From NCBI GenBank assembly GCA_949841325.1, contig CATKZK010000005.1:1-59798 (forward strand): a stretch of DNA of 59,798 nt, read 5' to 3'. How positions within the stretch are numbered: the stretch's first letter is position 1; every line of letters starts with the position of its first letter. Below are positions 1-59,798 of the stretch, in pieces. The DNA comes from an uncultured Bacilli bacterium. GTDB taxonomy: Bacteria > Bacillota_I > Bacilli_A > RF39 > UBA660. A model generated the notes under the pieces. It ran no database searches. It saw nothing but the letters and a program-made list of their open reading frames with translations, and had not been told where the DNA came from. The translations under genes were made by a program, and so were the position numbers.

Positions 1-62
1 ACTTACCTACAATAAGATAAGTCTCTTTTTACAATATAGTCGACATAACTATTTGGTTATAT

Positions 63-686
63 TTATTGCTCTTTTTCTTCATATTTACACATTTTTTTAA
101 AAGGACAATTCTCACATAAAGGTTTTCTTGCTGTACAAAAGTGTCTTCCAAAAAGTAATAGCTGATGATGAAGTTTTAAAAAACTTTCTCCTTCAAAATA
201 AGCACATAGTTTATTTTCTACTTCAACAACATCATCAGATACTAACGCTAAACCAAGACGTTTTGCTACTCTTTCAACATGCGTATCAACAGCAAAGGCT
301 TGTTCATTAAAGAGATTTGAAAGGATTACATTGGCTGTTTTCCTTCCTACACCAGGTAAGTTTTCTAAAAACTCACGATTATTTGGAACACTTCCATTAC
401 ACTCTGTGACTAGTCGCTTTGCTATTTCAATCATAAAGCCACTCTTTTTGTTCATATTTCCACAAGGCCTTATAATATCAATAATATCTTCTTTGTTTGC
501 ATGGGCTAAAGTAAAAATGTCATACTTGGAAAAAAGGATAGGAGTTACTTGATTAACTCGTTCGTCTGTGCATTGAGCTGAAAGCATAACAGCAATTAAT
601 AATTCATAATCTTTTGTATAATGAAGGGAACATTTTGGATCAGGAATTAAAGTGTCTAATATATTTAAAACGTCTTCCCTATTCAT
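63..686 (-). CDS. nth: Endonuclease III
   Basis: LLIAVMLSAQCTD, HhH LPGVGRKTAN, AVDTHV, C-x6-C-x2-C-x5-C Fe-S motif. Confidence 0.97.
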   Translation of the reverse strand: MNREDVLNILDTLIPDPKCSLHYTKDYELLIAVMLSAQCTDERVNQVTPILFSKYDIFTLAHANKEDIIDIIRPCGNMNKKSGFMIEIAKRLVTECNGSVPNNREFLENLPGVGRKTANVILSNLFNEQAFAVDTHVERVAKRLGLALVSDDVVEVENKLCAYFEGESFLKLHHQLLLFGRHFCTARKPLCENCPFKKMCKYEEKEQ

Positions 687-1317
687 TTTCTAACCAATTA
701 TAATCAAAAAGATCTGCTGAAGCAGAAGATTCTGACTCTTTCTTATATCCACGCACAATATCATGTTTGCTTTTGTATCCCTTTTCTTGCCATGTAAGCA
801 ATATCTTACTGATATAACGAAGACTCTTAGCATTATTTAATGTAGCTTCTCTCAAAGCTTCTTCAATTAACTCCTCATTCATTCCTTGTCTCAACCAATC
901 ATCAATAATTTCATATTCCATAGGTGATAAACCTCTTCCAAATTCACTTTCAAATATTTCAAACAAATTGCTCTTTTTTTCCTTTTTATGCTCTTTTGCA
1001 AGTTCACTCGAAACATGTTTAATCACATTATCACAACTGATAATTTCGCTTCTCGTTCCATCTTTTGCTTTGATAACATTCATGCTAATTAAATTAATCC
1101 CAACAAGTCTTGTAAACGCCTCCATTATTTCTTCTTCACTTAAATAAACACTGGAAGAGATATTTTCAATATTTAAAGTAGGTTCCTCTTGATTCATAAA
1201 ATAAATCAAAAGAATCATTTCATTTAAAGAGAGTCTTAATTCTACAGCGACTTTTAAAAGATAATTTTTTACAATAAAATCTTTCCCTTTAAGGGTCTTA
1301 AATACCACATCATTCAT
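679..1317 (-). CDS. dnaD: DnaD primosome/replication protein
   Basis: FESEFGRGLSPMEYEII..W, SLRYISKILLTW; dnaD-nth order as in Bacillus. Confidence 0.93.
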   Translation of the reverse strand: MNDVVFKTLKGKDFIVKNYLLKVAVELRLSLNEMILLIYFMNQEEPTLNIENISSSVYLSEEEIMEAFTRLVGINLISMNVIKAKDGTRSEIISCDNVIKHVSSELAKEHKKEKKSNLFEIFESEFGRGLSPMEYEIIDDWLRQGMNEELIEEALREATLNNAKSLRYISKILLTWQEKGYKSKHDIVRGYKKESESSASADLFDYNWLENE

Positions 1318-2413
1318 GCTCTTCCCTCCAGTTTACTAAAATATAATCTTTAATTTCTTCATAATCATTATGTAAACGGTTTTCTAAAATGGACAATTCA
1401 ACATCATATAAAATCTTTTTTATTTTTTCACTGGGTTCTATCTTTAAAAGTTTCATAATATCATCCCCATTTATTACAATATCTTTTGCAGAATAAATAG
1501 GCATATTCTTATAGACTTCACTGACATCACTATGAGAGATATTTAAAATATCAGCAGCTATAATAGAAAGATAAAGTCCATACTCATATAAAACCATACT
1601 ATCAATAATGCCATAATGAAGAATCTTTTTTATACTCGCGATTTCTTCCTTTTCCTCTTTCGTAAATGGATATTTTTCACTATAGTTAATCTGAGCCCAA
1701 ATGCCAAGAGGATGACAAGATACATTTAGTTCTTTAGGTATTTCGATTTCAAGAACATCTTCTAATTTGTATTCTTGAATATAAGAAAGTGCTTTATCTG
1801 GTGTTGATCCTGCAAAAATAGCATTTAATTCTTCTTTTTTACGTGTAAAGCTTAGTGACACTAACAATTGTTTATTTTGTATAATAAATTGAGTTAATTT
1901 GGGATCTAAAGAAAAATTTAAGGAAGAGGCAAAACGAATAGCACGCAGAATTCGAAGAGGATCTTCAATCATTTTCTCAAAAACATCTCCAATGACACAA
2001 ATTGTTCTCTCCTCTAAATCTTTTTTCCCTCCTAAAAAATCATGAATATTACCATCTTTATCCATATAAAGAGCATTAATTGTAAAATCTCTTCTCAATA
2101 AGTCCTCTTCTACAGTTTCTGTAAATTCAAGTTCAGTAGGTCTTCTATTTTCATATTTTTTTTCCACACGAAAAGTTGTAATATCATAATTATAAAGAGA
2201 GTCTTTCATGCTAACTGTGCCATAAGATTCTTCCCCTTTTAAGTCAAATATACGTTTAACTTCTGCAGAGGATGCCGATGTTGCAATATCGACATCGTAA
2301 CTTATATTCCCTAGTAAATAATCACGAACAAAGCCTCCCACAACATAAGCAGTATAACCCTCTTCTTCTAATTTTGTTAATACATTTTTAATCTTATTAT
2401 TCACAACTTTCAC
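1310..2413 (-). CDS. cca: CCA tRNA nucleotidyltransferase
   Basis: VVGGFVRD, DVD, DLLRRDFTINA, EDPLRILRAIRF. Confidence 0.93.
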   Translation of the reverse strand: MKVVNNKIKNVLTKLEEEGYTAYVVGGFVRDYLLGNISYDVDIATSASSAEVKRIFDLKGEESYGTVSMKDSLYNYDITTFRVEKKYENRRPTELEFTETVEEDLLRRDFTINALYMDKDGNIHDFLGGKKDLEERTICVIGDVFEKMIEDPLRILRAIRFASSLNFSLDPKLTQFIIQNKQLLVSLSFTRKKEELNAIFAGSTPDKALSYIQEYKLEDVLEIEIPKELNVSCHPLGIWAQINYSEKYPFTKEEKEEIASIKKILHYGIIDSMVLYEYGLYLSIIAADILNISHSDVSEVYKNMPIYSAKDIVINGDDIMKLLKIEPSEKIKKILYDVELSILENRLHNDYEEIKDYILVNWREEHE

Positions 2414-2490
2414 CTATCAAAAGTATAACATATTATAGGCATAAAAAAAAGAAGTTCAATGATATTTCATTCATTGAAACTTCTTCATTC

Positions 2491-2652
2491 TTAGCATTTC
2501 TTTCGAGAAACACCATAGCGAATTGCACTTCCAAAAGCACGACCTAAATCCATCATCACACCTACTACTTTACAAACAGAATTGATAAATGAATTATTGA
2601 TTTGAAGCGCTCCGCCTATAACTTGATCTAGTTCTTCATATCTTAGCTCCAT
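2491..2652 (-). CDS. Double-glycine leader peptide 2 (53 aa, MELRYEELDQVIGG|ALQINNSFINSVCKVVGVMMDLGRAFGSAIRYGVSRKKC); class IIb bacteriocin-like
   Basis: Not in ORF track; translated by hand. Start overlaps upstream stop (TAATG); leader parallels peptide 1; GxxxG motif. Confidence 0.85.
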   Translation of the reverse strand: MELRYEELDQVIGGALQINNSFINSVCKVVGVMMDLGRAFGSAIRYGVSRKKC

Positions 2653-2792
2653 TACTTATTGCACTTGAGTGGACGAAGATACCCATCAATTGCTCCGATA
2701 AGGAAGCTAACTAATCCACCAATTGCAACAGCTAATCCAATTTTAAAACCGCCACCTACAATTTGGTTTAATTCTTCATGGTTTAGTTCCAT
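2652..2792 (-). CDS. Double-glycine leader peptide 1 (46 aa, MELNHEELNQIVGG|GFKIGLAVAIGGLVSFLIGAIDGYLRPLKCNK); lactobin A/cerein 7B-like
   Basis: AAAGGAG RBS before ATG 2792; EELxxIxGG leader; hydrophobic GxxxG core; directly downstream of C39 transporter. Confidence 0.88.
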   Translation of the reverse strand: MELNHEELNQIVGGGFKIGLAVAIGGLVSFLIGAIDGYLRPLKCNK

Positions 2793-2805
2793 CTCAATCT
2801 CCTTT

Positions 2806-4812
2806 CTATATCTTAATGATTCGTTCAAATAAATCTTGCCCATTTTTATGAGAAATATAAAGAATAGTTTGTTCTTTATATTGAATAAACAAATTTTTTA
2901 AAATCTCTCTTTCTAAATCTTCACTCACTTCTGATAAAGTCTCGTCTAATAACAAAATATCTTTTTTCTGAAGAAGGGTTCTTGCGAGTATAATTCGTTG
3001 GCGTTCTCCACCTGATAGCTCTTCTCCCCCATTATAAAGAAACGTATCATATTGAAAAGGTCTCCGTTGTGTGATTTCTTCTATTTTACATAGAGAACAC
3101 ACCTGATCAAACTCTTTCTTTGAAACCATTCTTCCCATCAAAATGTTTTCTCTTATTGTTCCTTTAAATAAACTTTCACTTTGTGAGGCATAGCTCAAGT
3201 GTTCCCTTAAAGAAGTTTTCGATAATTTCAAAATATCTTTTTTGCCAATAGAAATAGTTCCTTTGAAATCTTCATATTCACGATTTAAAAGTCTACAAAG
3301 TGTTGACTTACCACTTCCACTTTTTCCTTGAATAAATATCTTTTCTCCTCTTTTAATCGTTTCATTTACATTTTCTAAAACGATATGTTTTTGACCATAA
3401 GAATAAAACACGTTTTGAATCAAAATATCACCATTTTGAAAAGTTTCGCCTTCCTTTTTCTCTTCTTCCAAATCATAAAATTCATTTACCTGCATAATAA
3501 TGCTTTTATAATAAATTAAACTAGGGATAAAATTTGCAAGCCCTTCAACAGAAGAAGTCAATAAAGCATTAAGGCTACTTAAAGCTAAAATAGAAGTAAA
3601 AGCGAGCTCTCCTCTTTGGTAAAGAAGAATAAGTAAAGTATAATGAACGAGTTCAAAAAATGCCAGTAGAAATCTTTTTACCGTTTTTTGTTTTGCCATA
3701 TAGACTTCACACTTTTTAGAGTCTTTCAAATAATGATGAATAAACTCGTGAAACTTCTTAAAAACAAAATGTTCTGCATTAGCATGATGAATACTCGTTA
3801 ATCCATGAGAAAAATCAATGATTTCAGCATGATAATTCGTGTCAGATGAAATAACTTCTCTAATATGTTCTCCTATATCTCGACTACTTATTCCAACATA
3901 AAGTAAATACACAGTTGCAAAAAGAAAAAAAACAATAGCCGATGCAAAGGAAATAGTAAAGACAATAAAACAAGCAAGAATCAGAATAAGCAGTTGGATA
4001 CTTCCATTGATGTAAAAATCAGTAAGTGTTCCTTCTACTTCTTCAATATCTTCCATTTTCTTGACCAATTCTCCTGAATCTTTAAGATAAATATAATTTA
4101 AGGGGAGACATAAGATATGTTTGAAAAAATCAGGTAATATGCGTTTTGATAAATTGTAATGAAGTTGACTTTTCATACATTCAGTTCGATAATCAATAAC
4201 AGTCTTCAAAAGAAGAAGAATTAAAAAAATACTCAAGATATGAATCATGTGATTACTTTGAAGTAAAATATTCATATAAAGACTAAGTAGAATGGTTATT
4301 ATAATAGAAAATAAAATAAACAATATCATGTTTAGAATTAATCTCAATTCCTTCTTTCCTGCTGTTTCAATCATTCTCTTTAATTTTTTTAAGTCTGTAT
4401 GCTCCACGACAACATTCTTTGGAAATAAAGCAATAACATTGCCCGTAAATATTCTCATAAATTCATCTATCTTTACTTTTCTTATTCCACACGCTGGATC
4501 CATGAGAGTACAAACACCTTTTTCTACTTTGTAAAGTACTAAAAAGTGAGAAAGAGATTGGTTTATTTTGACATGAGCAATAACGGGAAGTAATTCCGAT
4601 TTTATCTCGTCAATTTTAAGTCCTTTGGCTTCAAAACCATATTTTTTAGCACATTCAATTAGATTTAAAGCGCTTACTCCTGTGTGTGTTGTTGATGAAT
4701 GAAAGCGAATATTTTCTAAACTAGCATTTCCACCATAAAAACGCATAATCGATAATAAAGAACAGGCTCCACAATCACTAACTTCGTTCTGAAGCACAAT
4801 CCATTTTTTCAT
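2806..4812 (-). CDS. Peptidase C39-containing ABC transporter (PCAT)
   Basis: QNEVSDCG catalytic Cys, H..DPA, TM domain, Walker A GKSGSGKST, LSGGERQ, LLLDE. Confidence 0.93.
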   Translation of the reverse strand: MKKWIVLQNEVSDCGACSLLSIMRFYGGNASLENIRFHSSTTHTGVSALNLIECAKKYGFEAKGLKIDEIKSELLPVIAHVKINQSLSHFLVLYKVEKGVCTLMDPACGIRKVKIDEFMRIFTGNVIALFPKNVVVEHTDLKKLKRMIETAGKKELRLILNMILFILFSIIITILLSLYMNILLQSNHMIHILSIFLILLLLKTVIDYRTECMKSQLHYNLSKRILPDFFKHILCLPLNYIYLKDSGELVKKMEDIEEVEGTLTDFYINGSIQLLILILACFIVFTISFASAIVFFLFATVYLLYVGISSRDIGEHIREVISSDTNYHAEIIDFSHGLTSIHHANAEHFVFKKFHEFIHHYLKDSKKCEVYMAKQKTVKRFLLAFFELVHYTLLILLYQRGELAFTSILALSSLNALLTSSVEGLANFIPSLIYYKSIIMQVNEFYDLEEEKKEGETFQNGDILIQNVFYSYGQKHIVLENVNETIKRGEKIFIQGKSGSGKSTLCRLLNREYEDFKGTISIGKKDILKLSKTSLREHLSYASQSESLFKGTIRENILMGRMVSKKEFDQVCSLCKIEEITQRRPFQYDTFLYNGGEELSGGERQRIILARTLLQKKDILLLDETLSEVSEDLEREILKNLFIQYKEQTILYISHKNGQDLFERIIKI

Positions 4813-4971
4813 CTATCAAATACCTCCTCTCACTTATTATGTTACCGAAAAAAAGTGAAATTACTTTTTTTTCATGCTATTTTTTTAAAAAATTTTTTTA
4901 GAAGAAAAAGTAATTCACGTTTTTTATGTGTATATAAATAGTAGAGAAAGAGATTTAGAGAGGAGATTTGT

Positions 4972-5022
4972 ATGTTTCGTCTACTTCGTGCATTCGTGCA
5001 TCTTCTTTTAACTGTCATTTAG
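4972..5022 (+). CDS. Putative 16-aa small protein MFRLLRAFVHLLLTVI
   Basis: GAGAGGAG RBS 6 nt before ATG; hydrophobic/amphipathic; not in ORF track. Confidence 0.45.
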   Translation: MFRLLRAFVHLLLTVI

Positions 5023-5050
5023 TCATAAAACAAAAGTTATTCCATATAAT
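5023..5050 (+). promoter_or_regulatory. sigma-E-like promoter of spoIIIAH
   Basis: TCATAaa-N13-CATAtaaT matches B. subtilis sigE consensus. Confidence 0.55.
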
Positions 5051-5071
5051 GTAACAGTTATGGGAGGACAT

Positions 5072-5563
5072 ATGATAAATAAAACGAATTTATGGTTTTT
5101 AACCCTATCAAGCATTATTTTAGTTCTTGCAATCTATTATATTGCAATACCATCAAGTGAAACGAGTTTAGTTTTTTCATCAAATCCAGAAAGTGAAAAG
5201 ATCGAAACAAACATCCAAGAAAGTGAAGTTTTAACCGCAATGCGCGTAACGAAGGAAGAAGAACATTTAGAAAGCATTCAAACCCTTCAAGAAATACTAT
5301 TAAATACTTCAAAGTCTGTTGATGAAAAAAATGAAGCCTATGAACAAATTCAATATTTAAATTCGACAAAAGCATTAGAAGAAAAATTAGAAAGTACAAT
5401 TAATAACACCTTCAATGTTTCCTCTTTTGTTGAACTAAAAGACAATAAAGCAAAAATTGTAATCGTAGGAAAAAAACACTCTTACACACTAGCAAATGAT
5501 ATTATCAATGAAGCAAACAAAGAATTAAATAATGCTTACTATGTTACAGTAAAGTTTGAATAA
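5072..5563 (+). CDS. spoIIIAH: SpoIIIAH-like protein
   Basis: N-terminal LWFLTLSSIILVLAIYY anchor, coiled region, C-terminal RBM-like ..YVTVKFE; GGAGG RBS before ATG 5072. Confidence 0.8.
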   Translation: MINKTNLWFLTLSSIILVLAIYYIAIPSSETSLVFSSNPESEKIETNIQESEVLTAMRVTKEEEHLESIQTLQEILLNTSKSVDEKNEAYEQIQYLNSTKALEEKLESTINNTFNVSSFVELKDNKAKIVIVGKKHSYTLANDIINEANKELNNAYYVTVKFE

Positions 5564-5565
5564 CC

Positions 5566-5595
5566 CACACGAAAACATATATTTAACATAAAATA
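5566..5595 (+). promoter_or_regulatory. sigma-K-like promoter of gerE
   Basis: CAC-N16-CATAaaaTA; gerE is sigK-dependent in B. subtilis. Confidence 0.5.
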
Positions 5596-5626
5596 TAATG
5601 GTTAGATATATGAAAGTGAGGTTATC

Positions 5627-5836
5627 ATGAAAACAAATCTTTTAACTCCAAGAGAAAAAGAAATATTCAATTTATTAATTGTAGGAAAATCGACAAAAGA
5701 TGTAGCCGTTCAACTAAAAATCAGTGAGAAAACCGTTAGAAATCATATCTCTAATGTCATGCAAAAGCTTGAAGTTAAAACGCGCTATCATGCAGTCATT
5801 GAGCTCTTAAAACTTGGAGAGTTAAATTTAAAATAA
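5627..5836 (+). CDS. gerE: GerE, stand-alone LuxR-type late sporulation regulator
   Basis: LLTPREKEIF..ISEKTVRNHISNVMQKL..AVIELLKLGEL closely follows B. subtilis GerE; next to gerM. Confidence 0.88.
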   Translation: MKTNLLTPREKEIFNLLIVGKSTKDVAVQLKISEKTVRNHISNVMQKLEVKTRYHAVIELLKLGELNLK

Positions 5837-5858
5837 GTCACATTTTGTGACTTTTTTT
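5835..5858 (+). terminator. Intrinsic terminator after gerE
   Basis: AAGTCACA-tttt-(T)GTGACTT followed by T run. Confidence 0.7.
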
Positions 5859-5893
5859 AATGCTTCTATCATATATTTAGTAGGTGGTCTTAA

Positions 5894-6826
5894 ATGTTAA
5901 AAAGAAAAGCTTTTAAAAAAATATGCCTTATTATTTCCTGTCTTTTAGTCGTCGAAATTATCTTGCTTTTTCCAAAAGAAAAAGAAGTTGGTTCTCTAAA
6001 TCATACTATTGATACAGGCATTCTTTATCTATTAGATGACAATAATTATGTTTCAAGAGTTGATTATCTTTATAATGCTCAAAAAACCGAAGATCTCATT
6101 CGCGAAATGGTAGAAGCTCTTACGATAAATAATGCAAAATCTTTAAAAATTCGTTCTGGATTTAAAGCTGTATTGCCAGAAAAAACAAAACTACTCTCTC
6201 TTTCTATTGAGGGAACTTGTGTTACCTTAAATTTTTCTAAAGAACTTTTAGAAATAGACTCAAAAACCGAAGAAAAAATGCTAGAGGCATTAATCTACAG
6301 TATTACAACGATTGAAGAAATCGACTCCATCATTTTAAAAGTAGAGGGCAATCAATTAGAATATCTTCCTCATTCAAAGAAAAAACTTCCTGCCATTTTA
6401 GACCGAAGTTTTAAAATTAATAAAGAATACAATCTCAAATCTATGCAAAATATTACAGAAACGACGATTTATTATCTTGCAAAGAAAGACGATTATCTCT
6501 ATTACATTCCTGTAACAAAATACACTAATAGCAATAAAGAGAAAATCGAAATTATTATCGATGAATTAAAAAGCTCTACAACCTATAATACAAATCTTAT
6601 CAGCTATCTTAAAGAAGAAACTGAACTGATTAACTATGAACTTTTAGACAAATCCCTTCTTCTAAATTTTAATGATCAAATTTTAAATGATATTAACACC
6701 AATAATATCATTGAAGAAGTTACTTATGCGATTGATTTATCCGTAAGTGAAAACTATCAAGTCGATACAGTCTTTTATTCTGTCGACGATCAACTATTAA
6801 ATCATTCTTTCTTATTTCTTGGATGA
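5894..6826 (+). CDS. gerM: GerM (two GerMN domains)
   Basis: GFKAVLPEKTKLLSLSIE..LNFSKE; YYIPVT; tandem GerMN pattern; gerE-gerM synteny. Confidence 0.82.
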   Translation: MLKRKAFKKICLIISCLLVVEIILLFPKEKEVGSLNHTIDTGILYLLDDNNYVSRVDYLYNAQKTEDLIREMVEALTINNAKSLKIRSGFKAVLPEKTKLLSLSIEGTCVTLNFSKELLEIDSKTEEKMLEALIYSITTIEEIDSIILKVEGNQLEYLPHSKKKLPAILDRSFKINKEYNLKSMQNITETTIYYLAKKDDYLYYIPVTKYTNSNKEKIEIIIDELKSSTTYNTNLISYLKEETELINYELLDKSLLLNFNDQILNDINTNNIIEEVTYAIDLSVSENYQVDTVFYSVDDQLLNHSFLFLG

Positions 6827-7695
6827 GCATGTAAATAGATATCCTTAATACGATCATTGGTTAAATGCGTATAGATACTTGTTGTACTTAGATTAACATG
6901 CCCCAAAAGCTCTTGTACACTTTTCAAATCACATCCCTCATTTAAAAGCATTGTAGCAAAAGTGTGCCTGAATGTATGTGGAGTAACTTTATTCTTTAAT
7001 GTGCATTTATGTAAAATTTTGTCTAAGATATCGCGAACACCCCTGTCCGTCAAATCTCCTCCAAGATGATTGATGAATAGACGATTACTTGTTTTATTTT
7101 TTAAAAGAAGAGGTCTTGCATTCTCTATATAACGAAGCAAGGCCTTTTCGCAATATTCATTAAAATAACAAATTCGTTCTTTATTCCCTTTTCCTAAGAC
7201 CTTAATTTCTCTAGTACTAAACTGTATATCTGAAATCCTAATCGCAATGATTTCTCCAATACGAGCCCCCGTTGCAAGAAGAAGTTCTAAAAGTGCTCGA
7301 TTGCGAATGCCAAGTGGTGTTTCATCACAAGTTTCAACAAGCATTTCAAATTCCGAATATTTCATATAATTAGGCAACTTTTTTTCATTCTTTGGTCCAT
7401 TAACCAATGAAAAAGGATTCGCCTTTATGACATTTTCTCTTAATAAATAGTTATAAAAACTCCGCAAAGAAGATAAATGGCGATTAATGCTAGTACTTTT
7501 TAATTTTTCTTTTTCCTTTAAATATTTCACATATACCATAATCTCTTTATACGTTATTTTTTTAAAAGAGAGATGATTTTCATAGAGGTAATTAGAAAAA
7601 TCTTCAACATCGAACAAATAATTCTGTTCTGTATAATCAGAATAATTTCTTTCTGTCCGAAGATACTGCAAAAAGCGATTAACATACTCTTCCAT
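6802..7695 (-). CDS. xerC: XerC/CodV-type tyrosine recombinase
   Basis: RNRALLELLLATGARIGE, VLGKGNKER, TPHTFRHTFAT, LLGH, catalytic Y in TSIYTH. Confidence 0.88.
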   Translation of the reverse strand: MEEYVNRFLQYLRTERNYSDYTEQNYLFDVEDFSNYLYENHLSFKKITYKEIMVYVKYLKEKEKLKSTSINRHLSSLRSFYNYLLRENVIKANPFSLVNGPKNEKKLPNYMKYSEFEMLVETCDETPLGIRNRALLELLLATGARIGEIIAIRISDIQFSTREIKVLGKGNKERICYFNEYCEKALLRYIENARPLLLKNKTSNRLFINHLGGDLTDRGVRDILDKILHKCTLKNKVTPHTFRHTFATMLLNEGCDLKSVQELLGHVNLSTTSIYTHLTNDRIKDIYLHAHPRNKKE

Positions 7696-7696
7696 A

Positions 7697-8683
7697 TTAT
7701 TTCACCAATAGACTTGGTCTACCATCACTATAATCTGCGGGATCGAAATCATCTCCTACTTCTTCTGACATACTGCTCTTACACTTTTCATAATATAACG
7801 CCATATCATAATGATACAAAAACATACCCAAATCACATAAATTGCGCTCTTGTACTTTGTAAGTTCCATTTTCAACTTTAAACTCTTTTGTTTTACGATC
7901 ATATTGGTAAAGCAAAAGCGCTAAGAAATCTTTTGAGTATTTTATATAACTCTTTTCTTCACTGCTAACAGTATCTAAATAGCAAAGACCTTCCTCTTCT
8001 ATTTGATGAATAAGCAAATGAATCTCCTTTAAATAACGTAAAGAAGGAATTTTAGCTTTATCAGGATAATTATATTGAAACAGTAAAATTAAATCGGCTG
8101 GTGAACTAGACAATTGATCATGTAATTGCTCTAAGAAATGTGTGCAAGACTCTCCTGCTTTAAACTGCTTTCTAAGTTTAAGTAAAATTTTCTTCATTTC
8201 TTCTGTAAAAGGTTTTGAAAGTAATATTGTAATAAAGGATTCAAAATTCTCATAGGTTCTACGATATTCGATTGAATACATCAGCTTATTTAGAAAATCA
8301 TGTTTTTTTAAATAATAAGCGTATAAGGCATCAATAAACGCAGTATTGTATTTTTGTCTTTCGATTTTTTCCTTTACTTCTTCTAACGAAAAGTAAGAAG
8401 TACTGTCTTTAAAATAGAGAGTATGCCCATTTGTAATGCGCTCATATTCACGATTTTTTAAGCTCCCTTTGATATATCCAAATTCACTTTCGCTTTCTTC
8501 GATGATCTGATGATCTATTAAATATTTTAAAAATGCATCCCTGTTTTCAAAAGAAAGAGTAAAACGAATAATGTCCATAATTTCATTTGGAACATCATTC
8601 CCCCTATCGTCTACTAACTTTAAAGGTTTCCATTCAATTCCCTTTTTAATTCCTAAATAATATGCCATATCTTTACCCTCCAT
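7697..8683 (-). CDS. Hypothetical protein
   Basis: 328-aa ORF, no recognised motif. Confidence 0.7.
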   Translation of the reverse strand: MEGKDMAYYLGIKKGIEWKPLKLVDDRGNDVPNEIMDIIRFTLSFENRDAFLKYLIDHQIIEESESEFGYIKGSLKNREYERITNGHTLYFKDSTSYFSLEEVKEKIERQKYNTAFIDALYAYYLKKHDFLNKLMYSIEYRRTYENFESFITILLSKPFTEEMKKILLKLRKQFKAGESCTHFLEQLHDQLSSSPADLILLFQYNYPDKAKIPSLRYLKEIHLLIHQIEEEGLCYLDTVSSEEKSYIKYSKDFLALLLYQYDRKTKEFKVENGTYKVQERNLCDLGMFLYHYDMALYYEKCKSSMSEEVGDDFDPADYSDGRPSLLVK

Positions 8684-8736
8684 TTATTTTATTATACAAA
8701 AAAAAGAAAGAACATAGCAATACATTCTTCCGTTTT

Positions 8737-10326
8737 TTATTTCATTTGCTCTGTTTGTTCATTGGTCTGTGTTGGCGTATTCAAAGGTTGTACAACTTGT
8801 TGCCCCTGCTCTTGCATCATCTGAGGCACTTGTGTTTCTATATTCTGAGATGGAACAGGAACCTCTCCTACATTAAGATTTATATTTTGAGGAGGAACTA
8901 CATTTATAGAGGTTTGATTCATTTGTTGTATGGGAATCTGTCCATTCTCTACCGTTACTTGTGTCGTTGGTTGTATATTTTCTCCTCCATTAGGTATGGA
9001 TTGTATAGGTATATTTGTTATCTCTTCTGTAGGAAGCGTTGTTCCTTGATTAACACTCACCCCATTATTTTGAATCATCTGAGTATTTTCCGTAGAAGAA
9101 ACTACATTAACTTGACTTTCTGCTTCTGGAACAACAGTAGCATTAAATTTTTGGCCTTTATTTTTTCGCTTCTTTTCCTTCTTTAAACGTAATACAGGAT
9201 CATTCTTATTCTTTTTACTTGTGTAGACAATAAGCCCTATAATTATAAGGATAGCTCCACCAAGACCTCCCAGAATAAAATATTTCATATTCATCTTCTT
9301 TGGAACATCTTTCGTCACTTTAATTTGATAAACTGTCGTACTCGACTTGTCTTTACTTGTTACGGTAATGAGAATACGATCCCCATTTTGAATATTCTCT
9401 GTTTTATTAATAGAATACGTAGCTCCCTCAAAAGAAGTTGTCGGTTCTATTCTTAAAGATGAGGTATTTTGATCAAGATGAATAGAATATTCTAATGTTT
9501 CTTTTTTAAAAGGTATAGAATGACCAATAATCGTCAAATTAGATAATGTCGAATCCCCATCTGTGTTATAGATGTTCTTTCCCTCTTCAAGACGAGTAAT
9601 ATTCAAAGTATAACACGTTCTAGCTGCTCCATCTGGACTGGTTACATAGATGTCAATTGTATTCTTTCCAACTGTCAAATTCATATTTCCAACAGTACGA
9701 ATAGATGCGTCTTTATTAAAGGGCTCTATTTTTAAATTTAATCTTTCCGTTTCATAAGGAACTTGTATATCATATTCTGTTTTAAATCCCGAAAAATTAA
9801 AAGTAAACGATGGATCTGTAATACTCTTTAAACGAGCATTACTATTAGAAGTATCACGAGGTTTTGTGGTCGTCGTTGTTGTAGGTTCAATATATTGTGA
9901 CAATTCAATCGAATCACTTCGCAAAACTTCCTCTTTGAAAGAGGCTTCCCCATCAAGCTTATATTTAAAATCATCTATTTGTAATTGAATTTGCATATCA
10001 CTTGCAGGCTTTTTGATGACTTGACACTTATACTGCGTAATAATCTCACTCAGTGCTCTTCCTTTATAGGAAAATGACTTCCCTGCAACAGCATTTAACT
10101 CATTCGTAAGTCCATTGCCATGATAACTTACAACACATGATGCATATTCATTCTCTTTCATTGTTCCCGATATTGATTCATAATTTAAATTTTCATCTCC
10201 TAATACACTGCAATAAAAGGTCGAATTAAATTTTAAAGGTCCCTTGTCACAATCAAGTTCATAAGCATGCACATGAAATGGTATTAAACATAATAATAAA
10301 AAATAAAAAACATAATTTCTTTTCAT
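8737..10326 (-). CDS. Surface protein with two cadherin-like beta-sandwich repeats, TM anchor and Q/N/P-rich tail
   Basis: Signal peptide (VHA|Y), PTTTTTTKP linker, two L..L...F.....Y...V...I.VT..D.....Y.(L/I) repeats, TM followed by KKNK. Confidence 0.8.
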   Translation of the reverse strand: MKRNYVFYFLLLCLIPFHVHAYELDCDKGPLKFNSTFYCSVLGDENLNYESISGTMKENEYASCVVSYHGNGLTNELNAVAGKSFSYKGRALSEIITQYKCQVIKKPASDMQIQLQIDDFKYKLDGEASFKEEVLRSDSIELSQYIEPTTTTTTKPRDTSNSNARLKSITDPSFTFNFSGFKTEYDIQVPYETERLNLKIEPFNKDASIRTVGNMNLTVGKNTIDIYVTSPDGAARTCYTLNITRLEEGKNIYNTDGDSTLSNLTIIGHSIPFKKETLEYSIHLDQNTSSLRIEPTTSFEGATYSINKTENIQNGDRILITVTSKDKSSTTVYQIKVTKDVPKKMNMKYFILGGLGGAILIIIGLIVYTSKKNKNDPVLRLKKEKKRKNKGQKFNATVVPEAESQVNVVSSTENTQMIQNNGVSVNQGTTLPTEEITNIPIQSIPNGGENIQPTTQVTVENGQIPIQQMNQTSINVVPPQNINLNVGEVPVPSQNIETQVPQMMQEQGQQVVQPLNTPTQTNEQTEQMK

Positions 10327-10561
10327 ATAGACAATCCTCTTTCTTATTCTTACTACTTTATAATAGTATCACAATTTTTTTAAATAGTCACAAAAAAAGA
10401 AGAAAGTTTTCAAGTTTTTTTATCGTTTTTTCTAGTTTTATTTACAAACTGTATAGAATACACGTATATACACCCATTCGGTTATACAAAAAATTAAGTC
10501 TTCGCTGATATAATCATAAGTACTACTTATAATAAAATGTCCATTAGAAAGGAATATAAAC

Positions 10562-10801
10562 ATGCACTATACCAAAAGAGATTATCATTACTATAATATC
10601 ATCCGGAAAAACATCCGGAAAAATCGGCTTTTAAAAGGAATGTCTATCAAAGAGTTAGCAGACAAACTCTCTGTTTCTTCAGATTATTTAAATGAATTAG
10701 AAGAAATAAAAAAAGAGATGACTTTTTCCCTCTCTTTCGTATTTAAAGTGGCCTTCGTTCTCAAAATAGAAGTATCAAACCTTTTAGAAGAAGAATTATA
10801 A
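10562..10801 (+). CDS. XRE-family HTH regulator
   Basis: NIRKNR..KGMSIKELADKLSVSSDYLNELE; AAAGGA RBS. Confidence 0.8.
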   Translation: MHYTKRDYHYYNIIRKNIRKNRLLKGMSIKELADKLSVSSDYLNELEEIKKEMTFSLSFVFKVAFVLKIEVSNLLEEEL

Positions 10802-11998
10802 AACGAGATTTCCCTCTTTCATGATTGTAACTTCCATTCCATCGTAAGTAACACCAATCACTTCTAAGTCATCAGTTCCAATCATAAAGTCAACATGAGT
10901 CTTTGATTCATTGATACCTACACTTCGCAAATCTTCGCCTTTCAATTTCGTTTGCACACATTCTGCAAAGCCTCTTCCTAACGCCAAATGACAAGCCGCA
11001 TTTTCATCATACAAGGTCTCTTTAAATAAGACTCCTGTATTACTAATTGAAGAATTATAAGACACAAGAGCACATTCTCCTAAATAACAAGAAGTTTCAT
11101 CGGTTTCGATAATATTTTTTAAAATCTCTTTTCCACTTGAAGCATCATAAGAAACCACTTTTCCCTCTTTAAATTCAAGATAAAAGTCTTCTATCATAAT
11201 ATTATTATAGAATAATGGTTTACTCGCATAGACAATTCCTTCGACTTTATCATATTGAGGAGAGGAAAAAACTTCTTCTGTTGGCATATTGACAATTCTT
11301 CCAAACTTATCTTTCCCCGATGCAAAACAGTAATTTTTAGGCAAAAAAACTTTTAAATCTGTTCCTAACTTATTCTTATATTGCAAGTATTCAAAATTAT
11401 AATGGGTTAGCTTTTTGGCAGTTTCATCAATTTGATCTAGTTTTTGCTGCCATTTTACATAAGGATCATTTTTTTCATCAATTAAACACACTTTAAAAAT
11501 GAGACGCCACAAGTCATCGACTTCCATATTAAGACCCTTTTTAGCCCATACCTCATTAGGAACTCCAGCAATACACCAATTCAATTTATCAGCTTCATAT
11601 AGTTTGCGAAAATACTCTTCTGTACTGCGAATATATCGCGCTGTCTCTTTTATTTTTTTAGGTTCTATATCATTCATTAAATCGGGAATCATGCTTTGAA
11701 TGAATAAGAAAGCTGCATCTAATTTCGCATATTTATTATATATGCTGTGATCAAAAAATGGATGTTTATTGATATTTTCCTGATCTAAATGTTTCATCAA
11801 TTCATGTTTTTTTAAAGGATCTGTGACATCAAAATAAATGCCCTTTAACGCATATTCACTTGCCGCTTCTTCTAAATACTTTTTAAAATCACTTAAGTAA
11901 TTGGGAAGTCGTACAAACAAGTAGTCTTTTTCCTCCAAACATAAACATTGAAGTAATAATTTTGCATATTTCTCTTTTAATTTTTTCATTTTATTCAC
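10796..11998 (-). CDS. Aminopeptidase, M29 (AmpS/PepS) family
   Basis: NMPTEEVF, LGECALV, LYDENAACHLALG, HVDFMIG. Confidence 0.93.
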   Translation of the reverse strand: MNKMKKLKEKYAKLLLQCLCLEEKDYLFVRLPNYLSDFKKYLEEAASEYALKGIYFDVTDPLKKHELMKHLDQENINKHPFFDHSIYNKYAKLDAAFLFIQSMIPDLMNDIEPKKIKETARYIRSTEEYFRKLYEADKLNWCIAGVPNEVWAKKGLNMEVDDLWRLIFKVCLIDEKNDPYVKWQQKLDQIDETAKKLTHYNFEYLQYKNKLGTDLKVFLPKNYCFASGKDKFGRIVNMPTEEVFSSPQYDKVEGIVYASKPLFYNNIMIEDFYLEFKEGKVVSYDASSGKEILKNIIETDETSCYLGECALVSYNSSISNTGVLFKETLYDENAACHLALGRGFAECVQTKLKGEDLRSVGINESKTHVDFMIGTDDLEVIGVTYDGMEVTIMKEGNLVL

Positions 11999-12028
11999 CT
12001 TACATGACTATATCATAAAATATCACTA

Positions 12029-12931
12029 TTAACAATTCGTTATTTTATAAATGCGTACTTTTTCTATTCTATGTTTTTGATAAAGTAAAGATTTTGCAGG
12101 AACAAAACCATCGAAAACTAAAACACCACCATTATGTAAAGCAACTTTAGAAGAGGCTTCATTTTCTGGTAAAACCGAAACATATAAATCTTTATCGCAC
12201 TCTTTAGGAGATGCGAAAACGAATTCTTTTACTAAAGAAAGAGCTTTCGTCGCATAACCATTTCCTCTAAAAGGCTTCCGAATAAGATAATGTACATTTC
12301 CATCATAGTCAAAATTAGTATCCCCCAGTTCAAATTCAATATACCCCATATCTTCATGTGTTTGATTATTTTTAATTTTAAGACTTACATTTATATCAAA
12401 AGGATCTTTATATTTTGATAAAACAAGACTTATCTCTTCATCAGATATAATCGTCTGCATATTTGCAGAAATTAAATGCGTATTATACTCAAGACCTCCA
12501 AAGTTTACTGGAAAAGAGGGAAAATACGTCTTTAACGATAGAAAATCTTTTACCAACGACTCGACACGCGCAATATATTTTTCTCTTGCTAAAAGGGTAT
12601 CATAAAAATGGAAAGAAATCTCATCATCTTGATAACCATAATCTTCCATACGATTTAAATTAACCAACGTCTGATTTTTTTCACTACAATAATATAAAGA
12701 CACTTCTATCGTATAAAAATACAAATAAACGCGATTGTTCATTCGCAAAATAATCCCGCTTCCTTTTTTTATGGAGGAAATATCAAAAGAATGAAAAAAA
12801 TCAAGTTCATTAAATCCTAAAGAGAAAAGAAATCCCCTAAATTCTTCAAGAGATATTTCCTCTAAAATATCAAACAAATAAAAATTTTCAAGATATTCTT
12901 TCCAATTTATTGTGCTATTTTCGTTTTTCAT
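12029..12931 (-). CDS. Protein with C-terminal GNAT acetyltransferase domain
   Basis: FRGNGYATKAL, ENEASSKVALHNGG. Confidence 0.75.
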   Translation of the reverse strand: MKNENSTINWKEYLENFYLFDILEEISLEEFRGFLFSLGFNELDFFHSFDISSIKKGSGIILRMNNRVYLYFYTIEVSLYYCSEKNQTLVNLNRMEDYGYQDDEISFHFYDTLLAREKYIARVESLVKDFLSLKTYFPSFPVNFGGLEYNTHLISANMQTIISDEEISLVLSKYKDPFDINVSLKIKNNQTHEDMGYIEFELGDTNFDYDGNVHYLIRKPFRGNGYATKALSLVKEFVFASPKECDKDLYVSVLPENEASSKVALHNGGVLVFDGFVPAKSLLYQKHRIEKVRIYKITNC

Positions 12932-13202
12932 TTTTCTCCCGATTGATAAAATAATGCAATCCTTTCACTAAAAAGGCACACAACAAGACTAATGCAACTA
13001 AAAGAACAAAAATGCCTGCTAAAATGTTTTTCTTACAAATCGCACCTCCAAGTATAAATAAACTTAAAAGAAGACCTAAGAGAAATAACCCTAAAACAAC
13101 GGCGATAGGGTAACGGACCCATTTACTGATGCGCCTATTTCGACTTATTTCTACAGCGCCTTCAAAAAGTAATTCGATAATCAGTTCAAATAATATATCC
13201 AT
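12915..13202 (-). CDS. Small two-TM membrane protein
   Basis: Two hydrophobic helices; AGGAGG RBS. Confidence 0.7.
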   Translation of the reverse strand: MDILFELIIELLFEGAVEISRNRRISKWVRYPIAVVLGLFLLGLLLSLFILGGAICKKNILAGIFVLLVALVLLCAFLVKGLHYFINREKNEKRK

Positions 13203-13286
13203 AGAAAACCCTCCTTTAAAGTATTGTACCCTATTTTATATAGAAGAACAAGAAAATAAAAGAAAAAGCCACAACATGTGCCGCTT

Positions 13287-14531
13287 TTAACTTTCTTTAA
13301 TAATTTCAATCGCTTTACGCATTTTTAAATCAAATTCGATATTTTCTTTTCCACCAATGGCAGCTAACATCTCTTTTTCTTTCATATCATATTCTTCACA
13401 GATCTTTTTGATTTCTTCTTTTACTTCGTCTTGACTCACTTCTATTTTTTCTGCTTTTACAACTTCTTCTAATAAGTAACGCGTTTTAATACGAGCTAAC
13501 GCTTGAGGTTCCATCATGCTTTCAAGTTGTTCTCTATTTCCACCTGTAAAGCTTAAATATTGATCTAAAGTAATTCCTTGAGAAGCCAATTCATGTTCAT
13601 ATTGATGAATCATTCTATGAATCTCCTCATGAATAATCTCTGGATTAATCTCAACTTTTAAATCATCTGTTGCTTTACGTAGTAACTCATCAATATATTT
13701 ATCCTCTGCAGCATGTTCTTTTCTCTCTGTAAGTTCTTTTGTCACATGCTCTTTTAATTTTGCTTCAGAATCAACACCTTCAATAGCTAAGTCTTCAAAG
13801 AAATCTTTATCCATTGTAGGCATTTTTCTTACCTTAATTTCATTTACTTTTACTTTGAAAGTAACATCTTTTCCTTTTAAATCTTCTTGATAGTCATCTG
13901 GGAATTTTAAAGCAAGTTCTTTTTCTTCGCCAAGTTTCATTCCTTTTACACCCTCTTCAAATCCAGGAATAAAAGAATGACTTCCGATTTCTAGAGAATA
14001 ACCTTTAGCACTTCCGCCTTCTAATGCTTTTCCATCAACGATGCCATCAAAATCGATAATGGCAATATCGCCCTCTTCTACTTTTCCTTTTTCTTTTACT
14101 TCTATTTCCGCCATATGTTCAACTAAGTGAGAGATCTCATGTTCAATTTCTTCATCACTTACAGTTACCTTTTCACGTTTTACTCCTAGCTTTTTATATT
14201 TTCCTAAAGTCACTTCTGGACGACTAACAAGAGTAAAGACAAAAGTAACACCACTCTTATCAATTTTTTCTATTGACACATTAGGCTCTGCTACGACATC
14301 TTCTTTAAACTCTTTCAAAGCTTTTTGATAAGCAGTATCCATAACTAAATCACAGGCATCCATAAACAAAGTTTCAACGCCAACTTTCTTTAAATAGATG
14401 TCTTTTGGACAACATCCCTTTCTAAAGCCATCCACTTTGATGTCTTTTTTCTTTTTATCAAAGGCTTTATCAAGTGCCGCTTCCCACTCTTTTCCTTTTA
14501 TTTCAATTTTAATTTCTTTTACATTTTTCAT
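13287..14531 (-). CDS. tig: Trigger factor
   Basis: VDGFRKG, FKBP domain IGSHSFIPGFEE; start 14531 preferred (alternative 14549). Confidence 0.96.
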   Translation of the reverse strand: MKNVKEIKIEIKGKEWEAALDKAFDKKKKDIKVDGFRKGCCPKDIYLKKVGVETLFMDACDLVMDTAYQKALKEFKEDVVAEPNVSIEKIDKSGVTFVFTLVSRPEVTLGKYKKLGVKREKVTVSDEEIEHEISHLVEHMAEIEVKEKGKVEEGDIAIIDFDGIVDGKALEGGSAKGYSLEIGSHSFIPGFEEGVKGMKLGEEKELALKFPDDYQEDLKGKDVTFKVKVNEIKVRKMPTMDKDFFEDLAIEGVDSEAKLKEHVTKELTERKEHAAEDKYIDELLRKATDDLKVEINPEIIHEEIHRMIHQYEHELASQGITLDQYLSFTGGNREQLESMMEPQALARIKTRYLLEEVVKAEKIEVSQDEVKEEIKKICEEYDMKEKEMLAAIGGKENIEFDLKMRKAIEIIKES

Positions 14532-14610
14532 AAAATCATCTCTTTTCATCTATATCGTATTATATAGTAAATAGTTCTCTAAATCAAGAATTTTGCGAAA
14601 AAACTGTCTT

Positions 14611-16386
14611 TTAAATAAGGAGAATTCGATAAGTGATATTTATATTAGTTCCCCCAGGTTGACAACCCGCTGTAAATTGACTTCCCATTGAACCATAATA
14701 GTACGCTCCACCTCTCACAAACCAACTATCTGATGCACTAATAAAAGTTATGTTATCTTGATACCAACGACTATGACGATAGTAACTTCCGTTTGCCTCT
14801 TGATAAAAGTATATAGGTCCCATTTCTCCTGTTGCATCTCCTAGGATTCGATAATAGTAAGTTCCATTTGTACTATCTTTATGATAGAGATCAAAGTATT
14901 TACCGTTATAAATTTTAAAAGATTTCTCAGTAAATCCACTTGAATTATATTTGTCTGTTATAAAACTGCTTACATACTCCATAGACCCACCACTCATGTC
15001 ATATACTCCTGTAATGTTTCCTGTTGTACTGGCATTTACACCGACTTTCGTCTGATAAAGTTGCACTTGCAAAGGATCTATACTAAAGGGATTACAAGTG
15101 GAAGGAGTTGTTGTACTCCCATTATAACAAGTATGATCGACAACAGAAGCATATCCTGTTTTATAATTATAATAACTGTTAATTTGCACTTTTTTACTAA
15201 TACCATATTTAGAGTGTGATAGATAAGCAACGGCTCCCCATTCTGTATTTTTCATCATGTGACTATTCAATTCTCTTTTATAAAGATAGGCATTTTCAAA
15301 ACTGTTTTTAGCAGTAATATAACGCCAAGCATATTGATCAGGTTTTATGATAATCTTGTCCACATTTACTTCATTTTTTCTAGCTTCTTTATCTGATAAG
15401 GCATCTTTATAGCCTGTTTCAAATTTTCCTACCCAAAAACCATTTGCCTGAAAACTTTGGAAAGCTGGATGCGTCATCCACTTTCCTACTTCACAATTGC
15501 CAGATTCCCCTGATTCTTTTGGTGATTGACAGGAATTGTCTGAATCAGTAGTTTCTTCTAATGTAAATTCAATTTCAATCACTTGAGCATTCGAAGTATC
15601 CGGTTGTAAAGAAATTGTACTAGTATAATTTCCTAAATTAAATAGTTTATACTTATACTTTGGTATCCACACAAAATAGGATTCGATATCAATTTCTGGT
15701 ATTGTATCTCCTACTTCATATGTTGCTCCACTTTTTAAAATAACCGCATTTGCCCATTTCTTTTCTTCATAGTTATACCACTCAGTGTGTGTATCAGCGT
15801 AGGTTACACTTCCATTATCAGCTATTGTTACTGGAATGAGTTCTTCTTTTAATACAGGATCTGTTCCATTTAAGATATTTTCTTTATATACTGTTTCACT
15901 TCTTATAGTGTCACTTCCTAGTGTTGTTCTTTCTACTGCATTTACTGTTATGGTTATCTCTATTGGAAACTGTATTTCTTCTGTTACTCCTTTGATGACT
16001 TTAAGCGACAAGATTCCTTCTCTTGTTGTTCTTGCTAAAAGGTTACTTGTATCAAAGTCATTGGTGACTTGGAGGTATTCATTTCCATTTGGTACATTGA
16101 TACTTACACTTACATCATAGTTCTTACTTGCATTTGTCACTTCATATTTTAGTTCATATACTTCATCTATTTCTTTTAAGTTAGCTGTAAAAGTAATATG
16201 GGTCTTATCTTGTATTAATGTATTATTCTCAATTCCATTTTCATAAGCCTTACTGAAGTATACATCAAAGTCTTGTGTATTACTTGCTACATTTGTATTT
16301 CCATTTAGAAATAGCGTCGTACTTACTGCGGCAAATCCTATCGACATCAAGATAATAGATAATACTAAAATACTCTTTCTTTTCAT
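14611..16386 (-). CDS. Exported protein: shared N-terminal module plus FGE-sulfatase/C-type-lectin-like C-terminal domain
   Basis: IGFAAVSTTLFLNG leader; FVWIPKY, THPAF, FWVGKFE, EWGAVAYL, GVYDMSGG..EYV, RGG and terminal YR motifs. Confidence 0.75.
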   Translation of the reverse strand: MKRKSILVLSIILMSIGFAAVSTTLFLNGNTNVASNTQDFDVYFSKAYENGIENNTLIQDKTHITFTANLKEIDEVYELKYEVTNASKNYDVSVSINVPNGNEYLQVTNDFDTSNLLARTTREGILSLKVIKGVTEEIQFPIEITITVNAVERTTLGSDTIRSETVYKENILNGTDPVLKEELIPVTIADNGSVTYADTHTEWYNYEEKKWANAVILKSGATYEVGDTIPEIDIESYFVWIPKYKYKLFNLGNYTSTISLQPDTSNAQVIEIEFTLEETTDSDNSCQSPKESGESGNCEVGKWMTHPAFQSFQANGFWVGKFETGYKDALSDKEARKNEVNVDKIIIKPDQYAWRYITAKNSFENAYLYKRELNSHMMKNTEWGAVAYLSHSKYGISKKVQINSYYNYKTGYASVVDHTCYNGSTTTPSTCNPFSIDPLQVQLYQTKVGVNASTTGNITGVYDMSGGSMEYVSSFITDKYNSSGFTEKSFKIYNGKYFDLYHKDSTNGTYYYRILGDATGEMGPIYFYQEANGSYYRHSRWYQDNITFISASDSWFVRGGAYYYGSMGSQFTAGCQPGGTNINITYRILLI

Positions 16387-16422
16387 ATAGAGACCTCCTA
16401 AAGGACGTACTTTCCTCCTGTA

Positions 16423-16453
16423 ATTCTACCATTTTTTTTTTTTTTTTTGTACA
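16423..16453 (-). promoter_or_regulatory. sigma-A-type promoter with A17 homopolymer in the spacer
   Basis: Minus strand TGTAC-A17-TGG-TAGAAT (T17 at 16432-16448 on +); extended -10. Confidence 0.65.
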
Positions 16454-16530
16454 TATGTTTTGGTAGTGCCTATGTAAAACACATCAATTTGTACAGTTTC
16501 TTTACAGAAAAAAACACCCAAACAAGGTGT

Positions 16531-16992
16531 CTACATGCCTCTTCCACGAGTAAATTCATTATTCAAGCGATTATGATAGCTGATAATAGCAAGTTTTTCC
16601 CTTACTTGTCTATCTAAAAAGGAAAGTTTTGCTAAATAATCCTTATATTCTTCATTTTTTAAATGCTTTTTATATTGAATTTCCACAACGGCTTTTAATC
16701 TCGCCACTTCGTCTAATAAAATGAAAAAATCCCCTTCATCACAGTCATCATCATCTTGATATAAAAATTTTAAAATAATTTGTGAAAGACGTTCAAACTT
16801 TTTTTCAAATTTTCTTCTGAGTACATGATTAATCATTTCAGGTTTATAGAGTGTAACACTTTTGACACTAATATAAGGTTTATCACTGGAATTTTTTGGA
16901 TTAAACTTATAGCCTTCCAAGTCATACTCCATATAGACAATTTCTCCTGTTCTTTTGTCTTTTTTAATTAAATAACTACTCATGTCACTCAC
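16531..16992 (-). CDS. Hypothetical protein in the rimM-trmD operon
   Basis: 153-aa ORF starting 4 nt after trmD. Confidence 0.75.
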   Translation of the reverse strand: MSDMSSYLIKKDKRTGEIVYMEYDLEGYKFNPKNSSDKPYISVKSVTLYKPEMINHVLRRKFEKKFERLSQIILKFLYQDDDDCDEGDFFILLDEVARLKAVVEIQYKKHLKNEEYKDYLAKLSFLDRQVREKLAIISYHNRLNNEFTRGRGM

Positions 16993-16996
16993 TTCC

Positions 16997-17659
16997 TTAC
17001 TTTAATAAATCGGGGCGATTCTTTTCTGTTTTTTCTAAAGCACTTTTTTCTCGCCATGCGGCAATTAATTTATGATTCCCACTGATTAATACATCAGGAA
17101 CCTCATGTCCTTCAAAGACTGGAGGTTTTGTAAAAACGGGATAATCTAAACCTTTTTCATTGAAAGACTCCTCTTCTATACTTTCTTTTCTTATTACACC
17201 ATCAATAAGACGAACGACTGCATCAGCAACAACCATCGAAGGAAGCTCTCCTCCCGTCAAGACATAATCACCTATCGATACTTCTTCGTCAATATAATAA
17301 AGAATACGCTCATCAATTCCCTCATAATGACCACAAATTAAAATAAGATGTTCTCTTCGAGCATATTCTTTTGCTTTACTCTCCTTAAAGGTTTTTCCAC
17401 TAGGTGTCAAAAAGATAATATGTGATTTTTCCGTCTTTACAGAACGAATGGCTTCGACAACTGGTTCTACCATCATCACCATTCCTGGGCCCCCACCATA
17501 AGGGGTATCATCGACTTGCTGATTATTCAATTTAGAAAAATCACGAATATTCACAATATCAAATTGAACAAGCTTTTTTTCTATTGCTCTTTTTATAATA
17601 GAACTTGATAAAAAGCCCGTAAACATTTCAGGAAAAAGAGTTAAAATACTAATTCTCAT
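16997..17659 (-). CDS. trmD: tRNA (guanine37-N1)-methyltransferase
   Basis: LTLFPEMF, VDDTPYGGGPGM, CGHYEGIDER, SIGDYVLTGGE. Confidence 0.98.
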   Translation of the reverse strand: MRISILTLFPEMFTGFLSSSIIKRAIEKKLVQFDIVNIRDFSKLNNQQVDDTPYGGGPGMVMMVEPVVEAIRSVKTEKSHIIFLTPSGKTFKESKAKEYARREHLILICGHYEGIDERILYYIDEEVSIGDYVLTGGELPSMVVADAVVRLIDGVIRKESIEEESFNEKGLDYPVFTKPPVFEGHEVPDVLISGNHKLIAAWREKSALEKTEKNRPDLLK

Positions 17660-18144
17660 AGCATCAACTCCTTCACCTGTATCGTCACCTCTACTTGTCT
17701 TTTCTCTTTAAGAATTTGCTTGATAAAAGATCCATTTCTCGGAATATAGTAATGAACAGCGTCATCTTTTACTTCAAACAAAGGATTCCTTCCCTCTTGA
17801 TAATCGACAATTGTTCCCAAAAACTCTCCTTCACACACAATCTTGTATCCTATCATTTCTTGAAGAAGTACTTCGTCTTTTTCTAAGGCAAGTTCCTCTT
17901 TATCGATGTAAACATCACACCCTTTTAAAGGAAGAACTTGATTAATATTATCGTAGCCTTCTAGTGTAAGCATATCAAAATTTTTATGTACTCGATAACG
18001 TTCAATTGTATAGTTTTCCCCTTGAATAAGAATAGAATTTCCCAAAGCAAAAGCGAGATCTTTTCTCTCAAAATCACTCATAAGACGAATCTCGCCTTTT
18101 ATCCCATGTGTATTCACAATTTTTCCTATCCAAATTTTTTCCAT
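17656..18144 (-). CDS. rimM: 16S rRNA processing protein RimM
   Basis: IGKIVNTHGIKGE; upstream of trmD. Confidence 0.95.
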   Translation of the reverse strand: MEKIWIGKIVNTHGIKGEIRLMSDFERKDLAFALGNSILIQGENYTIERYRVHKNFDMLTLEGYDNINQVLPLKGCDVYIDKEELALEKDEVLLQEMIGYKIVCEGEFLGTIVDYQEGRNPLFEVKDDAVHYYIPRNGSFIKQILKEKRQVEVTIQVKELML

Positions 18145-18174
18145 AACATGCCTCTTATTCCCTTTATTATAATA

Positions 18175-18858
18175 TTACTCAGGATCGATTTCAAGTATAT
18201 TGTTGCAGACTAAATTATCATAAATATTTTGCTTTAGCGCGTATTCTTCCTTTGTATTAATCGTATACCCAATAACCATTTTATCCTCTTTTAACTTTTT
18301 TACACGACGATCACTTAACAACTTGATATTGATATTAACAAAATCATACTTTTTAAAAAAATAATTCTTAGTTAAATTTTTTCGATTAATTAAATAACCC
18401 GTAATATAGTTAGGACGATTTTTATAAAACCATTTAAGGGTACGAATATGAAACGATTGGACGGCGAAATCCCCCTTGTATTCATCTAAAATTATCGCCA
18501 CTTTTTTTTCTAAAAGCCTTTTTGAAGTGATTGTCTTTAAATCGATCAAAACAGGTACACTTCCAGCAACAAGATCTAGCACTTCTTCTAACGTAGGCAC
18601 TTGATATTTAGCAATATAACATAACTCATCATACGTAATTCGTTCAATATTTCCCTCAACATGTAAAAGTCTTTCCATATTTTGATCATGAAATACAACA
18701 CATGTCCCATCACTTAAAAGACGAACATCAAATTCGATTATATATTGATGTTTAATAGCTCTTTGAATGGCACTAATTGTATTTTCATAAATTCTTTTAT
18801 TATCATAAATTCCCCGGTGGGCAATTAAACGTGTCTTTAAAAAATGTAATTCTTTCAA
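18175..18858 (-). CDS. Glycerophosphodiester phosphodiesterase
   Basis: IAHRG, ENT, IEFDV, VVFHD. Confidence 0.9.
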   Translation of the reverse strand: MKELHFLKTRLIAHRGIYDNKRIYENTISAIQRAIKHQYIIEFDVRLLSDGTCVVFHDQNMERLLHVEGNIERITYDELCYIAKYQVPTLEEVLDLVAGSVPVLIDLKTITSKRLLEKKVAIILDEYKGDFAVQSFHIRTLKWFYKNRPNYITGYLINRKNLTKNYFFKKYDFVNINIKLLSDRRVKKLKEDKMVIGYTINTKEEYALKQNIYDNLVCNNILEIDPE

Positions 18859-18970
18859 TTTTCTTCACCTTACCCATTATACCATGTTCTTCCCATCTGA
18901 GTAAATGAAGTTTCCCTTTAAATTTAATGAAATAAAAAAGAAAAATCAAAGGCCAAAGATGCTTTGATTT

Positions 18971-19675
18971 CTATTCATAAAAATGATGTAGAAGAATACT
19001 GGTAGCCATTGCTACATTTAAACTTTCACAAGCAGGATTCATAGAAATGTGAATTTTTTCATGAGCATATTGGGAGACCTCATCAGATACTCCTGCCCCT
19101 TCATTACCAACAATTAATCCAAAAGGCTTTTTTACTTTCACTTCTTTTAGTGAAGTTCCCTCTAAAACATCCGTTGTATAAAACGTCATTTCCTGTTCCT
19201 TACTTTTTATAAAATCTCTTATATCAGTCACTATATAATTCATTCTAAAAAGCATACCTTCACTGGAACGCAATACTTTCGTATTATATACATCCACTGT
19301 ATGAAAAGAGGCAACAATCGTATCGATTCCAAAGGCAACAGCACTTCTAATAATAGTTCCTAGATTCCCTGGATCTTGAAGACCATCAAGAAGCAAAACA
19401 TTTCCTTTTATCTCCCGCGAATCCATCATTTTACATACAGCAAGAACCGTAGGTGGTGTTGTAAGTCCTGAAAGCTTTTTCATCACTTCACTACTTACTT
19501 GTGTGGCATTTTCACGTTCCTCTAATGAAAAAAATTCTACAACTTCTCCATGTTTTAAAGCTTCTTCAACCAGATGTTCTCCTTCGATGATAAACTGATG
19601 CATCTTGTCTCGATATTTCTTCATCTGCAATTTAGCAAATTCTTTTACTCGTTCATTTTGTACAGATGTAATCAT
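18971..19675 (-). CDS. TrmH/SpoU RNA methyltransferase
   Basis: QDPGNLGTIIRSA, GNEGAG, ESLNVA. Confidence 0.93.
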   Translation of the reverse strand: MITSVQNERVKEFAKLQMKKYRDKMHQFIIEGEHLVEEALKHGEVVEFFSLEERENATQVSSEVMKKLSGLTTPPTVLAVCKMMDSREIKGNVLLLDGLQDPGNLGTIIRSAVAFGIDTIVASFHTVDVYNTKVLRSSEGMLFRMNYIVTDIRDFIKSKEQEMTFYTTDVLEGTSLKEVKVKKPFGLIVGNEGAGVSDEVSQYAHEKIHISMNPACESLNVAMATSILLHHFYE

Positions 19676-20313
19676 TCTCTTAGCTCCTTCCTTGCTTCTT
19701 TATATCTTGGGTAATGAGCTTCTACACATTCCCAAAATTGTTTTGAATGGTCCATATGGGAAAAATGCGAAAGCTCATGAACAATTACATAATCAATGAG
19801 ATAAGGTTTCTTATGAATTAAAAGAGAATTTAAAGTAACAGTCATACTCCCTTGATTACAAACACCCCATCTACTTTTCATCTTCCGAATTCGAAGGCGA
19901 AATTTAGGAAGAGAGGCAAAGGAATTTTTATATAAATCCAACCGACTTTGAAAATAAGGGAGTGCATGTTTTTCTAAATAGGCGTTAATATCATCTACAG
20001 ATGGTCCAAATGCCATATTCCCTTCAAACATAACTTTTTTATAATAGACAAAATCCATCTCTTCTCCTAAATAGAGGACTTTTTCCACCCTTTCATTTCT
20101 TTTTTTCGCTTTTTCCCACATTTTCTCAAGAGATTTACGATTTTTTTCTAAGAGTTCATCGATCATCTTTTTTGTCACTTTCTTTGAACAAGTCACATAA
20201 ATTTGCATTTCCTCATTAATCCGAAAATAGATATTTTTTATTTTCTTATATTCAACGATTACTTCTACTTCATGTCCATTTAATTCCATTCTCTTATTCT
20301 CTCCATAATTCAT
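19672..20313 (-). CDS. YgjP-like (DUF45) zinc metallohydrolase
   Basis: MKSRWGVC, YVIVHELSH, HSKQFW. Confidence 0.88.
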   Translation of the reverse strand: MNYGENKRMELNGHEVEVIVEYKKIKNIYFRINEEMQIYVTCSKKVTKKMIDELLEKNRKSLEKMWEKAKKRNERVEKVLYLGEEMDFVYYKKVMFEGNMAFGPSVDDINAYLEKHALPYFQSRLDLYKNSFASLPKFRLRIRKMKSRWGVCNQGSMTVTLNSLLIHKKPYLIDYVIVHELSHFSHMDHSKQFWECVEAHYPRYKEARKELRE

Positions 20314-21145
20314 ACATATTTTTTAGTTCTTCTTTTGTCTTCCCCACTCCATACTGGAAGGTTTCTTTTACATTCTTCCAGGAAATATCAAGTTCGCTTT
20401 TAATTGAATCAAAATCTTTTTTTAATGTTTCACATTGCTCTTTATCTTCCTCACAAAGGGTATTAACAAATTGTAAATACTGGGCAATTAATTTTGTCTT
20501 CATGGAAGTAATTTTTTTATCCACTGTTTGCTTATATTTTGGAAAGTGTTTTTCAATCTTATGATCTATCAATAGTAGATAATATACCACTTTCGCTTTT
20601 GAAGTATCTTTCAACTCAGCAAATGTTACACCATTGATTTTTCCTTCAAAAAAAACAAAATCAATCATCTCATTTACAAAGGTTTTCGCCTCTTTAGATA
20701 TCTTTTTTGAAGAGCCATCAAAACTTTTTTCAAACTGCTTGATTTTGGCAAGAAGATTTTCTTCTTGTTTTAAGGGAAGTGTCGTATGTATTTCTTCTTT
20801 CTTTAAAGATTCCTCTGATACGACCGTTTTTTTCATTTCTTCAGCACCCACTAAAACTCGCACTTCATTTGGCGTAATACTCTTGAATTCATCATCAAAA
20901 TAAGTGACTAAAATAAAATCTCCCTTTTCTAGTGGTTCTCTAGTATTGATTAACCATTCTTCTGTTTCTGATACAGGAATCACTTTTACATATTCCTCTG
21001 TTGTCTCTAAAACAGTGGCATAAAGTGTATTTACAGTCTCTTTCTTTTTATCTGACTGAAAGGAAACTTGATGAATAAGAAAAAAAGCAAATCCGCCAAT
21101 AAGAATAGTAAAGAAAAAGAGAACACTAAATGTTCGTTTTTTCAC
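20294..21145 (-). CDS. Membrane-anchored hypothetical protein
   Basis: N-terminal TM helix; overlaps der stop and downstream start. Confidence 0.75.
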   Translation of the reverse strand: MKKRTFSVLFFFTILIGGFAFFLIHQVSFQSDKKKETVNTLYATVLETTEEYVKVIPVSETEEWLINTREPLEKGDFILVTYFDDEFKSITPNEVRVLVGAEEMKKTVVSEESLKKEEIHTTLPLKQEENLLAKIKQFEKSFDGSSKKISKEAKTFVNEMIDFVFFEGKINGVTFAELKDTSKAKVVYYLLLIDHKIEKHFPKYKQTVDKKITSMKTKLIAQYLQFVNTLCEEDKEQCETLKKDFDSIKSELDISWKNVKETFQYGVGKTKEELKNMYELWRE

Positions 21146-22455
21146 TTTTCTTCGCCCCGATTCTTAAATTGTAAAATGATTGGACTACCTTCTAAATCAA
21201 TCGATTCTCTTATCTTATTTTCTAAATAACGTCGATAAGAAAAATGAACAAGAGATTTTGAATTCACATGGAAAGTAATTTTAGGTGGCTCACTGCCTGT
21301 TTGATTGACAAAATAAATCTTTAATCTTCTTCCCTTGTAAGATGGTGGCTCGTGTAGCGCAACGGCATCCCTTATAATATCATTTAAAACACTCGTTTTT
21401 ATTTCCTTTGTATAAGAAGAATGAGCCTTGATAACGGCAGGCATAAGCGTATGAATACGAGTTTTCATCATTGCCGATAAGAAAATAACAGGGACATAAG
21501 GAATAAATTGAAACTCATTTTCGATTTTTTTCTTCCATTCTTTCATAGCTTGATCTTTATTTTGAACGGTATCCCACTTATTGACAACTAAGACAATGGC
21601 TTTTCCAAGTTCTAAGGCGTAAGATACAATATGCTTGTCATGTTCAATAATTCCCGCATAGGCATCTAATACCACTACACAAACATCACTTCGCTCCATT
21701 GCTTTAAGACTACGAATTAACGAATACTTTTCAATGTTTTCATAAATTTTTCCTTTTTTACGCATTCCTGCAGTATCAATGACTAAGTAATCTTGATGTT
21801 CATAGGTAAATCTAGAATCGTTGGAATCTCTTGTAGTTCCTGCAATATCAGAGACAATTTGTCTTTCACTTCCTAAAAGAGCATTGACTAAACTACTCTT
21901 CCCCACATTAGGTCTTCCAATCACCGAAAAGCGAATTGCTTCATCTTTTGGTTCTGTAAGGTAAGGAGAAAAGTCATGTACTATCTCATCTAATAAAACA
22001 TTGATATTGCGTTTATGTTCTGCAGAAACAGGAATAATAGGATCAAAGCCTAGTTCATAATAGGCATATACTTTATCTTCATGTACTTTATCGTCAATTT
22101 TATTTAAGGCAACAATGACTCTTTTTTTACTACGTATAAGTAAATCTCTTACAGCTATATCATTAGACGTAATTTCTTCTTTTCCATCGACGACAAAGAC
22201 AATCACATCTGCTTCTTCTATCGCTATTTCTGCTTGCAAACGAATATTTTCATTGAATGTCGCATTTTCTAAATCAATTCCTCCTGTATCAATAAGAGAA
22301 AATGATGTATCTTTATAATTTACAATTCCATAAAGTCGATCTCTTGTTACACCAGGTAAATCATCAATGATGGCTTTTTTTTCTCCAATAAGGCGATTAA
22401 AAAGTGATGATTTTCCCGTATTAGGTCGTCCAATCAAACATACAGTTTTTCGCAT
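21142..22455 (-). CDS. der: Ribosome biogenesis GTPase Der
   Basis: Two G domains GRPNxGKSS, DTGG/DTAG, NKxD. Confidence 0.98.
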   Translation of the reverse strand: MRKTVCLIGRPNTGKSSLFNRLIGEKKAIIDDLPGVTRDRLYGIVNYKDTSFSLIDTGGIDLENATFNENIRLQAEIAIEEADVIVFVVDGKEEITSNDIAVRDLLIRSKKRVIVALNKIDDKVHEDKVYAYYELGFDPIIPVSAEHKRNINVLLDEIVHDFSPYLTEPKDEAIRFSVIGRPNVGKSSLVNALLGSERQIVSDIAGTTRDSNDSRFTYEHQDYLVIDTAGMRKKGKIYENIEKYSLIRSLKAMERSDVCVVVLDAYAGIIEHDKHIVSYALELGKAIVLVVNKWDTVQNKDQAMKEWKKKIENEFQFIPYVPVIFLSAMMKTRIHTLMPAVIKAHSSYTKEIKTSVLNDIIRDAVALHEPPSYKGRRLKIYFVNQTGSEPPKITFHVNSKSLVHFSYRRYLENKIRESIDLEGSPIILQFKNRGEEK

Positions 22456-22516
22456 TGTTCTCCCTCCTTTTTATTGCTCTTATTTTAACAGAAAAAATCC
22501 CGTTTGGCAAACGGAA

Positions 22517-23116
22517 TTACTTGCGAAGTCTAGGATATTCTTGCCCAAGTGTTGGAGTATTGCTTACGACATCACACTTTGCTTTATCAAATGTCGTATA
22601 AACACGGTTATATTTATAATAAACGTATACATAGCACTGATTAATAATATTGTTTGTATGAGGATTAATGACAATATCATTGTAGTTTTTCTTTTCTTCA
22701 TCTGTCGAACAATTCAGACAGACATCTTTTTCATCATATTCTAAGTCATGACTGCCAATTAAATCTTCAACAGTTGTTCGAATACACCAGTACTCGTTTT
22801 CTGAAAGAGAGGCAGATTCACTATAGGTTTTAGGAATATAATCGATGCCCTTAATTGTATCTCCTTCAATTTGTAGTTTACAAGTATGATGACTTGATGT
22901 GTTTTCTATATCCATTCCTGTTCTTACAAAAGCCAAATTGGTCTGTCCATAACTTGAAGCGGCTTGTTCAATTAATTCAATCTTTGTGTCATAAGCTTTC
23001 TTTTTCACATTTCCTGCTAGTTTTAAAGAGGCTGGAAGGGCAATCGCTAAAAGTAAACCAATGATAACAATAACCGCTAATAATTCTACTAATGTAAACG
23101 CATTTTTCTTCTTCAT
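22517..23116 (-). CDS. Type IV pilin-like protein
   Basis: Class III signal KKKNA|FTLVELLAVIVIIGLLLAIALP; Cys-rich head. Confidence 0.9.
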   Translation of the reverse strand: MKKKNAFTLVELLAVIVIIGLLLAIALPASLKLAGNVKKKAYDTKIELIEQAASSYGQTNLAFVRTGMDIENTSSHHTCKLQIEGDTIKGIDYIPKTYSESASLSENEYWCIRTTVEDLIGSHDLEYDEKDVCLNCSTDEEKKNYNDIVINPHTNNIINQCYVYVYYKYNRVYTTFDKAKCDVVSNTPTLGQEYPRLRK

Positions 23117-23207
23117 TTTTATCTCTCACCTATTATAAATTCTAACAAAAAACAAAAGAATTGTCTATAAATTCTCTTGTTTTCAAAGTGGGCTTGACAG
23201 AACCTTT

Positions 23208-23798
23208 TTAAACTTCTTCTAAATAAGAGCTTAGAATCGAATAAAGTTCTTCTCTTCCCTTTTTAGTTACAGAGGAAAAAATTACAAGTTTATCATTTGG
23301 CATTAATTTTAGGGATTCCTTTAGATTTTTCTCACATTTGTCTTTTTGACTGGCCTTCACTTTGTCAAATTTTGTTGCGACGACAACAGTTGGCAGTTCA
23401 TAATATTTTAAAAAATTATACATTAAGATATCATTTTCTGTTGCTTTATGACGAAAATCAATAAGTAAAAAGACACATTTTAAATTTTCTCTAGTGGTCA
23501 AATATTCCTCAATCATAAGACCAAACTTTCTCTGCTTTTCTTTAGAAACATCGGCAAATCCATATCCAGGAACATCTACTAAATAAAAAGCATTGTTTAC
23601 AAGATAAAAATTAAGAGTTTGTGTTTTTCCTGGTTTTCCTGAAGTATGAGCATAATTCTTACGACCTAAAATTGTATTAATAAAACTACTTTTTCCAACA
23701 TTACTTCGTCCACATAAGACAAATTCTGGCAAACCATCTGTTGGATACTGACTTGTTCTAACCGCGATAGTCTCTAAATTTGAAGATTCAATTTTCAT
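23208..23798 (-). CDS. engB: GTPase EngB/YsxC
   Basis: GRSNVGKSS, PGKTQTLNFY, DVPGYG, TKFD. Confidence 0.97.
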   Translation of the reverse strand: MKIESSNLETIAVRTSQYPTDGLPEFVLCGRSNVGKSSFINTILGRKNYAHTSGKPGKTQTLNFYLVNNAFYLVDVPGYGFADVSKEKQRKFGLMIEEYLTTRENLKCVFLLIDFRHKATENDILMYNFLKYYELPTVVVATKFDKVKASQKDKCEKNLKESLKLMPNDKLVIFSSVTKKGREELYSILSSYLEEV

Positions 23799-23926
23799 AA
23801 TATTCTCCCCTCACTTGTCCTTATTATAATAGATTTTTGTTTTCTTTTCAATTCATACATCACATTATTTTTATCAAAAGGCTTTCAAAAATAAGGAGAA
23901 TACGTTATAATGGAAATGGTGATACT

Positions 23927-24493
23927 ATGTTTTATCCAGGTAATAAAACAAAGGAATATAAAAAGAATATCAACTATGCCAATCGTGGAATGGATCTAGA
24001 AGATATGATTAACCAAAGTAATACTTATTACTTAAGTGAAAATCGAGCAGTCATCTATAAAAAACCGACACCCATTACAATCAGTGAAGTGAGGTATCAA
24101 AAAACAGAAAGAGTCATTACGAAGGCGTATTTTAGAACCCCTTCTACACTAGATTATAATGGTTTATATAGAGGCATATATTTGGATTTTGATGCCAAAG
24201 AGACTAAAAACAGGACTTCATTCCCTCTGAGTAACTTACATCACCATCAATATGAACACATAAAAAAAGTGATTGAACATGGGGGTATTTCTTTTTTAAT
24301 TATCTACATGAATGGCTTATTTTTTTATTTAGATGGGCATGATATCATTGATTTTATAGAAAATTCGACAAGAAAAAGCATTCCCTATTCGTTTATCGAA
24401 ACGAATGGACATCCAATAAAGCAAAAAATAAGACCTCGTTTAGACTATTTAGAAATTATTGATACACTTTATTTTAAGGAGGGATCTCATTGA
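23927..24493 (+). CDS. recU: Holliday junction resolvase RecU
   Basis: NRGMDLE, KKPTP, DYNGLYRG..DFDAKET; ATG 23927 preferred. Confidence 0.96.
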   Translation: MFYPGNKTKEYKKNINYANRGMDLEDMINQSNTYYLSENRAVIYKKPTPITISEVRYQKTERVITKAYFRTPSTLDYNGLYRGIYLDFDAKETKNRTSFPLSNLHHHQYEHIKKVIEHGGISFLIIYMNGLFFYLDGHDIIDFIENSTRKSIPYSFIETNGHPIKQKIRPRLDYLEIIDTLYFKEGSH

Positions 24494-27400
24494 CAACAAA
24501 GAAAAAAACAACCAAGAAGAAAACAAACTCTTCCCCAAAATTGCCGCCAACAAAACAAAAAAAGAAACTAAACCAAGAACTTATTTTAAAATATGGGCAA
24601 ATCTTTTTACATTTTATTGTCACTTTTTTTGTAACTTTGCGTAAAGTTTCCTTAAATTGTGTAAAAAAGATTAAAAAAAGGAAGAGAAAACAATATAATA
24701 CTGTTAGACAACGCACGGATTATTCAAAAGAAAAAAGCAATACCCTAAAAGATAAGGAAGAACAAACACCTGTTTTGCTCTCCTACCAAGGGATTAAAGG
24801 AATAAAGAAAATTCCTATTTTCTTTAAAAATAGAATAAAGGTGATGAAATACGATATGAAAAAATTTAAGAAAAAATTTAAATATGGAACATTAAAAGAT
24901 AAACTGCTGATTATCTTTATGATTGGACTTATCTCGATTATCTCCATTGGTATTTGTTTTTGTGGATTTATTATCCTAAATGCTCCAGAAGTAAATGAGG
25001 AAAGACTCTATAAAAATAATTCGACCATTCTTTTAGATGCTGAGGGTAATGAATTTGCAAGACTTGGTCTTGAGAACCGCGAGAAATTAACCTATGATGA
25101 ACTTCCTGAGGTTTTAATCGATGCCATTGTTGCAACAGAGGATTCGCGTTTTTTCCAACACAATGGAATCGATTTGGCCCGTTTTATCAAAGCTTCTTTT
25201 GGACAAATTCTTGGAAATTCTAATGCAGGTGGTGGTTCGACACTTACGATGCAAGTTTCAAAAAATGCAGCAACCAATCGAAATGCTCACGGTCTTGCAG
25301 GAATTATCCGAAAATTTACCGATATCTATCTTTCTGTATTTGTCTTAGAAAAACAATATACAAAAGAACAAATTATGGAATTTTACGTTAACATACCTGA
25401 TTTAGGTGCACGCGCATTTGGTGTAGAACAAGCCAGCCAAATCTATTTTGGAAAATCTGCAAGTGATTTAAACTTAGCCGAAGCAGCAATGATTGCGGGG
25501 TTATTTCAAGCTCCTACAGCCTTTAATCCATATGCGCATCCAGTCGCTGCGGAAAACAGACGAAATATTGTATTAAATCTGATGTACCGTCATGGGTATA
25601 TTTCTGAACAAGAACGTGATGCTGCTAAAGCAGTTCCTGTAAAGAGTCTACTTGTTGGGCAAAAATCAAGTGTCAATAACTATCAAGACTTTATCGATAC
25701 ATTACATTATGATGTTATTAATAAAACAGGAGACAATCCAAATTATGAATCGATGATTATTCATACGACCTTAATGCCAAAGAAACAAGATGTTGTCGAT
25801 AAAATTATGAGAGAAGGTGTAAAAAACTTCCGTTGGAAAAACGATAAAGCTCAAGCAGGTATTGCTGTTATCGATGTCGATACGGGTGCTATTGTCGCTG
25901 TTGGAGCATCTCGTGATGAAGCCGCACTTGTTACAAACTTTGCAACAGAAGTTCCAAGACAACCTGGTTCCACCGCTAAACCAATTCTCGATTATGGTCC
26001 TGCCATTGAATACTTAAACTGGGGAACAGGTCAAACCATTATTGATGAAAAGTACTCTTATTCAAGTGGTACAAGCATCAAAAACTGGGATAATAAATTT
26101 AAAGGAGTCATGACGATTAAAACAGCTCTAGCACAATCTCGAAATATCCCTGCTCTCTTTGCTTTCCAACAGACGACCAATGAACAAAAAGCTGAATTTG
26201 CAGCAAACTTAGGTTGGAGTCCAGAGACAAATGGCAATGGAACGATTTTAGAATCTTGCTCGATTGGTGGATTTGACGGTGTTACTCCTGTTCAATCAGC
26301 TGCAGCATTTGCTACATTTGCACGAGGCGGAACTTATATTGAACCCTTTACATTTACTAAAATAGAATACGTTGATACTGGCGAAGTTTATGAAAATAAA
26401 CCAAAAAAAGTCGTTGCAATGAGTGAAGAAACCGCATACTTAATCAATGTTATCTTAAAATATGCGGTAACGAGTGGACAGATTGGTACAGGTTCTATCA
26501 GTGGAACAGACATTGCAGCAAAAACAGGAACATCAACGATTGATGCATCAGCTAAAAAAGCCTATGGTATCAAAGCAAATATTATTGGAGATTCTTGGGA
26601 AGTTGCTTACTCTCCTGATTATGCCATATCAACATGGTATGGATATGAACCGCGTATTAGTAAAGACTATTACTTAACAGGAACAGAAGGTGGTAATGCC
26701 CGTAAAGAGTTTACCAAAGCTTTAGTAAAAGGTATTATGGAAAAAAATTCACGATTTAAGAAGCCAAAAGGTATTGTCTCTGCAGAAATCGAATTAGAAA
26801 CTGATCCAGTACAACTAGCAAGTGCACATACACCAAAAGAATTAAGAAGTACAGAATATTTCAAAAAAGGTGCTGCTCCAACGGATGTATCATCACGTTT
26901 TGACACTTTAGCAAATCCAAGTAATTTGAAATACTCTTCTACTGCTTCTTCGGTTACCTTATCATGGGATGCAACTCCTACGCCTAAGGCCATTGATCAA
27001 AATTACTTAACAGAGTATTTTAACAATTCTAAAATATATAAACCATGGGCTAATAACTACTTAAATAAACGCATAAGTTATAACAATTCGACATTTGGAT
27101 CGTTTGGATATCGAGTCTATTTAAAAAATGCCTATGGCACCCAAGATTTAGGATTTACAACAAATACGACATTCACAACCAATGTACAATTTGATGCGAC
27201 GACAACCTTTATCGTCAAATCATCTTACCAAAAATTTACGGCAAATCAATCGACAGGTATATCTGTAGCTGTTGCTCCAAATTCACAGAGCAATAACAAC
27301 GTACCATCGACAACAAATCCATCACAAAGTACTACAGCTGCTGCTTCAAACTTGAATATTTATTATCTAGGTCCTCAATGTTCAACTGTTGATGATTATA

Positions 27401-27624
27401 AAGCATTAGGTTCTAATCCTCGTGATAAGATAAAAGTTGTAGCAGATGGTCAAGATGTAACATCTAGTGCTAATATAACAGCAGAATGTTGCCTTGCTGA
27501 TAATTTAGATAGCTGTGGCCACTGTAGTAATTTAGTAAGTGGTACAAAGTATTCGATTACATTTACTGTAAAATATCAAAAGTTAGAAAGGAATAAAATT
27601 GTAACCCTTTCATCTAGTTGTTAA
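24490..27624 (+). CDS. ponA: Class A penicillin-binding protein PBP1A with long basic N-terminus and FN3-like C-terminus
   Basis: EDSRFFQHNGID, GGSTLTMQ, STAK, SRN, KTG; recU-ponA synteny. Confidence 0.93.
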   Translation: MTTKKKTTKKKTNSSPKLPPTKQKKKLNQELILKYGQIFLHFIVTFFVTLRKVSLNCVKKIKKRKRKQYNTVRQRTDYSKEKSNTLKDKEEQTPVLLSYQGIKGIKKIPIFFKNRIKVMKYDMKKFKKKFKYGTLKDKLLIIFMIGLISIISIGICFCGFIILNAPEVNEERLYKNNSTILLDAEGNEFARLGLENREKLTYDELPEVLIDAIVATEDSRFFQHNGIDLARFIKASFGQILGNSNAGGGSTLTMQVSKNAATNRNAHGLAGIIRKFTDIYLSVFVLEKQYTKEQIMEFYVNIPDLGARAFGVEQASQIYFGKSASDLNLAEAAMIAGLFQAPTAFNPYAHPVAAENRRNIVLNLMYRHGYISEQERDAAKAVPVKSLLVGQKSSVNNYQDFIDTLHYDVINKTGDNPNYESMIIHTTLMPKKQDVVDKIMREGVKNFRWKNDKAQAGIAVIDVDTGAIVAVGASRDEAALVTNFATEVPRQPGSTAKPILDYGPAIEYLNWGTGQTIIDEKYSYSSGTSIKNWDNKFKGVMTIKTALAQSRNIPALFAFQQTTNEQKAEFAANLGWSPETNGNGTILESCSIGGFDGVTPVQSAAAFATFARGGTYIEPFTFTKIEYVDTGEVYENKPKKVVAMSEETAYLINVILKYAVTSGQIGTGSISGTDIAAKTGTSTIDASAKKAYGIKANIIGDSWEVAYSPDYAISTWYGYEPRISKDYYLTGTEGGNARKEFTKALVKGIMEKNSRFKKPKGIVSAEIELETDPVQLASAHTPKELRSTEYFKKGAAPTDVSSRFDTLANPSNLKYSSTASSVTLSWDATPTPKAIDQNYLTEYFNNSKIYKPWANNYLNKRISYNNSTFGSFGYRVYLKNAYGTQDLGFTTNTTFTTNVQFDATTTFIVKSSYQKFTANQSTGISVAVAPNSQSNNNVPSTTNPSQSTTAAASNLNIYYLGPQCSTVDDYKALGSNPRDKIKVVADGQDVTSSANITAECCLADNLDSCGHCSNLVSGTKYSITFTVKYQKLERNKIVTLSSSC

Positions 27625-27650
27625 AAGAGGTAAAAAAAGCCTCTTTTTTT
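27625..27650 (+). terminator. Intrinsic terminator after ponA
   Basis: AAAGAGG...CCTCTTT plus T run. Confidence 0.65.
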
Positions 27651-27736
27651 AGTGAATAATATCGATTTCTTAGGCATAATTTTGCATTTTTTCTAATAAT
27701 ATGGTAATATAGCACCAATTCGAAGGGGGATATATT

Positions 27737-28036
27737 ATGAATTATCAAGATTTCCTAATTGAGGTCAAGACAAAATGGACAAAATGTACAGACGGTTATG
27801 AAAGAGAAATCATTCAATACAACTGTATTCCTGGCGAGGTTATCGATAAACCAATCTTTGCATGTCGCTACTTAAATGCTATCAATCACAAGACAGAAAA
27901 AAAGGATCATATTGATTCTAATGAAATGATTATTCATGCGATTTATACTAAAAATCATGAAGAAATCAAAACACCAACAGAATTGATAAAATGCTTACTT
28001 GACTATACAGAATATCAATGGAAATACGAAGGCTAA
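27737..28036 (+). CDS. Hypothetical protein
   Basis: AAGGGGGA RBS, own terminator at about 28030-28050. Confidence 0.65.
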   Translation: MNYQDFLIEVKTKWTKCTDGYEREIIQYNCIPGEVIDKPIFACRYLNAINHKTEKKDHIDSNEMIIHAIYTKNHEEIKTPTELIKCLLDYTEYQWKYEG

Positions 28037-28135
28037 AGCAGCCTTTTTTTCATTAACTTTCTACTTTTAAGTTGACTCTCATTGCTTCCCTATTGTATAA
28101 TTATTATGGAATAGAATAGATAGGGTTGATTTTAC

Positions 28136-30382
28136 ATGCAAGAAAACGAAAAGATAAATAATGAAATTTTTGTCGATGAAACAGGAAATCCTGTGGAGAC
28201 ACAATATGTGGATGAATTCGGTAATCCAATTGACCCTTCTTTAGTAGATGAATTCGGCAATTATGTTGGAAATACAGAAACACAATATGTAGATGAGTTT
28301 GGGAACCCAATTGACTCTTCTTTAATAGATGAATTTGGTAATTATATTTCAGAACCACAAAATATGGCAGTAGATGAAAATGCTTTAGTAGAATCTTTAA
28401 ATACGGTTTCAGGAAATCTTCCTACAGCATCTGCTGCAGCTCATCAAATGGATGGTAAAGAGATGCTAGAAGGTATGGTTACCTTTGATTATAATAACGT
28501 CCCTATTACCGATATCGTAAACTCTATTATCTTAGATGCTATTAATAAAGGAGCATCAGATATCCATTTTGACCCATTTGATGATGGAATAAAAATAAGA
28601 ATTCGTGTTGATGGACAGTTAAATGACTACTCTATTGTTCCACTTTATGTAAAACGCAATATGATTACACGTATTAAAATTATTTCAGGAATGAATATAA
28701 CAGAGAGTCGTACTCCACAAGATGGTGCTATTAGAACAGAACTTCAAAATAAAACCATTGATTTACGTGTATCTTGTCTCCCTACTAATATGGGTGAAAA
28801 AATTGTAATTCGTATTATGGACTACTCCATGAGTGCTGCTGGTATTGAAGCTCTAGATTTTGAAGAAGGAAACCTTGAAAAAGTAAAAAGGATGTTAGCT
28901 TTACCAAATGGTATCATTCTTGTTACAGGAGCTACTGGTACAGGCAAATCAACAACAGTTTACTCGATGCTTCAAAGATTAAATGTGGAAGGAACGAACT
29001 TAGTTACAGTCGAGGATCCAATTGAAATGAATATTGGAGGAATTAATCAAGTACAAGCTGCATCAGAAATCGGTTTAACTTTTGCAAGTGTTCTTCGTTC
29101 GATATTACGTCAAGACCCTGATGTTATTATGATTGGTGAAATTCGTGATGATGAAACAGCTCGTATTGCTGTTCGTGCCTCTATTACAGGTCATTTAGTA
29201 TTATCAACGATTCATACTAATAATTCACTGAATACAATTGAACGTCTAACTGATATGTCTGTTGAAAGATATCTCCTTGGTTCATCTTTATCGGGAATCA
29301 TTTCACAAAAACTATCGCGACGTTTATGCGAAAAATGTAAAAAATTAAGGCCAACTACGGATTATGAAAAAGAAATTTTTAAAAAAGTATTAAATCAAGA
29401 TATCAAAGAGATCTATGAACCTATTGGATGTCCTGAGTGTTCTAGAGGTTATCGTGGTCGTATTGCCATACACGAAGTTCTCCTTTTGAATCAAACAATC
29501 AAAGATGCCATCACTAAGGGAGCTCCAAAAGATGTATTAAGGAAACTTGTTTATAGTGAAAATGGAACAAAGACAATGTTGCAAGATGGTCTACAGAAAG
29601 TATTAGAAGGAAAAACATCTTTTGAAGAGATCCTAAAATTAATCGACTTAGAAGATGACCTTGGTAGTGGAACACAACTTGGCCTTTCAAGTCAAATTGA
29701 AGAGGCAAATATGAATAATGCGATTCCAACTCAAGCGACGACAGCTCCAGCTCAAGTAACGGGACCCATCAATATCAATATTACACCAGAACTACTAAAG
29801 AGCCTACAAATTCCTCTTGTAATGAATAATGAAAATACTCAAGAGTCTTCTCTCCCCGTAATAAAGGAAGCAGAAGAAATAAAAGAAGAACCCATCGTAG
29901 AGCAAAAAGCAAAGAAAAATAGAAAGAAAAAGAAGAAAACATCCTCTAATCCTCCTGCACCAGTCATAACAGAAGAAGAATCAGCAAAAATCAATACTCC
30001 TTATGAAAATAATTCTTTTGATGCTGTATTTGGGGATTATGACGAAGAAAAGGAGTTAAAAGAAATCGATACTGTTTTACAGGATATTAACAATATGAAG
30101 CAAGAAATTAACAAACACGAGCAAGAAATCAATGTAACAAAAAAATTTGATAAACAGCTTGTCAAAAATATCATTGAAAAGATAAAAGAAGAATCTAGTA
30201 ATAGACAGACTTCTATAAATGTACAAAATGAAGAAAATTCTTCTCCACAGTATGATAAAGATTTGGTCAAGAAAATTGTGGAAGATTTAAACAGAGGACA
30301 ACAACAACTCAATAAAGAAATTTCTACAGATGATAACTCAATTGATCAACTTGTAGAAACAATAAAAGCATTTGAAGATTAA
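28136..30382 (+). CDS. pilB: PilB/GspE-family pilus assembly ATPase with repeat N-terminus and long acidic C-tail
   Basis: ASDIH, PQDG, GATGTGKST, EDPIE, LRQDPDVIMIGEIRD, GHLVLSTIH, CEKC..CPEC. Confidence 0.9.
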   Translation: MQENEKINNEIFVDETGNPVETQYVDEFGNPIDPSLVDEFGNYVGNTETQYVDEFGNPIDSSLIDEFGNYISEPQNMAVDENALVESLNTVSGNLPTASAAAHQMDGKEMLEGMVTFDYNNVPITDIVNSIILDAINKGASDIHFDPFDDGIKIRIRVDGQLNDYSIVPLYVKRNMITRIKIISGMNITESRTPQDGAIRTELQNKTIDLRVSCLPTNMGEKIVIRIMDYSMSAAGIEALDFEEGNLEKVKRMLALPNGIILVTGATGTGKSTTVYSMLQRLNVEGTNLVTVEDPIEMNIGGINQVQAASEIGLTFASVLRSILRQDPDVIMIGEIRDDETARIAVRASITGHLVLSTIHTNNSLNTIERLTDMSVERYLLGSSLSGIISQKLSRRLCEKCKKLRPTTDYEKEIFKKVLNQDIKEIYEPIGCPECSRGYRGRIAIHEVLLLNQTIKDAITKGAPKDVLRKLVYSENGTKTMLQDGLQKVLEGKTSFEEILKLIDLEDDLGSGTQLGLSSQIEEANMNNAIPTQATTAPAQVTGPININITPELLKSLQIPLVMNNENTQESSLPVIKEAEEIKEEPIVEQKAKKNRKKKKKTSSNPPAPVITEEESAKINTPYENNSFDAVFGDYDEEKELKEIDTVLQDINNMKQEINKHEQEINVTKKFDKQLVKNIIEKIKEESSNRQTSINVQNEENSSPQYDKDLVKKIVEDLNRGQQQLNKEISTDDNSIDQLVETIKAFED
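28196..28348 (+). repeat. Two 81-nt-period coding repeats ETQYVDEFGNPIDxSLxDEFGNY
   Basis: Direct repeat visible at DNA and protein level. Confidence 0.9.
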
Positions 30383-30399
30383 TCAAATGCTTTTTATTT

Positions 30400-30809
30400 T
30401 TAAGTAACTTGTACCCCTTTTACAACATTTGAATAACTTGATTTGGTTGCAATCATTTTATCGACTAATGTGGACGCATCAGCTGTATAATTCTCCATGA
30501 TTTTAGCATTTGAAGCGATAACTGTATATAGAAACATCATTTCATATACAGTACAATTTGTTCCTCTTATTGTAATTGTAGTTAATAAATTACCGCAATC
30601 TGTAAAGAGACAACTTTATTGTTACTTTACTTACATCAACCCCTGATAAATCTAAAGTTTTCAAATTATTACAGTTGCTTGAGACGTATCAAAACCATGT
30701 ACATCTAAACTTACTAAATTTATGTTTATCATCTCAGCAAACATGAAAGACATATTTCTTACTTTTCTCGTATCATGGCTACTACTGGAATAATCATTTT
30801 CTTTGTCAT
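30400..30809 (-). pseudogene. Collapsed relic of a DUF285/BspA LRR surface-protein gene
   Basis: MTKKMIIPVVA start joined to frameshifted pieces DTRKVRNMSFMF, CNNLKTLDLS and TITIRGTNC..YTADASTLVDKMIATKSSYSNVVKG, matching the other paralogs. Confidence 0.82.
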
Positions 30810-31115
30810 AGCTTTCACTTTCCTATTATTATCATTTAAAATATTTTTGCCAGTTATTATATATATGTATTCATTTTTACAAAGAAAAAAGAGAATTCAA
30901 AGAAAAGAACTCTATATAAAAGATTGTGCGAAAAATTTAAACATAAAAAAGGACTTTTGACAAGTCCTCTGTCTAAACGATTTTGTGCTTGATTTTAAAA
31001 TAAAAGTAGTAAATTAGTAGTAAACTGGTATCGAAAACTTTTGCATAAATCTATAAATAAAGGCTTTTATAGTTAAATTACAATTTTTTAAGAAAAAAAG
31101 TGTATTTCTACACTT

Positions 31116-31988
31116 TTAACCATTGATTTGTTTAGCAACTTCTTCGGCAAAATTCTCGCTTCTTTTTTCCATGCCTTCGCCTACTTCATATCGAATCATT
31201 GATTTAACTGTTCCACCATGATTTTTAACATAAGTTTCAACATCAATGTCGCCATCTTTTACAAAAGCTTGATGAATAAGACAATTCTCTTTATAGTATT
31301 TTTGAATACGTCCACTTACCATCTTTTCAGCAATATCAGCTGGTTTTCCTTCATTTATTGCTTGTTCCTTTAAGATTTCTTTTTCACGCTCAATTACTTC
31401 TGCAGGAACTTCTTCTTTATTCAAGTACTCAGGTCTCATCGCTGCAGCTTGCATAGCAACGTCACGAGCAATATCTTCATCACTTCCGTCAACAACAACT
31501 AATACAGCAATTTTCCCTCCCATATGCAAATAAGCACCGAAATGTTCTGAATCGCTTTTACTTACAAGTTCAGCTCTTCTTAAAGATAACTTTTCGCCAA
31601 TTTTAGCCGTCTTAGAAACAATATATTCACTTACAGTTTGTCCTTCCACTTCTAAAGCATTGATTTCATCCAAATCTTTTGCTTCACTCTTTAAAATTGC
31701 TTTACCAATATTGTCAATCATCTCAACAAATTCTGTATTTTTTGTAACAAAATCAGTTTCACAGTTTACTTCTAAAATAACAGCTTTATCGCCTTCTGTA
31801 AGGATATTTGCAAGTCCTTCAGCTGCAATACGGCTTGCTTTTTTAGCCGCTTTGGCAATTCCTTTTTCTCTTAGCCAGTCTTGTGCAGCACTCATGTCTC
31901 CATTGCATTCTGTTAATGCCTTTTTGCAATCCATCATACCTGCACCTGTAATATTTCTTAATTCATTTACTTCTTTAGCAGTAATCAT
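31116..31988 (-). CDS. tsf: Elongation factor Ts
   Basis: TGAGMMDCKKAL, EVNCETDFV. Confidence 0.98.
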   Translation of the reverse strand: MITAKEVNELRNITGAGMMDCKKALTECNGDMSAAQDWLREKGIAKAAKKASRIAAEGLANILTEGDKAVILEVNCETDFVTKNTEFVEMIDNIGKAILKSEAKDLDEINALEVEGQTVSEYIVSKTAKIGEKLSLRRAELVSKSDSEHFGAYLHMGGKIAVLVVVDGSDEDIARDVAMQAAAMRPEYLNKEEVPAEVIEREKEILKEQAINEGKPADIAEKMVSGRIQKYYKENCLIHQAFVKDGDIDVETYVKNHGGTVKSMIRYEVGEGMEKRSENFAEEVAKQING

Positions 31989-32000
31989 TCTCTTCTCTCC

Positions 32001-32933
32001 TTAACTAAGTGATGAAATTAATTCATCTTTCTTCATTGTAGAATAACCCTTAACCCCTGCTTCTTTTGCCATTGCTCTTAAATCAGCAACAGTCATACCA
32101 TCTAATCCAGTAGATTCTACTTTTTCTTCGATAACTTCCTCTTCTACTTCTTGAACAGGTAAAGCTTCCTCTTTTTCTTTTTTAACTTCTTTTGTTTCTT
32201 TCTTTACTGCTTTGTCATCTTCTGTAACATAGTCTACAATCTCTAATCCTTTTGCTTCACAAATAGCATTCGTCAAAACACCTAAAACAACTTTTACACT
32301 TCTAACAGCGTCATCATTTCCAGGAATGACATAGTCTACATCATCAGGATCACAGTTTGTATCTACAAGTCCAAATACTGGAATATTTAACTTACGTGCT
32401 TCGCGAATGGCATTAATCTCCTTTTTAGGATCAACGATAATCAATGCATTTGGAAGTTTATCCATCGCACGAATACCACATAACACTTTATTCAACTTAT
32501 CATATTCTTTCTTAAGTCCGATAACTTCTTTTTTAGGTAATACATCAAACATTCCGTTTTCTTCCATCTTCTCGATTTCTTCTAAACGTTTAATTCTCTT
32601 ACGAATTGTTCTAAAGTTTGTTAATGTTCCACCTAACCATCTCTCTGTTACATAGAAAGATTCAGAACGTGTAGCTTCTTCAATTGAAGCTTCAACAGCT
32701 TGTTTCTTCGTTCCTACAAATAAGAAAGAACCTCCATTTTCAGCAATTTCTTTTACTTTAACATATGCATTTTCAATGCATGTTTTTGTCTTCTCAAGAT
32801 CAATAATATAAATATCATCTCTTGATGTATAGATGTATTCCCTCATTTTTGGATTCCATCTTTTTGTTTGATGTCCAAAGTGAACACCAGCTTCAAGTAA
32901 GTATGACATACTTACAACTTTGTTTTCTTCCAT
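32001..32933 (-). CDS. rpsB: 30S ribosomal protein S2 with C-terminal Rho-N-like helical domain
   Basis: [29 protein letters not shown]; ATG 32933 preferred. Confidence 0.98.
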
Positions 32934-32939
32934 TTTTCT

Positions 32940-33072
32940 CACTCTCTTTCGTTTTACTTCCAAGTACCTAACTACTCTCCAACCAAAGGGTCACTAGAAG
33001 AGCATACATGTACTTGTGTTTATTTGGTATGAAAACCAAGTTTACTATATCAAAAAAGAGAAACTTTATCAA
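32940..33072 (-). promoter_or_regulatory. rpsB-tsf promoter and structured 5' leader (probable S2 autoregulatory RNA)
   Basis: TTGATA-17-TATAGT with TG; leader pairing CAAGTAC/GTACTTG and CTCTTC/GGAGAG. Confidence 0.55.
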
Positions 33073-33128
33073 TAGTTTCCCTACTATTTTATGAGTTTTT
33101 ATTTACTTTAGAAGAAGAAAAAGAGGAA

Positions 33129-34928
33129 TTATCCTCTTATTTCAGATTCTTCTTTAACAACATCAGTAATGATGACATTTTCATTTGGCATTATAAAGGT
33201 GTTTCCTTCTATCAATACCCCATTTAATTTAAAAGATGTAACAGATCCACTCATTTTAGTACTCAAAGTAATGATTTGCCCTTCATAACCTTTTGCCACG
33301 TTAGCTATAATTTCATCATCTTGAACGGTTACAACAAGATTAGACATATTCTTTCCTTTTACAACATTTGAGCCACTCGATTTAGTCGCAATCATTTGAT
33401 CAACCAAACTAGATGCATCTTCAGTATAATGAACTGTTATTTTAGCCTCTTTATCCATAGCCGCATCAGCAAACATGCCATAATATTCCTCACAATTTAC
33501 CCCCTTTATTGTGATTTCTGTTATTAAATTTGGACAATTATTAAACATCCCACCCATATCCTTTACCTTGCTTGTGTCAAAATGACTGACATCTAACTTT
33601 TTTAAAGCACTGCAATTTGAAAACATCCAAGTCATATCCGTTACCTTGCTTGTGTCAAAATGACTCAGATCCAAAGCAATTAAGCTACTACATCCAGAAA
33701 ACATACCAAACATACTTGTTACATTTTCTGTGTTCCAATTTTTTACATTTAATGACGATAACGCTCGACAATTAAGGAACATTGAATTCATTTTCGTGCA
33801 TTTGTTTGTATCAAAATGACTTAAATCGAGAATCGTTAGATTGCTACATCCAGAAAACAACGCGTTTATACTCGTTACATTACTTGTATTCCAATTATGT
33901 AAATCGAGAGTTGACAATTTTTCACAATAAGCAAACATACTTCCGATATTTGTTACATTTTCTGTATTCCAATTTTTTACATTTAGTGAAGTTAACGCTT
34001 GACAATTAAGGAACATATTCTCCATATTCGAGACATTTCTTGTATCAAATGAACTCAAATCCAAATTTATTAGACTTCTACTAGAACAAAACATATTATT
34101 CATATCGATTACTTGGCTCGTATCTAAAAATTCTAATCCATTAATACTTGTTAAGTTCATAAAAATAGCAAATAAATAAGAAGAATTGGGATTGGCATTT
34201 ACACCTCCATTTTGTCCAATATATAGTTCTAATAGTTCATTATTGTCCTCATCTAATGTATATGCTAAGATACTTCCATTTCCACTATTGGACACATCCC
34301 ATGATTCTACTCCTTCTGGCACATCTTTTGTATTTTTTTAGGTAATGCTTTCTACTTTAGTTCTATCTAATTCATGCCCTAAATAAATTGAATTTGAAGA
34401 ACTTTCTGCTTGCTTTAAATAATCTACTTGTTCTTTATCTATCGTTTCTCCTCCTGCTTCTGTTCTTTCTTTAGCACTTCCTCTTATTTCACAGTTTATC
34501 GATACTTCGGTTTCTTCAAATACACTTTTGATAACGGTTAATGTTAGTTTCCCACTTCTTATTTCTCTTGCTTTTAAATCTTCTAAGACGTTAAACTTAT
34601 TTTCTACTCGTAAGTATTCATTTCCACCTGTACAATTGATAACGATACTGGCATCATATTGTTTTGATGCATTGGTGACATCATATTCTAATGTATACTT
34701 TTCATTTATTTTGGATAATTCTGTTCTAAAACTAATATGTGTCTTATCCTGAATTAAGCCATTATTCTCAACTCCATTTTCTACTGCTTTAGAAAAATAC
34801 ACATCAAAATCATCATTGTTTGTTCCTATTCCTATTGTTCCATTCAAATAAAGGGTAGTACTCACTGCTGCAAATCCAATTGCCATTAAAAGCACTGATA
34901 AAAACACGATTTTCCTTTGTACACGCAT
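33129..34928 (-). pseudogene. Shared-N-module plus DUF285/BspA LRR surface protein interrupted by one in-frame TAA (34338-34340)
   Basis: The two track ORFs are in frame: ..KVESIT*KNTKDVPEGVESWD, versus KVEKITFIEDKAVPDNAMEAWD in the paralog at 58403. Confidence 0.85.
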
Positions 34929-35018
34929 TTCGTTATCCTTCTTTCCTATTAATATTATAAAAAGAAAAAGGATTATCACACAAGGTAATAATCCCCTATT
35001 TACAGAAGCGTTTACAGA

Positions 35019-36143
35019 TTATTCTTCTGTATATTTATTATATTTCGTAAATTCACTATCTTTATCTAATTTAGTGCTTGCAAGCTCTTTAAATAACTTC
35101 TTTTGAGCATGATCTAATTTGGTTGGAATAATAACATTGATGATACCATATGCATCTCCCTTGCGGCCACTTTTTTCATCATCAATTCCCTTTCCTCTAA
35201 ACTTAAATTTATCCCCATTTTGAGTTCCTGCAGGAATCTCAGTTATAATCGTTCCCTGCACAGTAGGAACTTCTTTTTTACATCCCAATACTGCTTCGGC
35301 AATCGTCAATGGAATCTTTACATAGACATCTCGACCATCTCTTTGATAAATTTCATGTGAACGAACTTTAAACTCTACATAGACATCTCCTCTAGGACCA
35401 CCGTTTGCCCCAGCAGAGCCTTTTCCTGATAAACGAAGAGTATCACCATCTTCTACACCACGAGGCACTCTAAACTTAATCGCCTTGTCCTTATTCACTG
35501 TTCCTTTTCCACTACACTTAGAACACTTCGTCTTAAATGTTACACCCGATCCTTCGCATGTTGGACAAACAGTTTCCGATTGAAAAATACCAAACATGGT
35601 TCTCTGTTCAGAAACGACTCTCCCTCGTCCATTACATTTTGAACAAGTGGTTTCATCATGTCCTCCACGCCCATTACAATCATTGCAGGCATCCTCTATA
35701 TTGACTTTAAATTCTTTTTCGGCACCATACACTGACTCTTCAAAAGAAATCGTCATATTGACTACTTTATCAGCACCTCTTGCTTTACGATTTCTTCCTC
35801 GTCCACTCGAACGTCCGCCAAAAGAACCTCCCATCATCGATTCAAAAATACTACCTAAATCAAAATCTTCAAAACTAAAACCTTCAAATCCACCAAAACC
35901 GCCACCAGCAGCTCCATCAAACGCCGCATGACCAAATTGATCATATTGACGTCTTTTATTCTCATCACTTAAGACAGAATAAGCTTCTCCTATTTCTTTA
36001 AACTTTTCATCTGCTCCTGGTTCTTTATTCACATCTGGGTGATATTGTTTGGCAAGTTTACGAAAAGCTCGTTTAATCTCTTCATCTGAAGCAGACTTAG
36101 ATACACCCAAGACCTCATAATAGTCTCTTTTACTTGCTGCCAT
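35019..36143 (-). CDS. dnaJ: Chaperone DnaJ
   Basis: [13 protein letters not shown] region, four CxxCxGxG. Confidence 0.98.
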
Positions 36144-37938
36144 TTTTTTCACCATCCAATTCTAATAATTCACTTAATTCATCGATCGCATGATCAAACG
36201 TTTCAAATGCGATTTCATATGTTTGGGCATTTTCCATATCAATTCCTAGCGCTTTTAAAGCTTCTAACGGAGGAACACTTGAACCTAAGGTTAAAAAGTG
36301 CATATAACGATCTAACATTCCCTCTTCTTTATTTAATAATTTAGAAGCAAGTACAGTTGATGCCACTATAGCTGTCGAATAATTAAACGTATAATGTCCA
36401 CCACCCATAAAGAAATGAGGAATTGCTGCCCACATATTTCCCTTTGACTTTTCAAATAAATCTCCCATGACTTCACTATTGGTAGTATTCCAATATTGTG
36501 CTAAGACTTCACTCGATAACGGAATTCCATCCTTTGCTGATTGATGCGCTTTTTCTTCAAATAATGCCTGTTTTGCTGCACCAAAGAAATTTCCTGCAAA
36601 GACTTTAATAAAGCACCCAAGTAATTCCTTTTTTTCTGTTATATCTTCCGTTTTATTACGGTAAACATTAGAAAACACAATTTCATTAGTCAAAGAGGCA
36701 ATTTCAGCTGTAAATGTCGATCCAAATACATAGGAAGGAAGTTGCTTTTGAATACTTAAATACTGATTCACAAAGTGACCTAATTCATGTGATAAAGAAG
36801 AAATATCGCATAATTTTCCTGTATACTGAGCTATAATAAGTGGATGCTCATAAGGAATATAAGAGCTAAGCCACATCGTTGTTTTCCCATCTCTTGGAAA
36901 ATAATCAATACAGTGCTCATCAAAGGCTTTTTCTAAAACGTGACTGTATTCATCCCCATAGATAGAGAACGTATCAAGAATAATCTTCTTTGCCTCTTCT
37001 ATCGAATAATTTGTTTTTGATGAGGGAGTAAGAGGTGCAGCAATATCATAGGATTTTAAATCAGGCAATTTCAAAGCTTTTTTATATAGCTCAATATACT
37101 TTTTGAATAACTCTTTATGCAAAGTAGCACACTTTTTAAAAGTTTCATATGTTTTCTTTGTAAGCTCTGCTGTATCTAATTTTTCTTCTAAATAAGAGTT
37201 GTATTTGCGATATTTGCTAATATTTTCTACACACTTAATAAATCCTATATAGTTTGTTGCTAAACTCTCTTTATGTCTTTCATAGGCCTCATCTTCTCTT
37301 AAGGCAACTTGTCTTCTCACATCGCGACATTCATCACGACTAAATTTTTCTAATTGATTAGAGCTTAATGCAATCTCTTCTCCATTTTCTAATGTAATGG
37401 TTTTGAAATCCATTTCTTTTGTTCTAATAAACTCACTTGATTTAGAAAAATTTTGCATCACACTTTGCATCTCAGATATGATAGCTTCTTCAGGCTCACT
37501 CAACATATGTTCTTTTTGTTTATAAATATCCTGAAGCATCTTTTTATATGGTTTTAATTCCTCTAATTCATCACAATAGGCCATTGCAATGCTTTCATCA
37601 CTTTCAAGTAATTCAGGAATAACAAAGGAAGTTAAAACATTATAGTTTGCAATCATTCCATATAGTTTATCTTGATACTTTTTATTTTCTTCATTTTGCA
37701 TATCTGTAAGGAATAATATATGATTATATAAATCCATTCGTTCGATGCTTTTTTCCACAATTTCTGAATCTTTATAAAATTGTAGCAACATTTCAGCAGA
37801 ATCTAATAGATGCCCTTTATATTTCAAAAGATCTTTTTGTAATTTTTCTACGATTTCTGCCTCTTCAAGCCATTTTTCATAATTTTCAAAAAGGAAACGA
37901 TAATCAATACATCCTTCTTCGCTTTTTATTTCTTCCAT
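36130..37938 (-). CDS. pepF: Oligoendopeptidase F (M3B)
   Basis: [27 protein letters not shown]. Confidence 0.85.
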
Positions 37939-37990
37939 ATTCTCTCCTAAAACACAAGGAAAGGGGAACTTTTCTCCCCTATTTTCCTAC

Positions 37991-39811
37991 TTACTTTTTA
38001 TCGACAAATTCTGCTTCCGATACTTCATCATCATTATCGTTATTATTTGATGTATTTTCATTTGCCGCATTATTTTGTGCTTCTTGATAAACTCTTCCTG
38101 CAAGTTTCATCGCTTTTTCTTGTAATTTAGAAGTCTTTTCTTTGATACTTTCTGTATCTTCTCCTTTAAGAGACTCTTTTACATCATCGATTAACTTTGT
38201 CACGTCATTCTTTTCATCGTCACTTAATTTCTCTCCTAAATCACGAATGGCACCTTCTGCTGCATAAATAGTTTGTTCAGCTTCATTTCTCGCTTCTGCG
38301 GCTGCTTTACGCGCTTCATCAGCTTCTTTATTTGCTTCCGCATCTTTCATCATCTTATCGATTTCTTCATCAGAGAGATTCGTATTTGAAGTAATGGTAA
38401 TTTTTTGTTCTTTACCAGTTCCCAAATCTTTTGCTTTAACATTTACAATACCATTAGCATCGATATCAAAAGTAACTTCAATTTGCGGAACCCCTCTCCT
38501 TGCTGGAGGAATATCGGTAAGTTGGAATCTTCCCAATGTTTTATTATCTGCTGCCATTTGTCTTTCACCTTGTAGAACATGAATATCTACTGCAGGTTGA
38601 TTATCAGCTGCTGTTGAGAACACTTGACTTTTACTTGTTGGAATCGTTGTATTTCTTGGAATTAAGACAGTCATTACATCTCCAAGTGTTTCAATACCTA
38701 AGGAAAGAGGTGTTACGTCTAATAATACTAAATCCTCTACTTCACCTGTTAAAACACCACCTTGTACTGCTGCACCCATAGCAACAACTTCATCAGGGTT
38801 AACACTCTTGTTTGGCTCTTTTCCTAATTCTTTCTTAACAAGTTCTTGAATGTAAGGAATACGTGTTGATCCACCTACTAAAACAACTTGATCAATTTCA
38901 CTCGCTTTTAATTTAGCATCTTTTAAAGCCTTACGAACAGAATCTAATGTCGAATCAAATAAATCACGGTTTAAATCTTCAAATTTAGCTCTTGTTAAAT
39001 CCATTTCAAAATTGACTGGAGTCCCATCAACTTGAGCAATAAATGGTAAAGAAATGGAAGTCGTCGTAGCGTTTGATAAGTTTTTCTTCGCCTTTTCTGC
39101 TTCGTCTTTAATACGTTGCATCGCCATCTTATCATCTTTAACGTCAGCTTTTGTCTCTTTCTTTAACTCCTCAACAATATAATCCATTACACGATTATCG
39201 AAGTCATCTCCACCTAGGCGATTATTCCCACTTGTCGATTTAACTTCATAAACACCATCTCCTAATTCAAGGATAGAAACGTCAAATGTACCTCCACCTA
39301 AGTCATAAACTAAAATAGTTTGTAGTTTATCTTGTTTATCAAGCCCATAAGCAAGAGCTGCCGCTGTTGGTTCATTGACAATTCTTTCTACTTCTAAACC
39401 AGCGATTTTACCAGCATTCTTTGTTGCTTGTCTTTCTGCATCATTAAAGTATGCAGGAACTGTGATAACTGCTTTTGTAACGGGTTCTCCTAAATAAGCC
39501 TCAGCATCAGCTTTAATCTTAGCTAAAATCTTAGCACTGATTTCTTCAGGTGTGTATTTTTTACCATCAATATCTACCTTTTTATTTGTTCCCATACTTC
39601 TTTTAATAGAAGCAATTGTTTTATCTGCATTGGTTACAGCTTGTCTTTTAGCAAGTGAACCAACTAATTCTTCTCCATTTTTACCAAATGCCACAATTGA
39701 TGGCGTTGTACGGTCTCCTTCTGAGTTTACTATAACAGTAGGAGTACCTCCTTCTAATACTGCACAACAACTATTCGTTGTTCCTAAATCAATTCCTATA
39801 ATTTTTCCCAT
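37991..39811 (-). CDS. dnaK: Chaperone DnaK
   Basis: [25 protein letters not shown]. Confidence 0.99.
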
Positions 39812-39830
39812 ATATTTCAAATCCTTTCTC

Positions 39831-40355
39831 TTATTCTGAAACTTTAACCATGCTAGCTCTTAAGACACGGTCTTTATACATATAGCCCTTTTGAAGGACT
39901 TCTATCACCATACCAGGTTCAATTCCTTCACGAGCTTCGGTAAGTACTGCTTGATGGAAATTCGGATCAAAAGGCTTATCAAGTGCCTCAATTTCAAATA
40001 CTCCATTCTCTGCAAGAATCTTAGAAATCGTATCACTGATCATCTTGAATCCTTTCAAAAATTCTGCATTCTCTTCTGTCTCTAAACTCCAAGCACGCTC
40101 AAAATTATCCATCACTTTAATCAAATCTTTTAAGATATCTTCATTCGCATACTTTTTATAATTGCTTACTTCTTCTTCTTTTCTTCTTTTGAAATTCATC
40201 ATCTCTGCTTGAATGCGCATCGATTTTTCCTTTTCTTCTCCAAGAAGATGTGTCAGTTTTTCGATTTCTAAGGCATGTTTATCCTTTTTCTTTTTTGGTT
40301 TATCTAAACGGACATCTTCGCTTTTTTCCGTTTCTATTTTTGTTTCTTCTTCCAT
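39831..40355 (-). CDS. grpE: Nucleotide exchange factor GrpE
   Basis: [22 protein letters not shown]. Confidence 0.97.
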
Positions 40356-40367
40356 GGTGCCTCCATT

Positions 40368-41384
40368 CTATTTTTCTATATAACTTTTTAAGAAGTTTAA
40401 AAGACTCACGACCTTATCATATTCCATTCTCTTTGGTCCGATAATGGCAAGCGTTCCTTCATCACTTCCTGCACGGTAATGTGTTTTAATAATGGTAACA
40501 TCGGGATCAAACTCCGTTTCTTCACCAATATAGATATTTACATCTTGTTCATCAGTTTCAATTCTCTTCACAAGTTCGACATCTTCCAGCTTAGAAACCA
40601 TATCTTTTAATTTATTTGGCTCACTAAGTTCTTGAAAATCTAACAAATTTGTCTTTCCTCCAAAGTAAATATCCGCATTATGCATCGTAAAGTCTTGAAA
40701 AGCATTTGAGAAGAAATGATATACTTCATCATACTTTTCGATGGTCTCCCTAATTCTCGGTTTTATTTCAAGTTCTAACCGCTCTTGAACACGATTTAAT
40801 GGAGTTCCAATCAATGCTTTATTAATAATTTCACTGGCTTTAATAAGCTCTTGCAAATTGATATCCTTTGAAACGTTCACTTGCTTATTTTCAACGACGC
40901 CTTGACTCGTAATCAACACTGCAACTACACGATTTGAAAATTCATCACTGTCATCATCTAATTTTACAATGCTAATTTGCTTTAATGTGTTGTTCTCTTT
41001 AGAAGGACCAATGACAACACTTGTGTAATGCGTGATGTCACTAATAATCTCCATACACTTCGTTATAGCATCGGATATAACAAGTTGATTGTTTGAAAGA
41101 ATTGTCTGTAATTTCAGCACATCTTCCCCTGTCATTTCTTTTGGTTTCATCAAATGACTGACATAATACTTATATCCCGCCTCAGAGGGAATTCTCCCAC
41201 TTGATGTATGCTCTTTTTCAATAAGTCCTAAATCCTCTAGTGAAGACATACTATTTCGTATTGTCGCCGATGAACAATTGAATTTATTGACTAACGACTT
41301 TGAACTGATTGGTTTAAAATCACGAATATAGTTTTCTACGATCTCTCTTAGTAGTTCTTCTTGTCTATCTCCCAAATTTATCAC
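40368..41384 (-). CDS. hrcA: Heat-inducible repressor HrcA
   Basis: SSATIRN, HTSSGRIPS, IIGPKRMEY. Confidence 0.97.
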   Translation of the reverse strand: MINLGDRQEELLREIVENYIRDFKPISSKSLVNKFNCSSATIRNSMSSLEDLGLIEKEHTSSGRIPSEAGYKYYVSHLMKPKEMTGEDVLKLQTILSNNQLVISDAITKCMEIISDITHYTSVVIGPSKENNTLKQISIVKLDDDSDEFSNRVVAVLITSQGVVENKQVNVSKDINLQELIKASEIINKALIGTPLNRVQERLELEIKPRIRETIEKYDEVYHFFSNAFQDFTMHNADIYFGGKTNLLDFQELSEPNKLKDMVSKLEDVELVKRIETDEQDVNIYIGEETEFDPDVTIIKTHYRAGSDEGTLAIIGPKRMEYDKVVSLLNFLKSYIEK

Positions 41385-41387
41385 ATC

Positions 41388-41460
41388 CTAGCACTCCTAA
41401 CTTTCCAGTGCTAATTAAATTATAACGCCCTCCTTAGCACTTGTCAATAATATTTGCTAA
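41388..41460 (-). promoter_or_regulatory. Two CIRCE elements flanking a consensus sigma-A promoter
   Basis: TTAGCACTG-N9-GAGTGCTAG (41388-41414), TTAGCACTT-N9-ATTTGCTAA (41434-41460), TTGACA-17-TATAAT (41447-41419). Confidence 0.93.
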
Positions 41461-41509
41461 CTTTCTATAGTTTATGTCAAAATAAAAAAAACTTGCTATC
41501 AAACAAGTT

Positions 41510-42055
41510 TTAATACTCATAAGTTCCATGTAGTTTTGTTAATTGTTCAGTTGTCAATGGTTCAATTTCCCATTTGTTATCATTCTTTTGAAGATTTAGA
41601 GTGAGTGTATAATTGACAGTATCAGTTGTATCAAGCAATTGACTTAACTTATATTTTAGATATTTTGATAAATCAACATCGCCTTTTTCATCGATAAAGT
41701 CTGTTTGATTCGCTGTGAAATAATCTCCAGACGTTTTATTCGTTTTATAATAATCATATACAGTGATTTGCACATCTACTGTTGCTTTATCGCCATCTAT
41801 TCTCTCTTCTTTAATAGCATACTTCATATTACTATATTGTCTTAAATAAATTTCTCGATATTCCTTTTGAGCTTCTTCATCTAAATCTTCTGTCTTTAAA
41901 TAGTCATTTAATTCATTAACAACAACTTCATCATTATTCTTATATTTGTTTAAAAACTTTGATACCGCATCTTTGGGCCCATTATTTAAAGCACAAGCAG
42001 TTAAACAAATTAACATCACAAATAAAGACAATACTACATTCAATTTTTTCTTCAT
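41510..42055 (-). CDS. Lipoprotein (NTF2-like/DUF4878-like)
   Basis: Lipobox LTAC; IDGDKATVDVQI strand motif. Confidence 0.75.
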   Translation of the reverse strand: MKKKLNVVLSLFVMLICLTACALNNGPKDAVSKFLNKYKNNDEVVVNELNDYLKTEDLDEEAQKEYREIYLRQYSNMKYAIKEERIDGDKATVDVQITVYDYYKTNKTSGDYFTANQTDFIDEKGDVDLSKYLKYKLSQLLDTTDTVNYTLTLNLQKNDNKWEIEPLTTEQLTKLHGTYEY

Positions 42056-42077
42056 TATCTTTTTCTCCTTATATCGT

Positions 42078-42106
42078 TAGTATGTCTATCTTTTTACAAA
42101 TTATAC
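42078..42106 (-). promoter_or_regulatory. sigma-G-like forespore promoter
   Basis: GTATA-17-CATACTA directly before the AAGGAG RBS. Confidence 0.6.
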
Positions 42107-42118
42107 AAAAAAGAAAGC

Positions 42119-42406
42119 TTAATTGCTTTCTTCCACTCCGTCTAATGCTCCATCTAAGATTTTATCGGCAATAATATCTCTAAATTCATCCATTAATTCA
42201 TCATATAAAACCTTATCTTCAACAATCATTAAATACTCCTCTTCATTGCGCTTTTGCGCTTCAAAGATTAAGTATTCCTCAGTTACAATAGCTTCTTCTT
42301 TTACTCTCACTGCATATATATAACGAATACCTTCTCTTTGTAACTGTTCTAGTAATAAATATTCGTTATTATTATCCAATGTTACGATTTTTCCTACTTC
42401 TATCAT
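42119..42406 (-). CDS. Small acidic protein, DUF1292-like, tandem copy 2
   Basis: MIEVGKIVTL..EYLLLE..LYDELMDEFRDIIADKILDGALD. Confidence 0.75.
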   Translation of the reverse strand: MIEVGKIVTLDNNNEYLLLEQLQREGIRYIYAVRVKEEAIVTEEYLIFEAQKRNEEEYLMIVEDKVLYDELMDEFRDIIADKILDGALDGVEESN

Positions 42407-42450
42407 ACCCTTTACTCCTTTCCTCTTCTTTATTTAGAAAAAAGTTGCTA

Positions 42451-42744
42451 CTAAACAGCAACTCCTTCCTCTGTATCATCTAATGCGCCATCAAGTATCT
42501 TATCTGCAACGATATCTCTAAATTCATCCATTAATTCATCATAAAGTGTTTTATCATTTACTACTTTAAGATAGTCATCGTTTTCTTTTTTTAATGCTTC
42601 AAAGATTAAATACTCATCTGTTGCAACTTCGTCATTTACAACACGTACCGCATATAGATAATGATGATTTTCTTTCTTTAATTCTTCTAGTAACAGATAC
42701 TCTTGTGTATTTTCAAGAGTCACTATATTGCCAACCTCTATCAT
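42451..42744 (-). CDS. Small acidic protein, DUF1292-like, tandem copy 1
   Basis: Clear paralog of 42119..42406. Confidence 0.75.
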   Translation of the reverse strand: MIEVGNIVTLENTQEYLLLEELKKENHHYLYAVRVVNDEVATDEYLIFEALKKENDDYLKVVNDKTLYDELMDEFRDIVADKILDGALDDTEEGVAV

Positions 42745-42746
42745 AA

Positions 42747-45700
42747 TTACATTCCCTTTTCCATTGCGTTGTCTTGTAATAAGAACGCTTTATTATCAAG
42801 GCTTTCTTTTAATGCATTATATTCCTCTGGTGTAAAATTACCTCTTCTTTGTTGATCTTCTATAATCAATCCCATAGATTCGATATCAGTAGAGTCTGAA
42901 GCACGATTTATAAAGTCATCTAGTACATCTAAATAATGATCTTTTCCCGTCTTAGGTCCAATAGCAGGAACAATTTCACTCCATAATTTATCTGTTCTTT
43001 CTGTAACAATCGCATTTATATGTCGATTACAGTAATCAGTAAATTCATGTTCTTCATCTACTGTTGTTATAGTACCAAGCATTTTTGCTTGTTCAATATA
43101 ATCTTTAACAGCTTGATCAAGTTCTGCGACATCTGTAACATCTTTATAATTTTCTTCAAAGTTTGTAGCCATTGCTCTTACATTTTCAGAAAGGACTACA
43201 GGAGTCTGTACTGCTTCTGCGCTTTGACCAGTCAACTCTTTCATTTCTTCTGCCATACCTTCAAAAATGTCAATATTATCTTCGGCTACAGGAGCATTCA
43301 CTAATACTTCATTTTCTTTTTCAACATTCTCTAGGAATTCTTGTTTTTCTTCAACTGGAGATTCAGGTGTTGGCATTGGTACTTCCATATTTCCAAGCAA
43401 TTCATTAATTTCTTCAGGTGTTAACAAAGAGTTACTTTCACTCATAACAGGAGCTTGTGCAAGGAATGGATCAGTTACAACAAGTGGTTCAACTACTTGT
43501 TGTTCTTTAAGGGTATTATCAAGTTCTGCAACGACTTCTTCAGGAGTCTCCTCTTTAGGAATCACTGGTATATTTTCAGCTACTTCCGCTACTTCTGGGA
43601 ATGACTCTAAAGCGATTTCTACTTCAGGTTGTTCTAAAGCAGGCGCTTCCACTTCTTCATTTTGAACAATTTCCTCATCGATAGCTTCCACCATTTTTTC
43701 TGGTGATACCTCAGCGTTTAATTCTGATGATATCTCCTCTACTTCAGGCGTATTTTCTAAAGCCTCTAAGTTATCCACTTCTTCAACCTCTTCAACTTCT
43801 TCTGGAGATACAGAAGTTACTTCTTCAACTTTCATTGCATCTATCGCTGCTTTTTCAATATCTGCACGATAAGATTCAATAGCTACACTTCCAACTGCAA
43901 TTTCTGCTGGAGTCTTAATTCCGCCTATACCTACAAAGGCAGTTCTTAAATCGAATGGTGTAATTTGTGGATATTTTCCTCTAGCACCATCTCCGTTACG
44001 TCTTTTATTTTCTTTAGCAAATGCATTAAGGAAATCTCTTACAAAGGCTTCATCCGCACCCTCAGCAAAGATATCATGATAATTTCCTTCTGTTATATAT
44101 ACACCATTTTTGCCTTTTTTCATATCACTCTTAGTTTTGTAATGAACGAAATCTGCACGACGCTTTTCTGTATCATAAACAAATGCTATATTGTAATCCT
44201 TATATTTCTTAGCAATTTTTCTACATTTTGCTTGCATTGAAGCAAATTCAATACCATCTTTTATAACACCACTATATTGATATAATGCTGCTCCGCCTAC
44301 TAAAGCAATTGGAATTGATACTGGTAGTGATGCTGCTGCACCTAATCCTATTGCAGCCAAAGCAACAGTAGTCGTTAATGCTGATTTTTTTGCCATATTC
44401 AAATTACGAGAATTAGTAACCTTCATCGCCATCTCATTGACTGAATCATATGGATTAAGAGGATTATTTGATAAAGGTTCTGGTTGTTCTAATAAAGAGT
44501 CATCCATTTCTTCATAATCTTCTCCTAAATCAAGATTATCATCTAACTCTTCTTCCTCTGCATTAGATTCAGAATTATTATCTGTTGCATTTAATTGTTC
44601 TTCCGCTTTTTTCTTTTCTTCTTCTAATTTTTGAGCTTCTAGTTCTTTTTGTTTTTTTGCTTCTTCAGCTTTCTTTTGTTCTTCAATTTCAGCTTGTTTC
44701 TTCGCTTCTTCTTGTCTTTTTATTTCTTCTTTTTCCTCTGAAACTGCTTTGATAGCTTTATCAATTCCCTTGTCAATTTCATTTAAGTCACTTTCAATTG
44801 TCTTTCCATTATAATTAATAACAGCTTTGTTTTTCTTATTTTGGCTTATTGTATAGGCTAATAAAGCTGAATTACTAATTTCTTCCACTTTCTTAGAAGA
44901 GAATTCACTTTCTAGAATATTAGCACTGTATAGTCTTTTATCATTAATGTAAACAGTTACAGCTTTTTCACCATTTTCCAAATCATTTATCGTAACTTTC
45001 ATATTGATAGGGCGAGCAACCTCAATCCCTGCAAGATTTAAAAGATAATCCATATTACGATTCATTTCTTCCTTACGCATATCAATACGTTCTTGTTCTT
45101 CTTTAGCATAAAGATAACCATCCCCATCCATTGGACCATACTTCTTATATGGTGCTAAGTTGGTTTCCATTCTTGCTATTTCATCTTTGCGTTGTCTAAA
45201 AAATTCATCAATTGTTTTTTTCATTTGTGCTTCAAAAGCTTCTAATTTATCTCTATACGCATCAATACGTTCTTGTTCTTCTTTAGCATAAAGATAGCCA
45301 TCCCCATCCATTGGACCATATTTCTTATACGGTGCTAAGTTAGCTTCCATTCTAGCAAGCCCGAATCGCATATCTTTTAACTTTTTCAAATCTTCTTGAA
45401 ATTCAGCACTATTTACAAATTTTTCAACTCTCTCTTCTTCTGTCATATACATACTAGTATTCTCCTTACTTTCCACTTTTTTTTCAGGTTGTACACGTTC
45501 TTCATTCATCTCAATTTCGTTATTTGCTTCCATACTAACTGGTTCTTCCACAACTTCTTGAATCTCTTCCATATCAACGGGTTCTTCCACAACTTCTTGA
45601 AGTTTTTCCTCTTCAACAATCTCTAGTTTTCTATTTGGATTTTCAATTTTATCAATGGCTTCCATGATTAATTTATTAGCATCCTCTTCTGTATATCCAG

Positions 45701-45908
45701 CATTTTTACACATCTCGATAGCTTCCAATTTAGCCGCTTGAACGTTTTGATCTACAGAACTTTTTATAAATTCTTCTTCTGCCTGTATTTCAGATCCTCT
45801 CAACATAGCAACATAATTTTCCAATTCTTCATTTTTTCTTCTAAAAAATTCTTCTAGCGTCTTCTTAAAAGCTTCAGCTTGTTTCTCATTCATTCTTTTT
45901 TCCTCCAA
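42747..45908 (-). CDS. Large acidic orphan protein with coiled coils, internal repeat and central hydrophobic hairpin
   Basis: 1053-aa ORF, E-rich, no signal peptide; alternative ATG a few codons in after GGAGG. Confidence 0.8.
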   Translation of the reverse strand: MEEKRMNEKQAEAFKKTLEEFFRRKNEELENYVAMLRGSEIQAEEEFIKSSVDQNVQAAKLEAIEMCKNAGYTEEDANKLIMEAIDKIENPNRKLEIVEEEKLQEVVEEPVDMEEIQEVVEEPVSMEANNEIEMNEERVQPEKKVESKENTSMYMTEEERVEKFVNSAEFQEDLKKLKDMRFGLARMEANLAPYKKYGPMDGDGYLYAKEEQERIDAYRDKLEAFEAQMKKTIDEFFRQRKDEIARMETNLAPYKKYGPMDGDGYLYAKEEQERIDMRKEEMNRNMDYLLNLAGIEVARPINMKVTINDLENGEKAVTVYINDKRLYSANILESEFSSKKVEEISNSALLAYTISQNKKNKAVINYNGKTIESDLNEIDKGIDKAIKAVSEEKEEIKRQEEAKKQAEIEEQKKAEEAKKQKELEAQKLEEEKKKAEEQLNATDNNSESNAEEEELDDNLDLGEDYEEMDDSLLEQPEPLSNNPLNPYDSVNEMAMKVTNSRNLNMAKKSALTTTVALAAIGLGAAASLPVSIPIALVGGAALYQYSGVIKDGIEFASMQAKCRKIAKKYKDYNIAFVYDTEKRRADFVHYKTKSDMKKGKNGVYITEGNYHDIFAEGADEAFVRDFLNAFAKENKRRNGDGARGKYPQITPFDLRTAFVGIGGIKTPAEIAVGSVAIESYRADIEKAAIDAMKVEEVTSVSPEEVEEVEEVDNLEALENTPEVEEISSELNAEVSPEKMVEAIDEEIVQNEEVEAPALEQPEVEIALESFPEVAEVAENIPVIPKEETPEEVVAELDNTLKEQQVVEPLVVTDPFLAQAPVMSESNSLLTPEEINELLGNMEVPMPTPESPVEEKQEFLENVEKENEVLVNAPVAEDNIDIFEGMAEEMKELTGQSAEAVQTPVVLSENVRAMATNFEENYKDVTDVAELDQAVKDYIEQAKMLGTITTVDEEHEFTDYCNRHINAIVTERTDKLWSEIVPAIGPKTGKDHYLDVLDDFINRASDSTDIESMGLIIEDQQRRGNFTPEEYNALKESLDNKAFLLQDNAMEKGM
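45081..45356 (-). repeat. Two ~96-nt direct repeats, 180-nt period (ARMExNLAPYKKYGPMDGDGYLYAKEEQERID)
   Basis: 45081-45176 versus 45261-45356 nearly identical. Confidence 0.92.
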
Positions 45909-46043
45909 ACTTTGGGATATCCCCCTCTTTTTAAGTGGTTACTATAACAGTTTTCTTTTATTTTGTCAACGAAATAAAGCATAGTCTACTTACTATAATC
46001 CCATTTTAACATTAATTCTTAGCTTTGTATAGTTTTTTTACAT

Positions 46044-48989
46044 TTATTCGACATTTTCTAGACGTACACTGACGAGTTTTGACACTCCGCTTTCCTGCAT
46101 TGTAATTCCATAAAGTGTATTGGCATATTCCATTGTTCGCTTTTTATGAGTAATCACAATAAATTGAGAATTATGTTCATATTCTTTAATATAGGTCCCA
46201 AATTGGTCAACGTTTGCCTCATCTAAAGCAGCTTCTACCTCATCTAAGATACAGAACGGAACAATTCTAATATTTAAAATACTAAAGAGTAACGCAATTG
46301 CAGTAAGGGTCATCTCTCCTCCCGATAAAGAGTGAATGCTCTTAAGAGATTTTCCTGGAGGTTCTGCTGATATATCGATTCCTGTTGTAAGCAAATCACT
46401 TGGATCCGTCATATGCAAAGAGGCATTTCCTCCTCTAAAAAGTTTTTTAAATACGGCACTAAATTCTTGATTGACTTTTTCAAATGTACTTGCAAATTTC
46501 TCTTTCATCGTCTCATCTAAATCGTGAATCACTTCAAGTAAATTGGCAACGGCATTTTCCAAATCCTTCTTTTGTTCACTTAAGAACGTATATCGAGTAT
46601 TCACTCTTTCATATTCAGCAATACTGCCAAGATTTACATCTCCTAAACTGCGAATATCTCTTCTGTATTGATTGACTTTTGTTCTAGCAATCCCCTCATC
46701 CATTTCTAAAGAGTACTCACTACTTGCCTTTTCATACGTCATTTCATACTCTTCACTCAATCGATTCAATAGATTTTCTATGCGTACATCAAGCTTCCCA
46801 ATGGTAACACCACAAGCATTGATTTCGCTTTGACTCTTTACATATTCATTATTAGAGGATTTAATCGTCTTTTCGAGAACATCTATCTTTTCTTGTAACT
46901 CCTCTTTTGTTTTCTTTAACTTTATAAGCTCAGATGCTAAAAGATCTTTATTTGTCCCAACTTCTAATATTTTCTTTAACACTTCGTCTAATTCTTTATC
47001 ACTTTCATTTGCTAATACATTTTGAGTTCCCGATAATTCACTTTGTATATCCTCCAAACGTTTTTGCAAATTCAGCTCCTCTAAATGAAGCCCTTTTGTT
47101 TTTTCTTCTAAACTTGCTAACATTCCTTTTTCATTAAAAATCTGCTCTTCAAGAATTTTTATGTCATGATCAATTTGATTTAAGTGTTCCTCGATAAGTT
47201 TACATTCATTGGTAATACCATTCACTTCTCTTAAAGCATTTTCAAGTTCAAACTTTATATTAAATAGACCATGACTTGCCTTATTTATTCCACCTGTCAT
47301 GGATCCGCCTGTATGAAGTAACTCTCCATCTAAGGTAATAATACGATAACGATAATGAATAGCTCTTCCTAAAAGATTCATCGTATTCATATTGTCAACA
47401 ACGAGCGTTGCTCCTAATTGATTTTCAACAATTCCTTTATAGAGAGGATTATAGCTGACAAGGTCACTTAAAACACCCACAAATCCTGCTGTTTCTTTAC
47501 ATACTTTTAAAGTATCTTCTTCTACTTTTCTAGATTTAATGACACTTATAGGGAAAAACGTCGCCCTTCCAAGTTTGTTTTCTTTTAAATATTCGATTGC
47601 TTCTTTTCCTGAAGATTCATCATCGACAATAATAACATTTGCATTTCCACCTAAAGCGATTTCCAAAGAGGTAGCATATTTTTCCTCTGTTTCTATTAAT
47701 TTACATAAGACATCATGAATGCCCTTTAACTTAGGATGATTTAAAACACTTTTTACAGCAAAAGGCAATTTTGTATCATTTTCAATCGATTCTTTTAATA
47801 CTTCAATACGATTCTTAAGTCTTGTCTCTTCATTGTTCTTTTTATTTAACTCTGTTCCCATCGTATTCTTAAGTTGCATTTGCGTATTATACTCTTTCAC
47901 AAAATTTTCGAGTTTCTCTTTTGAACTCATTACTTCGTTTTCCGCATTTGTTTTATCATTAAAAAGTAAAGACAAACGCTTTTGCATATCCATTTCCTGT
48001 TCTTTTAAAAGAAGAATATTACTTTCCAACTTCTGATCATCTACTTCATACTTTTGTCTTTCCATAATGACTTGTTTTTTTGACTCTAAAGAAGAAAGTT
48101 CTTGACTAAAGGTTATTATTTGCTCACTCATTTCATTTATTTTTTCTTCAAGTTCCTTGCGATTTTGCTTAAATGCCTCTAATTCTTTTTCTTCATCACT
48201 TGAATGGGCATCTAAAGACGTCATTTTCTGTTCTAAATTCTTGAGTTTTTTCTTCTCTTCTTCTAATGAATATGTAAGATTTTTAATATCCGTTGCCAAA
48301 AGGGCTACTTCAATGTCTTTTAATTCCTCTTTTGTTTGTAAAAACTTTTCTGCTTTTTCTGCCTGAATACGTAAAGGTTCTACATTGCCCTCAAGCTCTT
48401 GAATAACAAGACTCACTTTTTCCAAGTTATCATTCGTATTTTCAAGTTTACGCATCGATTCTTCTTTGCGTTTCTTATATTTTAATGTTCCTGATGCTTC
48501 TTCTATAATTACACGTCGATCAGTTGGCTTTCCTTTTAAAATTTCCATAATCTTACCTTGTGAAATAATTGAAAAAGAATTCGCATTAGACCCACTATCT
48601 AAAAACAAATCCGTAATATCCTTTTTTCTTACCTTTGCATTATTGATATAGTACTCATTTTCTCCTGTTTTAAAAATTTCTCTTTTTATTTCAATTTCGG
48701 CCAAATCACTGGCAAGATAATGGTCACTGTTGTCAAATGTTAAAGAAACCCAAGCGCGATTTAGACTTGCTCTAGATGATGAACCTGCAAATATAATATC
48801 ACTAGTCTTTTCTCCACCACGGATTTCTTTTAAACTTGCTTCTCCTAAAACCCATTTGACAGCATCAACAACATTACTCTTTCCTGAGCCATTTGGTCCA
48901 ACAATTCCCGTAATTCCCTCTCCTACTTGAATTTCTATTTTATCGGCAAAAGATTTAAAACCATGGGCTTTTATACTTAACAACTTCAT
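46044..48989 (-). CDS. smc: Chromosome segregation protein SMC (short-arm, 981 aa)
   Basis: GFKSF, GPNGSGKSN, hinge GRATFFP..GGSMTGG, LSGGE, LDEVEAALD. Confidence 0.96.
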   Translation of the reverse strand: MKLLSIKAHGFKSFADKIEIQVGEGITGIVGPNGSGKSNVVDAVKWVLGEASLKEIRGGEKTSDIIFAGSSSRASLNRAWVSLTFDNSDHYLASDLAEIEIKREIFKTGENEYYINNAKVRKKDITDLFLDSGSNANSFSIISQGKIMEILKGKPTDRRVIIEEASGTLKYKKRKEESMRKLENTNDNLEKVSLVIQELEGNVEPLRIQAEKAEKFLQTKEELKDIEVALLATDIKNLTYSLEEEKKKLKNLEQKMTSLDAHSSDEEKELEAFKQNRKELEEKINEMSEQIITFSQELSSLESKKQVIMERQKYEVDDQKLESNILLLKEQEMDMQKRLSLLFNDKTNAENEVMSSKEKLENFVKEYNTQMQLKNTMGTELNKKNNEETRLKNRIEVLKESIENDTKLPFAVKSVLNHPKLKGIHDVLCKLIETEEKYATSLEIALGGNANVIIVDDESSGKEAIEYLKENKLGRATFFPISVIKSRKVEEDTLKVCKETAGFVGVLSDLVSYNPLYKGIVENQLGATLVVDNMNTMNLLGRAIHYRYRIITLDGELLHTGGSMTGGINKASHGLFNIKFELENALREVNGITNECKLIEEHLNQIDHDIKILEEQIFNEKGMLASLEEKTKGLHLEELNLQKRLEDIQSELSGTQNVLANESDKELDEVLKKILEVGTNKDLLASELIKLKKTKEELQEKIDVLEKTIKSSNNEYVKSQSEINACGVTIGKLDVRIENLLNRLSEEYEMTYEKASSEYSLEMDEGIARTKVNQYRRDIRSLGDVNLGSIAEYERVNTRYTFLSEQKKDLENAVANLLEVIHDLDETMKEKFASTFEKVNQEFSAVFKKLFRGGNASLHMTDPSDLLTTGIDISAEPPGKSLKSIHSLSGGEMTLTAIALLFSILNIRIVPFCILDEVEAALDEANVDQFGTYIKEYEHNSQFIVITHKKRTMEYANTLYGITMQESGVSKLVSVRLENVE

Positions 48990-49001
48990 TTAAACCATCC
49001 T

Positions 49002-49670
49002 TTACGCTATTTTTTTTATCGCATCATACGCCGCATTTTGCTCTGCTTCTTTTTTTGATTTTCCACTCCCTGTTCCAAAACGAATTCCATCTACAATACA
49101 ATCAACAACAAATGTTTTATCATGGGCTGGCCCAGATTCCTGCTTAACAATATACTCTAAAGTCTTCTTTTCCATTTGGACCATCTCTTGTAAATACGAT
49201 TTATTATCATGAATAAAAATAACTTTTTTTTCAATGTAAGGAACTATGATTTTTAAAGCAAACTTTTTTGCAACTGAATATCCATGTTCTAAAAAGATTA
49301 CGGCTAAAACACTTTCAAAACAATCGGCAACAATACTTGGGGTATCAGCATTTACGCCATTACCTACTTTTATATGTTCTATAAGGCCAATTTCTTTTGA
49401 ATATTCATACAAGGCATTTTCACAAACATAACTTGCTCGAACTTTAGACATCTCTCCCTCTTTTAAATGCGTTTGGTTATAAAAATACTCACTAGTCGCG
49501 AGTTCTAAAACAGCATCTCCTAAAAATTCCAATCGTTCATAATTATCCACTTTTGCTTCATTTGCATAAGAAGAATGTGTAAGAGCAGTCGCTAACAATG
49601 CTTTATTTTTAATTGTAATTCCTCTGCTTTCTAAAAAGTTCATGATCATCACCATACTCATTATACACAA
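49002..49670 (-). CDS. rnc: Ribonuclease III
   Basis: ERLEFLGDAVL, dsRBD GKSKKEAEQNAA; true start probably a few codons in. Confidence 0.97.
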   Translation of the reverse strand: MCIMSMVMIMNFLESRGITIKNKALLATALTHSSYANEAKVDNYERLEFLGDAVLELATSEYFYNQTHLKEGEMSKVRASYVCENALYEYSKEIGLIEHIKVGNGVNADTPSIVADCFESVLAVIFLEHGYSVAKKFALKIIVPYIEKKVIFIHDNKSYLQEMVQMEKKTLEYIVKQESGPAHDKTFVVDCIVDGIRFGTGSGKSKKEAEQNAAYDAIKKIA

Positions 49671-49781
49671 AAGTTCTTGAATAATCTAGTTAAAAAGCAT
49701 TTTCTCATTTTTATTCACGCAAAAATCTTTTCCTTATTTTATTCCTATGATAAAATAAATATAAGAAAAAGAGGTTAATAT

Positions 49782-50642
49782 ATGAAAATAAAAAGAATCA
49801 TTTTGCTTATTGCATGTACATTTTTAATGACAGGATGTTTTAAGAGTTCTTCAATGGATGATATCCATATTGTAACAACAACATACCCTATTGAATATCT
49901 CATGGAAAGGATCTATGGCTATAATTCTACGATTGATTCAATTTATCCAAGAGGAATCAATGTAAGAGAACACAAATTAACAGATAAAAAGAATCGGGAA
50001 TATGCAAGTTCTGATCTGTTTGTCTATAATGGTTTAACAGAGGAAAAAGAAACCGCTCTCCATCTCTTAAATAATAATAAAAAATTAAGAATTATCGATG
50101 TTTCCAAAGGAATATCTTTAAATAATGATGAATGTGACTTATGGTTATCTCCTTCTAATTATTTAATGCTTGCTCAAAATATTAAAAATGGTCTACTCGA
50201 TTATGTCAATACGACCATTATAAAGCAACAAATTGAAGAAAATTATGATGATTTGCGCCTTACTATTTCAACATTTGATGCTGATTTAAAGCTCGTTGCA
50301 GAAAATGCGAGTAATAAAACACTTATCATTGGCAATGACGTTTTTGCATTTTTGGAAAAATATGGTTTTCGCATTATCAACGTAGAAGAAAATGACACAT
50401 ATCTACCTACGTATTTTCAAGAGGCAAAGAATAATATTACCAATAAGACAAATACTTATGTCTTTACTTTAGATATTGACGCAGAAACAGAAAATGTAAA
50501 GCGTCTTCAAGATGCAGGTGCCAAAGTCGTTAAGATAAATTCGATGTTAAATCGTACAGAAGCCGAGGATAAAGAGAGCATCGATTATCCAAAGTTAATG
50601 AGACAATTTATTGAGGCCATTCAAAGTGAGGTTAATAACTAA
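49782..50642 (+). CDS. ZnuA/AdcA-fold lipoprotein with degenerate metal ligands
   Basis: Lipobox MTGC, IVTTTYPI, SDLFVYNG, LWLSP; His ligands missing. Confidence 0.75.
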   Translation: MKIKRIILLIACTFLMTGCFKSSSMDDIHIVTTTYPIEYLMERIYGYNSTIDSIYPRGINVREHKLTDKKNREYASSDLFVYNGLTEEKETALHLLNNNKKLRIIDVSKGISLNNDECDLWLSPSNYLMLAQNIKNGLLDYVNTTIIKQQIEENYDDLRLTISTFDADLKLVAENASNKTLIIGNDVFAFLEKYGFRIINVEENDTYLPTYFQEAKNNITNKTNTYVFTLDIDAETENVKRLQDAGAKVVKINSMLNRTEAEDKESIDYPKLMRQFIEAIQSEVNN

Positions 50643-51556
50643 TGGATTTACTTGTAACACATATTGATTTAGATGGGATTTCTCCTATCATTTTACTTCA
50701 TCTTACAGAAAGAAAATTTGCCTATCATGCCATAGAAATTAATGAAGTAGAAAAGACTTTTGAAGAATTATTTAAAACTGATTTAACACAATATGAACAT
50801 CTTTATATTGTAGATTTAACATTATCAGAAAGTGTCTATGAAAAACTGGCGACATTACCCATTCCTGTATTTGTATTTGATCATCATGCCACGCATTTGT
50901 TTGCTACTAAATATCCCTTTGCTACAATACATGTAGAAATGAGTGGCCGTTTAACTTGTGGAACAGAATTATTTTATCTCTATTTAAAGGAAAAGTATCC
51001 TCAGTTAAAGGCAGATTCTATTGCTCAGTATGTCGACATTGTAAGACAATTAGATACCTATACTTTTGAAGATAAACAGTTAGCTTTAAATGTAGATATG
51101 ATTCGCAGTATGTTAGGAAGAGATGATTTCATAAAATCTATTGTCAAAAGACTAAAGAAAAATGAAAAAGAATTCACTCTAACAGCCTTTGAAAAAAGAA
51201 TGACAAAATTACAAGAAAAAGAAAAAGAGCGTTACTTAGAGAGAAAAGAAAAAAACATGAAAAAGTATCGCATAAAAGAAAAGCCTTGTGGTGTTGTTTT
51301 TGCCGAGAAGTATAAAAGTGAGCTGGGAGATTATCTCTCTCATAAATATCCTGAACTCGATTTTATCATTATTTTTGATGCGTCTAAGAGTATTAGTTAC
51401 CGTGCTTATAAGGATGATACAGATGTTGCTGCTTTTGCAGAATTGTTTGAAGGTGGTGGACACAGACTTGCAAGTGGTTCCCCAATTAGTGACGAATTTC
51501 GTGAAAATATACTAAAAGCCTATTATGATGATGTCGTTTTACTAGAAAATAAGTAA
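50642..51556 (+). CDS. DHH/DHHA1 phosphoesterase
   Basis: HIDLDG, DHH, GGGHRLASG. Confidence 0.9.
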   Translation: MDLLVTHIDLDGISPIILLHLTERKFAYHAIEINEVEKTFEELFKTDLTQYEHLYIVDLTLSESVYEKLATLPIPVFVFDHHATHLFATKYPFATIHVEMSGRLTCGTELFYLYLKEKYPQLKADSIAQYVDIVRQLDTYTFEDKQLALNVDMIRSMLGRDDFIKSIVKRLKKNEKEFTLTAFEKRMTKLQEKEKERYLERKEKNMKKYRIKEKPCGVVFAEKYKSELGDYLSHKYPELDFIIIFDASKSISYRAYKDDTDVAAFAELFEGGGHRLASGSPISDEFRENILKAYYDDVVLLENK

Positions 51557-51617
51557 ATTATCAGATTTAATATTGACTTTAACTTCTCACTTTTAGTATA
51601 ATTTACTTATCGGGCTT

Positions 51618-51708
51618 GGAGTAGTACTCAAGAGGTTGAAGAGGTGCCCCTGCTAAGGGTATAGGTCGGGTAACTGGCGCGAGAGTTCAAATCTCTCCTA
51701 CTCCGCCA
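51618..51708 (+). tRNA. tRNA-Ser(GCT)
   Basis: GGAGTAG/CTACTCC acceptor stem, loop CTGCTAA, long variable arm, GTTCAAATC, encoded CCA; TTGACT-18-TATAAT upstream, terminator at about 51720-51743. Confidence 0.96.
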
Positions 51709-51774
51709 TTTAGAAATAAAAAGAACTGAATAGTTCTTTTTTTCTTTGTTAGATAAGCTAAAAAAAGAGAGTTA

Positions 51775-52086
51775 TTACTCCCAATCAATTTCAACTTTAT
51801 TATTCACAAATTGTATCTTCATTTCTTTGTTTAATATTTCTTTCGTCACCGGATGGTGCATCTCTTTTAAATATTGATTTTCATATAAGGTATTTAAGGT
51901 TACATCTCCCTTGCACTTTTCTTCTAAATAACACCTTTTGGCATAATACTCTATGTTACTTTTCATGGAGTAGATAAGTCTTTCTTCATGTAGTTTCGTA
52001 AGTTTCACAGTAGAAGTAGTAATGACTAAGACGGTCAAAATACAAAGAGTCGAAAAAAGAATCGCAAAATTACTAATTTTTCCCAT
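51775..52086 (-). CDS. Membrane-anchored protein resembling a ComGC/pilin head without a prepilin cleavage site
   Basis: TM helix then [25 protein letters not shown]. Confidence 0.55.
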
Positions 52087-53191
52087 AATAATTCTCCATA
52101 AATTGATCACGATATTCAAGTAATGAATCCTTTTTTATCGCTTCTCGCATCTCTTCTGTCATACGAATTAAAAAACGAATATTATGAATAGATAAAAGTC
52201 TTGCTCCAAAAGTTTCAGAGGCATTGATTAAATGTTTAATATAACTCTTTGTATAATGCTTACAAGCATAACAATCACAATGTTCTTCAATCGGTGTAAA
52301 ATCTTCTTTATATTTGGCATTTTTTAAATTGATTTTTCCATACTTTGTAAATGCATGTCCATGACGAGCAAGTCTTGTTGGCAATACACAATCAAAGATA
52401 TCAATTCCCCTTATCACACCTTCTATTAAATCTTCTGGCTCTCCTACTCCCATTAGATAACGACATTTATCTTCAGGAATAAAAGGAATGGCATAGTCAA
52501 TGGCCTTATACATATCCTCTTTCGATTCATGATCATTTGCAACACCACCAATACTATATCCATCGAAGTCTAGCTTAACAGTTTCCTTTGCAGAATATTC
52601 TCTTAAATCTTGATAAGCTCCTCCCTGAATAATACCAAAAAGAGCTTGTCTAGGATTACTGTGTACTTTTTTACCACGTTCAGCCCATCTTAAAGTTCTT
52701 TCTACACTTGCTTTCATATAATCATAGCTGGCACTCGCTGGTGGACATTCATCAAAACTCATCGCAATATCACTATCTAACTTATTTTGAATTTCAATAC
52801 TCTTTTCAGGAGTTAAAAGAAGACGATCCCCATTTAAATGATTTTTAAAGCAAACACCCTCTTCTGTAATATCCTTAGGTTTGGCAAGTGAAAACACTTG
52901 AAATCCTCCAGAATCTGTTAAGATGGGGCCATTCCAATTCATAAATTGATGTAATCCACCAGATTTTGCAACGATATCTTCTCCAGGACGCAACCATAAA
53001 TGATAGGTATTAGAAAGAATAATCCCTGCTTTGACTTCTTTCACCTCTTCAGGAGATAAGGTCTTTACAGTGGCCTGAGTTCCCACTGGCATAAACATAG
53101 GCGTTTCATAAGTTCCATAATTTGTAATGACTTTCCCCAATCTAGCTTTTGTATCTTTTTCACATTTTTCTAATTGATATTGGACTCTCAT
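52073..53191 (-). CDS. tgt: tRNA-guanine transglycosylase
   Basis: [34 protein letters not shown]. Confidence 0.98.
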
Positions 53192-53622
53192 TTTGTTCTC
53201 CCACTATGTAAAAGTAATTTTCTTGCCTCTTGTTTTTTGAAGTTTTCACGCTTTTCCATCTCCTCTTTAATTTGTCTTCTAAATTCCAATAGAAAAGCTT
53301 CATAACTTGTTTGATCTCTAAAGTCATATTCATTTTCAAAAGGCGTTTCAATATCTATAAAATAATCCATCATATTGCTCCAAGCAAAACCTTTCGGACA
53401 TCCCGTTTCATCCAAATAAAAGTGAATATCACAAGTTAATGATTGCGTTATAGAAACAACATCATCGACTAATAAATGATCCGTTTCTTCATCAAGAGAG
53501 ATGTTTCTCACATAAGGTGAAATTCTCACATCCTCTTTATATAAAGCCAAATAGCATTGCTCTCCTACTGTTCTATATTTTAGTACATAATGTAATTTCA
53601 TTAAAACTTCTAAATTTTCCAT
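53188..53622 (-). CDS. Hypothetical protein between queA and tgt
   Basis: GAGGA RBS; ATGA overlap with tgt. Confidence 0.7.
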
Positions 53623-53630
53623 AATTCCTC

Positions 53631-54662
53631 CTAATCATCTATAATAAGCATAGCATCTCCAAAAGAGAAGAAGCGATACTCATTTTTTATAGCTTCTTGA
53701 TAAGCTTTCATTATTTTATCTTTTCCTGCAAGTGCAGAGACCAACATCAAAAGTGTCGACTTCGGCAAATGAAAATTCGTTATAAGGGAATCAATTCCTT
53801 TAAACTCATAGCCTGGATAGATAAAAATATTTGTCTCTCCTACCTCAGGTGTAAAAACATCGTAATGACTTCTATTGGTTTCAAGAACACGCGTCGAAGT
53901 CGTTCCTACCGCAATAATACGTCCTCCATTTGCTCGAACACGATTTAATTTTTCTGCTGCATCACTTCCCAAAAGGAAAGTTTCGGTATGCATTTGATGA
54001 TCATGAACATCTTCTACAACAACGGGTCTGAAAGTCCCAAGTCCTACATGAAGAGTAACATAGATAATCTCGACTCCCTTTTTTCTTATTCTTTCTAATA
54101 AATCTTCTGTAAAATGAAGGCCTGCCGTTGGGGCTGCAGAGGAACCATATTCTTTGGCATAAATCGTTTGATATCTTCCCTGATCTTCTAACTTTTCATG
54201 TATGTAAGGAGGCAGTGGCATTGTCCCTAAATGCTCTAATATTTCCATTAAAATTCCCTCATAAAGCAACTTAACATAGGTAATTCCCTCATCTAATATT
54301 TTCGTAACTTCTGCCTTTAAGCTGCCATCACCAAAGGTAATCAAGGTTCCCACATGTAATCTCTTTTGAGGTTTAGAAAGACACTCCCATTCATTTTCTT
54401 TAATCTGTTTTAAAAGCAACAACTCAATGACAGCATGGGTATCCTCTTTTTCACCAATAATTCTTGCTGGAATAACACGTGAATCATTTAGTACCAAGGC
54501 ATCTTTAGGCTGTAAATAATCAATGATATCCGAAAATGTACGATGTTCAAATTCTCCACTTTTTTTATGAAGAACTAAAAGCTTTGATGCACTTCGCTGT
54601 TCAAGTGGAGTTTGAGCAATCAATGACTCTTTCAAATCAAAATCAAAATCATCTGTACGCAT
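53631..54662 (-). CDS. queA: SAM:tRNA ribosyltransferase-isomerase
   Basis: [40 protein letters not shown]. Confidence 0.98.
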
Positions 54663-54728
54663 CTATCCACTTCCTTTCAATCATAGTATACTAAATTTCG
54701 AGACAAAAAAAAAGGCTTTTAAGCCTTT

Positions 54729-55832
54729 CTACATAAGTGCTTGACGATAAGATAAATCTTCTTGTACGTCAAATCCAATGATTGGATTTTCTGAATTAAT
54801 TTCAATGAGTTCTTCTAATTCTGTCTTGACAACAGGTTTTGCCACATTATCATCTTTATAATAGACGACTTCCCCACAAGTACCATCATTCAATACCACT
54901 TTAGAACCAATTGGATATAATGGTACAACTTTTAAAACGCGTTCTGTAAATTCAGAATCAATAGCACCCGTAGAAGCTGCTGTTACCATAATTTTAGAAA
55001 TTCCTCTAAATGGTGCATTTGGAGAAATATCTTTTCCACGATAAAGCAACATATCATAAAATTCACATACTTTTAAAATCTTACTCATTCTCTCACGAGG
55101 GGAATGCCCTGTAATATCTGTTCCTAAATAGCCACTTTTTCCATGTACACTCTCATGAGAATACAAAACAGCATCTAAAACTCTGGAAGAAACAGGATAA
55201 TCTTTTAAAAGTAGATAACTATAAAAAGAATGATATTCAGGTTGATAATATTCAAATAAATCAGAAGGCAATTGAGGCAATTTTTGTTGAAAATCTCCTA
55301 ATTGATGCTCATATTTACTTTTTAAATGGGCAAATAACTCTGGGCTCTTGCTAACACATCTTCCAATATCACATAATAATGCTGCTTCAGCCATTTCTTT
55401 AATCTCGATTTTATCATTTTTTAATCTAGAACGATTGTCTACAGTCGCTAAAGCAACTGCCATATTAGCTACATGAACTCGATGAGCATCTGCTGAATAC
55501 TCCTCACGTGTATAACTTGCCATATCAAAAGAAAAATCGGAAACGTCTTGAACAAATTTTTCATAATGTTCTGCCAATTCAATTGCATCGCTTATCTTTT
55601 TAGAGCGGACAACTTTACGAGCATATCTTTGAAAAATAGGGAAAAAAGTTTCTGTACAATCAGCCTTATCAATAAAGACTTGCTTTATATTCTTTTCCTC
55701 TAATTTTTTAATATCCTGATTTGACAATACTTTTCCCTTAGGAAATAAATAAAGATTTGAATTTTCTAGAAAAATATCATTTTCTAATTTCATTCCTGGA
55801 ACTAACTTGTTGATGTCTTGTTTCATTAACAT
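54729..55832 (-). CDS. HD-GYP-like protein, degenerate
   Basis: LVPGMKL N-terminus; LLCDIGR and SHES..GYLG replace HD and HHE..GYP; YPIGSKVVLNDG C-terminus. Confidence 0.72.
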   Translation of the reverse strand: MLMKQDINKLVPGMKLENDIFLENSNLYLFPKGKVLSNQDIKKLEEKNIKQVFIDKADCTETFFPIFQRYARKVVRSKKISDAIELAEHYEKFVQDVSDFSFDMASYTREEYSADAHRVHVANMAVALATVDNRSRLKNDKIEIKEMAEAALLCDIGRCVSKSPELFAHLKSKYEHQLGDFQQKLPQLPSDLFEYYQPEYHSFYSYLLLKDYPVSSRVLDAVLYSHESVHGKSGYLGTDITGHSPRERMSKILKVCEFYDMLLYRGKDISPNAPFRGISKIMVTAASTGAIDSEFTERVLKVVPLYPIGSKVVLNDGTCGEVVYYKDDNVAKPVVKTELEELIEINSENPIIGFDVQEDLSYRQALM

Positions 55833-55926
55833 CTCCTCCTATTATAAATAGTAGCACAGGATTTCTACATTTTCAATTTTTTTATGTAAAAATGACACAA
55901 GAAACAGTATTCTTGTGTCAAGCAAA

Positions 55927-56925
55927 TTAGAATAAACGATCTTCTGTCACACTTAAATGTTCATAGGCTTTATCCGTAGCTACTCTTCCTCTAGGAGTTC
56001 GTTTAATAAATCCCTCTTGCATGAGATAAGGTTCGACAACATCTTCTAAAGTGGAAACTTCTTCTCCTATTGCTGAGGCAATTGTTTCAACACCTACTGG
56101 ACCTCCATTGAATTTGTTAATCAACGCACTTAAATATTCCATATCTACTTGGTCAAGTCCATATTTATCTACTTTTAATCGATTTAACGCTTCTTTCGTA
56201 ATGTCTTTATCGATTATACCATCCCCTATGACTAGGGCAAAATCGCGAACTCTTTTAAATAGACGATTGGCAATTCGTGGAGTCTTTCTACTTCTTTTAG
56301 CAAGTTCTTCTGCAGCTTCATCTGTGATTTCCATCTCTAAGACATGACTTGTACGCTTTATAATTCCTTTAAGTTCTTCCTCACTATAGTAATTTAACTT
56401 TGAAACAATACCAAAGCGGTCTCTTAAAGGGGCAGAAATATCTCCTGCTCTAGTCGTTGCTCCTACAAGAGTAAAGGGAGGTAAATCAATTTTTATGCTC
56501 CTACTTGACCCTTCGCCACCAACGACAATATCGAGCTCAAAATCTTCCATTGCTGGATACAATATCTCCTCAATAAATTTAGGCATTCGATGAATTTCAT
56601 CAATGAATAAAACATCTCCTGGTTCTAAATTCGATAAAACAGCGGCTAAATCTCCACTCTTTTCAATTGCTGGTCCTGAGCTGGTTTTCAAAGTTGTTCC
56701 CATTTCATTGGCTATAATATGCGCAAGGGTAGTCTTTCCAAGCCCTGGAGGCCCATACAAAAGCACATGATCTAGTGGTTCTTCTCTCATCTTTGCGGCT
56801 TCAATAAAAATCCGAATATTTTCTTTTACTTCACTTTGACCTACATATTCATTTAAAGACTGTGGTCTTATAGTATCATCTACGATATCTTCAGGCATTT
56901 CATCACTCGTTATAATTCGTTCCAT
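55927..56925 (-). CDS. ruvB: Holliday junction helicase RuvB
   Basis: [30 protein letters not shown]. Confidence 0.98.
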
Positions 56926-57445
56926 TCTTATACTCTCTTTCTATGTAGTCTACTATTTCCTTCCATTTCGTAAATTGAATAAAAGCACTTTCTTCATTTC
57001 CTCTTCGCATTTTGATGACAGGAATTCCAAAGCGATGTACTTCACTTAAGAGTTCTTCGCGGTCATCAATAAATAAATCAATTTTTTTCGCTTTAGCAAT
57101 GGCTCCTTTTCTCGTTGCATGAAAGATAATCTCATCATAAGGAATTCCTTTTTCTTTAAAATATTGGATTGTATCAGCAACTGAATGTTGGGAAATACTC
57201 CCCCTTGCGGTTATGAAAATGAGCTCATGCCCCATCTCTTTTAAACGATTTAAAGATGGAATTACATTTTTCTTTAAAGGTACATATCGATGAATCTCAT
57301 CATCGATTTCCACCATAAACTGATTATATATTCTTTTAGGCAATAATTCATTGGGGTTTAAATCTGGAAAACGCCTTTTTTTCAAATCACATACAAATTC
57401 TTTTGAATTTGTTATTGTATCATCTATGTCAATCCCTATTCGCAT
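56903..57445 (-). CDS. HAD-family 5'(3')-nucleotidase-like protein
   Basis: [16 protein letters not shown]. Confidence 0.85.
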
Positions 57446-57448
57446 AAT

Positions 57449-58000
57449 TTATCCTTTCAACATCAATTTTAAAGCTTCTTTTATCTGATTTTCAATCGTA
57501 TCACTATAATTGACCTTTGGCAATATCTTTTTAATATCATTTGTTTTATACCCTAGGCTTTCTAAAACAGAAACAAGCTCATTCGATTCCGCACTTTCTT
57601 TAGTGCTCGCAGCTAATTTTCCTTTTAAGTCAAGAATAATCTGTCTTGCTAACTTATCTCCAACTTTAGGAAATTTTGTCAAATAAAGGACATTTTCCCG
57701 ATCAATCGCATCAATAATCCCAGAGACACTTCCCGTAGCAAACATAGGCATCGCAACTTTTGGCCCTAATCCTTTTACATTAATCAACTTTAAAAAAAGC
57801 TCTTTTTCTTCTAAAGTCTTAAATCCATACAAGGCAGTTTCGTATTCCGTTTGGTGCGTATAAACATAAACTTTATACTCTTTTCCAATTTCAAATGCAT
57901 AAGGATTCGATACAAAAATGTTATATCCAATTCCTTGATTATCAATGACAATTGCATTGGTTCCATTACTTTCTATTGTTCCTAAAATGTAATTATACAT
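57449..58000 (-). CDS. ruvA: Holliday junction DNA-binding protein RuvA
   Basis: LYGF, VKGLGPK, LESLGY. Confidence 0.97.
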   Translation of the reverse strand: MYNYILGTIESNGTNAIVIDNQGIGYNIFVSNPYAFEIGKEYKVYVYTHQTEYETALYGFKTLEEKELFLKLINVKGLGPKVAMPMFATGSVSGIIDAIDRENVLYLTKFPKVGDKLARQIILDLKGKLAASTKESAESNELVSVLESLGYKTNDIKKILPKVNYSDTIENQIKEALKLMLKG

Positions 58001-58166
58001 TTTATCACCATCCTGTTTTCATTTTATCATACATTTGTTTATTGTGCTACATTTTCTTTGTCGTACACTTCTTTTTTTACGACAAAAAAATGATCATTTT
58101 AACAAAAAAAGATTGTCAAAATTTAACTATTGTTAATACACTATAGTAGATAAAGGAGGTATATAA

Positions 58167-58352
58167 ATGTACTATTACGGATATAATGGTAGCTATGGTA
58201 TGCAACAAAATCCTTGTTGTGGACAAACACCTGGATTCGCTGGTTACACAACTGGTGGATACTCATGGGGAGCTGCCTTATGGATTGTCTTATTTATCTT
58301 GCTTGTAATCATAATAGGTGCTGGATGGACTGGCAACTACAATAATGACTAA
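58167..58352 (+). CDS. YjcZ/SscA-family small sporulation protein
   Basis: G/Y-rich N-terminus plus ALWIVLFILLVIIIGA; AAGGAGG RBS. Confidence 0.8.
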   Translation: MYYYGYNGSYGMQQNPCCGQTPGFAGYTTGGYSWGAALWIVLFILLVIIIGAGWTGNYNND

Positions 58353-58371
58353 CAAGAAGTTCTATTTATCT

Positions 58372-58401
58372 AAAAAATCAAGGAATACCCTTGATTTTTT
58401 T
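58372..58401. terminator. Bidirectional intrinsic terminator
   Basis: AAAAAATCAAGG-AATAC-CCTTGATTTTTT between convergent genes. Confidence 0.75.
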
Positions 58402-58402
58402 A

Positions 58403-59798
58403 TTAAAATGTTATTATCCCGCCTTTTTTTACCTTGGATGGTGAATCCGTTCCATTGTACTTTGTACCTATCATCCCATCAACTAAACTAGAAGCATCTG
58501 CTGTATAGTTTACTGTAATTTGGGCGGTTGATGAAGTTGCAGCAACATGGAACATCAATCTCCAATTCGTGCACTTTGTTCCTCTAATATTTATCGTTGT
58601 AATTACAGCATAGCTTTGATAAAACATACAAGACATATTTGTTACATTACTTGTATCAAAGTTGCTTATCTTTAGTGTCTTTAAATTCACACAATAGCGA
58701 AACATAGAGTTCATATCGGTTACATTACTTGTATTAAAGTGATTTAAATCTAAGGTTATAAGGCTCTCAACCCAAGAAAACATATTGTTCATATCGGTTA
58801 CGTTGTTTGTATCAAAGTTACTTATATTTAAACTCGTTAAACTGTGACACCTAGAAAACATAAAACTCATATCAGTTACATTCCCAGTGTTAAAATGACC
58901 TAGATTTAAAGTTTTCAATTCACGGCAGGTATAAAACATTCTGTTCATATTTGTTACTTTACTTGTATCAAAACTATTTAAATCTAAACTTGTTATAGCG
59001 CTAGAATTCGATCCAGAACCTCCCATATCAAACATAGAGCTCATATCGGTTACATTCTCTGTATTAAAGTTGCTTAAATTGAATTCTTTCAACTTACCAC
59101 AATTATAAAACATTCTACTCATATTGATGGCTTGACTAGTATCTAACTTTTCTAAGTCAACGATACTGATTAGATTTGTAAAACCTTCAAATAAACTACT
59201 TGAATCTGGATTGGCAATAAATGGCGCTTTATCTTTTCCAATATATAGTTCATATAAATCATTTTGGTTTTCATCTAAAGTATAAACCATAATACTTCCA
59301 TCTTGTGAACCCGATGCATCCCACGCCTCCATTGCATTATCTGGAACAGCTTTATCTTCTATAAAAGTTATCTTTTCTACCTTACTCCGATCAAACTCAT
59401 GTCCAAAGAAGGTTTTCGTATCAGATCCAGCTTCCAGCATTGGTTCGTCTTTTTCTTCTATTCCTCCCGCTATGTCATTTTCATTTATCTCTGTTTTCTC
59501 AACCGCATTTCCTTTTATTTCACAAATAATACTAATTTCCATTTCTTCCAATGGATTTTTGATGACTTTTAGAGTTAATTTCCCTGCTCTTTTTGTTCTT
59601 GCTGGTAAGATTTCTTCTATATCAAATTCATTACTCACTCTTAAAAAGTCACTTCCTCCTGTACAGTTCATTAAAAGACTTGCATCATATTGTTTAGAAG
59701 CATTCGTTACTTCATAGTCTAGTACATACTCTTCATCTACTACTCTTAGTTCTGTAGTAAATTCTAAGTGGTTTCTATCTTTGATGATACTACTATTT
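58403..59798 (-). CDS. Shared-N-module plus DUF285/BspA LRR surface protein (5' end outside window)
   Basis: Frame open to the window edge (NSSIIKDRNHLEF..YEVTNASKQYD); about eight LxL..FxTxxVTxMxxMF repeats. Confidence 0.9.
   Translation of the reverse strand, partial: NSSIIKDRNHLEFTTELRVVDEEYVLDYEVTNASKQYDASLLMNCTGGSDFLRVSNEFDIEEILPARTKRAGKLTLKVIKNPLEEMEISIICEIKGNAVEKTEINENDIAGGIEEKDEPMLEAGSDTKTFFGHEFDRSKVEKITFIEDKAVPDNAMEAWDASGSQDGSIMVYTLDENQNDLYELYIGKDKAPFIANPDSSSLFEGFTNLISIVDLEKLDTSQAINMSRMFYNCGKLKEFNLSNFNTENVTDMSSMFDMGGSGSNSSAITSLDLNSFDTSKVTNMNRMFYTCRELKTLNLGHFNTGNVTDMSFMFSRCHSLTSLNISNFDTNNVTDMNNMFSWVESLITLDLNHFNTSNVTDMNSMFRYCVNLKTLKISNFDTSNVTNMSCMFYQSYAVITTINIRGTKCTNWRLMFHVAATSSTAQITVNYTADASSLVDGMIGTKYNGTDSPSKVKKGGIITF

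Follow-up and report, generated by a model that had tools for sequence, protein, structure and literature searches.

A large, dispersed family of predicted exported proteins joins a conserved N-terminal module to unrelated C-terminal domains in a mouse-gut Bacilli genome

A 59,798-nt contig of an uncultured mouse-gut Bacilli bacterium, analysed here over its full length as the window, carries three dispersed genes whose predicted proteins begin with the same module and end in different domains, raising the question of what this module does and how its genes are expressed. An earlier note had assigned to these genes (14611-16386, 33129-34928 and 58403->59798; genes 1 to 3, all on the minus strand) a common module of ~160 aa, in line with pairwise matches: residues 1-162 of gene 1 are 57% identical to gene 2 (E = 4e-51) and residues 54-159 are 47% identical to the 5′-truncated gene 3 (E = 8e-26). 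Gene 3 is devoid of a leader because the window is a whole contig, whose end cuts the gene; the remaining portion (58403-59797) encodes at least 464 aa comprising a partial N-module and a DUF285/PARCEL domain. The 591-aa product of gene 1 consists of a leader, the N-module (together aa 1-162) and a ~425-aa C-terminal domain with FGE-like motifs. Its leader (aa 1-29; 16300-16386, minus strand) is composed of MKRK, a hydrophobic stretch and IGFAAVSTTLFLNG, proposed to contain a putative peptidase site (GFA|A) and a candidate donor strand, followed by the β-sandwich of the N-module (aa 30-162; 15901-16299). Gene 2 is split into a 5′ part (34341-34928) encoding leader, N-module and linker (196 aa, closed by a nonsense codon) and, in the same frame, a 397-aa ORF (33129-34322) encoding a PARCEL/DUF285 LRR domain and a C-terminal extension. 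The fourth LRR copy that had been taken for a relic (30400-30809) indeed is one: the minus-strand segment 30403-30816 is interrupted by at least six stops, and its tblastn alignment (E = 6.5e-28) is to the C-terminal ~125 aa of DUF285-class members.

The C-termini had been described as FGE/C-lectin-like versus DUF285 LRR. The latter half of this contrast held firmly, with DUF285/PARCEL repeats matched in genes 2 and 3 by Pfam (E = 1e-63 and 3e-51) and TIGR02167 (E = 5e-66 and 1e-57), while the NCBIfam lipoprotein model Mbov_0838 stayed far under its cut-off for the genes with a PARCEL payload. For the gene 1 C-terminus, which had no Pfam match at E ≤ 0.1, an FGE-like nature is weakly suggested by a faint FGE-sulfatase signal, namely sub-threshold PF03781 matches in 5 of 17 homologues (best E = 0.0078) and a profile match to PDB 5vf4 (E = 0.019). 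Genome-wide, the family falls into eight C-terminal classes, with gene 1 in class 3, and N-modules that are 80-92% identical were found joined to C-termini without BLAST similarity, just as a conserved module with swappable, unrelated ends had been proposed. A Pfam scan of 20 members from this genome returned DUF285 in five, ALK_LTK_GRD in six and no match in nine; partners in members from elsewhere include Flg_new, DUF6273 and Laminin_G_3. The payloads are best explained as a set of PARCEL/DUF285 LRR, ALK/LTK-type glycine-rich and FGE-like domains, together with several domains without assigned identity. Judged by their sequences, the window genes are thus members of a large modular family of predicted exported proteins with unrelated payloads.

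Far from the three or four copies counted earlier, the 1.34-Mb metagenome-assembled genome (MAG) holds 44 family ORFs (49 six-frame matches; 15,402 aa, or 3.4% of the genome), 33 of which carry the leader (34 regex matches, one of them spurious). The family is widespread, with 1712 cluster representatives at E ≤ 1e-3, in all of which the module is N-terminal (protein lengths 103-1917 aa). Its build is that of a leader (..IGFAAVSTTLxLNG) followed by an acidic β-sandwich of ~120 aa, the N-modules having a median pI of 4.6 and 15.7% Asp+Glu. Among 150 representatives, the leader was the best-conserved block (mean majority fraction 0.76 over positions 14-29, as compared to 0.50 for the domain). 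None of the 44 ORFs has an LPxTG-plus-tail or a C-terminal membrane segment, and none starts with a lipobox-type leader, extending to all 44 what had been noted for the window genes.

Upstream of gene 1, on the same strand, an A/T-run scan identified an A17 tract (16432-16448; poly-T on the plus strand), adjoined on its 3′ side by an extended -10 box, TGGTAGAAT (16423-16431). A terminator-like hairpin (16512-16532) separates this promoter from an upstream 153-aa gene; a simple scan indicated no canonical -35 element. The genome has 12 A/T runs of ≥16 nt, each with an extended -10-like box immediately 3′ of it (TGnTAnAAT in nine cases, GTGGTAAAAT and GTATAAT in one each, and one box truncated by a contig end); a family leader follows in eight cases, a contig end in two and other genes in two. 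Run length ranges from 4 to 19 in otherwise conserved promoters and from 4 to 18 within one promoter subfamily, whose flanks are 85% identical; in related MAGs (L031-L104) the runs are 14-20 long. A tracts are thus tied to family promoters and vary in length among paralogues, which makes stochastic switching of the family genes plausible. Gene 2 belongs to a second, tract-free promoter class of about 12 members, its upstream unit (34929-35018, minus strand) containing a 13-bp hairpin (34997-34967), a T-rich run and TATAAT.

Alternatively, the tracts may be fixed A/T-rich architecture (UP-like or curved DNA) whose length differences reflect old paralogue divergence, with no phase variation involved. 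Such static promoters would be compatible with the tract-free second class, with the short runs (4-9, where slippage is less likely) of about half of the tract-bearing promoters, and with the read data on within-population lengths, in which the tract interrupts both contigs and reads; in Mycoplasma agalactiae, too, a T tract upstream of the vpma promoter plays no part in switching, according to the excerpt of PMC2268961 used here. However, no other element of these promoters, with their conserved flanks, varies nearly as much as the tract, every run of ≥16 nt in the genome occurs in the one context, and 4 of the 12 runs are no more than 100 nt away from a contig end, which is what disagreement among reads at these places would produce. 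We consider static promoters a serious possibility, if a somewhat improbable one. The state of gene 2 bears on a different claim, namely that this gene is in the OFF state of a switch. Its in-frame stop (TAA, 34338-34340, minus strand) is instead a simple nonsense mutation (TTA>TAA): the position is TTA (Leu) in paralogues (C17, C22) and in loci of related MAGs (L054, L047), and the mutation is common to a second assembly, which has a 98%-identical 196-aa ORF of the 5′ part (P0003). In the 3′ part, two other samples have a 78-nt deletion of one repeat (33562-33641).

As to whether the module matches a characterised family, an outcome that the earlier note had named as speaking against its proposal, direct searches with the N-module gave no match in Pfam, NCBIfam or the PDB, and Peptidase_M73 matched neither the window module nor anything else in the genome. 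The family does, however, have small homologues encoded next to signal peptidases. Aligned by hhalign, the window-family profile A1 and that of the small proteins, A4, matched over 147 columns (99.3%, E = 1.8e-20), and the A4 HMM detects gene 1 (E = 3.3e-14) and gene 2 (E = 7.6e-17). Against the PDB, the A4 profile matched AbpX over nearly the whole chain (9sj2, E = 1.1e-5; 9rhp, E = 9.2e-5) and, weakly, TasA entries (5of1, E = 0.056; 8aur, E = 0.068), and 4 of the 22 small proteins gave Peptidase_M73 matches below threshold. The link from N-module to AbpX is transitive, since the window-family profiles A1 and A2 by themselves match no PDB entry. From these profile matches, the N-module is best explained as a pilin domain that belongs to the AbpX/TasA superfamily but has diverged.

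A search for sipW-like peptidases and module-only subunits, likewise proposed beforehand, found both, and side by side. In 16 of the 20 loci examined, the gene immediately following that of the small homologue (160-217 aa) encodes a polytopic SipW-type signal peptidase, usually accompanied by DUF5305. Where loci were reached via family matches, a small leader-bearing protein adjoins the peptidase in 6/6; where they were picked by peptidase alone (n = 14), the small protein is present in ten and DUF5305 in 13. Among 200 sampled genomes, all five that were family-positive encode the polytopic peptidase. The present genome has five SipW-type peptidases, one of them at contig C8 in the order 211-aa small family member, polytopic peptidase (TIGR02228, E = 1.9e-19, with Ser/His/Asp motifs) and DUF5305 protein (E = 4.4e-15). 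Across 74 related family loci, the peptidase lies within 6 kb in a single case; therefore, nearly all members are unlinked to this machinery.

The AF2 monomer of gene 1 has a helix at residues 3-22, a low-confidence stretch (residues 25-34, pLDDT <50) and seven strands over residues 42-152 (pLDDT about 89). The conserved STTLxLNG stretch lies free of the domain; with seven strands already in place there, the secondary structure gives no sign of an open groove. The fold comparison with TasA that had been proposed gave non-specific scores: the N-module best resembled generic Ig/PapD/MSP sandwiches (Z = 7.0), TasA/Abp/Taf entries being absent from its top 50, and the small pilin model reached the TasA fibre, the 0406 thread and AbpA at Z = 5.4, 5.1 and 4.9, below the tool's meaningful level.

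On balance, we lean slightly towards a reading in which the window genes encode adhesins that serve as alternative tips or decorations of a fibre in the AbpX/TasA superfamily, many family members lying behind A-tract promoters that probably switch. Family proteins would pass through Sec, and the dedicated polytopic SipW-type signal peptidase (C8:23375-24517), with its DUF5305 partner, would cleave them near GFA|A; the freed N-terminal strand would enter a neighbouring subunit's groove (donor-strand complementation), candidate partners being the module-only pilins at C8:22695-23330, C52:2492-3037 and C48:6043-6624. All members might be alternatives to one another on one fibre type, as tips, nucleators or decorating adhesins, and slipped-strand length changes of the hypervariable A tract abutting the extended -10 box would probably toggle single adhesins, as in Mycoplasma hyorhinis vlp. 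Of the earlier proposal, a polymerising or anchoring subunit displaying interchangeable domains on an undescribed fibre, the interchangeable domains (eight classes) and the fibre-type relatives (AbpX) stand, and the novelty of the fibre class does not, TasA, Tafi and AbpX fibres featuring in papers of 2022-2026.

An uncleaved leader could instead anchor each protein in the membrane, the GFAAVSTTLxLNG block serving membrane insertion or interactions at the membrane face and the β-sandwich acting as a spacer for variable binding domains, without any fibre. A single continuous AF2 helix that takes in GFAAVS, a sandwich that could be complete with seven strands, generic Ig-like fold matches, other anchors in 0/44 ORFs and 73 of 74 loci without a nearby peptidase would all suit such a stalk. 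We nevertheless regard it as unlikely: a leader block far better conserved than the domain is unusual for a plain anchor, and the homologous small proteins both neighbour a dedicated signal peptidase (16/20 loci) and show matches to AbpX, which is cleaved and polymerises. The organism also encodes a PBP1-type wall synthase, and ~120 aa of stalk would hardly reach beyond a Gram-positive wall. That a SipW/AbpX-type leader is cleaved for export alone, the module being a folding/solubility or non-covalent wall-binding domain of adhesins or enzymes, would share the dedicated-peptidase context and agree with FGE-like, glycine-rich or Laminin_G payloads that could work as free proteins and with a groove lacking structural evidence in AF2 and fold searches, but is quite improbable given a post-cleavage strand (STTLxLNG) as conserved as the presumed cleavage site, needless for export, and homology of the module over 147 columns to AbpX-type module-only proteins.

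The fibre reading finds its closest counterpart in AbpX of Pyrodictium abyssi (PDB 9SJ2/9RHP). In the excerpts drawn on (bioRxiv 10.64898/2026.01.04.697558; PMC11821415; PMC12337348), AbpX/Tafi loci bring together a multi-TM SPase I, a DUF5305 accessory, tip proteins and minor subunits; the N-terminal donor strand takes no defined structure in the monomer predictions made there; and for AbpX homologues the pI is about 4, with Asp/Glu making up about 15%. Here, too, small acidic pilin-like proteins lie beside a many-TM SPase I and DUF5305, the N-terminal strand is undocked in AF2, and the module is similarly acidic (pI 4.6, 15.7% Asp/Glu); in AbpX loci, extra minor and tip proteins share the pilin leader, as in the present family. 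By contrast, the window genes are dozens of dispersed module fusions to unrelated payloads outside such a locus, their own profile does not reach AbpX, and the AbpX donor-strand signature (an aromatic second and an acidic fourth residue, in the preprint's passages) is not evident in AVSTTLFLNG. The same passages (bioRxiv 10.64898/2026.01.04.697558) mention neither phase-variable promoters nor gene expansion. Haloarchaeal tafi operons, as far as described in the parts of PMC11821415 and PMC12337348 drawn on (TafA/TafE pilins, TafC tip, TafD peptidase, TafG DUF5305), likewise pair small donor-strand pilins with a dedicated multi-TM signal peptidase and DUF5305. TafC joins an N-terminal donor strand to an outward-facing lectin-like domain, and some external family members carry Laminin_G_3; Tafi pilins, however, have Tat signals whereas the leader here lacks a twin arginine, and each tafi operon has one tip gene as opposed to a dispersed repertoire.

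Bacillus subtilis TasA-TapA-SipW also couples an ER/archaeal-type signal peptidase to cognate substrates, and its fibre subunits, as summarised in the PMC11821415 excerpt, join by donating N-terminal strands, the first of which comes from an accessory protein. Unlike in that system, the peptidase here is polytopic with a DUF5305 partner, the module is roughly half as large as TasA, and neither it nor the genome matches Peptidase_M73. The PARCEL repeats of genes 2 and 3 resemble BspA/PARCEL (DUF285) LRR surface proteins, a likeness covering the payload of one of at least eight C-terminal classes only. The Enterococcus WxL/Elr pilus has its WxL domain at the C-terminus. This module, a chaperone-guided pathway and sortase anchoring set that pilus apart, going by its description in the preprint portion used (bioRxiv 10.64898/2026.10.17.759780). 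With regard to expression, the present proteins differ from those of Mycoplasma hyorhinis vlp in not being lipoproteins, in having a walled host and bimodal tract lengths (about 7 and about 17.5), and in that switching is something we infer. The vlp ON length is 17 A's. Common to vlp (also maa2 and vmm) and the present family are variable surface proteins with a homopolymeric or repeat tract in their promoters, and in vlp, tract indels in the -10/-35 spacer switch transcription (excerpt of PMC2268961, citing Citti & Wise 1995).

The three window genes that share an N-terminal module (hereafter N-module) lie on the minus strand at the coordinates first reported (gene 1, 14611-16386; gene 2, 33129-34928, split by a stop; gene 3, 58403->59797). 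Residues 1-162 of gene 1 are 57% identical to gene 2 (E = 4e-51), and its N-module is 47% identical to that of the 5′-cut gene 3 (E = 8e-26). The surrounding genes of this ~32% GC contig are housekeeping genes (tig, trmD, rimM, der, tsf, rpsB, dnaJ, dnaK, grpE, hrcA, smc, rnc, tgt, queA, ruvAB and a class A PBP), indicating the family members to be single insertions among core genes. An LRR relic, also proposed in the earlier note, was recovered at 30403-30816; it is the degraded C-terminal part of a family member of the DUF285 class (E = 6.5e-28) and holds six or more stops. Other genes in the window include an ABC exporter with a C39 peptidase domain of the bacteriocin or double-glycine type (2806-4812), a tyrosine recombinase (6802-7695) followed by a 328-aa gene of unknown kind and a 529-aa secreted protein with cadherin-like domains and a weak DUF5305-like match (E = 0.005; region 6802-10326), a type IV pilin-like gene matching the N_methyl motif PF07963 (22517-23116), a 748-aa T2SSE/PilB-type ATPase with long low-complexity ends directly followed by the relic (28136-30382), and a Glu/Lys-rich 1053-aa ORF without a Pfam match between smc and a lipoprotein-like gene at 41510-42055 (42747-45908). 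An Rfam scan of the window matched no family.

The window constitutes one entire contig of a metagenome-assembled genome (MAG) of 1.34 Mb (65 contigs, 92.8% complete), in which the N-module gave 49 six-frame matches. An iterated HMM search of all ORFs returned 44 family ORFs totaling 15,402 aa (3.4% of the genome), 19 of them, as counted from the ORF list, truncated at contig ends; the family seen in the window is thus confirmed and considerably enlarged. Given that a search with the leader motif yielded 34 ORFs, one of them spurious, the real number of family genes likely lies in the mid-thirties. Outside this genome, a profile of 20 paralogues matched 1712 cluster representatives at E ≤ 1e-3 (327 at E ≤ 1e-30), always with the module at the N-terminus of proteins of 103-1917 aa. 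Relatives in named records derive from uncultured gut Bacilli MAGs of mouse, rabbit and human (Hadza) origin and from Firmicutes CAG:582, several of them likewise multi-copy. Of 200 genomes sampled evenly from the class, five had a family match (E ≤ 1e-5), with expansion only in the genome studied here, whose organism is present in mouse-gut runs from 13 studies. Leader and module together provide a sequence definition for a family that, despite its 1712 representatives, is not covered by the Pfam and NCBIfam libraries used; the N-module gave there only a sub-threshold CBM-like match (E = 0.003-0.016).

Beyond the module, the proteins fall into at least eight C-terminal classes without mutual similarity, comprising DUF285 (8 members), an unknown class ending in 'GARLLRY' (5), an ALK/LTK glycine-rich domain (5), the class of gene 1 (2) and four others (2, 2, 1 and 1). 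That N-modules 80-92% identical sit on different classes bears out the swappable tips postulated in the earlier note; for instance, gene 1 and a paralogue at C30:14124 are 92% identical in the module and share no similarity beyond it. Pfam searches of 20 family members detected DUF285 in five, ALK_LTK_GRD in six and nothing in nine, and external relatives carry the further payload domains Flg_new, DUF6273, Laminin_G_3 and GBS_Bsp-like. As for the C-termini in the window, the proposed DUF285 LRRs were found in genes 2 and 3 as PARCEL/DUF285 repeats (PF03382/TIGR02167), which gene 1 lacks; its proposed FGE-like nature is hinted at by sub-threshold PF03781 matches in 5/17 homologues, gene 1 itself having none, and by a PDB match at E = 0.019.

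Modeling with AF2 of gene 1 residues 1-169 (47 sequences) predicted a helix (3-22) and a confident seven-strand sandwich (42-152), separated by a low-confidence stretch (25-34) that corresponds to the conserved TLFLNGNTNV and remained undocked in the monomer models. The leaders start with MKRK or MKKK, followed by a hydrophobic stretch, and the segment past the likely GFA|A cleavage site reads AVSTTL(F/Y)(L/I)NG, is free of acidic residues and is of uncertain register. Leader and strand form the best-conserved block of the protein (0.76 vs 0.50 for the domain). The fold comparison with TasA/CalY that the earlier note had proposed did not establish kinship: Foldseek with models of the N-module and of a small pilin gave no match at E ≤ 1e-3, and VIA-align matched the N-module to generic Ig/PapD/MSP sandwiches (best Z 7.0), with TasA, Abp and Taf proteins not among the matches listed. 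For the small module-only protein encoded on contig C8 (mean pLDDT 73.4), the best 50 of 48,161 chains included the TasA fibre, the Sulfolobus 0406 thread and AbpA (8aur, Z 5.4, rmsd 3.6, 141 residues aligned; 7pnb, Z 5.1; 7ueg, Z 4.9), with the longest alignments (139-141 residues) and Z scores of 4.9-5.4 that fall into the non-specific range and so lend weak support. The ESM Atlas offered leads. The gene 1 module pointed to a Peptidase_M73 cluster (0.87), and the small C8 protein to a cluster in which 22% of the members are Peptidase_M73 (0.94) and to one of camelysins (TM 0.49).

Rather than fold searches, the decisive evidence on the identity of the N-module is its genomic context. Five signal peptidases of the archaeal/SipW type pass the NCBIfam cut-off in this genome, alongside one of the LepB type. 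Among the five, C8:23375-24517 is a SipW-type peptidase fused to a polytopic N-terminal domain; it is preceded by a 211-aa family member consisting of the module only (C8:22695-23330) and followed by a DUF5305 protein (PF17231; C8:24524-25669, E = 4.4e-15), a second copy of which is encoded on C48. Both SipW-like peptidases and module-only putative subunits, which the earlier note had suggested looking for, are therefore present. The same trio recurs in the related MAG locus L066 and in the genomes G154, G039 (another family) and G123, and in G021 with no DUF5305 seen. A search of the 200 genomes with the peptidase alone found 16 with a near full-length match (including the genome studied here), and all five family-positive genomes are among these 16. 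At 14 further peptidase loci, DUF5305 was adjacent in 13 and a small leader-bearing protein of 174-217 aa, defined by the pattern hG(F/Y)A(A/S)..(S/T)..L.I.G, in 10. Overall, a small module-only relative resides beside the peptidase in 16/20 loci and DUF5305 in 18/20, and certain loci additionally hold a larger protein (466-786 aa) with the same leader.

A4, an alignment built from 22 of these small peptidase-adjacent proteins, matched the window family over 147 columns (hhalign 99.3%, E = 1.8e-20) and, used as an HMM, detected gene 1 (E = 3.3e-14) and gene 2 (E = 7.6e-17). Against the PDB, A4 reached the donor-strand fibre protein AbpX (9sj2, nearly full length, E = 1.1e-5; 9rhp, E = 9.2e-5), followed by TasA at 0.056 and 0.068, whereas direct searches with gene 1 or the window-family profiles A1 and A2 returned nothing relevant and did not reach AbpX. 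Based on homology and conserved gene neighborhood, the best-supported reading is that the family constitutes a putative SipW-linked polymerizing module displaying interchangeable binding domains.

In L066:1-7500, a core locus comes after trmD and a 150-aa gene and encodes, besides the small pilin, the polytopic peptidase and DUF5305, a leader-bearing protein of 587 aa and a family member of the DUF285 class; in the window (14611-17659 compared), gene 1 occupies exactly this position, the core locus of its genome being located on C8 instead. The four further SipW-type peptidases are of ordinary size (C7:18216-28705, C54:2469-6835, C60:506-1926). Two on C7 adjoin giant proteins of 945-971 aa and small ones whose leaders are of the TasA type (..GTYARYTS.., ..TYSRYIS..), arguing that the genome holds several SipW-dependent systems; one of the small C7 proteins weakly matched the small-pilin HMM (E = 1.7e-4).

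Three other readings of the leader were rejected. The N_methyl motif of type IV pilins (PF07963, G|FTLxE) had no match in the family proteins, whose hydrophobic stretch precedes the conserved G. Export through the C39 ABC transporter of the window would call for a double-glycine leader, and the family leader has no GG motif. A lipoprotein reading was rejected for want of a lipobox. The C-terminal sorting signal of sortase-anchored LPxTG proteins (motif, hydrophobic tail and basic end) is absent from all 44 family ORFs, as is a C-terminal membrane segment, in agreement with the earlier note. The genome nevertheless encodes three sortases over the cut-off, and three of its proteins end in sorting-type tails of the VPxTD or SPQTG kind. 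Sortase genes adjoin family members at C26:1-3358, C6:5767-8335 and C11:17181-19096, those on C26 and C6 also adjoining proteins that end in unusual VPxTD motifs. Since the AbpX preprint (bioRxiv 10.64898/2026.01.04.697558) reports sortase/LPXTG genes near bacterial abpX loci, these sortases and VPxTD proteins are possible wall anchors for the fibre.

In many family genes, a run of A residues abuts the 5′ side of an extended -10 box, roughly 35-45 nt upstream of the ATG; in gene 1, an A17 tract abuts TGGTAGAAT upstream of the gene. Across 18 genes of this genome, the runs measure 19, 18, 18, 17, 17, 17, 16, 9, 8, 8, 7, 7, 7, 6, 6, 5, 4 and 4 nt, and in one promoter subfamily with 40-nt flanks 85% identical they range from 4 to 18. 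The genome contains 14 A/T runs of ≥11 nt, 12 of which are ≥16 nt, and all 12 lie in the A-run plus extended -10 context: eight before family leaders, two cut by contig ends and two before other genes. The latter A17/T17 tracts, at C10:20062-20078 and C12:25097-25113, precede a GDPD-like gene and a 98-aa membrane ORF. Promoter runs in related MAGs (L031-L104) are 14-20 nt long. Variation in tract length was observed only among paralogues and between species; in four sequencing runs compared over 16000-35100, contigs and reads break at 16423-16461, around the gene 1 tract, and scans of a metagenome collection with the gene 1 promoter pattern gave first 0 matches and then 3 chance matches in unrelated genes. 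Calculated from the run lists, the lengths form two modes with medians of 7 and 17.5, one helical turn apart. The A tracts are candidate switches; if they do act in this way, the two modes suggest that the phasing of an upstream element relative to the -10 box sets the ON/OFF states. About 12 members, including gene 2 (34929-35018), possess a second type of upstream unit without a tract, composed of a terminator-like hairpin, a T-rich run and TATAAT, together with a conserved 5′ leader in which CTTTGTCGAAAGACTTT occurs. A related element, TTGTCGAA, is present upstream of the C8 gene for the small pilin, and both may represent a regulator site.

The different ON/OFF states claimed in the earlier note thus find a candidate basis in the length-variable tracts of paralogous promoters, not in the in-frame TAA of gene 2 (34338-34340). 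Paralogues on C17 and C22 and the loci L054 and L047 have TTA at this position, and another assembly contains a 98% identical 196-aa ORF with the same end point, which makes the TAA a real, inherited nonsense mutation rather than a slippage switch. An alternative genetic code or readthrough was rejected as well, given TTA in the paralogues and the normal termination of genes at other TAA codons. Contigs from other samples lack 78 nt, exactly one 26-aa PARCEL repeat, at 33562-33641 of gene 2 (runs X2 and X8), and have 20 other letters in place of a 185-nt stretch of its N-module (34576-34762; runs X2, X8 and X10), indicating that strains differ in repeat number and are mosaic in the module.

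Under the SipW-linked display reading, family proteins would be exported by Sec and cleaved near GFA|A by the C8 peptidase together with DUF5305. The conserved strand, once freed, would insert into a small pilin, for which C8:22695-23330, C52:2492-3037 (from the A4 HMM search) and C48:6043-6624 (adjoining the second DUF5305 gene) are candidates, so that the family proteins might be alternatives to one another as tips, nucleators or decorations of a single type of fibre. That a single donor-strand machinery, made up of the polytopic SipW-type peptidase, DUF5305 and small AbpX-like pilins, serves about 35 dispersed, independently switchable adhesins with a shared strand and module and unrelated payloads is a tentative proposition, to which we give somewhat less than an even chance. 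If true, a gut commensal of 1.3 Mb could present random combinations of tips, spending 3.4% of its genome on a swappable adhesin repertoire, each member possibly switched individually, and a pilin domain would act as the universal attachment handle of a reduced-genome gut bacterium. An uncultured gut lineage would then combine the logic of FimH-type tip adhesins with switching of the Mycoplasma Vlp type, phase variation by homopolymeric promoter tracts, familiar from mycoplasmas, would extend to gut relatives that have a cell wall, and there would be a testable model for host and microbe attachment and immune evasion by uncultured small-genome Bacilli.

To our knowledge, TasA, AbpX and Tafi fibres have until now been presented as biofilm matrix or as bundling pili, with their genes in single compact loci. 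We found no report joining DUF285 to TasA, and no prior account of such a family among the papers listed on TasA-like, donor-strand and tip-adhesin systems of gut Bacillota, although the AbpX supplements may include bacterial loci of this type. The 'undescribed fibre' of the earlier note does not hold in that the fibre class itself was described recently, in the tafi papers (PMC11821415, PMC12337348) and the AbpX preprint. TasA and camelysin are distinguished by PF12389 (Peptidase_M73), for which the window proteins had no match at E ≤ 0.1 and the genome none; the domain gave one match in 121 genomes of the class and, sub-threshold, matches in 4/22 small relatives (best E = 0.0011). In haloarchaeal tafi, pilin processing is carried out by the multi-TM peptidase TafD, DUF5305 is represented by TafG and the two-domain tip TafC is modeled to donate its N-terminal strand (PMC11821415), strand donation being confirmed by a Natrinema structure (PMC12337348). 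Tafi pilins carry a twin-arginine signal, whereas the window-family alignments show no RR motif pattern. AbpX loci of archaea and Bacillota/Chloroflexota are described in the preprint as comprising a ten-TM SPase I, a DUF5305 accessory, minor subunits and tips, with acidic homologues and monomer predictions in which the first 16 residues are unstructured (bioRxiv 10.64898/2026.01.04.697558). [quoted passage not shown] The dedicated many-TM SPase I next to the AbpX subunit has its counterpart beside the module-only relatives, but not beside the dispersed window genes, while a DUF5305 accessory gene is likewise part of the C8 locus. AbpX subunits have a pI of about 4 and about 15% Asp/Glu, similar to the N-modules (median pI 4.6, 15.7%; 20 modules) and the small C8 protein (4.4, 13.8%). 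Finally, Vlp-type promoters carry a homopolymeric tract in the -10/-35 spacer, a context shared by the 12 long genomic runs, the A17 tract of gene 1 among them.
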